Positions 1 to 45,338 of a DNA stretch of 45,338 bases are shown one piece after another (positions within the stretch are counted from its first letter, which is position 1; each line of letters opens with the position of its first letter). Under the pieces are notes generated by a model. It saw nothing but the letters and a program-made list of their open reading frames with translations. It had not been told where the DNA came from and did not search any database. The DNA is from Acidobacteriota bacterium (GTDB taxonomy: Bacteria > Acidobacteriota > Vicinamibacteria > Vicinamibacterales > CAVVIG01). The stretch is from contig JANYHS010000282.1 in the NCBI GenBank assembly GCA_025358945.1, positions 1-45,338 of the forward strand. The letters run 5' to 3'. The translations under genes and the position numbers were made by a program.

Positions 1-239
1 AGGTCGCTGAGGTTGACGGCAAGCGCGCGGTGGCCGATCGCATCAGGTGGCACGAACGCGCGATCGAAGTGCACGCCTTCAACGAGTGCATCGACGGTCA
101 GCACCTCGACGCGGTCGCGCTCCGGCTCGACGACGGCCGCGTCGTCACCGACGCCGACCAGCAGCCACGGTGGCGCAGCCGGCAGCCCGCGGCGGATGCG
201 CGCGATCAGTTCGCGCTCCGTGCAATCGGAAATCGTCAC
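1..239 (-). CDS. thiL: Thiamine-monophosphate kinase (5' part; runs off the window)
   Basis: Manual translation from GTG at 239: MTISDCTERELIARIRR...GVGDDAAV...TVDALVEGVHFD...IGHRALAVNLSD, which carries the ThiL motifs. The start overlaps the rny stop. Not in the ORF track. Confidence 0.9.
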   Translation of the reverse strand, partial: MTISDCTERELIARIRRGLPAAPPWLLVGVGDDAAVVEPERDRVEVLTVDALVEGVHFDRAFVPPDAIGHRALAVNLSD

Positions 240-1825
240 TTCGCGTAATCGACGGCCCGGGTTTCGCGGATCACCGTCACCTTGATCTGGCCCGGGTATT
301 CGAGCTCGTTCTCGATCCGGCGCGCAATATCCTTCGACAGCCAGACGGCTTCCTCGTCTGAAATCTTCTCGCTCTCGACCATGATGCGGATTTCCCGGCC
401 GGCCTGCAGCGCGAACGATTTCGACACGCCCTTGAACGAGTCGGCGATGCCTTCGAGCTTTTCGAGCCGTTTGACGTAGGACTCGAGGATGTCGCGGCGC
501 GCGCCCGGCCGCGCGGCAGAGATCGCGTCGGCGGCCTGCACGATCATCGCTTCGAGCGACGGCCAGTCGATGTCCATGTGGTGCGCGGCCATCGCCATCA
601 CCACCGCCTCGCTCTCGCCGTGCTTGCGCAGGAAGTCGATGCCGATCTGGAGGTGCGTGCCTTCCATTTCGCGATCGATCGCCTTGCCGATGTCGTGGAC
701 GAATGCGGCGCGGACGGCGACGTGCGCGTCCAGGCCGACCTCTCGCGCCATGATCCCCGCGAGCCGCGCCACTTCGGCGGAATGCGAGAGCACGTTCTGC
801 CCGTAGCTGGTGCGGTATTTCAGGCGTCCCATCAACCGATGAATCTCCGGATGCAGATCGTGCAGGCCGAGCTCGAAGGCGACCTCGCCACCTTCCTTGC
901 GCATCGCCTCGTCGGTCTCTTCCTTCACCTTGGCGACCACTTCTTCGATGCGCGCGGGATGGATGCGGCCGTCGGCGATCAGTCGCTCGATCGCCTGTTT
1001 GGCGATGGCGCGGCGGTACGGATCGAAGGCGGAGAGGATGATCGCGCCGGGCGTGTCGTCGACGATCAGGTCGACGCCGGTGGCCAGCTCGAGCGCGCGA
1101 ATGTTGCGGCCTTCGCGGCCGATGATGCGTCCCTTGAGATCGTCGCTCGGCAGATCGACGACCGATACCGTGGTTTCGATGGCGTGCTCCGCACCGCAGC
1201 GCTGGATGGCCTCGGTGATGTACTGCTTGGCGCGATCGACGGCCGTTTCGCGGGCTTCGGCGTCGAGGCGCTTCAGCAGGTTGGCCGAGTCGTGGCGCGC
1301 CTCGCCTTCGATCTGTTTGATCAGCAGCTCCTTCGCTTCGTCTGCTGTGAGGCCGGCGACGCGCTCGAGCTCGTGCTTCTGCTGCGCGATCAGTTGCTGG
1401 TACTTCTCGGCGGCGGCGGCGGCGCGCGTTTCGCGCTCGACCAGCGCTTGGTCGCGGCCGCTCAGTGCGTGTTCGAGGCGTTCGATGGCCGACTGCCGCT
1501 CGGTGGCCGCCGCCTCGCGGCGGGAGAGCGTCTGCTCGAGTGCGGCCGCCTGCTGGCGGTCGGTGCGCGCCTGACGCTCGGCCTCCATCAGGATCTCGTG
1601 CGCCTGCTCCCTGGCGTCGAGCAGCGCCGCTTTCCTGGTGGTCTCCGCGTCGCGCTCGGCGTCCTTCGACAGGCGCTCGGCCTGCGCTTCCGCGCGTCCG
1701 ACAGTGTCGGCGGCGATGCGCTTGCGGTTGGCGACCCACACCGCGAACATGCTGCCGGCGACGATCACCGTGACGAGCGCGGCGACGATGGCGGGAATTG
1801 AGTTCTTCGCGATATCAGACAGCAC
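236..1825 (-). CDS. rny: Ribonuclease Y
   Basis: N-terminal TM helix, coiled coil, KH domain (KGRIIGREGRNIR), HD domain (HDIGK), C-terminal YPGQIKVTVIRE. Confidence 0.97.
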   Translation of the reverse strand: MLSDIAKNSIPAIVAALVTVIVAGSMFAVWVANRKRIAADTVGRAEAQAERLSKDAERDAETTRKAALLDAREQAHEILMEAERQARTDRQQAAALEQTLSRREAAATERQSAIERLEHALSGRDQALVERETRAAAAAEKYQQLIAQQKHELERVAGLTADEAKELLIKQIEGEARHDSANLLKRLDAEARETAVDRAKQYITEAIQRCGAEHAIETTVSVVDLPSDDLKGRIIGREGRNIRALELATGVDLIVDDTPGAIILSAFDPYRRAIAKQAIERLIADGRIHPARIEEVVAKVKEETDEAMRKEGGEVAFELGLHDLHPEIHRLMGRLKYRTSYGQNVLSHSAEVARLAGIMAREVGLDAHVAVRAAFVHDIGKAIDREMEGTHLQIGIDFLRKHGESEAVVMAMAAHHMDIDWPSLEAMIVQAADAISAARPGARRDILESYVKRLEKLEGIADSFKGVSKSFALQAGREIRIMVESEKISDEEAVWLSKDIARRIENELEYPGQIKVTVIRETRAVDYAK

Positions 1826-1901
1826 GCGTGACGTCCTTTCCCGTTACCGGGGTCAGAACCCCCAGATGAGTCCGATGAACGAGAAGAACTGGTGGGGTAC
1901 G

Positions 1902-2095
1902 CGAGCGAAAGATCCCGCCTTGCCGTGTGGGGTGGTCGATGAACCTGCTAAAGCAGGTGGAACCGCTATAACTAACCGCGCTTCAGGCTTCCTCGTTGCA
2001 GAGGCATGCACACCACGCGGGTTCGCGACTCACTTGGGTAAACATTGGCTCAACGAGCCATCCGCCATCACGAACAACGCAGGACCCAAACTCTC
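1902..2095 (-). ncRNA. ssrS: 6S RNA
   Basis: About 190 nt directly downstream of zapA (canonical synteny). The ends pair (GGGUCCUGCGUUG / CAAGGCGGGAUCU) into a long rod. An upstream TTGAAC-17-TAGGAT promoter is present. Ends approximate. Confidence 0.85.
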
Positions 2096-2101
2096 GAACT
2101 G

Positions 2102-2130
2102 ATCCTAACGGTAATGGGGGCAAGGTTCAA
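2102..2130 (-). promoter_or_regulatory. Putative sigma70 promoter of 6S RNA
   Basis: Minus strand TTGAAC (2130-2125), 17 nt, TAGGAT (2107-2102), ending about 6 nt before the predicted 6S 5' end. Confidence 0.6.
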
Positions 2131-2151
2131 GGTGCAGGTGCAGGGTGCAGG
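2117..2151. repeat. Heptamer tandem array (GGTGCAG-like)
   Basis: ggggcaa ggttcaa ggtgca ggtgcag ggtgcag g between zapA and 6S RNA. Confidence 0.7.
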
Positions 2152-2156
2152 CTTGT

Positions 2157-2447
2157 TCAGGCGGAAAGGACGCGGTCGAGCAGGCGCTCGAGTTCGCCTG
2201 CGCGCTCGGCCAGTTCGCCGTTCCCGGCACGGGTGCCGTCGCGGCACCGGAACAGCTCGTCGGCCACGTTCAGCGCCGCGAGCACCGCGAGCCTCAGCGA
2301 GTCGCCGGTGGGCGTGGAATCGGCGGCGGCGCGCATCTTCTCGTCGACGTACTGCGCGAGCCGCGCGACGTACTCCTGATCCAGCCCGCTGCGGATCGGG
2401 TAGCGCTGTCCGTGGATCTCGACAGAGATGACGGCGTCGTCGGACAT
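2157..2447 (-). CDS. zapA: Cell division protein ZapA
   Basis: VEIHGQRYPIRS...YVDEKM...LAVLAALNVADEL pattern; sits between pheT and 6S RNA. Confidence 0.93.
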   Translation of the reverse strand: MSDDAVISVEIHGQRYPIRSGLDQEYVARLAQYVDEKMRAAADSTPTGDSLRLAVLAALNVADELFRCRDGTRAGNGELAERAGELERLLDRVLSA

Positions 2448-2726
2448 TTAGAGGCTGAGCGACTCGAGTTGTTCGAGCATGTCGGTGACGCGTGTGCGGA
2501 TGACGTCGCGTTCATCCTTCAACGCGGTCAGCTCGGTGATGAGCCCTTCGCTCGAGGACAGCCGTCCGCGCAGGCTTTCCAGTTCGCTCGACAGGCGCTG
2601 GTTGTCTTCGGTGGCGCGGGCCGTCTCGATCTTCATGCGCTCGACCATCGCGACGAGAAGCTTCACCTTCTCCTCCAGCCGATCGATGGGTTCGAGATCC
2701 ACGCTGCGGGTCGCTGTCTTTGCCAT
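2448..2726 (-). CDS. zapB: ZapB-like coiled-coil cell division protein
   Basis: 92 aa all coiled coil (IDRLEEKV...ERDVIRTRV), immediately upstream of zapA; a TACAAT -10 lies upstream. Confidence 0.7.
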   Translation of the reverse strand: MAKTATRSVDLEPIDRLEEKVKLLVAMVERMKIETARATEDNQRLSSELESLRGRLSSSEGLITELTALKDERDVIRTRVTDMLEQLESLSL

Positions 2727-2763
2727 GATGTCCTATCCGTCTGTCGCGCTATTGTAGGCTGCG

Positions 2764-4896
2764 TTATCTTTGGATCGCCGCATGCTCGCGGACGAGCGCG
2801 GCCAGAATCGTGTCGACGCTCTGCTGAATTTCCGCGTCGGTCAAGGTGCGATCCGCCTGAAACACGAGCCGCACCGAGAGGCTGACGGCGCCGTCCGGCA
2901 CGCCCTTACCTTGATAGCGATCGAAAAAGCTCGCCGCCTCGAGCGGCGCCGGAAGATTGCGCCCAGCGGTCAGAATGGTGCCACGAATGATTTCGGCAGG
3001 CAAGGCATCCGCCACCACGAACGACAGGTCGCGGACGACGAACGGATGACGCGGCAGCGGGCGGGTGGCGTCGCCGGCCGACACCCGCGCGCGCGCCAGC
3101 AGATCGAGATCGGCCTCCGCGACGAACACGCGATCCTGTCGCGGCAGCCCGCGCGCATCCGCGATCGCCGGCGCGAGTTGTCCCGCCACACCGATGCGCG
3201 CGCCGCGTTCGGGTCCGTCGGCGACCACGATCGCCGCGGCCTGGCCCGCGACCAGAAACGTCTCGCTGGCCGGTTCGAACCGGCAGGCGACACCGAGCGC
3301 GTCGCACAGGTGTTCGACGCTGCCCGAGACGTCGAAGAAGTCGACGTCTCGCGCGCCGCCCGACCAGTGTTCGACGCCACCGGTTCCGGTCCACGCGACG
3401 GCGACGCTGCGCGTTTCTCCTGAGGGCGCGAACCGCGTACCGATCTCGAAGAGCTGCACGTCGCGCCGGCCGTGGCGCCGGTTGTGTGCGACCGCATCGA
3501 CGAGCCCCGGCAGCAGCGATGGACGCAGTGTGTCGAACTTCGCCGACAACGGGTTGGCGATCCCAACCGTCGCATTAACCGCGGAGTTCGCTGAGCTCGC
3601 CGACAGATCTTGGCTCTGCGTGTTCTGCGTGCTCGGCGGTTGCGTGTAGGGTTCTGCTGCTCGTGCCTCGATGAACCCGAACGTCACCGCCTCTGAAAAT
3701 CCCGCGGCGGTCAGCACTCGGCGCGCGAGCTGATCCCGGGTGATGCGCGGATCGGGTGGCGGTGCCGGCTGCGTGACCACTGGGAACGTCGCGTCGAGCT
3801 TGTCGAAGCCATAGTGACGGCCCGCCTCTTCGATCAGATCCACTTCGCGCAGCAGGTCCACGCGGAACGTTGGCGCGACCACGTCCCAGCCGTCGCCGGC
3901 CGGCGTGACCTCGAGCCCCAGGCCACGCAGAATCCGCGTCACCTCCACGTCAGGCACGGCCGCGCCGAGCAGGCGCGCCAGGCGGTCGCGCCGCAGGTGC
4001 AGGCGCTTCGCGGTGCGCGGCTGCGGGTAGACGTCGACGATCGATCCCACCGGCTGTCCCGCGCCGATCTGCTGCATCAGCGCGATCGCGCGCTGGAGCG
4101 CGATGACCTGGCCGTTGATGTCCGCGCCGCGCTCGAAGCGCGAGGACGCTTCGGTCTTCAGGCCGAGTTTCTTGCTCGTGCGCCTGACGGAGGCCGGCGC
4201 GAAGTACGCGGCCTCGAAGACGACGGTCGTGGTCGTCGCCGACACTTCGGACGCGGCGCCGCCCATCACACCCGCGACGCCTTGCGCGCGATCGCGGTCG
4301 GCGATGACCAGCATGTCCGGATCCAGCTTCCGTTCGACGCCGTCGATCGTCGTGCATGTTTCCCCGGGCTTCGCGCGGCGCGCGGTGAGCGTGGCGCCGG
4401 CGAGGCGGGCCAGATCGTACGCGTGCATCGGCTGGCCGAGTTCGAGGTTCACATAGTTCGTGATGTCGACGAGGTTGCTGATCGGCCTGACGCCGGCCGC
4501 CTGCAGCCGCGCCGCCATCCAGGCCGGCGAACTGCCCATGCGCACGTCCGCGACCGCGGCCGCAAACCGCAGGCAGAGGTCGGGCTCGTCGATCGTGACG
4601 GTGATGCGATCGGAGGATCCGGATGCGATTGCCGCCAGGGCGGCGCGCGCGCCGGAGGTCGCGGCGGGCAGCGTGAGCGGAAGGTCGTAGGCGGTCGCTA
4701 CTTCACGCGCGAGCCCGAGCACACTCAAGGCGTCCGGGCGGTTCGCGGTGACCTCGAAATCGATCACGGCATCATCGCCGCCGAGCGATTCGACCGACGC
4801 GACCTCGAAGCCGCGCAGGGCGAGCGCGCGCGCGACATCGTCGGCCGGCGCCTGCACGTCGACGAATTCACGGAGCCATGAGAGAACTAGTCGCAT
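2764..4896 (-). CDS. pheT: Phenylalanine--tRNA ligase beta subunit (short form)
   Basis: True start MRLVLSWLREF at 4896; contains TANRPD, B3/4, B5 (PTFRVDL..EVDLIEE) and FDX-ACB domains. The 1020-aa track ORF is over-extended. Confidence 0.96.
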   Translation of the reverse strand: MRLVLSWLREFVDVQAPADDVARALALRGFEVASVESLGGDDAVIDFEVTANRPDALSVLGLAREVATAYDLPLTLPAATSGARAALAAIASGSSDRITVTIDEPDLCLRFAAAVADVRMGSSPAWMAARLQAAGVRPISNLVDITNYVNLELGQPMHAYDLARLAGATLTARRAKPGETCTTIDGVERKLDPDMLVIADRDRAQGVAGVMGGAASEVSATTTTVVFEAAYFAPASVRRTSKKLGLKTEASSRFERGADINGQVIALQRAIALMQQIGAGQPVGSIVDVYPQPRTAKRLHLRRDRLARLLGAAVPDVEVTRILRGLGLEVTPAGDGWDVVAPTFRVDLLREVDLIEEAGRHYGFDKLDATFPVVTQPAPPPDPRITRDQLARRVLTAAGFSEAVTFGFIEARAAEPYTQPPSTQNTQSQDLSASSANSAVNATVGIANPLSAKFDTLRPSLLPGLVDAVAHNRRHGRRDVQLFEIGTRFAPSGETRSVAVAWTGTGGVEHWSGGARDVDFFDVSGSVEHLCDALGVACRFEPASETFLVAGQAAAIVVADGPERGARIGVAGQLAPAIADARGLPRQDRVFVAEADLDLLARARVSAGDATRPLPRHPFVVRDLSFVVADALPAEIIRGTILTAGRNLPAPLEAASFFDRYQGKGVPDGAVSLSVRLVFQADRTLTDAEIQQSVDTILAALVREHAAIQR
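3577..3641. repeat. Inverted 9-mer array element inserted in-frame in pheT
   Basis: aacc gcggagttc gctgagctc gccga ... tctgc gtgttctgc gtgctcggc ggtt, with terminal AACCGC/GCGGTT. Confidence 0.7.
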
Positions 4897-4898
4897 AG

Positions 4899-5969
4899 CT
4901 AAGACGGAAACTGTTCCAGGAATCTCAGGTCGTTCTCGTAGAACAACCGGATGTCTTCCACTTGATAGCGCAGGATGGCGACGCGTTCGATGCCGATGCC
5001 CCACGCGAACCCGGTGTATTTCTCGGGGTCGTAGCCGACGGCCTCGAAGACCGCCGGGTGGACCATGCCGCAGCCGAGGATCTCGATCCAGCCGCTCTTC
5101 TTGCACATCGAGCAGCCGGCGCCGTTGCACGACCAGCAGCTGATGTCCACTTCGGCGCTCGGCTCGGTGTACGGGAAGAAGCTCGGGCGGAACCGCAGCC
5201 GCGACTGCTCGCCGAACATGTCGCGCGCGAAGGCGAGCAGCGTTCCCTTCAGGTCTGCCAGTGATATCCCCTCGCCGACGACTAACCCTTCCATCTGCGA
5301 GAACATCGGCGTGTGCGTCAGGTCGAGATCGTCGCGCCGATACACGCGTCCCGGCACGACGATGCGGATCGGCGGCTGGTGGGCCTGCATGTAACGGATC
5401 TGCATCGCTGAGGTGTGGGTCCGCAGCATGGTGCGGACGAGCGACTCCGGGTCGCCAGCGATCGGCGGCATCGGGCTCGCCAGGTACAGCGTGTCCTGCA
5501 TGTCGCGCGCGGGGTGCTCGGCCGGCATGTTCAGCGCGTCGAAGCAGTGCCACTCGTCTTCGATTTCGGGGCCTTCGACGATCGCGAACCCCATGCGCGT
5601 GAAGATCTCTTCCATGCGATCGCGGACGACGGTGAGAGGATGACGATGGCCGAGCCGCGGCTGCCGACCGGGCAGCGTCACGTCGACGCCGCCGGCGGGC
5701 GCGGCATTCTGCGCCGCTTCGTCGTATGCCGTCCACCGCGCTTCGATCGCGACCTTCAGCGCGTTGGCGTACTGGCCGATGTGTTTTTTCTGATCGGCCG
5801 GCGCGCTGCCAATCAGCTGCATCCACGCCGCGACAATGCTGTTCTTGCGTCCGAGGTAGCGGTCGCGGAGGGACTTGGCGTCGTTGAGGGACGGAGCCGC
5901 CGCGAGCTCACGCGCGAACGCGGCGACGTGCGCATCGACAGCGTCTTGTGTAGGAAGGGCGTCGGACAT
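4899..5969 (-). CDS. pheS: Phenylalanine--tRNA ligase alpha subunit
   Basis: HPARDMQDT, LRTHTS, FRPSFFPYTEPS, CxxC-CxxC insert, GFAWGIGIER. Start taken at MSDAL. Confidence 0.97.
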   Translation of the reverse strand: MSDALPTQDAVDAHVAAFARELAAAPSLNDAKSLRDRYLGRKNSIVAAWMQLIGSAPADQKKHIGQYANALKVAIEARWTAYDEAAQNAAPAGGVDVTLPGRQPRLGHRHPLTVVRDRMEEIFTRMGFAIVEGPEIEDEWHCFDALNMPAEHPARDMQDTLYLASPMPPIAGDPESLVRTMLRTHTSAMQIRYMQAHQPPIRIVVPGRVYRRDDLDLTHTPMFSQMEGLVVGEGISLADLKGTLLAFARDMFGEQSRLRFRPSFFPYTEPSAEVDISCWSCNGAGCSMCKKSGWIEILGCGMVHPAVFEAVGYDPEKYTGFAWGIGIERVAILRYQVEDIRLFYENDLRFLEQFPS

Positions 5970-5972
5970 GAG

Positions 5973-6064
5973 CAGGGTCCAGAGGCTAGGGGCTTGAGTG
6001 GGGGCTTGGGGCTGGAAAGGCAACCCCGGCTTGCTCGCCCCCAGTCCCCAGCCCCGAGTCCCTG
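5973..6064. repeat. Inverted heptamer arrays (TGGGGC / CCCCAGT type) between rplT and pheS
   Basis: cagggtc cagaggc taggggc ... ttggggc tgg // ccccagt ccccagc cccgagt ccctg. Confidence 0.75.
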
Positions 6065-6067
6065 TTG

Positions 6068-6502
6068 TTACGCGCGAGCGGCCGCTTTAGCCTTAGCCAC
6101 CTTCGACGCGGCAGCCTTCTCGACGTTCTTGGCGGACTTCACGGCGAACTTCGCCGCCGCCTTGGCCTGCTTCGCCAGTGTGGCAAATGCCGCGGGGCTG
6201 GAGATCGCCAGTTCGGAGAGGCTCTTGCGATCGAGCGTGATCCCGGCGTTCTTCAGCCCGTTGATCATCTGCCCGTAGGTGAGGCCATGCTCGCGGGCGG
6301 CCGCATTGATGCGGACAACCCACAGACGGCGGAAATCGCGCTTCTTCCGGCGGCGGCCGACGAAGGCGTACTTGAGCGCGGTATCGACCGATTCTTTCGC
6401 GGCGCGATACAGCTTGCTCTTATTGGCGTAGTAGCCCTTCGCGAGCTTCAGCAGTTTCTTGCGCTTGGCCCGGCGGACGGTTCCTCGTTTAACTCGCGGC
6501 AT
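6068..6502 (-). CDS. rplT: 50S ribosomal protein L20
   Basis: MPRVKRG...[19 protein letters not shown]. Confidence 0.98.
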
Positions 6503-6516
6503 TCTCTACTCCCGAA

Positions 6517-6587
6517 ATTCAGATTTCAGAATTCAGATTTCAGATTGGATTTCAGATTGAATCTGAAATTTGAACTCTGAAATCTGA
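6517..6587. repeat. Inverted heptamer arrays (WTTCAGA)n / (TCTGAAA)n
   Basis: attcaga tttcaga attcaga tttcaga ttgga tttcaga ... tctgaaa tttgaac tctgaaa tctga; AT-rich within a GC-rich background. Confidence 0.9.
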
Positions 6588-6598
6588 GACTTCCCGTT

Positions 6599-6814
6599 TC
6601 ACTTATACGGCAACATCCGTGCGATCTTCGGCACGTCGCACGCCGCCACAGTCGTCGTGCCCTTGAGTCCGCGCTTCCGCTTCCTGGTCTTGCTCGTCAG
6701 GATGTGCTGGCTGAACGCCTTGCCACGCAGAAACTTCCCGTTTTTCGTCCGCTTGAAGCGCTTCGCCGCGCCGCGGTGGGTCTTCAGTTTGATCTTCTTC
6801 GCTTTTTTCGCCAT
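6599..6814 (-). CDS. rpmI: 50S ribosomal protein L35
   Basis: [13 protein letters not shown]...HILTSK; lies between infC and rplT. Confidence 0.97.
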
Positions 6815-6829
6815 CACATCCTCGTCGCG

Positions 6830-7417
6830 TTACTTTGTGGCCGCTGCCGAACTCGCGGCCGCCTTTGCTTTCCCGCCCCCGCTCTGCGGACGCCTGGTCA
6901 GGATGGTGTGCATCTGATTGCCCTCCATCCGCGGCATCGTTTCCGCGAGCGCCACGTCGCCCAGTTCCCCGATCAGCCGCTCGAGAATCCGGCGCCCGAT
7001 TTCCGGGTGCGCCATTTCGCGCCCACGGAAGAAAATCGTCGCCTTCACCTTGTCCCCGTCCTCGAGGAAGCGCTCGATGTGCTTCTTCTTGAACTGGTAG
7101 TCGTGCTCGTCGACCTTCGGGCGGAACTTGATCTCTTTGACCTCGATCACCTTCTGGTGCTTCCGAGCTTCGCGCGCGCGCTTCTGCTCCTGGTACTGGT
7201 ATTTCCCGAAATCCATGATGCGGCAGACCGGCGGCACGGCCGTCGGCGAGATCTCGACCAGGTCGAGTCCTTTCTGCTTGGCGATCGCCAGGGCTTGCGG
7301 CGGCGGCATGATGCCGAGCTGCTCGCCCGTGTCGTCGATGACCCGGATTTCCCGTACCCGGATGCGTTCGTTTACCCGCGTGCGGTCATCTCGGCGGGGA
7401 CTTCTGTCGAAAGCGAT
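6830..7417 (-). CDS. infC: Translation initiation factor IF-3 (non-canonical ATC start)
   Basis: The frame extends upstream of the track start through [15 protein letters not shown] to an ATC preceded by AAGGAGG; contains DLVEISP, KEIKFRP, FRGRE. Confidence 0.95.
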
Positions 7418-7426
7418 AAGGCCTCC

Positions 7427-9367
7427 TTACGCGGTTACCGGACTCTGCCCTTTGCGCGCGATTTCCTCGCGCGCAGACGCGATGAACGCGTCGACCGAGC
7501 TTGCGCCCTGGTCGCCGCCGGTGCGCGTACGCACCGACACCGCGCCCGTTTCGACCTCGCGGTCGCCGATGACCAGCATGTAGGGGACTTTCTGCAGCTG
7601 GGCCTCCCGGATCTTATATCCAATCTTTTCCTGCCGCTCATCGAGATCGGCCCGGAGGCCGGCCTGCTTGAGCTGCGCCTGCACCTGGGCGGCGTAGGGC
7701 AGGTGACGGTCGGCGATCGGCAGCACGGCCGCCTGAACGGGCGCCAGCCAGAGGGGAAACGCCCCGGTATAGTGCTCGATCAGGATCGCGATGAACCGCT
7801 CGAAGCTGCCGAAAATTGCCCGATGGATGACCACCGGCCGGTGCTCGGCGTTGTCGGCGCCGGTATATTTCAGGTCGAAGCGCTCCGGCGCGTTGTAATC
7901 GAGCTGGATCGTCGCGCACTGCCACTTCCGGCCGATGGCGTCGGTGATGTCGAAGTCGATCTTCGGGCCGTAGAAGGCGCCGTCCCCCTCGTTGACCTCG
8001 TAGGGTTGCTCCGCTTTCTCGAGCGCCGACTTCAGCTGCGCCTCGGCGGAGTCCCACGTGGCGATCTCACCCATGAACTCGGTCGGCCGCGTGGACAGCT
8101 TGGCGATGTACTCCAGGCCAAAGTCGCGGTAGACGCGGCGCACAAGTCCCAGCATGCGCTCGACCTCGTCGCCGATCTGATCCTGCGAGACGAAGCAATG
8201 GCCATCGTCCTGCGAGAACTGGCGGACGCGGGTCAGCCCGGACAGCACGCCGGACGCCTCGTTCCGGTGCAGCGGTGTCTGCTCGTGGTAGCGAAGCGGC
8301 AGCTCGCGGTAGCTGTGCGCGCCACTGGAGTAGAGCAGATAGTGGCCGGGGCAGTTCATCGCCTTCATCCCCATCTGCTCGTTCTCGGACTCGATGAGGA
8401 ACATGTTCTGGCGATAGTGCGCCCAGTGGCCGGAGGTTTCCCACAGCGCCTTGTTGTAGACGAGCGGTGTCTTCACTTCGACGTAGCCGTTGGGGATCAG
8501 CACACCGCGCATGTAGTCGGCGAGCGTGTTGTAGAGCGTCGTGCCCTTCTCCTGCCAGAACGTCGCGCCGGGCGCCCACTGGTGGAAGGTGAAGAGCCCG
8601 AGCTCGCGGCCCAGCTTGCGATGGTCGCGCTTCTTCGCTTCCTCAATCTGGGTGAGGTGCGCCTTCAGATCCTTCTCGGAATTGAACGCCGTGCCGTAGA
8701 CGCGCTGCATCGGCTGGTTGTGCGCGTCGCCCTTCCAGTACGCGTTCGACGTCGTCAGCAGCTTGAACGCCTTCAGCTTGGACGTGGTCGGCACGTGCGG
8801 GCCGACGCAGAAGTCGACGAAGGTGTCCGTGTCCTTGATCGTGTAGACGGAGACGTCCTTCTGGCCTTCGGTCTTCTCGTCAATGAGCTGCACCTTCAGC
8901 GGCTCACCGCGCTTTTCGAAGAACGCCTTCGCCTCGTCGCGCGGCCACAACTGCCGTTCGTAGACGAGATCCTGCGAGACGAACTCCTTCATCTTCGCTT
9001 CGATCGCTTCGAGATCCTCGGGCACGAACGGACGCGGGACGACGAAGTCGTAGAAGAAGCCTTCGTCGGTGGCCGGACCGATGCCGCATTGCACGCCGGG
9101 GAACATGTTCGTGACGGCCGCCGCGAGCAGATGCGCGGTGCTGTGGCGGAACATGCCGAGCGCTTCGGGGCTCCGGTCGGTGACGATCCGGACCGCCGCG
9201 TCCCGGTCGAGCGGAAACGTCAGATCGACGAGCTTGCCGTCGACCACGCCAGCCAGCGCCGCTTTGGCGAGATTTGGAGAGATCTCTTCCGCCACGCCGC
9301 GTACGAGCGTCCCCGTCGGCACACTGCGAACCGAGCCATCCGGAAGGGTGATTGTGACCTGACTCAT
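7427..9367 (-). CDS. thrS: Threonine--tRNA ligase
   Basis: TGS domain, RHSTAH, CVGPH, RDHRKLG, KAMNCP, AFYGPKID, HRAIFGSFERF. Confidence 0.98.
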   Translation of the reverse strand: MSQVTITLPDGSVRSVPTGTLVRGVAEEISPNLAKAALAGVVDGKLVDLTFPLDRDAAVRIVTDRSPEALGMFRHSTAHLLAAAVTNMFPGVQCGIGPATDEGFFYDFVVPRPFVPEDLEAIEAKMKEFVSQDLVYERQLWPRDEAKAFFEKRGEPLKVQLIDEKTEGQKDVSVYTIKDTDTFVDFCVGPHVPTTSKLKAFKLLTTSNAYWKGDAHNQPMQRVYGTAFNSEKDLKAHLTQIEEAKKRDHRKLGRELGLFTFHQWAPGATFWQEKGTTLYNTLADYMRGVLIPNGYVEVKTPLVYNKALWETSGHWAHYRQNMFLIESENEQMGMKAMNCPGHYLLYSSGAHSYRELPLRYHEQTPLHRNEASGVLSGLTRVRQFSQDDGHCFVSQDQIGDEVERMLGLVRRVYRDFGLEYIAKLSTRPTEFMGEIATWDSAEAQLKSALEKAEQPYEVNEGDGAFYGPKIDFDITDAIGRKWQCATIQLDYNAPERFDLKYTGADNAEHRPVVIHRAIFGSFERFIAILIEHYTGAFPLWLAPVQAAVLPIADRHLPYAAQVQAQLKQAGLRADLDERQEKIGYKIREAQLQKVPYMLVIGDREVETGAVSVRTRTGGDQGASSVDAFIASAREEIARKGQSPVTA

Positions 9368-9386
9368 TCGGGGATTGCGAAGAGCG

Positions 9387-9462
9387 TGGTAGGCACGGGT
9401 GGACTCGAACCACCGACCTCCTGCGTGTCAAGCAGGCGCTCTAACCTCTGAGCTACGCGCCT
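9387..9462 (-). tRNA. tRNA-Val(GAC)
   Basis: 76-nt cloverleaf AGGCGCG...CGTGCCT-A-CCA; anticodon arm CCTGC-TT GAC AC-GCAGG; T loop TTCGAGT. Confidence 0.97.
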
Positions 9463-9496
9463 ACATCCTTGAAAATACAGATTTAGACGAACGGTC

Positions 9497-9505
9497 AGTA
9501 TAGCA
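9497..9505 (-). promoter_or_regulatory. Extended -10 upstream of tRNA-Val/thrS operon
   Basis: Minus strand TGcTATACT about 35 nt upstream of the tRNA. Confidence 0.55.
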
Positions 9506-9508
9506 GAA

Positions 9509-10675
9509 TCAGGCGGCTTTCCTGTCGGCAAGCCGTTCGATCGCCTTCTCGAGGATGGGATCTTTTGTCGGGGCCGGCGCGCCGAACTCGATGTCCGGGT
9601 CGTCAACCGCGACGGTCGGCTCGAGGCCTTTTTCATGCAGCGGGTCGCCCTTGGGCGTGAGGTAGCGGGTGGTCGACAGCCACAGACCGGCCCCGTCAGG
9701 CAGCCGGACCAGCTTCTGTGACGCGGCGCGTCCAATCGTGTGCTCGCCAATCAGGTCCGCCCGCTGATTCCCGACCATCGCCGACGCGAAGACCTCGGAC
9801 GCGCCGGACGTTCCAGTATCGACCAGGACGACGGTGGGCAGCGTGATCGAGCCGTCGCCGGATCCCGCGGCAATCGTGTCGCGCGTCCCGCTCTTGGCCT
9901 CGCGGATCGCCAATGTGCCCTTGCCGACAAACAGCCGCGCGATCGCGAGCCCCTCGTCGATCGTGCCGTTCGTCGCGCGGCGCACGTCCACGACCAGCTT
10001 CGAGGCGCCGCCTCTGGTCAACTCGGCCACCTGCGACTTCACCTGCGCGGCCGTGTTCGGGCCGATGACGGCGACGCGGACATAGCCGATGCCCGCCCCC
10101 GCCATGCGCCCGTTGACGACGGAGGCCGGTTCGGTTTCGCGGGTGAGCTCGATGACGTGCGGATCGTTCGCGTTGCCGCGGATGATCGTGATGGTCACTT
10201 TCGTGCCCGGCGCGCCGCGCAGCGTCCGCGTGCCTTCCCACACCGACATGTCGCGCGTCGGCACGTCATTAATCGCGCGGATGTAGTCGCCGGTGTGCAG
10301 GCCGGCCTTGGCGGCGGGCGAGTTGTCGCGCGCCGCGATGACGCGGAGATAGTACTGACGCGTGAGCTCGATGCCGACGCCACCCGGTGCGAGCGCGGCG
10401 CCGCTTTCCACCTGCTTGACCTGCGCAGCCGTCAGGTACGCGCTGTCGGGATCGAGCGCGTCGGCGAGACCGTGCATCGCGCCACGCATCACCCTGTCGA
10501 CGTCGGCGTCCTCGACGTAGTTGCTGGAGATCAGGCTCACCACATCGTCGAAAATCTTGAGGTGCTGGTAGGTGTCTTCACGCGCCATCACGCGGCCGAG
10601 GAACCCGCCGACGATCGCAAAGGCGATCACGGGCGCGGAGATGGACATCACGATTCTGCGCGTGCGAGAACTCAT
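9509..10675 (-). CDS. S41 family C-terminal processing protease (CtpA-like, PDZ)
   Basis: LDPDSAYL, PDZ (SPAAKAGL), TSGASEVFA, GEHTIG, RYLTPKG. Start taken at MSSRTRR. Confidence 0.9.
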   Translation of the reverse strand: MSSRTRRIVMSISAPVIAFAIVGGFLGRVMAREDTYQHLKIFDDVVSLISSNYVEDADVDRVMRGAMHGLADALDPDSAYLTAAQVKQVESGAALAPGGVGIELTRQYYLRVIAARDNSPAAKAGLHTGDYIRAINDVPTRDMSVWEGTRTLRGAPGTKVTITIIRGNANDPHVIELTRETEPASVVNGRMAGAGIGYVRVAVIGPNTAAQVKSQVAELTRGGASKLVVDVRRATNGTIDEGLAIARLFVGKGTLAIREAKSGTRDTIAAGSGDGSITLPTVVLVDTGTSGASEVFASAMVGNQRADLIGEHTIGRAASQKLVRLPDGAGLWLSTTRYLTPKGDPLHEKGLEPTVAVDDPDIEFGAPAPTKDPILEKAIERLADRKAA

Positions 10676-10695
10676 AGCACCTCGGGTCTCCGGGC

Positions 10696-11868
10696 CTAGC
10701 GTTTCTTCAACCATTGTAAGGGATCGACTGGCCGACCGTCGACGCGCAGTTCGAAGTAAATACCCTCGGAGCCCGAGGGTATCGGCCCGACGGCGCCGAC
10801 CGGCTGGCCGTGTTCGACCCGCGCGCCTTTCTTGACGCCAATCTCCAGTAAATCGCCGTACAAGCTGAATGTCTGGGCGCCGTGATCCAGGATGACCAGG
10901 TTCCCGAAGCCCTCGAACGTTCCCGCAAACGCGACCGTGCCGTCGTGGATCGCCAGGGCGTCCGCGCCTTCGGGTGAGGCGATCTCGATGCCGTTCGACG
11001 CGGAGCCGCGGCCGAAGCGGCGCTGGACGCCGCCGCTGACCGGCCATTCGAGCGTGCCGCGAAACGGACGCAGGGGCAGCGCCGCCTCGGTGACCGGAGC
11101 GCCCGTCGCCAGCTCGCGCAACGCGGTTTGCAGTTTCTGCTGCGCCACCTGAAGCTCGCCCGACAACTGGGCGTTCAGATCGCGGCGCTTGTCGATGTCG
11201 CGGATGAGGTCGGCCCGCGCCTGCGCGGCACGCTGGGCGGCGGCCTCGGCCTTGGCGGCGGTGGTGCGCAGTGTGCCGAGCGTCGCGCTGCGCTCTTCGA
11301 GCGTCTTGCGCGCGGTCGTAAGGTCGGCGAGTGTCTGTGCGTGCGTGGCGACGCGGTCGCGATCCAGCTTGGCGAGTGCCGCGACCGTGCGCGTCGACTG
11401 ACCCAGGCGACGCAGATCCGGCGTCGACAGGAGCAGCCGCAGGTACCGCGCCTGACCGAGCTTGTAGATTTCGACGAGCCGCTCGTTCAACTCGGGAAGC
11501 TCGGCGGTTGCCGATTGCTGCAGCGCGCCCATCCGCGCGCTGGTCTGGTCGAGTTCCGTCTGCACCGTGGCCGCGTCGGCATCGACGCGCTTCAACTCCG
11601 CGGCCTTCAGCTCGCGTTCGATCTCGAACTTGCGCAGGTCGCCAAGCAGCGTCCGCTCGTCCGACGCGAGACGATCGGCTTCGCGCTGCAGCGCCTGCAG
11701 CCGCTCGGTCGCGCGCCGCGCCAGCGCTTCGGTCCGCGCGCGCTCGATCGGCAACTGTGCGCTGACCGCGGAGACGAGGAACGCAAAGACCGCGAAGGCC
11801 GCAAAGAAACCCTTTGTGGCTAGCCCCCAGTCCCCAGTCTCCAGTCCCCTAGAAGATCGGCTTGCCAT
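10696..11868 (-). CDS. envC: EnvC-like murein hydrolase activator (coiled coil + degenerate M23)
   Basis: Signal peptide, long coiled coil, WPVSG...NGIEI...GFGNLVILDHG...YFELR...VDP; M23 His ligands are absent. Start uncertain. Confidence 0.8.
   Translation of the reverse strand: MASRSSRGLETGDWGLATKGFFAAFAVFAFLVSAVSAQLPIERARTEALARRATERLQALQREADRLASDERTLLGDLRKFEIERELKAAELKRVDADAATVQTELDQTSARMGALQQSATAELPELNERLVEIYKLGQARYLRLLLSTPDLRRLGQSTRTVAALAKLDRDRVATHAQTLADLTTARKTLEERSATLGTLRTTAAKAEAAAQRAAQARADLIRDIDKRRDLNAQLSGELQVAQQKLQTALRELATGAPVTEAALPLRPFRGTLEWPVSGGVQRRFGRGSASNGIEIASPEGADALAIHDGTVAFAGTFEGFGNLVILDHGAQTFSLYGDLLEIGVKKGARVEHGQPVGAVGPIPSGSEGIYFELRVDGRPVDPLQWLKKR
11782..11852. repeat. Adjacent 9-mer (CGCRAAGRC) and 7-mer (CCCCAGT) arrays at the gene junction
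   Basis: cgcaaagac cgcgaaggc cgcaaagaa, then ccccagt ccccagt ctccagt cccctag. Confidence 0.75.
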
Positions 11869-13912
11869 CGATATCACTGGGTATCGGCACGCCGAAGTAC
11901 TTCAACACCGTCGGCGCGATGTCCATGATGTCCGGGTGCGCGCCGGTGATCGGGCGGCTCGAGATCAGTGTGCCCGACGTCTGCTTGTAGTCGTACGAGC
12001 CGTGATCGCCGGACCACTTCTTCATGTTCGGGTAGACGATGCCGGGAGGGGAGCCGCCGAGCGAGGTCTGCCACGATACGCGATAGCCTTCCGCGAAGCC
12101 GACCTGCAACTCGGACGCGTTCTGGATGAACGGGCCCTTGTAGATGTCGTCACGTTTGTAGACGGCGTCGACCATCCGCACTTTCGTTTTCGGATCGGTC
12201 ATCGTCAGCAGCCGTCCGACGAGCGCGTTCTGCACGGCGCTGCTGTCGGCAGGCGAGACGCTGCCGTGGCCTTCGCGCCCCGTCAGGTTGATGTAGATCT
12301 GGCCAAGGCCCATCGAATACGCCTTCGTGCGCGCCCAGTCCACGTTTTCCCAGAAGGTGCCGCCACCGCCGAACAGATCCTGCAGCGTCTTTTCGCCTGG
12401 CTGCTGACCCTGGATCACCATGAACCCCTCCTGCACGAGCCAGGTGTTCAAGTTCACCGACTGGCGGAAGGAATGGAAGCCGTGATCCGAGACGATCAGG
12501 ATCGGTGTGCTCGGGTCCACGCGCGCCATCACTTCGCCGATGAAGTCGTCGCACTTCCGGTAGACGCGCTCGATCGCGTCGCCGTATTTCGCGGCCAGAG
12601 CCTTGTCGTACATCGGGTGCGTGGGATCGACGAGCCGCCACATCATGTGCTGCACGCGGTCGGTCGACTCGATGACGCCGACCAGCAGATCCCATTGCCT
12701 GGTGTCGATCCGCTGGAGGATCACCTGCGCGCGGTCGTCGAAGGCGCGGTAGAGATCGTCCATGAAGACCTTCTCGTCGATGCGGTCCTCGTTGAGCGGC
12801 CACGTCGCTTCCGCCCAGCCCAGCGTGCGGTACGGTCCGAGCCGTTCGTAGATGTCGGCGGAGAGCCGCGTCGGCGACGACATCGCGGCCGGCGGATTGT
12901 CCGGACGCCAGTTGACCGGCGAGATGTAGAGCTGCAGTTCCTTGCCCGCGCCGATCAGATACAGCTGCGCCATCCCGTGGACGCGGATCAGCAGGTTGAT
13001 GTTGAAGTCGAGGTTGATCCACTTGCTCCACTCTTTTTCGGAGAGGTGAATCGTGCTGTCGCCGATGTTGATCGTCGCGGACTTCCCGCTCCTGTTCCAG
13101 TGCACCGTGACCGGCAGCCGCACGTCTTCGCGCGCCTCGAGTTCGGCCATCTTCATCTTGTCGAGCTCGGACATCGTCGCCGCCGGCACCCTGGCGCGCA
13201 ATTCCCGCAGCTGCTGCTTCACGATCGGGTTCGGCGGACCGGTGAGCTCGGTCTGCGCAACGTCGCCATCGAACACCAGCCGCTTCAGGATGCCGCCGAA
13301 CTCCGTGTTGCCTTCTTCGTAGCGGCTGAGATCCGTTCCGAAGTAATAGAACGTCCCCATCGTCCGGCGGATGTCGGGGAGCGGGAGACCCGAGAGCAAC
13401 TCACCGTTTGGGACGTCCTCCGGCGGAAACGTGACCGGCACCGTCAGCATGCTGGAGCGCACGCCGGCCTTGCCCGCGGTGACCCAGAACGATGTGCCGC
13501 CGCGAATCGACTGGATGACCGGCATCGAGACTGGAAAATAGTTGAGGACGAACTTCGGCGGCTCGAAATGCACCATGCCGAGGTCGGGGAGGTAGGTCGT
13601 CGTGTCGCGGATCAGGAAGTCGTAGATGTTGTGCTTGCCGGCGTTCACCCCGGTCGCAAACGACGCCCACGCGGTCGGCGATTCCGGAGAGTGCGTCGTG
13701 CCGAGCGGCTGGACGCCGCTGCCGCTCGCCGCCAGCTTCTTCATGTTCGGCAGCTTGCCTTCGTCCATCCACTTCTGGACGAGGCGCGGATCCATGCCGT
13801 CGAAGCCGAGGATCACCAGCTTCTGCTGAAACTTCTGCGGCGGTCGGCGCGGCCCGCACGCGGCCACGACGCCAAGAACCGCAACGAGCGAGGCGAACAG
13901 GAGGCGTTTCAC
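11849..13912 (-). CDS. Alkaline-phosphatase-superfamily (nucleotide pyrophosphatase/phosphodiesterase) lipoprotein
   Basis: GTG start VKRLLF...VVAAC lipobox; ILGFDG, SPTAWASFATG, DRVQH, VSDHGF, WSGDH, DIAPT. Confidence 0.85.
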   Translation of the reverse strand: MKRLLFASLVAVLGVVAACGPRRPPQKFQQKLVILGFDGMDPRLVQKWMDEGKLPNMKKLAASGSGVQPLGTTHSPESPTAWASFATGVNAGKHNIYDFLIRDTTTYLPDLGMVHFEPPKFVLNYFPVSMPVIQSIRGGTSFWVTAGKAGVRSSMLTVPVTFPPEDVPNGELLSGLPLPDIRRTMGTFYYFGTDLSRYEEGNTEFGGILKRLVFDGDVAQTELTGPPNPIVKQQLRELRARVPAATMSELDKMKMAELEAREDVRLPVTVHWNRSGKSATINIGDSTIHLSEKEWSKWINLDFNINLLIRVHGMAQLYLIGAGKELQLYISPVNWRPDNPPAAMSSPTRLSADIYERLGPYRTLGWAEATWPLNEDRIDEKVFMDDLYRAFDDRAQVILQRIDTRQWDLLVGVIESTDRVQHMMWRLVDPTHPMYDKALAAKYGDAIERVYRKCDDFIGEVMARVDPSTPILIVSDHGFHSFRQSVNLNTWLVQEGFMVIQGQQPGEKTLQDLFGGGGTFWENVDWARTKAYSMGLGQIYINLTGREGHGSVSPADSSAVQNALVGRLLTMTDPKTKVRMVDAVYKRDDIYKGPFIQNASELQVGFAEGYRVSWQTSLGGSPPGIVYPNMKKWSGDHGSYDYKQTSGTLISSRPITGAHPDIMDIAPTVLKYFGVPIPSDIDGKPIF

Positions 13913-13949
13913 AATGTGTTTGGGAGAGAAGAAACTATACCATCTGGTG

Positions 13950-14381
13950 GTGACAGGACGGGTGCTTGCGGTGGACGTCGGCGGACGGCGCGTGGGCCTG
14001 GCGATCAGCGACGCGTCGCGGACGCTGGCGCGGCCGCTGGAGACGATTGCCGTCACCAATGAAGGGGACGCGGTGAATCGCGTTGCGCGCCGCATCGAGG
14101 AACTCGACACCGAAGACGACCGCATCACGACCATCGTCGTCGGGATGCCGACCGCGCTCGACGGCACGCCGACGCCGCAGACCGCGAAGGTCCAGGCGTT
14201 CATCGCGCGCCTGAAGACGCGGACGTCCGTGCCGATCGCCACCGAAGATGAACGGCTCTCGAGCCGTGAAGCCGAGAGTCGCCTGGCGCTGCGCGAGAAG
14301 GATTGGCGCAAGCGCAAGGAACAACTCGACGCGGCATCCGCGGCCGTCTTCCTCCAGGATTATCTGGATCGCCCACGATGA
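13950..14381 (+). CDS. ruvX: YqgF/RuvX pre-16S rRNA nuclease
   Basis: LAVDVGGRRVGLAISD, VVGMP, DERLSS, LDAASAAVFLQDYLD. Confidence 0.93.
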   Translation: MTGRVLAVDVGGRRVGLAISDASRTLARPLETIAVTNEGDAVNRVARRIEELDTEDDRITTIVVGMPTALDGTPTPQTAKVQAFIARLKTRTSVPIATEDERLSSREAESRLALREKDWRKRKEQLDAASAAVFLQDYLDRPR

Positions 14382-15433
14382 AAAAGCTGCTCGGTTTCCT
14401 GCTTCTGGTAATGGTCGGCGCCGCCGCCGCGGCGGGCCTGCTGTACATGCGGGTCTACGAACCGTATCGGGGATACGCCGAGGCGGAGCAGTTTGTCGAT
14501 CTGCCGCAAGGCATCGGGAGCCTGCCGATCGGCGAGCGGCTGGTTCAGGCCGGCGTGATTCGCGATCTGTCGACCTATCGCGCCGCTCTGTGGATGAGTG
14601 GTCAGGGGCGTCATCTGAAGGCCGGCGACTACCGGTTCGATCGCGCGATGACGCCGTTCGAGATCATCGACAAGATCGCGCGCGGTGAGGTGTTCGTGAT
14701 CACCGTGACGTTCCCGGAAGGATTGACGATCGCCGAGATGGCGAAGATCTTCGAGTCGCACGGCCTCGGGCCCGCTGGGGCGTTCGTGAAGGCGGCGGCC
14801 GATCCGGCAGCGATCCGCACTCTCGATCCGGCCGCGAAGGACCTCGAAGGCTATCTGTTTCCAGAAACCTACGCGCTGCCGCGCCACACCGATGCGGCGA
14901 AGCTGGTGCGCGCGATGGTCGCGCGCTTCGAGAAAGTGTTGACGCCTGAGTTACGACAGGCCGCAACCGCGCGCCGTCTCACCGTGCGGCAAGTGGTGAC
15001 GCTGGCGTCGATTGTCGAAAAAGAAACGGCCAAAGCGGACGAGCGTCCGCGCGTGGCCGCGGTCTACACGACGCGGTTGCGGATTGGCATGCCGCTGCAG
15101 TGCGATCCGACGGTGATCTACGGGCTCGCGAAAGCCGGCCGCTACGACGGCAACATTCACAAGGCCGATCTGTCGTTTGATTCGCCGTACAACACGTATC
15201 GCTATTCCGGCCTGCCGCCCGGGCCGATCGCGTCGCCGGGCCGCGCCTCGCTCGACGCGGCCGTTCACCCGGCCGACGAGAATTTTCTCTATTTTGTGAG
15301 CCGCAACGACGGCTCGCACGCATTCGCCCGCACCCTCGAGGAGCACAACCGCAATGTTCAGAAGTATCAGGTTCAGTACTTCAGAGATCAGAAGGCAGGC
15401 AGGTCGGGTGGGGCAGGCGGGTCGCGTCGGTAG
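14378..15433 (+). CDS. mltG: Endolytic transglycosylase MltG
   Basis: TFPEG, LEGYLFPETY, LASIVEKE, LQCDPTV, SPYNTY..GLPPGPI; ATGA overlap with ruvX. Confidence 0.95.
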   Translation: MKKLLGFLLLVMVGAAAAAGLLYMRVYEPYRGYAEAEQFVDLPQGIGSLPIGERLVQAGVIRDLSTYRAALWMSGQGRHLKAGDYRFDRAMTPFEIIDKIARGEVFVITVTFPEGLTIAEMAKIFESHGLGPAGAFVKAAADPAAIRTLDPAAKDLEGYLFPETYALPRHTDAAKLVRAMVARFEKVLTPELRQAATARRLTVRQVVTLASIVEKETAKADERPRVAAVYTTRLRIGMPLQCDPTVIYGLAKAGRYDGNIHKADLSFDSPYNTYRYSGLPPGPIASPGRASLDAAVHPADENFLYFVSRNDGSHAFARTLEEHNRNVQKYQVQYFRDQKAGRSGGAGGSRR

Positions 15434-16940
15434 CGCGCTCGGCCTGTTCGTGGTGCTGGCGCTGGCGGCGCCCAGCGCGCAGGACACGGCGGTCGCGCGC
15501 GTCCGCGCGTGGCGCGCGCAGCATGAGCCGCAGGTGCTGCGTGAACTGGTCGATCTGGTCGCGATCCCGAACGTCGCCTCCAACGCGGCGGACATCGAGC
15601 GCAACGTCCAGGCACTGACCCGCATGTTCGAGAAACGCCGGTTCCTGCCGGAGACGATCCCGACCGGCGGCGCGCCGCTCGTGGTGGCCGACCGCCGCGT
15701 GCCGAATGCCACCCGCACGATCGCGTTCTATTTTCACTACGACGGCCAGCCGGTTGACGCGCGCGAGTGGACGCATGCACCGCCGTTCTCGCCCGTCATC
15801 GTCACCGACCTGACGCCGGCCGGCCGGACGATGAAGCTGGAAGAGGTGAAGGGCGCCATCGATCCGAGTTGGCGCGTGTTCGGCCGCTCCTCGTCGGACG
15901 ACAAGTCGCCGATCGTCGCATTCCTGGCGGCCGTCGATGCGCTCGACGCGACCGGCATCCCGTTGACCTCGAATATCCGCGTCCTCATGGAAGGCGAGGA
16001 GGAGGCCGGATCGCCGAACCTCGAGGCCGCCGTGCGTGCCCACGCGGATCGCTTCCGCGCCGACGCGCTGATCCTCGTCGACGGTCCGCGACACGCCAGC
16101 GATCGCGTGACGATGAACTTCGGCTCGCGCGGGATGATGGGCGCGACGATCACGGTCTACGGCGCCGCGCGCGACCTGCACAGCGGCAACTACGGCAACT
16201 GGGCGCCAAATCCCGCGCTCGATCTCGCGCGGCTGCTCGCGTCCATGAAACAGGCCGATGGCCGCGTCACCATCGACGGTTTCTACGACGATGTCGTGCC
16301 GCTCACGGCGGCAGAGCGGCAGGCGATCGACGACATCCCGAACGTCGAGTCCGAGTTGATGCAGGCGTATGGTGTGACGCGACGGGAGAACGCGGCGGAG
16401 CGGCTTGAACTGCGCCACAACCAGCCGACCATCAACGTCAACGCCCTCGAGGCGGGCGGTGGCGTCGGCGGACAAGGCCGCACGATCATCCCGGGTTCCG
16501 CGAGCGCGAAGATCGACGTGCGGCTGGTGAAGGCGATCGATCCCGCGAAACAATTCGACCGCATCGTCGCGCACGTGCGCAAGCAGGGATACTTCGTAGT
16601 CAACGCGGAACCGGATGCCGCGACGCGCGCCGCGCACCCGATGCTCGCGCGTGTGACGCGCACGGGCGGCTATCCCGCCGGACGCACGTCAATGGAGACG
16701 CCGCTGGCCGCGTCCGTGGCGAAAGCGCTCGGCGATGCTGCCGGCGGTCAGCTGGTGCGCCTGCCGACCATTGGCGGGAGCACGCCGTTCTACCTGTTCG
16801 CGGATGTGCTCGGCGTGCCGACGTTCGGGCTGTCGATGGTGAACTTCGACAACAACCAGCACGGCTCGAACGAGAACCTGAAGATCAAAAATCTGTGGGA
16901 AGGGATCGACTCAATGGCGGCGCTGCTCACCATGAAGTAG
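15354..16940 (+). CDS. Secreted M20/M25/M40 family metallopeptidase
   Basis: HYDGQP, GRSSSDDK, EGEEEAGS, DLHSGNYG, NQH. Start uncertain (possibly GTG at 15408). Confidence 0.88.
   Translation: MFRSIRFSTSEIRRQAGRVGQAGRVGSALGLFVVLALAAPSAQDTAVARVRAWRAQHEPQVLRELVDLVAIPNVASNAADIERNVQALTRMFEKRRFLPETIPTGGAPLVVADRRVPNATRTIAFYFHYDGQPVDAREWTHAPPFSPVIVTDLTPAGRTMKLEEVKGAIDPSWRVFGRSSSDDKSPIVAFLAAVDALDATGIPLTSNIRVLMEGEEEAGSPNLEAAVRAHADRFRADALILVDGPRHASDRVTMNFGSRGMMGATITVYGAARDLHSGNYGNWAPNPALDLARLLASMKQADGRVTIDGFYDDVVPLTAAERQAIDDIPNVESELMQAYGVTRRENAAERLELRHNQPTINVNALEAGGGVGGQGRTIIPGSASAKIDVRLVKAIDPAKQFDRIVAHVRKQGYFVVNAEPDAATRAAHPMLARVTRTGGYPAGRTSMETPLAASVAKALGDAAGGQLVRLPTIGGSTPFYLFADVLGVPTFGLSMVNFDNNQHGSNENLKIKNLWEGIDSMAALLTMK
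15394..15433. repeat. 9-mer array (GGYMRGGYR type) at the mltG/M20 junction
   Basis: ggcaggcag gtcgggtgg ggcaggcgg gtcgcgtcg gtag; same family as 25117 and 35469. Confidence 0.65.
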
Positions 16941-16961
16941 CGCGAAGGCTTTAGCCGAGCG
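16937..16961 (+). repeat. GTAG-headed REP-like hairpin
   Basis: GTAG CGCGAAGGC TTTA GCCGAGCG; near-identical copy at 38006-38030; contains the M20 stop codon. Confidence 0.75.
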
Positions 16962-16967
16962 TCGCCC

Positions 16968-17840
16968 TCAGCGCTCGTTCCACTTCAGCTTCTGTCTCAG
17001 CACCTCGAAGTAGCTGCGTGATGACGGACGGAGCAGGCGCACGCGGCGGTCGGCGCAGCGGATGCGGACCTCGTCGCCCTTCTCCAGCTGATAGCCGGCC
17101 TGACCGTCGAACGTGACGTAGAGCTCGTCGCGCTCGGCCATCATCGGCTGCACGCGCACGACCGACGAGGCGGGAATCACGATCGGCCGGTTGGTCAGCA
17201 TGTGCGGTGCGATCGGCGTCAGCACGATCGCATCGACGACCGGCTGGACGATCGGACCGCCGGCGGCGAGATTGTAGGCCGTCGATCCGGTGGGCGTCGC
17301 GACGATCAGGCCGTCGGCTTTGACGCGCGTGACGAACTCGTCGCCGACGAACACCGACAGATCGGTCATCCGCGCGCGCGCCGCCTTGGTGATCACCACG
17401 TCATTCAGCGACAGATGATCCGGCAGCTCCACGCCCCCCCTCATCGTCGTCGCGCGCAGCATCATGCGGGTTTCGATGCGCGCCGCGCCGCTCAGGGCGG
17501 ACTCGAGCGACGGGTACAGCTCAGGAAGCGTGGCCTCGGTCAGGAATCCGAGGCCGCCGAAGTTGACGCCGAGGATCGGGACGTCGACGTCCGCCGCACC
17601 GGCGCAGTCGGCGACCGAGAGGAGCGTGCCGTCGCCGCCGAGCACGACGAGCAGATCGACGCGGGCGACGAGCGCCGGTTTGTCGGCCACGTCCCGTCCG
17701 CGGTCTGTCGGCATCAGCGCCGCGGTCGCGGTCTCGAACACGCACTGGTGTCCCCGCGCGGCGAGCCACGACTCGATCTCGATGAGGTGCGGTGTCGCTT
17801 CGCGCAGGTGCGACTTGGCGACGATGCCGACGCGTGTCAT
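16968..17840 (-). CDS. nadK: NAD+ kinase
   Basis: LGGDGTLL, GLGFL, LND, DGLIVATPTGSTAYNLAAGGP. Confidence 0.96.
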   Translation of the reverse strand: MTRVGIVAKSHLREATPHLIEIESWLAARGHQCVFETATAALMPTDRGRDVADKPALVARVDLLVVLGGDGTLLSVADCAGAADVDVPILGVNFGGLGFLTEATLPELYPSLESALSGAARIETRMMLRATTMRGGVELPDHLSLNDVVITKAARARMTDLSVFVGDEFVTRVKADGLIVATPTGSTAYNLAAGGPIVQPVVDAIVLTPIAPHMLTNRPIVIPASSVVRVQPMMAERDELYVTFDGQAGYQLEKGDEVRIRCADRRVRLLRPSSRSYFEVLRQKLKWNER

Positions 17841-18742
17841 GACGTCATCGTACAACGATCCATCGCCTGGATGATGGCGACCAGCGCGGCGTTGACGGGG
17901 CAGGCAATGCCGGTCCTCCGTCCCAGATCGACGACCGCGCCGTTCATGTGATCGATCTCGGTTGGCCGGCCGCGCATCAGGTCCTGGCGCATCGACGCGA
18001 TCGTCTGCGAGGCGCCGAAGACGTCGGCGATCGTCGCCAGGAAATCGCCCTTGAAATGGACTCCTTCAGAGCGGGCGACCGCCAGGCATTCGTCGATCAC
18101 CAGCTGCTTCAGTGGATTCAGCCGCGAGTCAGCAATCCCGCCGACGTCGGTGCCGGTGATGGCGGTGATCGGGTTGATCACGCAGTTGTAGATCAGCTTC
18201 CGCCAGATCTCGGTCTTGATGTCGGGCGACACGCGGCCGTCGAGGCCGCAACCGGTGAGCATGTCCGCGATGCCGGCGCTGCGCGGACCGTCCTCGAGCA
18301 GCGTATAGCCCGAGGCGGTGAAGTTGATCACGCCGGGTGACTGCAAGATCGCGCCGAACTGCGTGATGGCGCGCAGCACGATTCCGCGGCCGCCGACCGC
18401 GCGCCGCGCGATCCCCTCGCTGTTCAGCCCGTTCTGGACGCAGACGATCACCGTGTCGTGGCGCACGAGATTCGCGATCGGCGCCAGCGCCGCCTCGGTG
18501 GCGTTCACCTTGGTGGCCAGGAAGATGATGGTGCGCGGCGCGATCGATTCGATCTGCGTGATGGCGTGGACGCGTACGGTCACCGTCTCGCGACCGATCA
18601 ACTGCAGGCCTGAAGACGCAATCGCCTCGACGTGATCGCGGCGCGCGACGACCGTCACCGGGTGTCTGGCCGCCAGCTTGACGGCGTAGACGCTGCCGAT
18701 CGCGCCGGCGCCGAGGACGATGACCGGGTCAGCCTGCGGCAC
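17837..18742 (-). CDS. panE: Ketopantoate reductase family protein
   Basis: GAGAIG, VQNGL, WRKLIYNCVINP, SMRQD..GRPTEID..NG. Confidence 0.88.
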   Translation of the reverse strand: MPQADPVIVLGAGAIGSVYAVKLAARHPVTVVARRDHVEAIASSGLQLIGRETVTVRVHAITQIESIAPRTIIFLATKVNATEAALAPIANLVRHDTVIVCVQNGLNSEGIARRAVGGRGIVLRAITQFGAILQSPGVINFTASGYTLLEDGPRSAGIADMLTGCGLDGRVSPDIKTEIWRKLIYNCVINPITAITGTDVGGIADSRLNPLKQLVIDECLAVARSEGVHFKGDFLATIADVFGASQTIASMRQDLMRGRPTEIDHMNGAVVDLGRRTGIACPVNAALVAIIQAMDRCTMTS

Positions 18743-19499
18743 GAAGATGGAGAAAGAATTCCTGGTTGCCGGTGGCGCCGGTGATCGCGGACGGCGCCAT
18801 CGCGATCCGGGTGAGGCCGCACGTCGCGGCGGCTTCGGTGACGCGGGCGATCACGGCTTCGTGCACCGCCGGGTCGGAAACGATGCCGTGCTTGCCCACT
18901 TCCTCGCGGCCGGCTTCGAACTGCGGCTTCACGAGCGCAATGACGTCGGCGTGCGGATTAAGGAACGTGGGCAATGCCGGCAGGATGTGGCGCAACGAAA
19001 TGAACGCGACGTCGATCACCACCAGGCTCACCGCATGCGGCACATCGTCTGGCGTGAGCGCGCGCGCGTTGACGCCTTCGTGGACGAGGACGCGCGGGTC
19101 GGTGCGCAGCCGCCAGTCGAGTTGACCGCGGCCGACGTCGATGGCGATGACGCTGGCCGCGCCGCGCTGCAACAGGACGTCGGTGAAACCGCCGGTTGAG
19201 GCGCCGACGTCGAGCGCGCGGCGTCCGCTCGGATCGACGTGGAATGCATCCAGCGCGCCGGCCAGTTTCAGCCCGCCGCGTCCGACGTAGGGATGATCGG
19301 GAACGGCAAGTTCCACGCGGGCATCCGCTTTGACCGGCGCGCCGGCTTTCGACACGACCTGGCCGTTGATGGTCACCTGGCCCGCGAGGATCAGCGCCCG
19401 CGCCCGCTCGCGCGACGGGGCGAGGCCGAGGTCGACGAGCGCCACGTCGAGGCGCGTCTTAGCGGCCAAACTCTCCACCACAGAGGACGCGGAGGACAT
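18729..19499 (-). CDS. tlyA: TlyA family rRNA methyltransferase
   Basis: S4 domain (RLD...SRERA), YVGRGGLKL, DVGASTGGFTD, LVKPQFEAG, GNQEF. Start uncertain. Confidence 0.94.
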   Translation of the reverse strand: MSSASSVVESLAAKTRLDVALVDLGLAPSRERARALILAGQVTINGQVVSKAGAPVKADARVELAVPDHPYVGRGGLKLAGALDAFHVDPSGRRALDVGASTGGFTDVLLQRGAASVIAIDVGRGQLDWRLRTDPRVLVHEGVNARALTPDDVPHAVSLVVIDVAFISLRHILPALPTFLNPHADVIALVKPQFEAGREEVGKHGIVSDPAVHEAVIARVTEAAATCGLTRIAMAPSAITGATGNQEFFLHLRAAG

Positions 19500-19560
19500 G
19501 GCGGATGAAATCTTTGTGGGTCTTGCCCCCCGCGTCCCCTGTGTCCACCGTGGTGGAGAG
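19471..19560. repeat. 90-bp element with 11-bp terminal inverted repeats and 9-mer arms
   Basis: CTCTCCACCAC ... GTGGTGGAGAG; internal units cagaggacg/cggaggaca mirrored by cgcgtcccc/tgtgtccac. Confidence 0.8.
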
Positions 19561-19568
19561 CCTCGGCA

Positions 19569-20576
19569 TCAGCTCTTCCTCGAAACAACCCACTCCGCGA
19601 TCCCGCCGAGCAGACTGCCGGTGACGCCGGCATCGGCGAGCGCCTGGTGCGCGCGTTGCAGGCATTCCGCGGCGAGCGTGCGTGAGCGATCGAGGCCGAA
19701 GATCGCCGGGTACGTGGGCTTGGCGGATGCGGCATCCTTGCCGGCGGTCTTGCCAAGCGATGCGGGATCGCCTTCGACGTCGAGGATGTCGTCCACGATC
19801 TGGAACGCGAGACCCACGTCGCTCGCGTACGCATCGATCGCCGTCACGAGCGCAGCGTCCCCGCCGGCCATGATCGCGCCGCTGACGGCGGACGCGCGAA
19901 TCAGCGCACCGGTCTTGAGCGCGTGCATGTGGCGCAGGCGGTCGCCATCGAGCGTCACCGCGTGTCCCGGGGCCTGTCCCGCGGCCTGCAAATCGATCGC
20001 CTGGCCACCGACCATACCGGCCGCGCCGGCAGCTTCCCCGACCAGTTGAATCACACGCAGCTTGCGGCGGATGACGTCAGGGTCGTCGGACACCGGCTCG
20101 CGCGCGAGCAGGGTGAAGGCTTCGGCGTGGAGGCCGTCGCCGGCGAGGATCGCAATGCCGTCGCCGTAGACGACGTGCAGCGTCGGCCGGCCGCGGCGCA
20201 GCGTATCGTCGTCCATCGCCGGCAGATCGTCGTGGATCAATGAGTAGGTGTGAATCAGCTCGATGGCGCACGCGACGGGGAGCGCGGCGGTCATCGCACG
20301 ACTGAAGTCGTGCGCCACACCTTTCGCATGACTGAAGTCGTGCGCCACTTTGGGAAGGCTGTGGCGCAGCACTTTCGCGCTGCGATCGTCAACCGCTGCG
20401 GCTGCGGCCAGCGTCATCATCGGCCGGAGGCGCTTGCCGCCGGCGAAGACGCTGTAGCGCATGGCATCACTGACGATGGCGGGGCACTTTGGCGGACGGG
20501 GCAGGCAACGTTCGAGCGCCGCGTCGACGCGCGTCCGAGTGCTGGCGAGAAAATCGGCGAGGGGATCGGCGGTCAC
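19569..20576 (-). CDS. ispA: Farnesyl/geranyl diphosphate synthase
   Basis: GGKRLRP, SLIHDDLPAMDDDTLRRGRPT, GQAID, KTGAL, FQIVDDILD; contains an insert of about 30 aa. Confidence 0.95.
   Translation of the reverse strand: MTADPLADFLASTRTRVDAALERCLPRPPKCPAIVSDAMRYSVFAGGKRLRPMMTLAAAAAVDDRSAKVLRHSLPKVAHDFSHAKGVAHDFSRAMTAALPVACAIELIHTYSLIHDDLPAMDDDTLRRGRPTLHVVYGDGIAILAGDGLHAEAFTLLAREPVSDDPDVIRRKLRVIQLVGEAAGAAGMVGGQAIDLQAAGQAPGHAVTLDGDRLRHMHALKTGALIRASAVSGAIMAGGDAALVTAIDAYASDVGLAFQIVDDILDVEGDPASLGKTAGKDAASAKPTYPAIFGLDRSRTLAAECLQRAHQALADAGVTGSLLGGIAEWVVSRKS
20295..20384. repeat. Cluster of three REP-like hairpins inside ispA
   Basis: Two minus-strand copies of GTGGCGCACGACTTCAGTCRTGCG (20295-20318, 20325-20348) and one plus-strand variant GTGGCGCAGCACTTTCGCGCTGCG (20361-20384). 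Confidence 0.9.
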
Positions 20577-20594
20577 TGGGACATCACGACGGCA

Positions 20595-20843
20595 TTACCC
20601 GCGTTCGGGATCGTCTGCGCCGAACGAGGCCGGGGCCGGCTTCAACTCGCCGCGCTCGTTGAGGATTTCGATCCGCCGCTCGGCCTGTTCGAGTTGCGCG
20701 TGGCAGAAACGCGAGAGCTGGACGCCACGTTCGTACAGGGCGAGCGACTGCTCGAGCGCGAGGTCGCCTTCCTCGAGTTTCTTGACGATCGTTTCGAGCT
20801 CGGCGATCGCCGCTTCGAAGTCTTTGATGGATGGGTCGGTCAT
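20595..20843 (-). CDS. xseB: Exodeoxyribonuclease VII small subunit
   Basis: FEAAIAELETIVKKLEEGDLALEQSLALYERG. Confidence 0.95.
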   Translation of the reverse strand: MTDPSIKDFEAAIAELETIVKKLEEGDLALEQSLALYERGVQLSRFCHAQLEQAERRIEILNERGELKPAPASFGADDPERG

Positions 20844-22267
20844 TCGGCTTTTGTCACCTTAGCGTCAATTGCGCCGCGGCTCAAGGTCACATGGATCGTG
20901 TCGCCTGGCGCCACCGCGGATGCGTCGCGGATGACGCGGGTCTTGTCCGCGTTCCAGGCGACGGCGTATCCGCGCCCGAGGACCGCGAGCGGGCTGAGGG
21001 TGTCGAGACGCCCGGCGACGTTGCCCAACTGCGCCTGCGCGCGATGCTGCCGGAGGTGGACCGCGGCGTCCAGCCGGCCGCGCGACGCGACGAGGCGCGT
21101 GCGGACACTGGCCAGGCGCCGGCCGGCGTCGAACGTGAATAGCTGCCGTTCGAGTTGCTGACGCCGCCGCTCTCGCAGCGTAACGCCCGCGCGCATGACG
21201 CGAGCCAGCGCATGTGAGAGTTCCGCCGCGTGACGACCGCGCATGGCGACGCGCCCGCGGAACCCGGCAAACGCCGGGCGGCCGTCGACCATGTGCACGC
21301 GACGGCTCAGCCCCTGGACTCGGCCGCGCGCCGCAGCGCGGAGGCGTCCGTGCAGGCGATCGATGCGTCCGACGAACTCGTCCTTCGCGGAGACCACGAG
21401 CTCCGCCGCGGCCGAAGGCGTCGGCGCGCGCAGGTCGGCGACAAAGTCGGCGATGGTCACGTCGGTCTCGTGGCCGACCGCCGAAATCACCGGCACCGGC
21501 ACTGTCGCGATCGCCCGCGCGACGATCTCTTCGTTGAACGCCCAGAGATCCTCGATCGAACCACCACCACGACCGACGATGACGACATCGACGCCGGGCA
21601 CTCGCGCAATCTGACGCAGCGCGCGCGCGATTTCCGGCGCCGCATCCTCACCCTGCACGCGCGCCGGGCAGATGACGATGTGCGCGTTCGCGTACCGGCG
21701 GCGAAGCACGTTGATGATGTCGCGAATGGCCGCGCCGTCGAGCGAGGTGACGATGCCGATCTTGCGGGGCAACGCCGGCAGCGGGCGCTTGCGCGCGGCG
21801 TCGAACAGTCCCTCGTCCTGCAGGCGTTTCTTCAGCTGATCGAACGCCAATTGCAGCGCGCCCAGTCCGTGAGGCTCGAGGTGCTCGCAGACAAGCTGAT
21901 ACTCACCCTTCGGTTCGTACACTGACACGCGTCCCCGCGCGACCACGCGCAGTCCGTCGGCCGGCTTGAACTTGAGATAGCGAAGCGCGGACTTGAAGAT
22001 GACAGCTTTGATCTGGGACGCGCCGTCCTTCAGCGTGAAATACAGATGCCCCGTGTTCCACAAGCGGCATCCGGAGAGCTCGCCCTCGACCCACACCTCG
22101 AAGAATTCGGCTTCGAGCAGGTCGCGCACACGCACGGTCAGCTCGGTGACGCTGAAGACACGGCGCGACGGCGGGAGCTTGGGACCAGGGGCTGGAGGCT
22201 TCGGCGCCGCGGCAGGGACGACCGGCGCCGCCTCTTCTTCAAACGGAAGATCGAACAGGTCGGTCAT
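20840..22267 (-). CDS. xseA: Exodeoxyribonuclease VII large subunit
   Basis: GHLYFTLKD, RGGGSIEDLWAFNEE, SAVGHETD, RAPTPSAAAE. Confidence 0.96.
   Translation of the reverse strand: MTDLFDLPFEEEAAPVVPAAAPKPPAPGPKLPPSRRVFSVTELTVRVRDLLEAEFFEVWVEGELSGCRLWNTGHLYFTLKDGASQIKAVIFKSALRYLKFKPADGLRVVARGRVSVYEPKGEYQLVCEHLEPHGLGALQLAFDQLKKRLQDEGLFDAARKRPLPALPRKIGIVTSLDGAAIRDIINVLRRRYANAHIVICPARVQGEDAAPEIARALRQIARVPGVDVVIVGRGGGSIEDLWAFNEEIVARAIATVPVPVISAVGHETDVTIADFVADLRAPTPSAAAELVVSAKDEFVGRIDRLHGRLRAAARGRVQGLSRRVHMVDGRPAFAGFRGRVAMRGRHAAELSHALARVMRAGVTLRERRRQQLERQLFTFDAGRRLASVRTRLVASRGRLDAAVHLRQHRAQAQLGNVAGRLDTLSPLAVLGRGYAVAWNADKTRVIRDASAVAPGDTIHVTLSRGAIDAKVTKAE
22172..22205. repeat. Degenerate heptamer array inside the xseA N-terminus
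   Basis: cgggagc ttgggac caggggc tggaggc ttcgg, encoding PKPPAPGPKLP; resembles the 5973-6064 family. Confidence 0.5.
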
Positions 22268-23075
22268 CGGCTAGGTCCGCCAGTTGCTGGATGTCGTCCG
22301 CGCTCAGGCTCAGTCGTTCGATGTCGGTGGCGAGGCCGGTCTGCTCGTCGGCGTCGATGATCACGGCGTTCAGCCGTGGATTCCCGGTCGCGGTTTCGAA
22401 ACGCGCCGGCAGTGCGGTCAGAAATTTCCCGAGCGCCGCCTGAATGTCGACGCCGATAATCGAATCGTGCGGACCGGTCATGCCGACGTCGGTCAGGTAG
22501 GCCGTCCCCTTCGGCAGGATGCGCTCGTCGGCGGTCTGCACGTGCGTGTGCGTGCCGACGACCGCCGTCACCTTGCCGTCAAGATGCCAACCCATCGCGA
22601 TCTTCTCCGATGTCGCCTCGGCATGAAAGTCGACGAACACGATTCGTGTCCGCTGCTTCAGCGTTTCGATCTCGCGCAGCACGACCGCGAACGGGTCGTC
22701 GATGCTCAGCATGAACACGCGGCCCATCACATTGACGACGCCGACGGTTTGCCCGCCGCGCGTGCGCGCGAGATAGCTGCCGTTGCCGGGGGCGCCCGCC
22801 GGATAGTTCGCCGGCCGCAGGAGCCGCGGCTCCGCGCCGATGTAGTCGAGCGCTTCCTTCTTGTCCCAGATGTGGTTGCCGGACGTCATCACGTCGACGC
22901 CCCAGTCGAGAATCTGATCGCCGATCTCCCGCGTGATTCCGAAGCCGGCGGCGGAATTCTCGGCGTTGGCGATCACCAGATCGATCCGGTGGAAATCGAC
23001 GATGCCCGCCAGGCCGCGCCGAACGAGCTCGCGGCCGGGCTTACCGACGATGTCGCCAATGAAGAGGATACGCAC
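22239..23075 (-). CDS. ymdB: YmdB-like metallophosphoesterase
   Basis: MRILFIGDIVG, NAENSAAG, SGNH, DFHAEATSEK, GTHTHV, DVGMTG. Confidence 0.93.
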   Translation of the reverse strand: MRILFIGDIVGKPGRELVRRGLAGIVDFHRIDLVIANAENSAAGFGITREIGDQILDWGVDVMTSGNHIWDKKEALDYIGAEPRLLRPANYPAGAPGNGSYLARTRGGQTVGVVNVMGRVFMLSIDDPFAVVLREIETLKQRTRIVFVDFHAEATSEKIAMGWHLDGKVTAVVGTHTHVQTADERILPKGTAYLTDVGMTGPHDSIIGVDIQAALGKFLTALPARFETATGNPRLNAVIIDADEQTGLATDIERLSLSADDIQQLADLADDRPVRSSV

Positions 23076-23137
23076 GCTCCACAGCTTACAGCCATATGGC
23101 TCATTGGTTTAAGGCCAGTCGCCGGCTGTTAAATTGA

Positions 23138-23196
23138 TATGAGTGTTATTAACTAAGATTTACTGCTTGACTGATACTCAATATGACGCCTATACT
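23138..23196 (+). promoter_or_regulatory. dnaK promoter with dyad operator-like sequences
   Basis: TTGACT (23167-72), 18 nt, TATACT (23191-96); ATGAGT-N7-ACTAAG at 23139-57 and ACTCAA at 23176-81. Confidence 0.6.
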
Positions 23197-23223
23197 TCTT
23201 TCAACTTAGGAAGCGAGGACAGC

Positions 23224-25113
<1,890 letters not shown>

Positions 25114-25116
25114 CAA

Positions 25117-25197
25117 GCGGGGCCAGGTAGGCCAGGTAGGTCGGGTAGGTCAAGTCGGTCGGGTAAGAACCTGGCCCACCCGACCCACCCGACCCCG
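25117..25197. repeat. Inverted 9-mer arrays downstream of dnaK
   Basis: gccaggtag gccaggtag gtcgggtag gtcaagtcg gtcgggtaa // acctggc ccacccgac ccacccgac cccg. Confidence 0.85.
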
Positions 25198-25218
25198 TGC
25201 TAACCTCTAGTGCCGACC

Positions 25219-25290
25219 ATGGAAGAGCCAAGTCCACTCCAGCAGGACCCCGACACACCCGAGATCCCGGTAGAAGAGGCCGAAGGATGA
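25219..25290 (+). CDS. Candidate 23-aa acidic small ORF
   Basis: MEEPSPLQQDPDTPEIPVEEAEG*; follows TGcTAACCT; its stop overlaps the next start (ATGA). Confidence 0.35.
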   Translation: MEEPSPLQQDPDTPEIPVEEAEG

Positions 25291-25556
25291 ACGCCGACGC
25301 CATACAGATCGCCCTGGGCACGCTGCAGGGCATCCTTTCGAGCACGGGGTTCGTGCTCTTTCTCTTCATTGGCTTCTGCGTGCTCGCCGGGTTCACGAAG
25401 ACGCGGAAGACCGCGGGCGGGGCTGCGTCGGTGATCAAGAGCCTCGACGAGCGGATCAGCCTCCAGCCGATGGTCTATTTCGCGCCGAGTGCGCCGCACG
25501 GGCCGGCCGACCAGCTCAAGTCGCCGGAACTCCTCGAAGCCGCCGCTCGCAAGTGA
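25287..25556 (+). CDS. Small membrane protein of unknown function (89 aa)
   Basis: One hydrophobic segment (GFVLFLFIGFCVLAGF) and genome-typical codon usage. Confidence 0.7.
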   Translation: MNADAIQIALGTLQGILSSTGFVLFLFIGFCVLAGFTKTRKTAGGAASVIKSLDERISLQPMVYFAPSAPHGPADQLKSPELLEAAARK

Positions 25557-25591
25557 TCCTCGCGAAACCCTAATCCCTCAGCCCTTCTTTC

Positions 25592-26620
25592 TTAGGCAAA
25601 ACTTTCCGGCTGCCAGCGCATGCCGAGGTTGATGATGCGCTGGATCACTGTCTCGTAACCGAGACCGACCTTCTGCGCCGACGCCGCAAAATCCTCGCCT
25701 CTGGCAATCTGCGGATTCGGGTTCGCTTCGATCACCCAGGCGTTGCCCGCTGCGTCCAGCCGCAGATCGATGCGCGCGTAACCGCTCAACTCCAGCGCCC
25801 GGTACGCCCGCTTGCACAAATGCTGGATGCTCTCGGCTTTGGACTCGGTGAGGTCCGCGGCTGGTCCGCTGTCGATGCCGTACTTCTTCTGATACTTGAC
25901 GCTCCACTTCACACGATCGGTCGCGATGCGCTTCGCGCCCTCGGGCATGTTCGTGAAGAAGAGCTCCCACACCGGCATCGCCTGCAGCGCCTGATTGCCG
26001 AGGATTCCGACGTACATCTCGCGGCCCTCGATGTACTGCTCGACGATCGCCGCGGTGCCGATGCTGTCGTGGATGAACGAGACGCGCTCCTTCAACTTCT
26101 CGTCGCTGTCGACGACCGACGCCTGCGAAATACCAATGGACGCTTCCTGCGTCAGCGACTTCACCATCAACGGGAAGGGCAGGCGCTTGGGCCGCCGCAC
26201 CGGTCGGCCGATGCGGACGACCTCGAACTCCGGCACCGGAATGCGGTGATACGCGAGCAGTTTCTTGGACAGCGACTTGTCGCGCGCGAGGAGCAGGCCG
26301 CGCGGGTTGCACCCGGTGTACGGCAGCTTCAGCAGCTCGAGATGCGAGACCACGTTCTGGTCGAAGATCGTGATGTCGTCAAAGCCCTCGAGCAGGTTGA
26401 AGGCGATGTGGGGTTTCCACTCCGTCGCCAGACGCCGGATCTCGCCGAGATCGTCGTGCACGCCGAGCGCCTTCACTTCGTGGCCGAGGCCGGTCAGCGT
26501 GGAGATGACGTCGTACTCCGTGCGCCAGGGTGCGGCGACGGTGTCGGTGCCCGGCTCGATGACGTCGGGTGGGACGAGATGGCGGTGAACCAGCGCAAGC
26601 ACGCGCAGCTTCGCGCTCAC
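25592..26620 (-). CDS. D-Ala-D-Ala-ligase-like ATP-grasp enzyme (not canonical Ddl)
   Basis: FNLLEG, PYTG, DKSLSK, KSLTQEASIGIS, EQYIEGRE, ARIDLR, IEANPNP; lacks the Ddl GGxSxE N-terminal motif. Confidence 0.85.
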   Translation of the reverse strand: MSAKLRVLALVHRHLVPPDVIEPGTDTVAAPWRTEYDVISTLTGLGHEVKALGVHDDLGEIRRLATEWKPHIAFNLLEGFDDITIFDQNVVSHLELLKLPYTGCNPRGLLLARDKSLSKKLLAYHRIPVPEFEVVRIGRPVRRPKRLPFPLMVKSLTQEASIGISQASVVDSDEKLKERVSFIHDSIGTAAIVEQYIEGREMYVGILGNQALQAMPVWELFFTNMPEGAKRIATDRVKWSVKYQKKYGIDSGPAADLTESKAESIQHLCKRAYRALELSGYARIDLRLDAAGNAWVIEANPNPQIARGEDFAASAQKVGLGYETVIQRIINLGMRWQPESFA

Positions 26621-27669
26621 AGTGCCACCCGGTGTCTGCCACTGTGCAGGTAATTCATCGTCTGGACCGTCAGAAAGACCATGAAGTCGATTTTCGTGGC
26701 GTCCTCGGTATCGGTGAGGCGCAGGTTCAGCTCACGGCAGCGCTCGATGATTTTCACGAGCAGCTGATCGATCGTGTACTGGTAGCTGTCGGTGAAGCTG
26801 GCGACCGTGCTGCGGACCTCTTTGCGGATCCGTCGCACGAAGCGCGCGGCCGAGAGGTTTCTCGCGTACTGCGGCGCGTCGGAAAATAAGTTGCGCAAGT
26901 CGCTTTCGTAGAAATCGGGGTGGTCGAGGCCGTAATGCTCGCGCTTCGCACGATAGTGTTCGCCGAGCGTTTTCTTCAGTCGCGGCAACGGATCGACCTG
27001 GCGCTTGGACGTGACGCGCGGCCGGGTGCGCGCGATCTCGCGCATCAGGCGATCCATGTACTCGACCTTGCGCTGTGCCGGCCAGCCGGCGTAGCGCGTG
27101 GCCCACATCGCGTGCGGATCGATCCAGACCGCGAACGTCTCGGCGAAATCCTCGTCGGGGTGGCTCTGTGCGTACCAGTGATCGAGATGCTGCACGAAGC
27201 TTTTGCTGTACGGCTTCGGCGTGTAGTACTCGGGGTACTCGGTCTTCGGATCGCCGAACAGCCGCCGGCGTGTGGGCCGCCGCTGCAGCTGGTACGCGTT
27301 GTCGATCGCGTGCCCGGCTTCATGGCGGAGGATGCGCAAGCACGACTCGGGATCGCCGCCCTCGACCTCGAGCATCTGAGCCAGTTCGAGTTTCGCCAGG
27401 CGTGGATGCGCCAGGTAAAACGGAATCGCGATGCCAGGTACGCCGTCGGGAGTGAACCACTCGTCCGACAGCCAGTACGTCGGCCGGAACATCAGGCCGT
27501 GCGCCTCGAGTTCGGCGTTGAGCTGTGCGATCCGCAGCTCGATCTCCGTGCCCGCGATGGTCAGGCCGAGATCGCACATGCGGACCTCGAGCAGCTTCTC
27601 GTCGCTGACCGTCGTCCAGTCGGCGGCCTTCAGCGGTTCGAGATCAGGGGGGGGGGCTGTGTCGACCAT
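26617..27669 (-). CDS. Putative zinc-binding (zincin) metallopeptidase
   Basis: HEAGH plus downstream YAQSHPDEDFAETFA; 4-bp overlap with the ATP-grasp gene. Confidence 0.82.
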   Translation of the reverse strand: MVDTAPPPDLEPLKAADWTTVSDEKLLEVRMCDLGLTIAGTEIELRIAQLNAELEAHGLMFRPTYWLSDEWFTPDGVPGIAIPFYLAHPRLAKLELAQMLEVEGGDPESCLRILRHEAGHAIDNAYQLQRRPTRRRLFGDPKTEYPEYYTPKPYSKSFVQHLDHWYAQSHPDEDFAETFAVWIDPHAMWATRYAGWPAQRKVEYMDRLMREIARTRPRVTSKRQVDPLPRLKKTLGEHYRAKREHYGLDHPDFYESDLRNLFSDAPQYARNLSAARFVRRIRKEVRSTVASFTDSYQYTIDQLLVKIIERCRELNLRLTDTEDATKIDFMVFLTVQTMNYLHSGRHRVAL

Positions 27670-29117
27670 TCGGTATCGCGTTCGTAGGCGTCGGCGACGC
27701 GCAACAGCGTCGCTTCATCGAACCGGCGTCCCATCAATTGCAGCCCGATTGGCAGCCCGCCTTCGCTCGACGCCGCGTCGCCGAGCTTCGACACGCCAGG
27801 GCCGCGGGTGAAGCCGCACGGCACGCTGATCGCCGGCAGGCCGGACAGGTTCGCGCTGACCGTGAAGACGTCCATCAGATACATCTGCACCGGATCCGAT
27901 ACGCGCTCGCCGATGCGCACGGCCGGCAGCGGACTGGTCGGCATCGCGACGACGTCCACGTCAGCGAAGGCGCGATCGTAGTCGCGCAGGACCAACGTGC
28001 GCACCTGCTGCGCTTTCAGGTAGTACGCGTCGTAGTAGCCGGCGCTCAGCACGTAGGTGCCGAGCATGATCCGGCGCTTGACCTCGGCGCCGAAGCCCCG
28101 CGCGCGCGTCTTTGCATACATCCCGCGCAGGCTCTCGTCTTTCGCGCGGAAGCCGTAGCGCACACCGTCGTATCGCGCCAGGTTCGAGCTCGCCTCCGCC
28201 GTGGAGACCAGGTAGTAGACCGGCGTCGCGAAGCACGCGTGCGGCAGATCGACGTCGACGAGCGTGGCGCCGCGCGCCTTCAGCACATCGAGCGCCGCGT
28301 CCATGGCGCCGGAGACTTCCGCATCCACCCCCTGCTCGAGCAGCGCGCGCGGGATGCCGATGCGCGTCCCGCGGACGTCGCCTGTGAGCGCGGCGGTGTA
28401 GTCGGGCACCGGCTCCGCAGCGCAGGTGGCGTCAGCCTCATCTGACCCTGCCAGCACGTTCAACGTCAGTGCGGCGTCGTACACCGTGCGCGTCAGCGGC
28501 CCCACTTGATCGAGCGACGATGCGTGCGCGATCAGGCCGTAGCGCGACACGCGGCCGTACGTCGGCTTGAGGCCGACGACCCCGCACAGTGATGCCGGCT
28601 GTCGAATGGATCCGCCCGTGTCCGAGCCGAGCGCCATCGGCGTCAGCCGCGCGGCGACGGCCGCCGCGGATCCGCCGCTGGTGCCGCCGGGGATCCGATC
28701 GAGCGCCCACGGGTTGCGCACGGGACCGAACGCCGAGGTTTCGTTCGACGAGCCCATCGCAAACTCGTCGCAGTTGGTTTTCCCGACGATCACCCCACCG
28801 GCCCGCTCGAGGCGCGACACCACGGTTGCGTCGTACGGCGGCACGTAATGTTCGAGCATCCGCGAGGAGGCGGTCGTGCGAATGCCTCGCGTGCACAGGT
28901 TGTCTTTCACCGCGATCGGGACGCCTGCCAGCGGCGCGTCGCGCCAGCGATCCGGCTCGCGATCGATCGCTTCCGCGCGCGCCATCGCCTGGTCGGCGAC
29001 GACGGTGTTGAAGGCGTTCAGTTGGGGGTTGAGCGTCTCGATGCGCGCCAGCGCGTCGGCGCACACGTCGGCGGCCGAGCGGGCGCGCACCGCCTCGCGC
29101 ACCTCGCGGATCGTCAT
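27630..29117 (-). CDS. gatA: Glu/Asp-tRNA amidotransferase subunit A
   Basis: KDN, GKTNCDEFAMGSS, GGTSGGS, GSDTGGSIRQPA, SNLARYDG, EVKRRIMLGTY. Confidence 0.96.
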   Translation of the reverse strand: MTIREVREAVRARSAADVCADALARIETLNPQLNAFNTVVADQAMARAEAIDREPDRWRDAPLAGVPIAVKDNLCTRGIRTTASSRMLEHYVPPYDATVVSRLERAGGVIVGKTNCDEFAMGSSNETSAFGPVRNPWALDRIPGGTSGGSAAAVAARLTPMALGSDTGGSIRQPASLCGVVGLKPTYGRVSRYGLIAHASSLDQVGPLTRTVYDAALTLNVLAGSDEADATCAAEPVPDYTAALTGDVRGTRIGIPRALLEQGVDAEVSGAMDAALDVLKARGATLVDVDLPHACFATPVYYLVSTAEASSNLARYDGVRYGFRAKDESLRGMYAKTRARGFGAEVKRRIMLGTYVLSAGYYDAYYLKAQQVRTLVLRDYDRAFADVDVVAMPTSPLPAVRIGERVSDPVQMYLMDVFTVSANLSGLPAISVPCGFTRGPGVSKLGDAASSEGGLPIGLQLMGRRFDEATLLRVADAYERDTEWSTQPPPLISNR

Positions 29118-29413
29118 CCGATGACCCGCGGGACTTTGAAGAAGCCGGCGTCAACCGCCGCGTCGGGGGCGCTGCACAGCGCCTCGTCGCGATCGAGCGA
29201 CGGGCGGATGGCGTCAGGGCGATCGGCCGCGTGAAGAGAGACGAGGGATGCGGTCGGCAAGATGCCGGTCGTGTCGACCTGCTGCACGGCGTCAGCGTAT
29301 TTCAGGATGTCGCCAAGCTGGCGCGCGAAGAGATCGATCTCCGGCGCGTCAAGCTCCAGATGCGCCAGCGCGGCGATCGCCACGATCTGGTCTCGGGTAA
29401 ATCCAGCAGGCAT
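29114..29413 (-). CDS. gatC: Glu/Asp-tRNA amidotransferase subunit C
   Basis: IAALAHLEL...APD...FFKVPRVI, directly upstream of gatA. Confidence 0.93.
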   Translation of the reverse strand: MPAGFTRDQIVAIAALAHLELDAPEIDLFARQLGDILKYADAVQQVDTTGILPTASLVSLHAADRPDAIRPSLDRDEALCSAPDAAVDAGFFKVPRVIG

Positions 29414-29429
29414 GTCAGAGATGCTAACA

Positions 29430-30590
29430 CTACCGGCCGAGCGACTCGTCGAGCACGTGGCCGTCCGCGCTCATGCGGACGTTGGCGGTGAACGGCCCGG
29501 CCCGTGGGCTGGCCTGGTCGAGTCCGAATGTGCCTCCCGCGAATCGCACGTCGGTCCAGCGAACGGTCGTCACGCCGTGCGAGTCGACGGAAAAACGCGC
29601 GGCAGGGAAGCGGGAGAATCCGAGGAACACGGCGCCAAGATGCGTGGTCGCCGCGCGCGCGATCGCCGGCGTCCACACGTTCGGATAACGCAGCGTCACC
29701 CGCCACGGCGCATCACCGGCGCTCTGCGGATCGCGAAAGCGCTGGTCGAGCAGGTTCAGGTCGTGGATTTCGTAGGCGTTCGACATCTGCGCGATGATGC
29801 GCCAACTGAATGGCGAGGTGAACGACGGCATCGCCACCATTTCGACGAGGCAGCGCTTGCCCGGCGGCGGGCTCGACGGTGCGCTCGGCCGCGGCCATCG
29901 CTCGATCGGCGCCAGCGACGAAGATGGCGCATCGCACGGAGCCGGCAACGTCGGTCCGAACAACTGTGGCGCGAGCACCAGCGCCTCGTGATGCGCGAAC
30001 CCACGCACGCCGTAGTTGGCGGCCATCACGACGAGCACCAGCGCCGCCTTCGTGCGCGCCTGCACCGGCGTCGGCTTGCCGAGCAGCCCGATGATCAGCA
30101 CGACGAGCAGGTAGATGTCCACGATCGGCATCCAGTCGACCGCGAACCAGTGCCAGTCGAAGGGGCTCAACAGTCGCGTGCCGTACGTCGTCGGCACATC
30201 CATCAGCACGTGCAGCAGGACGCCGATGATCGAGACGGCCACCAGGATGCCGAACGAGGCGTTGGGTTCAGCGGCGCTCTCCCGGACCTGCTTCGTCTTG
30301 CGCGGGCGCGACGCATCCTGCGCGGCGCGTGCGTGCCGCTGGTCGTAGATGCGGCGTCCGGTCCACACCAGCGCGGCCGTCACCACGCCGAGTCCGACGA
30401 TGCCCAGAGCGCCGTGCGTCATCCCCCGATGCCACTCCAGATATTTCACCGCGCCACCGGCGGTGGCGACGATGTCGACGTCGGGTGCGTTCGAGGCGAT
30501 GAGGAGGGCCGCGGTCGTGCCGCGGCCGGCGCGCGCGAGCGGTGTGCGCGCCAGCGTCAGCGCAAACAGCGAATGGGTGAGGTTATCCAA
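29430..30590 (-). CDS. Metal-dependent membrane hydrolase (YdjM-like)
   Basis: (M)DNLTHSL, APDVD, HRGMTH, HVLMD, YGTRLLSPF; TTG start inferred. Confidence 0.82.
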   Translation of the reverse strand: MDNLTHSLFALTLARTPLARAGRGTTAALLIASNAPDVDIVATAGGAVKYLEWHRGMTHGALGIVGLGVVTAALVWTGRRIYDQRHARAAQDASRPRKTKQVRESAAEPNASFGILVAVSIIGVLLHVLMDVPTTYGTRLLSPFDWHWFAVDWMPIVDIYLLVVLIIGLLGKPTPVQARTKAALVLVVMAANYGVRGFAHHEALVLAPQLFGPTLPAPCDAPSSSLAPIERWPRPSAPSSPPPGKRCLVEMVAMPSFTSPFSWRIIAQMSNAYEIHDLNLLDQRFRDPQSAGDAPWRVTLRYPNVWTPAIARAATTHLGAVFLGFSRFPAARFSVDSHGVTTVRWTDVRFAGGTFGLDQASPRAGPFTANVRMSADGHVLDESLGR

Positions 30591-30685
30591 GTGCCGTAAT
30601 ATATCAGCATGCAAAAAGCTGCTCTCGTGGCTGCTGGCGCCGCCCCGCGCCGTCCAGAAGGTCCGGAAGCAGTAAGCTGAAGACC

Positions 30686-31747
30686 GTGAAGCTGCGCGAC
30701 ATCGCGAATCGGCTGCAGTGTCGCCTCGAAGGCGATGGCGATGTGGATATCGTCCGCGTCGCGGCGATTCATGCCGCGCAGCCAGGCGATCTGACCTTCG
30801 TCGCCAACGCCCGCTATCTTCCGCAACTGGCCACGACACGCGCCTCGGCGGTGATCCTGGGCCGGACCAAGGGCGAGGCGCCGCACCCGCCGTGCGCCGT
30901 GCTGCACACCGACGATCCCTACACTGTGTTCGCGCGCGCCGTTGCCATGTTCGCGCGCACCACGCCGCCGGCCAAGGGCGTTGATGCGCACAGCGCCGTG
31001 GCCGCCGACGCGGTGCTCGGCCCCGATGTGTCCATCGGCCCGTTCGTCACGGTCGGCGCCGGCGCCACGATTGGCGCGCGCACCATCATTCACCCTAACG
31101 TGGTCATCGGTCCGGGCGCCGTCATCGGCGACGACTGCGTGATCCATTCTCAGGTGTCGATTCGCGAGCACGTGGTTCTCGGCGATCGCGTGACCCTGCA
31201 CAACGGCGTCGTCGCCGGCAGCGACGGCTACGGCTTCGCGCGGCAGAAGGACGGCACGCACCTGAAGATCCCGCAGCACGGCGACGTCGTCATCGAAGAC
31301 GATGTGGAGATTGGCGCGAACTCGACCATCGATCGCCCCGCGATTGGCGAAACGCGGATCAGCGCCGGCACGAAGATCGACAACTTGGTCCACATCGCAC
31401 ATGGCGTCGCGGTCGGGCGTCGCGTGCTGCTCGCGGCGCAGGTGGGCATTGCCGGCAGCACGACGATTGGCGACGATGTGATGATGGCGGGGCAGAGCGG
31501 GGTGACGGGACACATCACCGTCGGCGATCGTGCGATCGTCGGCGCAAAGAGCGCGGTTCTGCAGTCGGTGGCTGCCGGTACGTTCGTGACCGGCCATCCG
31601 GCGTTCCCTCACGCCGACTGGCGGAAGGCCGCGCTGGCGTTCCGCCAACTGCCGCAGATGAAGAAGCGTCTCGAAGCGCTCGCGCAACGCATCGTCGAAC
31701 TCGAGGAGAAGCTTGCTGAATGTCAGACACCCCAGAAGGATCGCTAG
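30686..31747 (+). CDS. lpxD: UDP-3-O-acylglucosamine N-acyltransferase
   Basis: Hexapeptide repeats, GSDGYGFA, KIPQ.G.V.IEDDVEIGAN..IDR, KIDNLVHIAHGV. Confidence 0.96.
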   Translation: MKLRDIANRLQCRLEGDGDVDIVRVAAIHAAQPGDLTFVANARYLPQLATTRASAVILGRTKGEAPHPPCAVLHTDDPYTVFARAVAMFARTTPPAKGVDAHSAVAADAVLGPDVSIGPFVTVGAGATIGARTIIHPNVVIGPGAVIGDDCVIHSQVSIREHVVLGDRVTLHNGVVAGSDGYGFARQKDGTHLKIPQHGDVVIEDDVEIGANSTIDRPAIGETRISAGTKIDNLVHIAHGVAVGRRVLLAAQVGIAGSTTIGDDVMMAGQSGVTGHITVGDRAIVGAKSAVLQSVAAGTFVTGHPAFPHADWRKAALAFRQLPQMKKRLEALAQRIVELEEKLAECQTPQKDR

Positions 31748-32589
31748 CATCACCCGTGGCGCAGGCTTTCACGCCTGCGGTGTTCGCATTAGGTTTCCTG
31801 CTCGCCTTCGCTGCTCTCGCCGCTGCGCAAGCGCCGCAACCAACGGTCGTTCCCGCACCCGCGGCGCCGGAATTTCTGACGCGCTACGACTTCCACATGT
31901 CGGCGACGTCGTTGCTGCCCTCGGACGCGACGCCGGCCCGGGTCGTGGCGGACGAGCGCTTTTCGTGGGACACGCATTTCGGCGGATCGTTCGACATCGC
32001 TGATCTCGTCGTGGCGCGCCTCGGTGTCGTCGCCGATTATCAGGCGGTGCTCGGCAGTGAATACCGGCCGTTCGATCCGAATCAGGGCAGCTATACGCTC
32101 GAGGGCTTCATCTCGGCGCGGATCAATGCCGACACGGAAGTCGCCGGGATCTTTCATCACGTGTCGCGTCATCTGAGCGATCGGCCGAAACCGTTTGCGG
32201 TCGCCTACAACGAGATCGGCGGCCGGGTGATGCGGCACGTGACACTCGCCACCGCGACCATTGATGTGGATCTCGAAGGCGGCCGGGCGACCCAGCATTC
32301 CTATGTGGACTACACCTGGCTGGGTGAAATGCACGTGCTCGTGCGCCATCCGATCAGTCCGCGTCTCGGCGTGTTTGGCCATGGTTCCGGGCAGCTGTTC
32401 GCGGTCGACGAGACCCTCGCGCACCGCGGCACCCAAGCGGGCGGGTTGATTGAGGTGGGTCTGCGGGTGACCGGCCGGGCTGGTGTGCTGGAGATTTTTG
32501 CGGGCTACGAGAAGCGCGTGGACGCCGATCCGCTCGACCGCCTGTCGCAGCGATGGGGCCTCGCCGGGTTCCGTCTACTCAGTAGATAA
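31720..32589 (+). CDS. Secreted, probable outer-membrane beta-barrel protein
   Basis: Signal peptide; alternating amphipathic strands; ends ...WGLAGFRLLSR. Family not recognised. Confidence 0.6.
   Translation: MSDTPEGSLASPVAQAFTPAVFALGFLLAFAALAAAQAPQPTVVPAPAAPEFLTRYDFHMSATSLLPSDATPARVVADERFSWDTHFGGSFDIADLVVARLGVVADYQAVLGSEYRPFDPNQGSYTLEGFISARINADTEVAGIFHHVSRHLSDRPKPFAVAYNEIGGRVMRHVTLATATIDVDLEGGRATQHSYVDYTWLGEMHVLVRHPISPRLGVFGHGSGQLFAVDETLAHRGTQAGGLIEVGLRVTGRAGVLEIFAGYEKRVDADPLDRLSQRWGLAGFRLLSR
31756..31779 (+). repeat. GTGG-headed REP-like hairpin
   Basis: GTGG CGCAGGC TTTCAC GCCTGCG. Confidence 0.75.
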
Positions 32590-32598
32590 TCGGAGCAT

Positions 32599-33957
32599 AT
32601 GGTTAGGTCCCTTCGTGTGCTGGCCGCGGCGTTGCTGGTCAGCGGCGTCTTCACGGCCGCCACCCAGCCGCTGCGTGCGGCATCCCGTCCGCCGAAGCTG
32701 CAGTACGAAATCACGTCACTGCCAAACGGCCTGACCGTCGTGCTGTCCGAGGATCACTCGACACCGATCGTCCACGTGCAGCTGGTCTATCACGTCGGGT
32801 CAAAAAATGAAAAACCTGGCCGCACCGGCTTCGCGCATCTGTTCGAACACCTGATGTTCAAGGGCTCGAAGAACGTGCAGCCCGAGGCGCACACCTCGAT
32901 GCTCGCGTCGGTCGGCGGCCAGAGCAATGCCTACACGACCGATGACGAGACCGTGTTCTGGGAGACCGTGCCGTCGCAGTACCTGCCGCTGACTCTGTGG
33001 CTCGAGGCCGATCGCATGGCGACGCTGCGCATCGACAAGGACACGTTCGCCAACGAGCGCGACGTGGTCAAGGAAGAACGGCGCATGCGCGTCGACAACC
33101 AGCCCTACGGCCGGTTGAACGAGATCATCTACGACCAGGCGTTCACCGTGCACCCGTACAAGCACGCGACGATCGGCAGCATGGAGGATCTCCAGGCGGC
33201 GTCGGTCGAGGACGTCCGCGATTTCTACAGGACGTTCTACGTGCCGGTGAACGCGACGATGGTGATCGTCGGCGACTTCGATTCGGCGCAGGCGCTGCAG
33301 CTGGTGAATACCTACATGGGCCGCGTGCCGAAGTCTGACCGCGCCGTGCCGCGCGACATTCCGCAGGAACCGCCGCAGACGAAAGAGAAGCGCGTCACGC
33401 TGCAGGAGCCCTGGCCGCTGCCCGCTGTCGTCGTCGGGTACCACGTGATCAAGGATGGCAACCCCGACTCCTATCCGCTGCACATCGCCGCGAAGGTGCT
33501 GTCCGACGGCCAGACGTCGCGCATCTACAAGAAGCTGGTCTACGAAAAGCAGATGGCCGTCGCCGCGTTCGGCAACGCCAACCTGATTGAGGATCCGAAC
33601 CTGTTTTACGCCGTCGCGATTGTGCAGCCGGGGCACACGACCGAGGAAGTGGCCGACGCGTTGATCGTGGAACTCGATCGGTTGAAGACCGAGCCGATTA
33701 CCGATCACGAGTTGCAGCGCTCGAAGAATCAGTTTGCGCGCGACTACATCATGGGCCGCGAGTCGAACCAGCAGAAAGCCGGGCAGCTGTCGCACGCCGT
33801 CGTCATTCACCACGACATCAAGACGGCGGACGGCGAGTTCGAGATCTTTCAGAACATCACGGTGGCCGACGTGCAGCGCGTGGCGAAGACCTACTTCAGG
33901 CCGGAGAACCGCCTGGTGCTCACGCTGATGCCGTCCGGGAAGGCCGGGGCCCAGTGA
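32599..33957 (+). CDS. M16 family zinc peptidase, catalytic subunit
   Basis: Signal peptide; GFAHLFEHLMFKGS (HxxEH), SNAYT, LEADRM, VKEERR. Confidence 0.94.
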   Translation: MVRSLRVLAAALLVSGVFTAATQPLRAASRPPKLQYEITSLPNGLTVVLSEDHSTPIVHVQLVYHVGSKNEKPGRTGFAHLFEHLMFKGSKNVQPEAHTSMLASVGGQSNAYTTDDETVFWETVPSQYLPLTLWLEADRMATLRIDKDTFANERDVVKEERRMRVDNQPYGRLNEIIYDQAFTVHPYKHATIGSMEDLQAASVEDVRDFYRTFYVPVNATMVIVGDFDSAQALQLVNTYMGRVPKSDRAVPRDIPQEPPQTKEKRVTLQEPWPLPAVVVGYHVIKDGNPDSYPLHIAAKVLSDGQTSRIYKKLVYEKQMAVAAFGNANLIEDPNLFYAVAIVQPGHTTEEVADALIVELDRLKTEPITDHELQRSKNQFARDYIMGRESNQQKAGQLSHAVVIHHDIKTADGEFEIFQNITVADVQRVAKTYFRPENRLVLTLMPSGKAGAQ

Positions 33958-36272
33958 TGTGGCGCACGACTTCAGTCGTGCGATCGGCGCGATCCGCATG
34001 CCTGAAGGCATGCGCCACTTGTGCCATCAGCCTGCTGTCAGTCTCTGCGTCCGCGCAGTCGGCCGCCTGGCCGACCGAGCGGCCGCCGCAGCCGTTGCCG
34101 GCGCGTGCAATCACGTTCCCGCCCTACGAGGTCCAGACGCTGCCCAACGGGCTCCAGGTCGTCGTCGTCATGCACCACGAGCAGCCGGCGGTGACGATGC
34201 GCCTGCTCGTCCGCGCCGGCACGTCCTCCGATCAACGCGAGAAGCTCGGGCTCGCGCACCTGGCCGCGTCGCTCCTCGATCAGGGCACGACGACCAAGTC
34301 GGCGCAGGAGATGAATGACGCGGTGGACTTCATCGGCGGGGCGATGGGCGCCGGCGCCGGCACCGATCTCACGTTCGTCAACATGGTCGTGATGAAGGAC
34401 AGCTTCGACACCGGGCTGCGCATGCTGTCCGACATGGCGAGGCAACCGGCGTTCGCGACCGCGGAGGTCGAGCGGCAGCGGCAGCAGATGTTGTCGGGCC
34501 AGACCGTCAGCCTCGAGGATCCCGGGTACATCGCGAACTCGGTGTTCGATCGCCTGGTCTACGGCTTCCACCCGTACGGCATGCCGGAAAACGGCACGCC
34601 GCAGACGATCGCCGCGCTCTCGCGGGCCGACCTGCAGGCGTTCCACGCGCGCTTCTTCATGCCGAATAATGCGATCCTCGCGATCGTGGGCGACGTCACC
34701 GCGGACGAAGCGTTCACCGCGGCGAAAAAAGTGTTCGGCGACTGGGAGAAGCACGACCTGCCGGTGCAGACGTTTGTTGGACCGCCCGATCCCACGCGCC
34801 GCGTGATCGTCGTCAACAAGCCGGACGCCGTACAGACCGAAGTGCGTGTCGGCCACCTCGGCATCTCGCGCACGCACCCCGACTACATGGCGGTGAATCT
34901 CGCCATTCGGATTCTTGGCGGCGAAGGCAGCAACCGGCTGCATCAGGTCCTGCGGACGGAGCGCGGGCTCACCTACGGCGCGCAGGCGAACATGGACACG
35001 CTGAAGGAGACCGGCGATTTCGAAGCCGAGACCAACACGCGAACCGAGGCCACCGGCGAAGTGCTGCGGCTGATTGTCGACGAATTCTGGCGCATGCAGC
35101 GCGAGCGCGTCGGCGATCGCGAGCTCGACGGCGCGAAGGCGTATCTCACCGGCAGTTTCCCGCTGACCATTGAGAAGCCGGAGTCGATTGCGATGCAGGT
35201 GGTGAACGCGCTGTTCTACGGCTTGCCGCTCGCGGAGCTCCAGAATTTCCGCGAGCGCGTCAACGCTGTGACCCCCGATGACATCCAGCGCGTCGCCAAG
35301 GAGTTGCTGCGTCCGGATCGCCTGTCGGTGGTTCTGGTCGGCAACTCGGCGGCGTTCGCATCGCAGTTGCGCGGCGCCGGCTTCGGCAGTTTCGAAGCAG
35401 TGGAACTCGGTGATCTGGATCTGACCACGGCGAACTTCAAGCGAGCGGCGGTCAAGGCGCAGCAGGATGCGGGCGGGCCAGGTAGGTCAGGTGGGGCTGG
35501 TAGGTCAGGTGGGTTTGAGGGGTGGGGCGTAGCGCACGACGTTAATCGTGCGGCGACCTTGAACTATCAGCTGGCGCCGCTGGCGAGTCGTCCACCGGCG
35601 GATCCGCGACCGGAGGATGCGCCGAAGGCGCTGGCGCTGCTCGACCGCGCGATCGCGGCGAAGGGTGGCCTGGAGAAACTGCGCGGCATCAAGACCATTG
35701 TCGCCAGGCAAACGCTGGTCAGCCTCGACTCCGATCGCGCGGCGACGTCAGAGACCACCAACTACCTTCAGTACCCCGATCACTTCCGCGTCGAATCGCC
35801 GATGCTGATCCAGGCGTTCGACGGCGCGCAGGCGTGGCTGAAGGACGTTCGCGGCGTGCACGACGGTGGGGAGCCGATGGCGCGCGATTCACGTCTGGTC
35901 ATGCGCCGCGACGTCGTCTCGTTGCTGCTGGCGGCGAAAGACGGGACGTTGACGCCACGGCTGCTGCCCGACGTGAAGGATCCCGACGGGCGCGTGACGC
36001 ACACGCTCGAGTTGTCGGCCAGCGATCTCAATCCGATCGTGCTGTATATCGATCCCGAGTCCGGCCAGATCGGCAAGCGCCTGTTCACCGCCGACGCTCC
36101 CGGTCGGCCGCTCATCGAGGAACAGTTTTTCGACTACCGCGAGGTCGACGGCGTCCAGGTGTCGTTCCGCGCCACGCAGAAGGTCGGGAATTTGTCGGTC
36201 GAGCGGCGCGCGATAGACGTGAAGATCAACACGCCCATTGATCCCGCGATGTTCAAACGCCCGGTGTCTTGA
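33954..36272 (+). CDS. M16 family non-catalytic subunit with additional C-terminal domain
   Basis: HxxEH replaced by HLAAS; SNRL..LRTERGLTYG; Gly-rich linker followed by a beta-rich domain of about 215 aa. Confidence 0.88.
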   Translation: MMWRTTSVVRSARSACLKACATCAISLLSVSASAQSAAWPTERPPQPLPARAITFPPYEVQTLPNGLQVVVVMHHEQPAVTMRLLVRAGTSSDQREKLGLAHLAASLLDQGTTTKSAQEMNDAVDFIGGAMGAGAGTDLTFVNMVVMKDSFDTGLRMLSDMARQPAFATAEVERQRQQMLSGQTVSLEDPGYIANSVFDRLVYGFHPYGMPENGTPQTIAALSRADLQAFHARFFMPNNAILAIVGDVTADEAFTAAKKVFGDWEKHDLPVQTFVGPPDPTRRVIVVNKPDAVQTEVRVGHLGISRTHPDYMAVNLAIRILGGEGSNRLHQVLRTERGLTYGAQANMDTLKETGDFEAETNTRTEATGEVLRLIVDEFWRMQRERVGDRELDGAKAYLTGSFPLTIEKPESIAMQVVNALFYGLPLAELQNFRERVNAVTPDDIQRVAKELLRPDRLSVVLVGNSAAFASQLRGAGFGSFEAVELGDLDLTTANFKRAAVKAQQDAGGPGRSGGAGRSGGFEGWGVAHDVNRAATLNYQLAPLASRPPADPRPEDAPKALALLDRAIAAKGGLEKLRGIKTIVARQTLVSLDSDRAATSETTNYLQYPDHFRVESPMLIQAFDGAQAWLKDVRGVHDGGEPMARDSRLVMRRDVVSLLLAAKDGTLTPRLLPDVKDPDGRVTHTLELSASDLNPIVLYIDPESGQIGKRLFTADAPGRPLIEEQFFDYREVDGVQVSFRATQKVGNLSVERRAIDVKINTPIDPAMFKRPVS
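33959..34018. repeat. Inverted REP doublet (REPIN-like), 60 bp
   Basis: GTGGCGCACGACTTCAGTCGTGCG, 12 nt, CGCATGCCTGAAGGCATGCGCCAC. Confidence 0.88.
35469..35552. repeat. 9-mer array plus REP-like hairpin inside the M16 gene
   Basis: gccaggtag gtcaggtgg ggctggtag gtcaggtgg, then GTAGCGCACGACGTTAATCGTGCG (35529-35552). Confidence 0.85.
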
Positions 36273-37429
36273 GCGCGCGCCTTCTGCTGTCTTGCGGCGA
36301 AGCGTCCGGCGACCTTTATGCCGGCGCGCTGACCCGCGAACTCCTCAGGATCGATCCCTCGATCAGCATCTCCGGCCTCGGCGGTCCGCAGTTCGCGGCG
36401 GCCGGCGGCCGCCTGGTCGATGACTATCGCGAGATGTCCGTCACCGGACTGACGGAGTGGATCCCGAAGCTGCCGCGATTCCTCGCCGCTCGCCGGCGCC
36501 TGGTTGCGGAGGTGGAGTCCCAACGGCCCGACGCGTTGATTCTGATCGATTTCTCCGGCTTCAATTTCAGGCTCGCACCGTCGATCAAGCGGTTGGGCGT
36601 CCCGGTCATCTACTACATCAGCCCGCAGATCTGGGCGTCGCGCGCGGGACGGCTAAAGACAATTCGCGCCATCGCCGACCGCGTGCTGGTGATCTTTCCG
36701 TTCGAGGCGGCGATCTACGAGAAAGGCGGCGTGCCGGTCGAGTTCGTCGGGCATCCGCTGATCGATCTCGCGACCCCGTCGGCGACGCGCGAACAGTTTC
36801 TCGCCGGCCGAGGGCTGACGCCGTCGGCACCGACCGTCGCGATCCTTCCGGGCAGCCGCCCGAACGAAGTGTCGCGCATCCTGCCCGATCTTGTCGGCGC
36901 GGCACGATTGATCCGACGTGATGTGCCGGACGCGCAGTTCGTGGTCGCCCGCGCGCCGCACCTCGACGACAGCCTGTACCGCGCGCTTGGCGTGCATGAT
37001 GATGCGCGCGCGAGCTTCACGATCGTCGATGGCGATACCGACACCGTGTTGGCGTCCGCGGACGTCGCGCTGACGGCGTCCGGCACGGCAACCGTGCAGG
37101 CGGCGCTGCACGACACGCCCATGGTCGTCGTGTATCGCATGGCGCCGTTGTCGTATCAGCTGGCGAAGCGCGTCGTGAAGCTCGACACGATCGGGATGGT
37201 GAACCTGATCGCCGGCGAGAGAATCGTCCCCGAACTGGTGCAGGATGCGTTCACGCCTGAGGCCGTCGCGCGTGAGGCGATCTCCATGCTCAGAGACCAC
37301 GCGCGCGCAGCGAAGATCCGCGCGGGCCTCGCGACCGTTCGATCGCGTCTCGGCGGCCCCGGCGCCAGCCGCCGCGCGGCAGAGGCGATCCTGCGAATTG
37401 CGGATCGCGGATTGCGGAATGCGGATTAG
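36269..37429 (+). CDS. lpxB: Lipid A disaccharide synthase
   Basis: GEASGDL, IDFSGFN, YYISPQIWA, FPFE, FVGHPL, LPGSR, ASGTAT. Confidence 0.96.
   Translation: MSARLLLSCGEASGDLYAGALTRELLRIDPSISISGLGGPQFAAAGGRLVDDYREMSVTGLTEWIPKLPRFLAARRRLVAEVESQRPDALILIDFSGFNFRLAPSIKRLGVPVIYYISPQIWASRAGRLKTIRAIADRVLVIFPFEAAIYEKGGVPVEFVGHPLIDLATPSATREQFLAGRGLTPSAPTVAILPGSRPNEVSRILPDLVGAARLIRRDVPDAQFVVARAPHLDDSLYRALGVHDDARASFTIVDGDTDTVLASADVALTASGTATVQAALHDTPMVVVYRMAPLSYQLAKRVVKLDTIGMVNLIAGERIVPELVQDAFTPEAVAREAISMLRDHARAAKIRAGLATVRSRLGGPGASRRAAEAILRIADRGLRNAD
37393..37427. repeat. Heptamer array (GCGGATT) forming the lpxB C-terminus
   Basis: gcgaatt gcggatc gcggatt gcggaat gcggatt ag. Confidence 0.8.
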
Positions 37430-37440
37430 ATTGAGGAGTC

Positions 37441-37995
37441 ATGATTACCAGGCGAGCGCTCCTACTGCTGTCGTCGGTCCTTCTGTTCGCTGTCTCGGCG
37501 CGGGCCACCGTTCTGATTTCCGCCGATCTCGGCGAACTGTCTCGCGACGCGCTGGCCATCGCACGCGGCCGGGTGACCGCGCTCGATGCGCAGTGGACCG
37601 AGGATCGCGGGACGATTGAAACCATCGTCACGCTCGAGGTCGAGAGCTATCTCAAGGGCGGACTCGGGTCGACGCTGAAATTCCGTGTGCCCGGCGGTGG
37701 ACTCGGCCGCTTCCGCAGCATCGTTGTCGGCGCTCCCGAGTTTGCCGTCGATCAGCGCATCATCGTGTTCCTGGGGGCGCGGGGACCGAGTGTGCCGCAC
37801 GTCCTCGGATTGAGTCAGGGTGTCTTTCGCATGGCGCGCGCGTCTGACAATTCCGAGTGGCTCGTCACGTCGCCCGTGTTACTGCCTGCGACGACCGGCG
37901 CCCTGCGGCTCGTGCGTGGTGATCCTTCGCGCCGCGCGGTCGCGCTCGCCGATTTCGAGCAGACCGTCCGGACGCTGGCCGGAGGTGCGAAGTGA
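37441..37995 (+). CDS. Secreted hypothetical protein
   Basis: SD GAGGAG, signal peptide, beta-rich mature part; coupled to the matrixin gene (GTGA overlap). Confidence 0.75.
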   Translation: MITRRALLLLSSVLLFAVSARATVLISADLGELSRDALAIARGRVTALDAQWTEDRGTIETIVTLEVESYLKGGLGSTLKFRVPGGGLGRFRSIVVGAPEFAVDQRIIVFLGARGPSVPHVLGLSQGVFRMARASDNSEWLVTSPVLLPATTGALRLVRGDPSRRAVALADFEQTVRTLAGGAK

Positions 37996-39029
37996 AGGCG
38001 CATCCGGAGCGCGAAGGCTTCAGCCGAGCGACGCGTCCGCTCGCCCTGATCGTTGTCGCTACGTTGCTGTTCGGCCAGGCCACGCCCGCGTTCGCCTACC
38101 TGAAATTCGGCGTGCCGGTGCGAGGCCAGCAGGTGACGCTGAAATGGTCGCAGACGCCGGTGCGTTATTTCGTGTCGGATACCGGGGTCTCCGGCGTCAC
38201 CTCGGCGGACCTGCAGGGCGCGGTGGGACGCGCGTTCGCCAGCTGGCAGGCCGTGCCGACGGCGTCGATCACGTATCAATTCGCGGGCGTGACGTCGGCG
38301 AGTCCGGGAAAAGACGATGGCGCGTCGGTGCTGGGATTTCAGAGCCGACCCGATCTGGATCGCGTGCTCGCGTCGACGAGCTTCCTGGTCGATGCGTCGA
38401 CCGGTGCGCTCATCGAGTCCGATATTTTTTTCAACGCCGCGTTTCCCTGGTCGGTCTCGCCGAGCGGTGAGCCCGGCAAGTTCGATGTCGAGAGTATTGC
38501 GCTCCACGAGATCGGCCACTTCAGCGGCCTCGGCCACTCCGCGCTGGGCGAGACCGAGTTGCTCAGTACTGGCGGCCGGCGCGTGTTGAGCGCGGAGGCG
38601 GTGATGTTTCCGATCGCGTTCGCCGCTGGCAGCATCGCGTCGCGTACGCTGAAGGCCGACGATATCGCCGGCATTTCCGATCTGTATCCCGACGGCAACT
38701 TCGCCACCACCGACGGCAGCTTGTCCGGGCGCGTGACGAAAGACGGTCAGGCGATATTCGGTGCGCACGTCGTTGCCTTCAACGTGGCGACGGGGCTGAT
38801 GGTCGGCGGATTCACGCTGAACGCGCAGGGACAGTTTTCGATTGGCGGCCTGTCGCCAGGCCCGCACATCGTTCGCGTCGAGCCGCTCGATGACGCCGAC
38901 ACCACAAGTTTCTTTGACGCCGCGCAAAACGTGGATATCGACTTCCGGGTGGCCTACCTCGATCGCGTCATCGTGGTGCCCAAGGGCGGGGATAGCGGAG
39001 CGGTGACGCTGACGGTCGTGCGCAAATGA
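37992..39029 (+). CDS. Matrixin (M10-like metzincin) metalloprotease with C-terminal beta-sandwich
   Basis: HEIGHFSGLGH (HExxHxxGxxH), Met-turn AVMFP, LKADDIAGISDLYP. Confidence 0.9.
   Translation: MKAHPEREGFSRATRPLALIVVATLLFGQATPAFAYLKFGVPVRGQQVTLKWSQTPVRYFVSDTGVSGVTSADLQGAVGRAFASWQAVPTASITYQFAGVTSASPGKDDGASVLGFQSRPDLDRVLASTSFLVDASTGALIESDIFFNAAFPWSVSPSGEPGKFDVESIALHEIGHFSGLGHSALGETELLSTGGRRVLSAEAVMFPIAFAAGSIASRTLKADDIAGISDLYPDGNFATTDGSLSGRVTKDGQAIFGAHVVAFNVATGLMVGGFTLNAQGQFSIGGLSPGPHIVRVEPLDDADTTSFFDAAQNVDIDFRVAYLDRVIVVPKGGDSGAVTLTVVRK
38006..38030 (+). repeat. REP-like hairpin in the matrixin N-terminus
   Basis: GGAGCGCGAAGGCTTCAGCCGAGCG; two mismatches to 16937-16961. Confidence 0.7.
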
Positions 39030-39712
39030 CGCGCCTGACGACCGCCGCGCTGCTGATTGCCGGAGGCCTGTGGCTGCAGCCATCCGCCGCGTTCGCGCAG
39101 GCCGCGGATTCGCCGCCCACGCGGTTCGAGGTCGGGTTCGGCGTACTCTGGATCGGCAGTCAGCCGCTCGGCGCGAGCGGCGCCAACGAAACCACCGGCG
39201 CAGGCGGCGCCACGCCGCTGTTCAGCACGACCAGCGAGTTGGCGAGCGCCGCGGGCATCGATGGCCGCATCGGCGTGCGCGTGACGCGTTCGCTGGTGGC
39301 GGAAGCCGAAGCGTCGTATCTCAAGCCGCAACTGCGCATCGCGATCAGCGGCGACACGGAAGGCGCGGCGGCGCTGACCGCGATGGAAACGATTCAACAG
39401 TTCACCGTCGGCGGCGGCGTGCTGTGGTACGTGCCGAACCGCGGATGGTCGCCGCGCGTCGCGCCGTTCGCCATGGCGGGCGCCGGATACCTGCGGCAGC
39501 TGCACGAGCAGAACACGCTTGTCGAGACCGGCAGCTTCATCCAGTTCGGCGGTGGCGCCGCCCTTCTCCTGAGCTCGCAGCCGCGGTTCCACATGAAGGG
39601 CATCGGCGTCCGCGCCGATCTCCGCGCCATCCGGCGGTCGAAAGGTGTGGCGTTCGACGGCGGCGGGCGGACGGCGCCGGCGTTGGGCGCGTCGGCATTT
39701 GTGCGATTCTGA
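39026..39712 (+). CDS. Small outer-membrane beta-barrel protein
   Basis: Signal peptide, amphipathic strands (PFAMAGAGY, GVRADLR), C-terminal Phe. Confidence 0.72.
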   Translation: MTRLTTAALLIAGGLWLQPSAAFAQAADSPPTRFEVGFGVLWIGSQPLGASGANETTGAGGATPLFSTTSELASAAGIDGRIGVRVTRSLVAEAEASYLKPQLRIAISGDTEGAAALTAMETIQQFTVGGGVLWYVPNRGWSPRVAPFAMAGAGYLRQLHEQNTLVETGSFIQFGGGAALLLSSQPRFHMKGIGVRADLRAIRRSKGVAFDGGGRTAPALGASAFVRF

Positions 39713-40461
39713 TGGCCGTGCCGGCCATTGAATTTCGCGGCGTCTCGTTCGCGCGACCCGGCCGGCCGCGCATCCTCGATCACTTCTCCCTGACCGTGGA
39801 ATCAGGCGACGTGCTTGCGCTCGTCGGCCGCAGCGGCGCCGGCAAGAGCACGCTGCTGAAGCTGGTGAACCGTCTGTTGCTGCCAGACGAGGGCGCCGTG
39901 TTGGTCGAAGGACGAGACACGCGCGAGTGGGAGCCGATCGCATTGCGACGCAACGTTGGGTACGTGCTGCAGGATGTCGGGCTGTTCCCGCACATGTCGG
40001 TGGCAGACAATGTCGCCGTGGTGCCGCGGCTCGAAGGGTGGCCGGCGGATCGCATCGCGCCGCGCGTCCACGAACTGCTCGACCTGGTCGGGCTGCCCGC
40101 GGGCGAGTTTGCCGCGCGGTGGCCTGACGAATTGTCGGGCGGGCAGCGTCAGCGCGTCGGTGTGGCGCGCGCGCTCGCTGTTGATCCGCCCGTGCTGCTG
40201 ATGGACGAACCGTTCGGCGCGCTCGATCCGCTCACGCGGGCTGAGCTGCACGCGGAGTTCCGCCGCATCCAGTCGCGCCTCCGCAAAACCGTGATCATCG
40301 TCACGCACGACATGGGTGAAGCCTTCGCGCTTGCCGATCGCGTCGGCGTGCTCGAGGACGGTCAGCTGATCGCCTGCGACCGCGCCGCCGCGGTGGCCGC
40401 GTCCACCGACCCGCGTGTTCGGCGTCTGCTCGACGCGATCGTCTCGGTACCCCGATCATGA
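39712..40461 (+). CDS. Osmoprotectant-type ABC transporter ATP-binding protein
   Basis: GRSGAGKS, LSGGQRQRVG, LLMDEPFGALDP, VTHD; true start MAVPAIEF. Confidence 0.92.
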   Translation: MAVPAIEFRGVSFARPGRPRILDHFSLTVESGDVLALVGRSGAGKSTLLKLVNRLLLPDEGAVLVEGRDTREWEPIALRRNVGYVLQDVGLFPHMSVADNVAVVPRLEGWPADRIAPRVHELLDLVGLPAGEFAARWPDELSGGQRQRVGVARALAVDPPVLLMDEPFGALDPLTRAELHAEFRRIQSRLRKTVIIVTHDMGEAFALADRVGVLEDGQLIACDRAAAVAASTDPRVRRLLDAIVSVPRS

Positions 40462-40491
40462 CCTTGGTGTCCTTAGTGTCCTTTGTGGTGA
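40461..40491. repeat. 9-mer array (CCTTNGTGT)
   Basis: accttggtg tccttagtg tcctttgtg gtga between the ABC genes. Confidence 0.7.
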
Positions 40492-40504
40492 CCAGGCCCG
40501 TCGA

Positions 40505-42037
40505 ATGACCCGGCTGTTGTCTTTCTGGTTGTCGCACCGCGCCGAGCTTGCGAGCCTGTTCGGCCAACACGTGCTGCTCGTCGCCGGCTCCACGTTCGTC
40601 GCGGTCGCGATTGGCGTTCCGCTCGGCATTTTCTCCGCGCGCCGCCCGCGCATGGCGTCGCCGCTGATGGCCGTAGCCAGCATCGTGCAGACGATTCCGA
40701 GCCTCGCAATGTTCGGCTTTCTCCTGCCCGTGCCGTTCATCGGCGGTGTCGGCGCGCGCGCGGCGCTCGTCGTGCTGATTCTCTACGGACTGCTTCCGAT
40801 TGTGCGGACGACGATCGCGGGGCTGCGCGGAATTGATCCCGCGATTCGCGAAGCCGGCGTCGCGATGGGGATGACGGCTGGCGAACTGCTGCGGCAGGTC
40901 GAACTGCCGCTGGCGCTGCCCTCGATCGTGGCCGGCATCCGCGTGGCCGCAGTGGTCGGCGTCGGCTCGGCGACGATCGCCGCGGCGATCGGCGCGGGCG
41001 GGCTCGGCGAGTACATCTATCGCGGCTTGTCGATGGTGGACACCACCGTGATCCTCGCCGGTGCCATTCCGGCGGCCGTGCTCGCGCTGGTTGTCGACGG
41101 TTCGCTGCTGTGGCTGGAGAAGCAGTTGTCGTCTCGCCGGCGATCCTCGTCACGCCGTGTGGTCGCGACGACCGCCGCGGTCATTCTCGCGGCCGTGATG
41201 GTGGCGAGCGCGTCCGCCGCGCGTCGTGCCAGTGGAGCGATCGTGGTCGGCTCGAAGAATTTCACTGAGCAGCTGGTACTCGGCGAACTGCTTGCGCAGA
41301 CCATTGAGCGCGACGCCGGTCTGCCGGTGGACCGCCGGCTGAATCTCGGCGGCACGTTGATCTGCGATCAGGCGCTGATCACTGGCGACATCGACGTCTA
41401 CGTCGAATACACCGGGACCGCGCTCACCGCCGTGTTTCATCAACCCGTCAGCAACGATTCGAGCGCGGTGTTCGACACCGTGCGCGCGCTCTACGCGAAA
41501 ACCGGACGCACGCTGCTGCCGCCGCTCGGGTTCAACAACACGTTCGCGATCCTCGTGCGCGGCGACGAGGCGCGCTCTCGGGGTCTGCGCACGGTGGACG
41601 ATGCGGCGCGGGAGTCGGGGCATTGGAAGGCCGGGTTCGGCTACGAGTTCGTCGAGCGGCCGGACGGCTACGACGGCCTGGCGAAGGCGTACGGCATGCG
41701 CTTTCCGGAGGCGCCGCGCGTGATGGACCTGACGCTCAGTTATCGCGCGCTGGCGGCGGGGCAGGTGGACATGATTGCCGGCGACGCCACGGCAGGACTA
41801 ATCAAGGGGCTGGACCTGTTCCAGCTCGAGGACAACCGCCACTACTTTCCGCCCTACGACGCGGCGGCGGTCGCGCGCGCGGCGACGCTCCTGCGTTATC
41901 CGCAGCTGCGCACGGCGCTCGAGAAGCTCTCAGGCCGCGTCTCGGCCGCCGACATGCGCGCCATGAACTACGCCGCCGACGTCGAGCACCGCGACGTCCC
42001 GGTGATCGTTCGCGAATTCCTCGCCCGCACGCGCTAG
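40505..42037 (+). CDS. Quaternary-amine ABC transporter permease/substrate-binding fusion
   Basis: QTIPSLA, EAA loop, IGAGGLG, then VGSKNFTEQ, YVEYTGT, NNTFA, FPPY. Confidence 0.92.
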   Translation: MTRLLSFWLSHRAELASLFGQHVLLVAGSTFVAVAIGVPLGIFSARRPRMASPLMAVASIVQTIPSLAMFGFLLPVPFIGGVGARAALVVLILYGLLPIVRTTIAGLRGIDPAIREAGVAMGMTAGELLRQVELPLALPSIVAGIRVAAVVGVGSATIAAAIGAGGLGEYIYRGLSMVDTTVILAGAIPAAVLALVVDGSLLWLEKQLSSRRRSSSRRVVATTAAVILAAVMVASASAARRASGAIVVGSKNFTEQLVLGELLAQTIERDAGLPVDRRLNLGGTLICDQALITGDIDVYVEYTGTALTAVFHQPVSNDSSAVFDTVRALYAKTGRTLLPPLGFNNTFAILVRGDEARSRGLRTVDDAARESGHWKAGFGYEFVERPDGYDGLAKAYGMRFPEAPRVMDLTLSYRALAAGQVDMIAGDATAGLIKGLDLFQLEDNRHYFPPYDAAAVARAATLLRYPQLRTALEKLSGRVSAADMRAMNYAADVEHRDVPVIVREFLARTR

Positions 42038-42040
42038 CAG

Positions 42041-42104
42041 GTAGCGCACGACTCGCGCACGTGGCGCACGACTCGCGCACGTAGCGCACGACTTCAGTCG
42101 TGCG
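42041..42104 (+). repeat. Tandem REP-derived array (two truncated 20-bp units plus one full hairpin)
   Basis: GTAGCGCACGACTCGCGCAC GTGGCGCACGACTCGCGCAC GTAGCGCACGACTTCAGTCGTGCG. Confidence 0.9.
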
Positions 42105-42118
42105 CTCGCTCGCCCAGA

Positions 42119-42140
42119 TCTACCATCGTAATGGTAGAAT
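42119..42140 (+). promoter_or_regulatory. Palindromic TA operator overlapping an extended -10
   Basis: TCTACCAT-cgta-ATGGTAGA; TGgTAGAAT ends 6 nt before the antitoxin ATG. Confidence 0.7.
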
Positions 42141-42146
42141 GATGGC

Positions 42147-42401
42147 ATGAAGACGTCCATCGATAAGGCCGGCCGCGTGGTCATTCCCGCCGCGATCCGC
42201 GAACGTGCTGGTCTGGTCGCCGGAGCTGAACTCGATATCACGCTCGAAGACGCGGGCATTCGTCTGGAGCGCGTGGCGCCCGGTCCGCGGCTGGTGAAAG
42301 TCGGCCGACGCCTGGTCGCTCGGCCAACCGTGGCTGCGGGGGAGCGGCCTGTTGTTGATGTCGCCGCGCTCATCGAGGAAGAACGCAATCGATGGCCGTA
42401 A
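42147..42401 (+). CDS. vapB: AbrB/MazE-type antitoxin (VapB-like)
   Basis: IDKAGRVVIPAAIRERAGL..G AbrB signature; upstream of a PIN gene. Confidence 0.88.
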   Translation: MKTSIDKAGRVVIPAAIRERAGLVAGAELDITLEDAGIRLERVAPGPRLVKVGRRLVARPTVAAGERPVVDVAALIEEERNRWP

Positions 42402-42868
42402 GCGTGTTTCTCGACACCAGTGTTCTCGTCGCCGGCCTCGTGGATTTCGGTCCGCAGAGCGCCCCGGCTCAGTCGCTGCTCCACCTGGTCGCCGAACGGA
42501 AACTGACCAGCGTGGGTACCGCCTGGCACTGCTGCCTGGAGTGCTTTTCGGTGTCGACCCGGCTCCCGCCAGAATTCAGGCTGACGCCGGCGCACGCCGC
42601 GCAGTTGATCGAAGATGAAATCTTCGGCCGGATGACCGTGCACGATCTGCCCGCCGCCGATCGCCTGACGATGATGAAGACGGCCGCGCGAGAGGGAACG
42701 GGCGGCGGCCGGATCTACGACGCGCACATTGCCGAGGTCGCCCGGGCTGCCGGCGCGGCCGTCGTCGTGACAGACAATCGCCGTCATTTCCTTGCCGCGC
42801 TCCGGCACGGGATGCGCGTCGAGACACCTGCGGAATTCCTGACGGCCTTCAAGGCGCGGCGCCGCTGA
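42392..42868 (+). CDS. vapC: PIN-domain toxin (VapC-like)
   Basis: VFLDTSVLV, E, IYDAHIA, VTDNRRHF. Confidence 0.88.
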   Translation: MAVSVFLDTSVLVAGLVDFGPQSAPAQSLLHLVAERKLTSVGTAWHCCLECFSVSTRLPPEFRLTPAHAAQLIEDEIFGRMTVHDLPAADRLTMMKTAAREGTGGGRIYDAHIAEVARAAGAAVVVTDNRRHFLAALRHGMRVETPAEFLTAFKARRR

Positions 42869-42889
42869 CCCGCTAGACTACACGCATCC

Positions 42890-45289
42890 ATGGCGCTCAA
42901 GAAATCAGAACTCTACTCGTCGCTCTGGCAAAGCTGCGACGAACTGCGTGGCGGCATGGACGCCAGCCAGTACAAGGACTACGTCCTGGTCCTGCTGTTC
43001 ATCAAGTACGTCAGCGACAAGTATGCCGGCCAGCCGTACGCGCCGATCACGATTCCGCCCGGCGCCAGCTTCAAGGACATGGTCGCGCTCAAGGGCACGG
43101 CCGACATCGGCGATCAGATCAACAAGAAGATCATCGCGCCGCTGGCCAACGCCAACAAGCTCTCCGACTTCCCGGACTTCAACGACGCTGCGAAGCTCGG
43201 CGACGGTAAGGAGAAGGTCGAGCGGTTGACCAATCTCGTCGCCATCTTCGAGAACCCGGCGCTCGACTTCTCGAAGAACCGCGCTGACGGCGACGACATT
43301 CTCGGCGACGCCTACGAATATCTGATGCGGCACTTCGCCACCGAAAGTGGCAAGAGCAAGGGACAGTTCTACACGCCGGCCGAAGTCAGCCGCATCATGG
43401 CGAAGATTATCGGCATTCACGACGCGAAGACCAGCGCCGCGACCACTGTGTACGACCCGACCTGCGGTTCGGGCTCGCTGCTGCTGAAGGTGGGCGACGA
43501 GGCGGGCACCGCCGTCACGTTGTACGGACAGGAAAAAGATGCGGCGACCAGCAGCCTGGCGCGGATGAACATGATCCTGCACAACTACGCGACCGCGCTC
43601 GTCGTGCAGGGCAACACGCTGGCCGTTCCCAAGTTCATGGACGGCGACACGCTCAAGACCTTCGACTACGTCGTTGCGAATCCGCCGTTTTCGGACAAGC
43701 GCTGGAGCAACGGCATCGACGCGCTGAACGATCCCTTCGACCGCTTCAAGCCGTTCGGCACACCGCCGGCCCGGCAGGGCGACTACGCCTACCTCCTGCA
43801 CATCGTCCGCTCGCTGAAGAGCACCGGCAAGGGCGCGTGCATTCTGCCGCACGGCGTGCTGTTTCGCGGCAACGCCGAGGCCGACATCCGCCGCGCGCTG
43901 GTGCGCAAGGGCTACATCAAGGGCATCATTGGTCTGCCCGCGAATCTCTTCTACGGCACCGGCATCCCCGCCTGCATCGTCGTCATCGACAAAGAGGGTG
44001 CGCAGGCGCGCAAAGGCATTTTCATGATCGACGCGAGCGGCGGCTTCATGAAGGACGGCCCGAAGAACCGCCTGCGCAGCATGGACATCCACAGAATCGT
44101 GGACGTGTTCAACCGGCGGCTCGAGGTTCCGAAGTACGCGCGCATGGTGCCGTTCGCGGAAATCGAGAAGAACGACTTCAACCTGAACCTGCCGCGCTAC
44201 ATCGACAGCCAGGCGCCCGAGGACCTGCAGGACATCGAGGGTCACCTGAAGGGCGGTATCCCGGTCGCCGACGTCGACGCGCTGCAGCGCTACTGGGACA
44301 TCTGCCCGCAGCTCCGGCACACGCTATTCAAGGACAACCGTCCAGGGTACGTGGATCTCGCCGTGGAGAAGGCAGCGATCAAGTCCGCCATCTACGACCA
44401 CACCGAGTTCACCGCCTTCATCGCCGGCATGAACGCGCATTTCGCCGCGTGGCGAGAGAAGACCGTCGCGCCGCTCAAGGCGCTGAAAGCCGGCTGTCAT
44501 CCGAAGGAGATCATCGCCTCGCTGTCCGAAGGTCTGCTCTCGCATTACGCCGGCAAGGCGCTCGTCGATCCGTACGACGTCTACCAGCACCTGATGGACT
44601 ACTGGGCGGGGACGATGCAGGACGACTGCTACCTGATCGCGGCGGATGGCTGGAAGGCGGAAACCACGCGCATCGTCGAGAGGGATAAGAAGGGGAAGGA
44701 GAAGGACAAGGGCTGGACGTGCGACCTTATTCCGAAACCGCTCATCGTCGCGCGCTATTTCGCCGACGACCAGGCGGCGATCGACCAGTTGGCCGTCGAG
44801 CTCGAGGGCATCACGGCCAGACTCGCCGAGCTCGAAGAGGAGAACGGTGGGGAAGAAGGAGCGTTCGGCGACCTCGACAAGGTGAACAAGGCCAGCGTCA
44901 CGGCTAGGCTGAAGGAGATCGAGGGCGACGACGATACGGCGGATGAATTCGCGGTGCTGAGCGATTGGTTGAAGCTGAATGGGGAAGAGGCGGATCTCAA
45001 GAAGCGCGTCAGGGAAGCCGAGGCCGCGCTTGACGCAGAGGCGTACGCGAAGTATCCGAAGCTGACCGAGGCGGAGATCAAGACGCTGGTCGTGGACGAC
45101 AAATGGCTCGCGGCGCTCGACGCCGCCGTCCACGGCGAGATGGACCGCGTGAGCCAGCAGCTCACGCAGCGCGTGAAGGAGCTGGCCGAGCGCTACGAGA
45201 CCCCTCTCCCGCAGATGGTCGGCCGTGTGACGGAGTTGGAAGCCAAAGTGAACCGCCATCTGCAAACGATGGGGTTCGCATGGAAGTGA
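42890..45289 (+). CDS. hsdM: Type I restriction-modification methyltransferase subunit (N6-adenine)
   Basis: LW..CDELRG, GQFYTP, YDPTCGSGSLL, ANPPF, LPHGVLFRG; long C-terminal extension. Confidence 0.96.
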   Translation: MALKKSELYSSLWQSCDELRGGMDASQYKDYVLVLLFIKYVSDKYAGQPYAPITIPPGASFKDMVALKGTADIGDQINKKIIAPLANANKLSDFPDFNDAAKLGDGKEKVERLTNLVAIFENPALDFSKNRADGDDILGDAYEYLMRHFATESGKSKGQFYTPAEVSRIMAKIIGIHDAKTSAATTVYDPTCGSGSLLLKVGDEAGTAVTLYGQEKDAATSSLARMNMILHNYATALVVQGNTLAVPKFMDGDTLKTFDYVVANPPFSDKRWSNGIDALNDPFDRFKPFGTPPARQGDYAYLLHIVRSLKSTGKGACILPHGVLFRGNAEADIRRALVRKGYIKGIIGLPANLFYGTGIPACIVVIDKEGAQARKGIFMIDASGGFMKDGPKNRLRSMDIHRIVDVFNRRLEVPKYARMVPFAEIEKNDFNLNLPRYIDSQAPEDLQDIEGHLKGGIPVADVDALQRYWDICPQLRHTLFKDNRPGYVDLAVEKAAIKSAIYDHTEFTAFIAGMNAHFAAWREKTVAPLKALKAGCHPKEIIASLSEGLLSHYAGKALVDPYDVYQHLMDYWAGTMQDDCYLIAADGWKAETTRIVERDKKGKEKDKGWTCDLIPKPLIVARYFADDQAAIDQLAVELEGITARLAELEEENGGEEGAFGDLDKVNKASVTARLKEIEGDDDTADEFAVLSDWLKLNGEEADLKKRVREAEAALDAEAYAKYPKLTEAEIKTLVVDDKWLAALDAAVHGEMDRVSQQLTQRVKELAERYETPLPQMVGRVTELEAKVNRHLQTMGFAWK

Positions 45290-45338
45290 GACCCGGATAT
45301 AGGCAGACAGAGGTAGGGGCGATTCCGGAGGATTGGGG
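45280..45338 (+). CDS. hsdS: Type I R-M specificity subunit (5' end only)
   Basis: MEVRPGYRQTEVGAIPEDW, a typical HsdS N-terminus, overlapping the hsdM stop. Confidence 0.8.
   Translation, partial: MEVRPGYRQTEVGAIPEDW

Follow-up and report, generated by a model that had tools for sequence, protein, structure and literature searches.

Short repeat elements in a soil acidobacterial genome: REP hairpins and tandem arrays of the kinds that bracket two widespread small genes

The 45,338-nucleotide stretch of Acidobacteriota DNA analyzed here (JANYHS010000282.1, hereafter the window) raises the question of how so many short periodic elements came to lie between and within its genes. Its host is a Vicinamibacterales MAG of 3.9 Mb, called G000 among the genomes compared. 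An earlier reading of the nucleotide sequence alone (the sequence-only reading) had described 7-mer arrays, 9-mer arrays, and GTRG-headed hairpins and ascribed them to a trans-acting mobilization or templated-synthesis process rather than simple slippage. Taken as a whole, the window is probably best explained as carrying ~20 short non-autonomous repeat elements, dispersed genome-wide and falling into three groups. The GTRG-headed hairpins are REP elements; the CRCRRAG-NN nonamer arrays would be gene-less forms of an element in which a GxxExxY PD-(D/E)XK nuclease gene lies between an array and its inverted counterpart; and the other 7-, 8-, and 9-mer arrays would be of the kinds that bracket four-helix-bundle (23S-rRNA-IVS/Avd-like) genes. 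The short tandem arrays of this soil bacterium would thus be those that bracket two widespread small genes in several phyla.

Short repeat elements in the window

Sequence inspection finds the described elements at every coordinate given by the sequence-only reading, although its three architectures are too few: the genome holds more than three families, and periods of 8 and 11 occur besides 7 and 9. TRF calls arrays at 2116-2151, 6039-6062, 6516-6587, 11825-11849, 25121-25195, 37392-37427, 40462-40487, and 42037-42093, and an inverted-repeat search pairs 6519/6560, 19471/19527, 20293/20351, 25130/25169, and 33959/33995. When 14 window elements were each folded against 200 shuffles, six beat all or all but one of the shuffles, one was marginal (10/200), and seven were no better than shuffles. 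Strand is given below where one was assigned.

Among the heptamer arrays, a solo GGTGCAG-type array (2116-2151; TRF) occupies the interval between the zapA stop (2157) and the 6S RNA 5' end (2088) and has no fold signal (80/200 shuffles equally good); G009 and G006 have GGTTC-type heptamers at this site, and GAGGTGC/GGGTGCA arrays bracket four-helix-bundle genes in G003:C295 and G012:C298. Two heptamer hairpins lie on the minus strand. GGGGCTN/NAGCCCC (5973-6065; TRF and sequence) is located between the rplT stop and the pheS start, with a fold of -53.6 kcal/mol (1/200 shuffles equally good), a junction at which relatives carry hairpins with other unit sequences. TTCAGAT/AATCTGA (6517-6587; TRF and inverted-repeat search; z -6.14, 0/200 shuffles) lies between rpmI and rplT and has many dispersed copies in G001 and G008; at the same site G009 has an AGCCCTG array and G006 only ~1 unit. 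Degenerate GGGRCTN heptamers (22172-22230, minus strand) lie at the 5' end of the xseA ORF, where five relatives each carry a different 7-mer array, and a GCGGATT array (37392-37427, plus strand; TRF) forms the 3' end of the lpxB ORF, a junction occupied by a nonamer hairpin in G008.

The nonamer arrays include a hairpin, AACCGCGGAG...CTCGGCGGTT (3577-3643, minus strand), which lies within pheT and is translated in frame in the tRNA_synthFbeta domain region (z -1.97, 10/200 shuffles equally good; copies in G008 and G002). Just past the dnaK stop, a GGTNRGGTN hairpin with its inverted arm (25117-25195, plus strand; TRF and inverted-repeat search; z -3.91, 0/200 shuffles) is built from a unit type also found upstream of a four-helix-bundle gene in G009:C621. 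An array of CCTTAGTGT (reverse complement ACACTAAGG; 40461-40487; TRF) sits between an ABC ATPase stop and a permease start; it has no fold signal against shuffles, and no comparator was recovered among the same-genus genomes. At the yceG/M20-peptidase junction, a weak, degenerate GGCAGGCGG/GGTCGGGTG-type array (15394-15440; sequence only) is absent in G002. This array and that at 22172 are degenerate without a TRF call and are credible only through clear arrays at the same sites in relatives.

Different families are stacked at single sites, as had been noted, at 11782-11849 and 35469-35552. In the first case, a CCCCAGT heptamer array (11825-11849; TRF) directly adjoins a solo nonamer array, CGCAAAG-AC CGCGAAG-GC CGCAAAG (11782-11820), which matches CRCRRAGNN x3 exactly, has no fold signal against shuffles, and belongs to the class that brackets GxxExxY genes. 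In the second (plus strand), a GGTCAGGTR nonamer array (35469-35525) is followed by a REP (35529-35552), both within the second M16 peptidase ORF.

Genome-wide excess of short-period arrays

Tandem arrays with a TRF score of at least 40 and at least 2.8 copies were counted in the genome and in a triplet-shuffled control. Arrays of periods 7, 8, and 9 number 149, 45, and 113, respectively, versus 1, 2, and 13 in the control, an excess of ~10- to 150-fold; period 14 gives 24 versus 0 and period 18 gives 28 versus 1. The families are multi-copy and dispersed across the genome, and spread by copying is supported. The arrays are also mostly intergenic: 207 of 362 lie between genes by crude gene calls, under which the in-CDS counts take in ordinary coding repeats, versus 8.8% of 5000 random placements. 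The heptamers are both in excess and biased to non-coding DNA, with 91 of 149 (62+19+10) between genes. The array-spacer-inverted-array layout, in contrast, is not the general one that the sequence-only reading took it to be, since an inverted partner exceeding the 99th percentile of a control is present for only 74 of the 362 arrays, the other 288 being solo.

Genome-wide tandem 7-mers also characterize the heptanucleotide arrays known as STRRs in cyanobacteria, GGGNATC in Xanthomonas and Nostoc, and TAACTGA in Beggiatoaceae, Cyanobacteria, and Bacteroidetes. According to the available text of PMC4692102 and PMC4679880, heptamer arrays are enriched in intergenic DNA, close to stop codons, or immediately ahead of start codons, and the CCCCAGT/GGGGACT unit found at 11825 has a counterpart described, in the available sources, as "GGGGA(C/T)T" in Nostoc. 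Unlike such arrays, those described here comprise at least a dozen unit families with periods of 7, 8, 9, and 11 in one genome, approximately one-fifth form array-inverted-array hairpins, and they are linked to four-helix-bundle and GxxExxY genes, a link unmentioned in the abstracts of PMC4692102 and PMC4679880. A CRISPR array (24-48-nt repeats, unique spacers) is ruled out by units of 7-11 nt that run head to tail and are spacerless.

Polymerase slippage would make these arrays long simple-sequence repeats generated in place with no mobilization, with the small genes merely situated in repeat-prone intergenic DNA. Among long repeats, heptamers predominate in many bacteria, and slippage has been proposed for them (available text of PMC4679880, citing Mrazek 2007); solo arrays are the majority, unit number varies between orthologous arrays, and low-depth contigs show small indels within the arrays at 6052 and 6547. 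We nonetheless consider this origin quite improbable. Slippage alone would not yield hairpin arms that share one unit in inverted orientation, and the same ordered variants recur among dispersed copies: CGCAAAG is the middle unit between CGCRGAG units in 13 of 19 G000 nonamer triplets (hand count), and the T variant of the GCGGATT family is unit 2 in 11 loci versus 3-4 loci for each other unit. Furthermore, metagenome contigs spanning 36-73% GC share a conserved 21-nt array motif; a GxxExxY ORF accompanies it in only 1 of 80 metagenome loci.

REP hairpins and RAYT genes

Two families of ordinary REP elements, A (90 loci in 3.9 Mb) and B (137 loci), account for the GTRG-headed hairpins, and the window copies lie at gene ends, with two in frame within ORFs. 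Family A heads are GTGG (63) or GTAG (20) in 83 of 120 strand matches, and family B heads are GTAG in 105 of 137. In the window, family A is represented by three copies in the ispA-like/xseB interval (20293-20386; inverted-repeat search and self-BLAST), where G009 has two REP copies and G002 and G006 none; by an inverted, REPIN-like pair (33959-34018, plus strand; z -3.71, 0/200 shuffles), whose site in G002, G008, and G006 is instead occupied by CACAGAGAC-type array hairpins; and by a copy preceded by two tandem copies of its own 5' half at a period of 20 (42037-42104, plus strand; TRF score 100; z -2.86, 0/200 shuffles). The family A copies tested over 33950-34025 and 42038-42110 beat all 200 shuffles in folding, whereas the single family B copy tested is unremarkable (24/200 equally good). 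Family B copies occur on the plus strand as GTAG-CGCGAAGGCTTTAGCCGAGCG (16937-16964; 37 self-BLAST matches; absent at this site in G002) and in a matrixin-like ORF, in frame past the second codon (38005-38032; 20 self-BLAST matches). Finally, a REP variant, GTGG-CGCAGGCTTTCACGCCTGCG (31756-31779, plus strand), past the lpxD stop is conserved in G009 and absent in G006.

REP elements are moved by the REP-associated tyrosine (HUH) transposase, which cuts and rejoins REP DNA. By analogy, the REPs of the window would be moved by such an enzyme encoded elsewhere; three RAYT or RAYT-like genes lie outside the window. One of these (C84:789-1286), with a score of 106.5 bits on NF047646 (cut-off 80), lies between family A REPs. 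A family B RAYT gene was not found in this assembly and is present, flanked by family B REPs, in the sister genome G001:C5. In 10 of 36 loci read, genes of a second RAYT-like class, at 64 bits, have tandem 11-15-nt arrays at their flanks rather than classical REPs. In size (20-40 nt for REPs), imperfect palindromy, 5' GT(A/G)G head, and hundreds of extragenic copies, the hairpins resemble the REP/REPIN-RAYT systems of Enterobacteria, Pseudomonas, and Stenotrophomonas ("SMAG"), as they do in occurring singly, in inverted pairs, and in clusters, with a Y1 HUH gene flanked by its own REPs. Unlike those systems, some copies here are fixed in frame within ORFs, 5' halves are tandemly amplified (period 18-21), and the lower-scoring RAYT-like class goes with 11-15-nt tandem arrays.

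Nonamer arrays and GxxExxY nuclease genes

The window yielded no candidate enzyme, in agreement with the sequence-only reading: a Pfam scan of its 38 ORFs gave no Y1_Tnp, PDDEXK_3, or 23S_rRNA_IVP match. Outside the window, G000 has three intact GxxExxY genes, all between inverted 8/9-mer arrays, and a fourth copy is a remnant abutting an array hairpin. Among 31 related genomes, 17 of 22 GxxExxY PD-(D/E)XK loci with full flanks have a flank complementarity score >30, the 99th percentile of 2817 control genes, and five of the 22 lack such complementarity. The partner protein matches TIGR04256 at 137 bits, and D62, E72, and K74 together with the GxxExxY motif are invariant in 19 sequences; the function of PF13366 is listed as "Unknown" in the available part of PMC3424549. 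A PF13366 match is present in 15 of 16 genomes with at least two nonamer-triplet matches versus 3 of 15 with at most one, the genomes being kin and thus non-independent; the exceptions include G005, with 11 nonamer triplets and no PF13366 match, and G023, with three PF13366 genes and no strict triplet.

Another member of this class in the window is a hairpin of CCACCACAGAGGACGCGGAGGACA and its inverted arm (19471-19560, minus strand), a gene-less form of the GxxExxY-type element with a fold of -60.7 kcal/mol (z -6.79, 0/200 shuffles) and dozens of copies in G009. Its array is identical over 27 of 30 nt (hand count) to one upstream of a Bacteroides finegoldii GxxExxY gene. The nuclease may carry out movement of the nonamer elements, and the arms may act as a multi-register stem.

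Other arrays and four-helix-bundle genes

Two to three four-helix-bundle genes lie outside the window in G000. The flank score of four-helix-bundle "23S-rRNA-IVS protein" loci exceeds 30 (control 99th percentile) in 16 of 24, complementarity above control being missing at the other eight; the flanking units have periods of 7, 8, or 9, and unit types of the window are among them. GCGGATT, the largest heptamer family, was not seen around any gene examined. The partner protein matches TIGR02436 at 66 bits, and neither it nor the TIGR04256 protein is a known transposase. Copies of the four-helix element differ in array units, which would not be expected of a simple copy-and-paste transposon. To our knowledge, the four-helix-bundle protein has no catalytic activity, and it therefore cannot alone be the mobilizing enzyme; some trans factor may carry out movement of this class. 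Of the gene types that the sequence-only reading had named to be looked for beside the repeats, RAYTs with REPs and the GxxExxY nuclease with arrays are found, and a reverse transcriptase is not seen in the flanks displayed.

The 23S rRNA IVS is a stem-loop insertion in a transcribed region that exists in short gene-less and long PF05635-bearing forms and is excised by RNase III. The present elements share with IVSs, as these are generally described, a four-helix ORF in the loop of a long stem and gene-less and gene-bearing forms; unlike IVSs, every locus read is placed between protein genes or within one rather than in a 23S rRNA helix, and the stems are tandem arrays. Like MITEs, the elements are short, non-autonomous, and high-copy, with inverted termini, rarer longer gene-bearing relatives, and presence/absence among close genomes; inverted arrays bracket both the GxxExxY and the four-helix genes, and their arms are retained where the gene is missing. 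Unlike MITEs, they show no target-site duplication at the boundaries compared, the partner gene is no known transposase, and the termini are internally periodic.

The family of PF05635 proteins includes Avd, the accessory protein of diversity-generating retroelements. Templated synthesis of the arrays, by a reverse-transcriptase or telomerase-like activity acting with an Avd-like four-helix protein, might draw on that kinship and on one RVT_1 match in G000, but appears highly improbable. The sole RT-like ORF of G000 has an internal TAG and is not beside any array-bearing gene examined, no adjacent RT is seen in the displayed flanks of 24+8 four-helix and 22+8 GxxExxY loci (flanks read, neighbors outside the Pfam scan), and deletion accounts for the series from gene-bearing to gene-less forms. 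This half of the earlier claim thus finds no support, and a diversity-generating retroelement is rejected on the same grounds. The other half, trans-acting mobilization in place of slippage, stands insofar as the families are dispersed and multi-copy with candidate trans genes outside the window; slippage may still change unit number after insertion, and the genes named here are candidates for the mover.

Presence and absence at orthologous sites

Across five same-genus genomes, an orthologous site may be empty, filled, or occupied by a different family. At a coxS/coxM-like junction, six genomes have the gene-bearing element and seven have no arrays; G009 has the arrays of that element and lacks precisely the gene module, and G006 retains the first ~27 nt of the gene. 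At a second junction, the four-helix gene is full in G007 and G008 and a 56-aa remnant in G000, G006 has only the array and inverted array, and four genomes are empty. The empty and filled sites anticipated by the sequence-only reading thus exist, but its target rules do not emerge: comparison by eye of empty/filled boundaries gave no target-site duplication, target motif, or transposition event. The precise presence or absence of a gene module within conserved arms, and the unrelated unit families at one junction in sister genomes, argue further against slippage as the source of the arrays. In the explanation that we favor, elements would enter at gene junctions, one junction being struck repeatedly by different families; the internal gene would then be lost by deletion, and unit number would drift by slippage.

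Frames are unbroken, as had been claimed: between species, in-ORF elements differ in length only by multiples of 3 nt. Anchor-to-anchor lengths are 81/51/87/39/66 nt in pheT, 101/110/68 nt in M16b (where the REP translates in frame as GVAHDVNRAAT), 45/9/9 nt at the matrixin-like N terminus (the REP being missing in G009 and G008, a 36-nt difference), and 76/67/88/79/154/172 at the xseA 5' end. Copies within ORFs would persist only if the frame is kept, adding low-complexity loops and tails to proteins.

Alternatively, the arrays and hairpins might be cis-regulatory RNA elements of the host (terminators or attenuators, RNase III or stabilizer stems, translation enhancers or sequesters) selected at junctions, with the four-helix and GxxExxY genes as passengers whose insertion is harmless. 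Consistent with this idea, an array or hairpin is present at the rplT-pheS junction in all 11 genomes of the same genus and most same-family genomes among 20 viewed, the position being conserved and the unit sequence not. The GCGGATT family (~40 arrays genome-wide) is sense-biased 24:6 and often abuts a start codon, much as the available text of PMC4679880 describes for TAACTGA repeats in Beggiatoaceae; moreover, the nonamer units contain GGAG/GAGG/AAGG, with CCTC in the opposite arm. We regard a cis-regulatory origin as unlikely: in close relatives, many orthologous junctions hold neither an element nor a visible replacement, elements lie within ORFs too, and half of the window elements folded (7/14) have no structure beyond shuffles.

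Distribution in other phyla

Plasmids of Bacteroidota, Gemmatimonadota, Alphaproteobacteria, and Cyanobacteria likewise carry the array-gene-array architecture. Arrays of the CACAGAGGA type flank GxxExxY genes in Bacteroides finegoldii, Bernardetia, and Gemmatirosa, and on one side only in Sphingomonas; four-helix genes have heptamer or octamer arrays at their flanks in Nostoc punctiforme, Trichormus variabilis, Pseudanabaena, Picosynechococcus, and Azospirillum. In the plasmid copies, the small genes lie within undisrupted operons, which would suit a cis-regulatory role, but such a role leaves the cross-phylum conservation of arm sequences unexplained. More tentatively, we suggest that these are cross-phylum selfish elements, in which an Avd-like four-helix or GxxExxY PD-(D/E)XK gene lies between inverted tandem arrays of 7-9-nt units, and whose gene-less derivatives might be the heptamer and nonamer arrays (STRR/long SSRs) of Cyanobacteria, Bacteroidota, Acidobacteriota, and others; the arrays might then be recognized, spread, and perhaps extended by the element's protein rather than by polymerase slippage. 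Against our explanation, arrays without a gene are vastly more numerous than the genes. The flanks of more distant GxxExxY homologues also differ, consisting of one inverted repeat in Treponema and of 45-nt direct repeats on a Fusobacteria plasmid.

Short-period arrays are dispersed through the genome

The window's own genome (G000), in which the window is contig C146, is a 3.9-Mb MAG (372 contigs, 65.5% G+C). The sequence-only reading had described repeat elements of short period throughout the window, and the described sequence is present at each of the sites it listed. A genome-wide periodicity scan places arrays of period 7, 8, and 9 far above a triplet-shuffled control (149 vs 1, 45 vs 2, and 113 vs 13, respectively, at a TRF tandem-repeat score of ≥40), with corresponding counts of 24 vs 0 for period 14 and 28 vs 1 for period 18. 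The AATCCGC unit is found in about 40 arrays of G000, the units AAATCTG, AACTTAG, AGCCCCC, and AGCCCTC in 14 to 16 arrays each, nonamers of the ACCCACCTG type in 13 to 19 arrays each, and AATTACCC octamers in 13 arrays; these counts demonstrate multicopy dispersal. Judged with our own crude gene caller (3515 calls in G000), 207 of 362 arrays are intergenic vs 8.8% of random placements; the “in-CDS” count of 105 is soft because it includes ordinary GC-rich coding repeats.

The array–spacer–inverted-array layout proposed for these elements is real but partial, in that an inverted partner exceeds the 99th percentile of the control in 74 of the 362 arrays. Among 14 window elements subjected to folding, six (5969–6067, 6510–6595, 19465–19568, 25114–25200, 33950–34025, and 42038–42110) beat 199 to 200 of 200 shuffles, the fold of 3570–3650 is marginal (10/200 shuffles), and seven fold no better than shuffles. 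The arrays at 15394 and 22172 are degenerate. An order of variants shared among GCGGATT arrays, the largest heptamer family, proved weaker than the by-eye impression: a variant falls in unit 2 at 11 loci, in other units at 3 to 4 loci, and nowhere at 12 loci, in categories that overlap at ≤1 mismatch. Nonamer units, at 19471–19560 and in nonamer arrays generally, hold Shine–Dalgarno-like GGAG/GAGG/AAGG and the opposite arm CCTC, and the hairpins therefore pair Shine–Dalgarno-like with anti-Shine–Dalgarno-like runs; the purine-rich arm is the upstream one on the sense strand in gene-bearing copies.

Two small gene families are bracketed by inverted arrays

We scanned G000 for genes flanked by arrays of the same family and for genes with complementary flanks. 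The former scan recovered two small PD-(D/E)XK nuclease genes of the GxxExxY family (PF13366/TIGR04256, 137 bits) and the latter a remnant, on contig C164, of a gene of the four-helix-bundle “23S rRNA IVS protein” family (PF05635/TIGR02436); both scans also returned housekeeping genes, and neither returned a new enzyme family. In G000, inverted 8/9-mer arrays bracket all three intact GxxExxY genes, and the one further match, a remnant, adjoins an array hairpin. The family occurs in 18 of 31 Vicinamibacterales genomes. We inspected the flanks at 25 loci, 22 of which have at least 200 nt on both sides, and scored the alignment of the upstream sequence with the reverse-complemented downstream sequence; 17 of these 22 loci exceed a score of 30, which is the 99th percentile of 2817 control genes of G000. 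Units in the flanks read C[AG]C[AGT][AG]AG plus 1 to 2 nt. Across 19 proteins, D62, E72, K74, and the GxxExxY motif do not vary, which fits active nucleases; a search of the PDB by sequence with the GxxExxY profile returned nothing.

The strict pattern CRCRRAGNN ×3 matches 0 to 121 times per genome and its reversed control almost never, with 19 matches to the latter in the related genome G001 alone, which suggests a further array family there with a mirror-image unit. PF13366 is present in 15 of the 16 genomes with at least two matches to the forward pattern vs 3 of the 15 with one or none, a description rather than a test given that the genomes are kin. In G000, 13 of 19 matches place a CGCAAAG middle unit between CGCRGAG units, and this recurrence indicates copying of a defined ≈25-nt terminus.

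The four-helix-bundle family, whose PDB relative by sequence is 2RLD (“Uncharacterized protein”), is found in 26 of the 31 genomes and reaches 17 matches in a single genome, and the flank score exceeds 30 at 16 of 24 loci with full flanks. These flanking arrays have a period of 7, 8, or 9 and many unit sequences; GGTGCAG-type, CGTTCGT, GGTCGGGTR, and AGAACTG units are in common with, or opposite to, those of the window. Within G000, the copy on C170 carries AGAACTN upstream, that on C127 has AATTCCCC-type arrays, and that on C164 is a 56-residue remnant between inverted AATTACCC arrays. Avd is akin to PF05635; the sole reverse transcriptase match in G000 (C247, 7016–7639; 113.6 bits) contains one internal TAG.

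Orthologous junctions are filled, gene-less, or empty

Alignment of orthologous loci reveals empty and filled sites among the relatives (genomes G001–G030), as the sequence-only reading had anticipated for mobile elements. At a coxS/coxM-like junction, the GxxExxY element is present in G000, G002, G004, G008, G011, and G030; in G009, the closest relative (≈92% identity), the same arms and leader are retained and the ≈413-nt gene module is precisely missing, and in G006 the first ≈27 nt of the gene are fused to the right arm. The same junction is gene-less in G005, carries a different nonamer hairpin in G010 and a heptamer hairpin in G024, and is without arrays in G017, G003, G012, G007, G018, G021, and G026. 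A second junction harbors a complete four-helix gene flanked by octamer arrays of the AATTGGG type in G007 and G008, a remnant of that gene in G000, the array and inverted array only in G006, CACGAAG nonamer hairpins in G001 and G010, and a nested hairpin in G004, and is empty in G009, G003, G012, and G002. The rplT–pheS junction carries an array or hairpin in all 11 own-genus genomes and in most same-family genomes inspected, with units that differ. A comparator is available for 15 of 18 window sites, several of which are empty or hold another family in at least one relative. These alignments establish that sites are polymorphic for the gain or loss of elements, that a series of deletions leads from gene-bearing to gene-less forms, and that junctions are reused.

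No target duplication was found at the boundaries compared, which counts against a simple transposon, as do the variation of unit sequences among four-helix copies, the mostly solo occurrence of the arrays, and the GCGGATT family, which is never seen around a gene. We propose that the GxxExxY nuclease recognizes the nonamer arms and that the four-helix elements depend on a factor acting in trans; the periodic arms would provide a stem that bridges a long loop and has several possible pairing registers, and unit number might then be changed by slippage. The finding of repeat elements in the window is upheld and widened.

To our knowledge, decades of cataloguing short tandem heptamer arrays in bacteria have brought no agreement on their origin or role (the STRR1 unit we take to be CCCCAGT), and we know of no function assigned to the very widespread GxxExxY and four-helix-bundle proteins. 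Two papers place heptamer arrays in Nostoc and Xanthomonas (PMC4692102) and in Beggiatoaceae, Cyanobacteria, and Bacteroidetes, the latter also reporting the slippage proposal of Mrazek 2007 (PMC4679880). The function of PF13366 is given as “Unknown” (PMC3424549), and one passage of a preprint on RT classification mentions GxxExxY as a neighboring domain. In the open-access main texts searched, we found neither a description of these arrays in Vicinamibacteria nor a link between arrays and GxxExxY or four-helix genes. The arrays are a variation on known classes of repeat, and their link to two uncharacterized, very widespread gene families can be tested. If this link is general, the arrays and the two protein families explain each other; questions then open to test are binding or cleavage of the array by the protein, mobility of a marked mini-element, and processing of the stems at the RNA level.

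Plasmid and metagenome homologs

All eight plasmid records with GxxExxY homologs were inspected. Arrays of the CACAGAGGA type lie on both sides of the gene in Bacteroides finegoldii and Bernardetia, and the window arm at 19471 shares 27 of 30 positions with that of B. finegoldii. The gene of the Gemmatirosa plasmid is surrounded by CCGCAGAGGA arrays arranged differently, and the Sphingomonas plasmid (locus L207) has such arrays upstream only; there the gene lies tightly between fabD and fabG, and the nonamer array reaches its start codon. The Persicobacter and Prevotella plasmids have other 8- to 9-mer arrays, the Treponema plasmid a single inverted repeat, and the Fusobacteria plasmid 45-nt direct repeats. 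A scan of metagenomes by DNA pattern with the 21-nt motif ACCACAGAGGACRCRGAGGAC found at least 118 stretches; 80 loci kept among the matches listed span 36 to 73% G+C, and 11 of these contain plus/minus pairs 52 to 192 nt apart, which are gene-less hairpins; only one of the 80 has a GxxExxY ORF.

Plasmid homologs of the four-helix family comprise 51 records, mostly cyanobacterial (22 from Nostoc), of which eight were inspected. One orthologous locus is common to Nostoc punctiforme, Trichormus variabilis, and Nostoc C052; in it, heptamer arrays extend to the start codon and their complement lies past the stop. Inverted 8- to 9-mer arrays are found in Picosynechococcus and Azospirillum, long directly oriented heptamer arrays on either flank in Pseudanabaena, and a heptamer array on one side in PCC 7120; Calothrix is weak. 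In several plasmid records the two neighbors of the small gene belong to the same operon (fabD–fabG, cas6–cas4, and cas10–cmr3). The Pseudanabaena (L260) and Picosynechococcus (L264) four-helix genes lie with their flanking arrays inside CRISPR–Cas operons, at the cas6–cas4 and cas10–cmr3 positions.

REP hairpins and RAYT genes

The GTRG-headed hairpins are REPs of two families, and with their RAYTs (REP-associated Y1 transposases) they constitute an ordinary system of a known kind. Family A, GT(G/A)G-CGCACGACTTCAGTCGTGCG, has 90 loci in G000, and family B, GTAG-CGCGAAGGCTTYAGCCGAGCG, has 137. RAYT-type HUH enzymes act on REP hairpins, as is established for the family. Three Y1_Tnp matches are present in G000: C84 scores 106.5 bits against the NCBIfam model “REP-associated tyrosine transposase” (cut-off 80) and has family A REPs on both sides, C223 scores 81.1 bits, and the C184 RAYT-like protein falls under the cut-off at 64.2 bits. 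Family B REPs flank a RAYT in the sister genome G001. REP sites are polymorphic among same-genus genomes, with 20290 empty in G002 and G006, 37996 in G009 and G008, and 31748 in G006. A link of the C223 RAYT to AGGGCT heptamers was ruled out by the G009 ortholog, which has no array there.

C184-type genes and their relatives lie at conserved loci, with species-specific tandem arrays of 11- to 15-nt units on both sides at 10 of 36 Y1 loci inspected; the 11-mer family flanking the gene in G000 (GGGGTCWGACCCC with ATTCCGACCCC-type arms) has 28 strand matches on 17 contigs. Co-occurrence of HUH enzymes with tandem arrays is thereby demonstrated, in a case that does not extend to the 7- to 9-mers. 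The C184 protein weakly matches ISDra2-type transposase chains in the PDB (E = 0.005), and a related-locus search with it found no relative.

Head-to-tail amplification of a REP 5′ half, with a period of 20 to 21, is seen at 42037–42093 and at the G009 locus matching window site 33950 (L036), and REP halves form period-18 arrays at other places in G000; some process therefore turns REP half-sites into tandem arrays. At locus L074 (G011:C9:370760–371080), a RAYT gene and a REP lie between AATCTGA heptamer arrays in direct orientation, and the gene looks as if it had been inserted into a pre-existing array. Many RAYT, GxxExxY, and four-helix-bundle genes (e.g., L171, L178, L219, and L225) are preceded, ≈15 to 30 nt before the start codon, by a CTTGCA/TTGCAC/TTGCTC motif that could be a shared promoter element or recognition site.

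Elements inside ORFs and the setting of the window

Elements within coding sequences had been read as leaving frames unbroken, and the lengths of orthologous in-ORF segments indeed differ only by multiples of three in pheT (five genomes), M16b (three), the matrixin-like N terminus (three), and the 5′ end of xseA (six), evidence of frame filtering. The xseA 5′ end carries different heptamer arrays in each of its six genomes, the pheT insert translates as a low-complexity loop (YTQPPSTQNTQSQDLSASSANSAVNA), and the REP in M16b translates as GVAHDVNRAAT. All six reading frames are open in the AATCCGC family, which is absorbed into ORFs more often than any other. Such elements bear on annotation in this lineage: they lengthen or interrupt, in frame, the ORFs of pheT, xseA, lpxB, and peptidases and mislead start-codon calls; they probably contribute to the fragmentation of such MAGs.

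In a comparison with sequencing runs through Logan contigs, four DNA runs of one study, perhaps the one that yielded the MAG, contain the window stretch, and their contigs bridge the arrays at 2117, 3577, 15394, 16937, and 19471 with few differences; in RNA runs, 0.05 to 0.06 of the words are present. The PheS relatives of the window are MAGs labeled Acidobacteriota/Vicinamibacterales, and its housekeeping content includes rny, zapA/B, pheST, rplT, infC, thrS, dnaK, xseAB, gatCA, lpxD/B, peptidases, an ABC system, and hsdM. Rfam at gathering thresholds returned 6S RNA and one tRNA only, no family matched the repeats, and at E ≤1 the matches were far-sub-threshold microRNA-precursor-like hairpins. 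The 6S RNA (1908–2088, minus strand; RF00013, 77.4 bits) lies directly downstream of zapA, an order shared with E. coli, with a heptamer array (2116–2151) just upstream of its 5′ end. The tRNA gene (9390–9462, minus strand; RF00005, 71.4 bits) lies between thrS and an S41 peptidase gene, and this stretch has copies on other contigs of relatives. Finally, a PIN-domain ORF and hsdM (N6 DNA methylase) at the window end (42392–45289) adjoin the REP cluster at 42037–42104.

What the first reader, a model, noticed from the sequence alone, without database searches (positions are those of the whole stretch)
16937..42104. GTAG/GTGG-headed REP family with covarying stems, singlets, doublets and tandem arrays
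The consensus GTRG-CGCACGAC-TTCA-GTCGTGCG occurs at 20295, 20325, 33959, 35529 and 42081. Variants keep the pairing while changing sequence (CGCATGCC/GGCATGCG, CGCAGGC/GCCTGCG, CGCAGC/GCTGCG). A GTAG-type tetranucleotide plus hairpin is the established substrate form for RAYT (TnpA-REP) HUH enzymes. Unusually, most copies here are translated rather than extragenic; the unit is 24 bp (8 codons).
Basis: partly seen in the sequence, partly recalled or inferred. Interest (0 to 1): 0.7.

Follow-up and report, generated by a model that had tools for sequence, protein, structure and literature searches.

The report
REP hairpin repeats translated inside genes
This is a family of about 140 short hairpin-forming DNA repeats (REPs) with their own dedicated transposase gene in an uncultured soil or sediment acidobacterium, and unusually many copies sit in frame inside ordinary genes and are read as part of the proteins.

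Summary
The 24-nt unit GTRG-CGCA-NNNN-TTCA-NNNN-TGCG occurs at all five stated places, against 0 in shuffles. A covariance model finds 9 clear copies and 1 degenerate copy in the window, all within 16937-42104. The window's own 3.9-Mb genome, an uncultured Vicinamibacterales-like Acidobacteriota MAG, holds 140 strict matches with real stem covariation.

The RAYT reading is supported. A 165-aa gene on another contig scores above NCBIfam's cut-off for REP-associated tyrosine transposase. It keeps the HUH and Tyr motifs and has clusters of this REP on both sides, as does its 98%-identical orthologue in a sister species.

The "translated" claim is largely right. By a GC3-based gene map, 42 of 137 copies lie inside coding regions and 14 more supply a stop codon. 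Hosts include IspA, PurH, an Hsp70 paralogue and AcnX, and sister species show clean empty sites. Same-strand internal copies use one frame, V-A-x-x-F-S-x-A, in 24 of 27 cases.

Intragenic GTAG/GTGG REPs were already described (PMC3733652). This is a new member of a known kind, with a marked frame bias.

The parts
16937..16961 (+). Degenerate REP copy (25 nt, GTAG head). The TAG of its head is the stop codon of an M20 peptidase ORF (15354..16940).
   Evidence: CM 26.8 bits; sequence; the Pfam M20 domain runs to residue 525 of 528.
19569..20576 (-). Host gene: ispA-like polyprenyl synthase carrying three in-frame REPs in the loop before the DDxxD motif.
   Evidence: Pfam PF00348, E 5e-56, 274 residues against 233 profile positions; loop comparison with 30 relatives; in the AF2 model residues 74-92 are coil, with pLDDT below 50 over 75-88.
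20295..20318 (-). REP copy, exact consensus, read as VAHDFSRA (IspA residues 87-94).
   Evidence: 41.3 bits.
20325..20348 (-). REP copy with one mismatch, read as VAHDFSHA (IspA residues 77-84); direct repeat of the previous copy at a 30-nt period.
   Evidence: 38.2 bits.
20361..20384 (+). REP copy (CGCAGC/GCTGCG variant) on the strand opposite to ispA, read as RSAKVLRH (residues 65-72); head-to-head with 20325.
   Evidence: 32.1 bits.
31756..31779 (+). REP copy 9 nt after the lpxD stop. It lies in frame 0 (VAQAFTPA) of ORF 31720..32589, just before a signal-peptide-like hydrophobic core. Whether it is translated depends on which start codon is used.
   Evidence: (37 bits).
33959..33982 (+). 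REP copy, exact consensus, starting 2 nt after the stop of the first M16 peptidase gene; first half of a tail-to-tail doublet.
   Evidence: the doublet folds as one long hairpin, -23.5 kcal/mol, z -4.5.
33995..34018 (-). REP copy (CGCATGCC variant), second half of the doublet. It is read as SACLKACAT immediately upstream of the signal-peptide core of the second M16-like protein.
   Evidence: 39.2 bits.
33954..36272 (+). Host gene: 772-aa M16-like peptidase with a conserved C-terminal extension. It holds a REP in its variable linker and has a REP doublet at its 5' end.
   Evidence: Pfam; orthologues cover the full length in G009, G005 and G008; alignment.
35529..35552 (+). REP copy (decayed loop), in frame 0, read as VAHDVNRA. 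The G009 orthologue has the intact VAHDFSRA at the same site.
   Evidence: 31.1 bits.
38006..38030 (+). Degenerate REP copy (GGAG head, same subtype as 16937) in codons 5-13 of the matrixin-like ORF 37992..39029, read as EREGFSRA before a hydrophobic segment.
   Evidence: CM 18.6 bits, E 0.034; sequence with GGAGG 7 nt before the GTG start; Pfam.
42041..42080 (+). Two 20-nt tandem copies of the REP head plus 5' arm only.
   Evidence: Sequence; weak CM hits at 42041 and 42061.
42081..42104 (+). REP copy, exact consensus with GTAG head, extragenic: it lies 44 nt after the TAG stop of the opuA-like ORF and upstream of a short ORF that starts at 42148.
   Evidence: 39.4 bits.

Best explanation
These are REPs of the GTAG super-family, here mostly with a GTGG head. 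Each is a 24-nt element made of a 4-nt head, an 8-bp GC-rich stem and a TTCA loop. They are most likely spread in trans by the RAYT (a Y1 HUH enzyme) encoded on contig C84 of the same genome, the only one of three Y1 genes found that this REP flanks. The inferred mechanism follows E. coli TnpA-REP and IS200/IS605 transposases: the enzyme recognises the head plus the hairpin on single-stranded DNA, then cuts and rejoins it. What is special here is where copies survive. The unit has a length divisible by three and has no stop codon in 5 of 6 frames. Copies therefore persist in the usual places (just after stop codons, sometimes donating the stop) and also in frame inside genes. Within genes they land in loops, linkers and signal-peptide N-regions. 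Selection, or possibly insertion preference, leaves almost only the frame that reads V-A-x-x-F-S-x-A. Shown here: the repeat family, its covariation, the REP-flanked RAYT, the in-frame copies in conserved genes, empty sites in sister species, and the frame bias. Inferred: that this RAYT mobilises these REPs, that the inserted peptides are expressed and tolerated, and that the frame bias comes from selection.
For: Family size: 140 strict matches against 12 for the reversed control. With the TTCA loop required, 82 against 0 in G000, 110 in G009, 114 in G001 and 0-8 in 28 other relatives.

Covariation: 0 of 500 shuffles reach the observed values, and the dominant inner stems differ between G000 and G001.

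RAYT: three PF01797 hits in the genome. The C84 gene scores 106.5 bits on NF047646 (cut-off 80). It aligns to ISDra2 TnpA (2xm3) and E. coli TnpA-REP (4er8), with PDHAHLL on the HUH motif and YILENPV on YIYINPV. REP clusters lie on both sides, including a six-copy array with a 32-nt period and identical GTGGCGCAGCCCG...CTGCG units at both flanks. The 98%-identical G009 orthologue is flanked in the same way.

Intragenic copies: 28 of 137 by the strict two-flank GC3 test and 42 of 137 by the gene map, against 69% of 3000 random 24-mers. Pfam domains span the insertion in LarC, AcnX, Hsp70, PurH, a class I aminoacyl-tRNA synthetase, GIDA, a histone deacetylase and IspA.

Empty sites: a 27-nt insert in AcnX is absent from G008, G005 and G004. 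An 81-nt insert in the Hsp70 paralogue (63 nt in G009) is absent from G001, G004 and G005.

Frames: among same-strand internal copies, 24 use frame 0 against 2 and 1 for the other two frames, chi-square p = 7e-9. The strict test gave 16 of 16 in frame 0. In other assemblies 5 of 6 same-strand internal copies use frame 0.

Structure: the AF2 model of IspA puts the REP-coded stretch in a low-confidence coil between conserved helices.
Against: No experiment or RNA or protein data show RAYT activity or translation of the inserts.

G001 has 114 copies, but its closest RAYT found is only 44-45% identical, in an 88%-complete assembly, so strict co-occurrence of REP and RAYT is not shown.

The head is GTGG in 85% of copies rather than the canonical GTAG.

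Singlets dominate: 80 of 105 clusters. This does not fit the REPIN (inverted doublet) model of the mobile unit.

Gene calls are my own GC3-based approximation, not a gene finder. Copies counted as internal are not independent events: doublets share a frame relation, one palindromic unit at C180 was counted on both strands, and 2 to 4 of the 42 have non-REP loops and may be chance matches.

Codon-usage fit ranks frame 0 best (+0.09 against -0.49 and -0.77 log2-odds per codon). It does not explain why the two opposite-strand frames are equally used.
Confidence: 0.88

Rival explanations
1. The frame bias reflects where and how the elements insert (a target motif or a phase-specific mechanism), not selection after random insertion.
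For: Weakly conserved flanks: A at -2 in 45% of copies, and A, T, C at +25 to +27 in 51%, 49% and 43%. Measured insert footprints are 27 nt, that is 24 + 3. At one orthologous linker site of the M16-like protein, three species carry three different GTAG-REP families, each with the head read as a Val codon. This suggests repeated use of one site.
Against: No defined target sequence was found. Copies at ORF 5' ends, many of which are probably untranslated, show a much weaker bias of 13:3:7, as expected if selection acts only where the copy is translated. Frame 0 also has the best codon-usage fit.
Confidence: 0.2
2. The hairpins are host structural or regulatory elements (terminators, mRNA stabilisers, gyrase sites), and their link to the RAYT gene is incidental.
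For: Copies are enriched just after stop codons and between genes: 30% intergenic against 11.5% for random positions, and 10% overlapping a stop against 1.8%. PMC3733652 discusses such roles (passages read).
Against: No T-run follows the stem, so the copies are not intrinsic terminators. Three species have about 100 copies each, while 28 relatives have 0-8. Sister species show clean empty sites. REP clusters flank the RAYT in two species. Paralogous RAYTs in G011 and G005 are each flanked by a different GTAG REP family of their own.
Confidence: 0.06
3. The repeated unit is a protein-level motif (VAHDFSRA-like) kept for a peptide function, and the DNA palindrome is secondary.
For: A strong single-frame preference.
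Against: About 30% of copies lie between genes. Copies inside genes occur on both strands and give unrelated peptides (xARLKxCAT, RxxExxRH). Stem positions covary as base pairs, not as codons. The hosts are unrelated proteins, and the IspA insert is predicted to be a disordered loop.
Confidence: 0.02
4. The in-gene copies are artefacts of metagenome assembly or binning.
For: The genome is a 372-contig MAG. Logan contigs of four runs from one study do not bridge 20278-20412.
Against: The same insertions, with small differences, occur at the same sites in a separately assembled sister species, G009. Every insert keeps the frame open and has coding signatures on both sides.
Confidence: 0.02

Closest known systems
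GTAG-tagged REP families with intragenic copies (Di Nocera, De Gregorio and Rocco 2013, PMC3733652; abstract and passages read)
   Same: A head tetranucleotide followed by a 6-9-bp stem. Sub-families differ by complementary stem changes. The Opitutus terrae GTAG-20 family has mostly GTGG heads. The head's TAG is donated as a stop codon. Copies lie wholly inside ORFs as singles, dimers or groups that encode 20-30 residues. RAYT genes are flanked by REPs.
   Different: The host is an uncultured Vicinamibacterales-like acidobacterium. [quoted passage not shown] I found no statement there on reading-frame preference: 'reading frame' occurs only twice in the main text, and at least one of those is the phrase 'open reading frames'. 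Its Additional file 3, an old .xls listing REP-encoded residues, could not be read here and may bear on this.
E. coli REP/BIME with TnpA-REP (RAYT; PDB 4er8)
   Same: A Y1 HUH enzyme of about 165 aa with HUH and Y-x-x-N-P-V motifs that align. The gene is embedded in REP clusters.
   Different: Sequence similarity is low (E 1e-4). From recall, E. coli REPs are longer, imperfect and almost wholly extragenic. Here about a third of copies lie inside genes.
Rickettsia palindromic elements (RPE; Ogata et al. 2000, as cited in PMC3733652 and PMC3184786; only the citing passages were seen)
   Same: Palindromic repeats inserted in frame into genes that probably still encode functional proteins. This family works like an RPE in that respect.
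   Different: RPEs are about 105-146 bp (table in PMC3184786) against 24 nt here. Sequence relatedness was not tested. The RPE-1 type has no known RAYT partner (recalled).
REPIN-RAYT systems of Pseudomonas (Bertels and colleagues; PMC8049555, search listing and start of abstract only)
   Same: A lineage-specific repeat population that goes with a single-copy RAYT. The doublet at 33959/33995 folds as one long hairpin.
   Different: Doublets are the minority here, 21 of 105 clusters against 80 singlets.

Membership tests
REP, GTAG super-family | Short (20-40 bp) palindrome able to form a stem-loop | tested here: met
   24 nt with an 8-bp stem and 4-nt loop; DNA fold -9.5 kcal/mol, z -4.3; 95.7% of cells paired across 26 distinct copies.
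REP, GTAG super-family | GTAG or a degenerate GTRG tetranucleotide at one end | tested here: met
   Head position 3 is G in 85% and A in 15% of 136 copies; positions 1, 2 and 4 were fixed by the search pattern. PMC3733652 reports families with GTRG heads and with mostly GTGG heads.
REP, GTAG super-family | Many dispersed copies in the genome | tested here: met
   140 strict matches in 3.9 Mb against 12 for the reversed control; 105 clusters.
REP, GTAG super-family | Predominantly extragenic location | tested here: inconclusive
   42 of 137 copies are internal to coding regions, 14 overlap a stop, 9 lie in C-terminal tails, 31 lie at ORF 5' ends and 41 are intergenic. Copies are depleted from gene interiors relative to random positions (31% against 69%), but far less so than the name implies. 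The gene map is approximate.
RAYT (REP-associated tyrosine transposase, NF047646 / PF01797) | Score above the curated family cut-off | tested here: met
   NF047646 at 106.5 bits against a cut-off of 80, whereas the IS200 model scores 29.6 against 55. PF01797 at 46 bits against 23.
RAYT (REP-associated tyrosine transposase, NF047646 / PF01797) | HUH motif and catalytic tyrosine region | tested here: met
   PDHAHLL aligns to PEHMHCI, and RYILENPV to DYIYINPV, of 4er8. Which residue is catalytic is recalled, not tested.
RAYT (REP-associated tyrosine transposase, NF047646 / PF01797) | Gene flanked by copies of the cognate REP | tested here: met
   Contig C84: REPs at 569-715 upstream and 1276-1507 downstream of ORF 789-1286. 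The G009 orthologue locus L075 has REPs on both sides.
RAYT (REP-associated tyrosine transposase, NF047646 / PF01797) | Binds and cleaves REP single-stranded DNA | not testable with these tools
   Needs purified protein and oligonucleotides.
REPIN (inverted REP doublet as the mobile unit) | Copies occur mainly as inverted pairs at a fixed spacing | tested here: not met
   80 singlets, 21 doublets and 4 larger clusters; the spacings of the head-to-head pairs range from 7 to 84 nt.
Intrinsic terminator | GC-rich hairpin followed by a run of T | tested here: not met
   T frequency at +25 to +36 is 14-24%, except 49% at +26.
Rickettsia palindromic elements (RPE) | Element of about 105-146 bp | tested here: not met
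   The unit here is 24 nt (27-nt footprint). RPE size is from the table in PMC3184786.

The most novel reading that the evidence does not exclude
In this acidobacterial genus, GTAG-type REPs behave as mobile in-frame peptide cassettes. A 24(+3)-nt unit is inserted, possibly at preferred sites, into loops, linkers and signal-peptide N-regions of housekeeping proteins. It is kept almost only in the frame where the head is a Val codon. It can be replaced at the same orthologous site by the REP family that is current in each species. It can also expand by 18-nt partial-head tandem copies, such as (VAQDSK)n in an Hsp70 paralogue. Together these would give RAYT-linked, possibly reversible, protein-length variation.
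Probability: 0.12. Interest if true: 0.75.

Novelty: new member of a known kind. Interest (0 to 1): 0.48.

Why it matters
This extends the REP/RAYT partnership to uncultured Vicinamibacterales-like Acidobacteriota. My two literature searches found no such report.

The data set is unusually clean for asking how selfish hairpin repeats get written into proteins. It contains dozens of in-frame copies in well-known enzymes. It has matched empty sites in sister species, a 24:2:1 reading-frame bias, and one linker where three species carry three different REP families.

That makes two questions testable. One is whether selection or insertion preference shapes intragenic REPs. The other is whether REP sites are re-used.

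It also matters for annotation. REP-coded stretches lengthen loops, supply start regions and stop codons, and could be mistaken for errors or for novel motifs.

Tried and rejected
I used my own hairpin scan instead.

2. A relaxed scan (up to 2 mismatches, at least 7 pairs) gave 263 hits, but about 23 per Mb in a Markov-shuffled control. I dropped it in favour of the strict pattern.

3. Expression: no RNA holder was listed for window:19900-20700. Logan contigs of the four DNA runs, all from one study, end at the repeat and do not bridge 20278-20412, so they neither confirm nor contradict the triplet in ispA.

4. Earlier notes of this scan held nothing on this genome's repeats.

5. The other two Y1 genes of the genome (C184, C223) are not flanked by this REP family. 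C223 has two unlike GTAG hairpins nearby, and I did not pursue them.

6. Codon usage as the sole cause of the frame bias: it fits the same-strand frames but not the opposite-strand ones.

7. In the ispA and PurH loops of more distant relatives I looked for other REP families. I found only one decayed copy, in G008 ispA.

8. CRISPR, terminator and protein-motif readings were rejected on layout, flanks and strand distribution.

9. Weak CM hits at 11117 and 170 (E above 0.1) were not examined and are not counted.

Full report

Yes. The consensus GTRG-CGCACGAC-TTCA-GTCGTGCG matches at 20295(-), 20325(-), 33959(+), 35529(+) and 42081(+) with at most 3 mismatches. None of 100 shuffles gave a match.

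A hairpin scan added 20361(+), 31756(+) and 33995(-).

I aligned 26 distinct copies from the window and other contigs. The 8-bp stem pairs in 95.7% of cells, against 82.2% in shuffles. Twenty-seven cells change on both sides, against 8.5 in shuffles. No shuffle out of 500 reaches either value, and slid registers pair in only 19-43% of cells.

A covariance model built on that alignment was run on the whole window with filters off. It returned the nine training copies from the window (26.8-41.3 bits), which match by construction. It also returned one new degenerate copy at 38006-38030 (18.6 bits). Nothing convincing lies outside 16937-42104. The single-stranded DNA hairpin is stable: -9.5 kcal/mol, z -4.3.

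**2. How big is the family and whose is it?**

The window is contig C146 of a 3.9-Mb, 372-contig genome estimated at 96.8% complete.

- The pattern GTRGCGCA-N12-TGCG occurs 140 times, against 12 for the reversed control.
- With the TTCA loop required it occurs 82 times, against 0.
- Inner stems fall into sub-families that covary: ACGAC/GTCGT, AAGGC/GCCTT, AAGAC/GTCTT, GAAC/GTTC and others.
- The exact consensus, searched across one genome per species, occurs only in five Acidobacteriota or Vicinamibacterales MAG assemblies, in 40 loci.
- Among the 31 genomes searched, G000 and two sister species have 82-114 copies, one has 8 and the rest have 0-5.
- The dominant inner stems in G001 (GGGC/GCCC, CGGC/GCCG) differ from those in G000.
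- Flanks are only weakly conserved, and no T-run follows the stem.
- Of 105 clusters, 80 are singlets, 21 are doublets and 4 are larger.

**3. Is there a RAYT?**

Yes. Pfam Y1_Tnp hits three places in the genome.

The hit on contig C84 is a 165-aa ORF.

- It scores 106.5 bits on NCBIfam's REP-associated tyrosine transposase model (cut-off 80). It falls below the cut-off of the IS200 model.
- It aligns to ISDra2 TnpA and to E. coli TnpA-REP (4er8). PDHAHLL lies on the HUH motif, and YILENPV lies on YIYINPV.
- Upstream, at 569-715, are two full copies of the 24-nt unit, two longer-loop variants and two partial heads. Downstream, at 1276-1507, is a six-copy array with a 32-nt period plus one more copy.
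- Its stop codon is the TGA in the loop of the first downstream copy.

The 98%-identical orthologue in G009 also has REPs on both sides. More distant RAYT paralogues (41-53% identity) in G011 and G005 are flanked by other GTAG-headed hairpin families of their own.

Against a strict pairing: G001 has 114 copies, but its closest RAYT found is 44-45% identical, in an 88%-complete assembly.

**4. Are copies translated?**

*In the window.* Three copies lie inside the ispA-like polyprenyl synthase gene (Pfam E 5e-56). They sit between the GGKRLRP helix and the IELIHTYSLIHDDLP motif, and they read RSAKVLRH, VAHDFSHA and VAHDFSRA.

- The closest relative, G009, has two copies there.
- G008 has one decayed copy.
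- G002 has a 7-residue loop with no copy.
- An AlphaFold2 model (pTM 0.84, 17-row alignment) puts residues 74-92 in a coil between conserved helices, with pLDDT below 50 over 75-88.

The other window copies are placed as follows.

| Copy | Location |
|---|---|
| 35529 | In the variable linker of a 772-aa M16-like protein whose full length is conserved in G009, G005 and G008; G009 has the intact VAHDFSRA at the same site |
| 33959/33995 (doublet) | Starts 2 nt after the upstream gene's stop. The conserved signal-peptide core that follows has no ATG, GTG or TTG of its own, so translation must start in or before the doublet (inference) |
| 38006 | Follows a GTG start that has GGAGG 7 nt upstream |
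| 31756 | Translated only if the ATG at 31720 is the real start |
| 16937 | Gives the TAG stop of an M20 peptidase |
| 42081 | Extragenic, preceded by two 20-nt partial-head repeats |

*Genome-wide.* No gene finder was available, so I used GC3 periodicity to call coding regions.

- The strict test required an open frame through the copy, at least 50 codons on each side, and a coding signature in both flanks with the copy itself excluded. It found 28 of 137 copies internal.
- A more lenient gene map gave 42 internal, 14 with an ORF's stop inside the copy, 9 in C-terminal tails, 31 at ORF 5' ends (ambiguous) and 41 intergenic or unclassified.
- The same map% of 3000 random 24-mers internal. The copies are therefore depleted from gene interiors, but far from excluded.
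- Restricting to the 119 copies with TT-starting loops gives 36 internal.
- Two to four of the 42 internal copies have non-REP loops and may be chance matches. One palindromic unit was counted on both strands.

I scanned 20 of the 23 host ORFs from the strict test against Pfam. I left out the window's own M16 ORF and two doubtful hits. Known domains span the insertion in LarC (two contigs), AcnX, an Hsp70 paralogue, PurH, a class I aminoacyl-tRNA synthetase, GIDA, a histone deacetylase, a pyridine-nucleotide oxidoreductase and others.

Sister species show clean empty sites.

- AcnX has a 27-nt insert that is absent from G008, G005 and G004.
- The Hsp70 paralogue has an 81-nt insert made of three 18-nt partial heads, a full copy and 3 more nt. 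G009 has 63 nt there. G001, G004 and G005 have none.
- The PurH site is variable in all species.

**5. Reading frames**

| Set | Frame counts |
|---|---|
| Internal, same strand as the gene | 24 in the frame reading V-A-x-x-F-S-x-A, against 2 and 1 in the other two frames (chi-square p = 7e-9) |
| Strict test, same strand | 16 of 16 in that frame |
| Internal, opposite strand | The two open frames are used about equally: 7 xARLKxCAT, 5 RxxExxRH |
| Copies at ORF 5' ends | 13:3:7, a weaker bias |
| Loci from other assemblies | 8 of 55 copies internal by the strict test; 5 of the 6 on the gene's strand use the same frame |

Frame 0 fits the genome's codon usage best: +0.09 against -0.49 and -0.77 log2-odds per codon. 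That does not explain the opposite-strand pattern.

The counts are not independent events, because doublets tie two frames together.

**6. What it most likely is**

It is a GTAG-type REP family with its RAYT. Dispersal by the RAYT acting on single-stranded hairpins is inferred from the homology to TnpA-REP and IS200/IS605 enzymes. It was not tested.

The unit's length of 24 nt (27-nt footprint) and the lack of stops in 5 of 6 frames let copies survive inside genes. There they lie in loops, linkers and signal-peptide N-regions. The single-frame preference points to selection on the peptide or its codons, or less likely to an insertion preference.

One observation favours site re-use. At the orthologous M16 linker, G000 and G009 carry this family. 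G001 carries a GTAG-T-GCAGGCC family. G004 carries two dimers of a GTAG-GGGCCGAC family. G005 carries none. In each case the head is read as a Val codon.

**7. Comparison with what is known**

Di Nocera and colleagues (PMC3733652; abstract and passages read) already describe:

- GTAG REP families with complementary stem sub-families;
- GTGG heads in Opitutus terrae;
- TAG stop donation;
- REPs wholly inside ORFs that encode 20-30 residues;
- RAYT genes flanked by REPs.

In-frame palindromic elements are also known from Rickettsia (cited there and in PMC3184786, passage read).

I found no report for Vicinamibacterales: one search returned 0 papers, and the listing held nothing relevant. I found no statement on frame bias in the passages I read. 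The relevant supplementary table is an old .xls file that I could not open.

The finding is therefore a new member of a known kind. Its notable features are a well-documented high intragenic fraction, a frame bias and site turnover.

**8. Limits**

- There is no expression or protein evidence. No RNA run was listed, and contigs of four DNA runs do not bridge the ispA repeats.
- Gene calls are approximate.
- The genomes are fragmented MAGs, and repeats tend to break contigs, so copy numbers are lower bounds.

Noticed in passing
L109 (G001), L110 (G004), L106 (G009); window 35460-35600: The same linker of the orthologous 772-aa M16-like protein holds different GTAG-REP families in different species. 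Each is in frame with the head read as Val. G005 has none. This suggests that one intragenic site is re-used or its REP replaced.
   Followed up: partly
L094 (G000 C148) and L117 (G009); window 42041-42080; L106 (G009): Tandem copies of the REP head plus 5' arm only. There are three 18-nt units in the Hsp70 paralogue of G000 (two in G009), two 20-nt units before the copy at 42081, and about five 18-nt units (read as MWRTTS/MWRATS repeats) upstream of the second M16 gene in G009. The number of units varies between species.
   Followed up: partly
L001 1276-1459 (G000 contig C84): A six-copy REP array with a 32-nt period lies directly after the RAYT gene. The RAYT stop codon is the TGA in the loop of the first copy.
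   Followed up: yes
G000 C223:3134-3559 (L003) and C184:14764-15153 (L002): Two further Y1_Tnp genes that this REP family does not flank. The C223 gene (43% identical to the RAYT) has two unlike GTAG-headed hairpins nearby. Their copy number in the genome was not checked.
   Followed up: no
window 35430-35520 and orthologues: A glycine-rich, low-complexity repeat (GRSGGAG / GWAG-like) of variable length lies next to the REP in the M16 linker.
   Followed up: no
window 42148-45289: A short ORF starting at 42148 is followed by a PIN-domain gene (42392-42868) and a type I restriction-modification HsdM methylase (42890-45289). The first two look like a vapBC-like toxin-antitoxin pair next to a defence gene. 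The short ORF itself was not scanned.
   Followed up: no
window 15354-16940: In the M20 peptidase ORF, the M20_dimer match spans 155 residues against 101 profile positions. This may mark another insertion.
   Followed up: no
G001, G008: G001 has 114 copies of the family but no close RAYT was found in it. G008 has only 8 copies and no close RAYT. This pattern would fit decay of the repeat family after loss of the RAYT.
   Followed up: no
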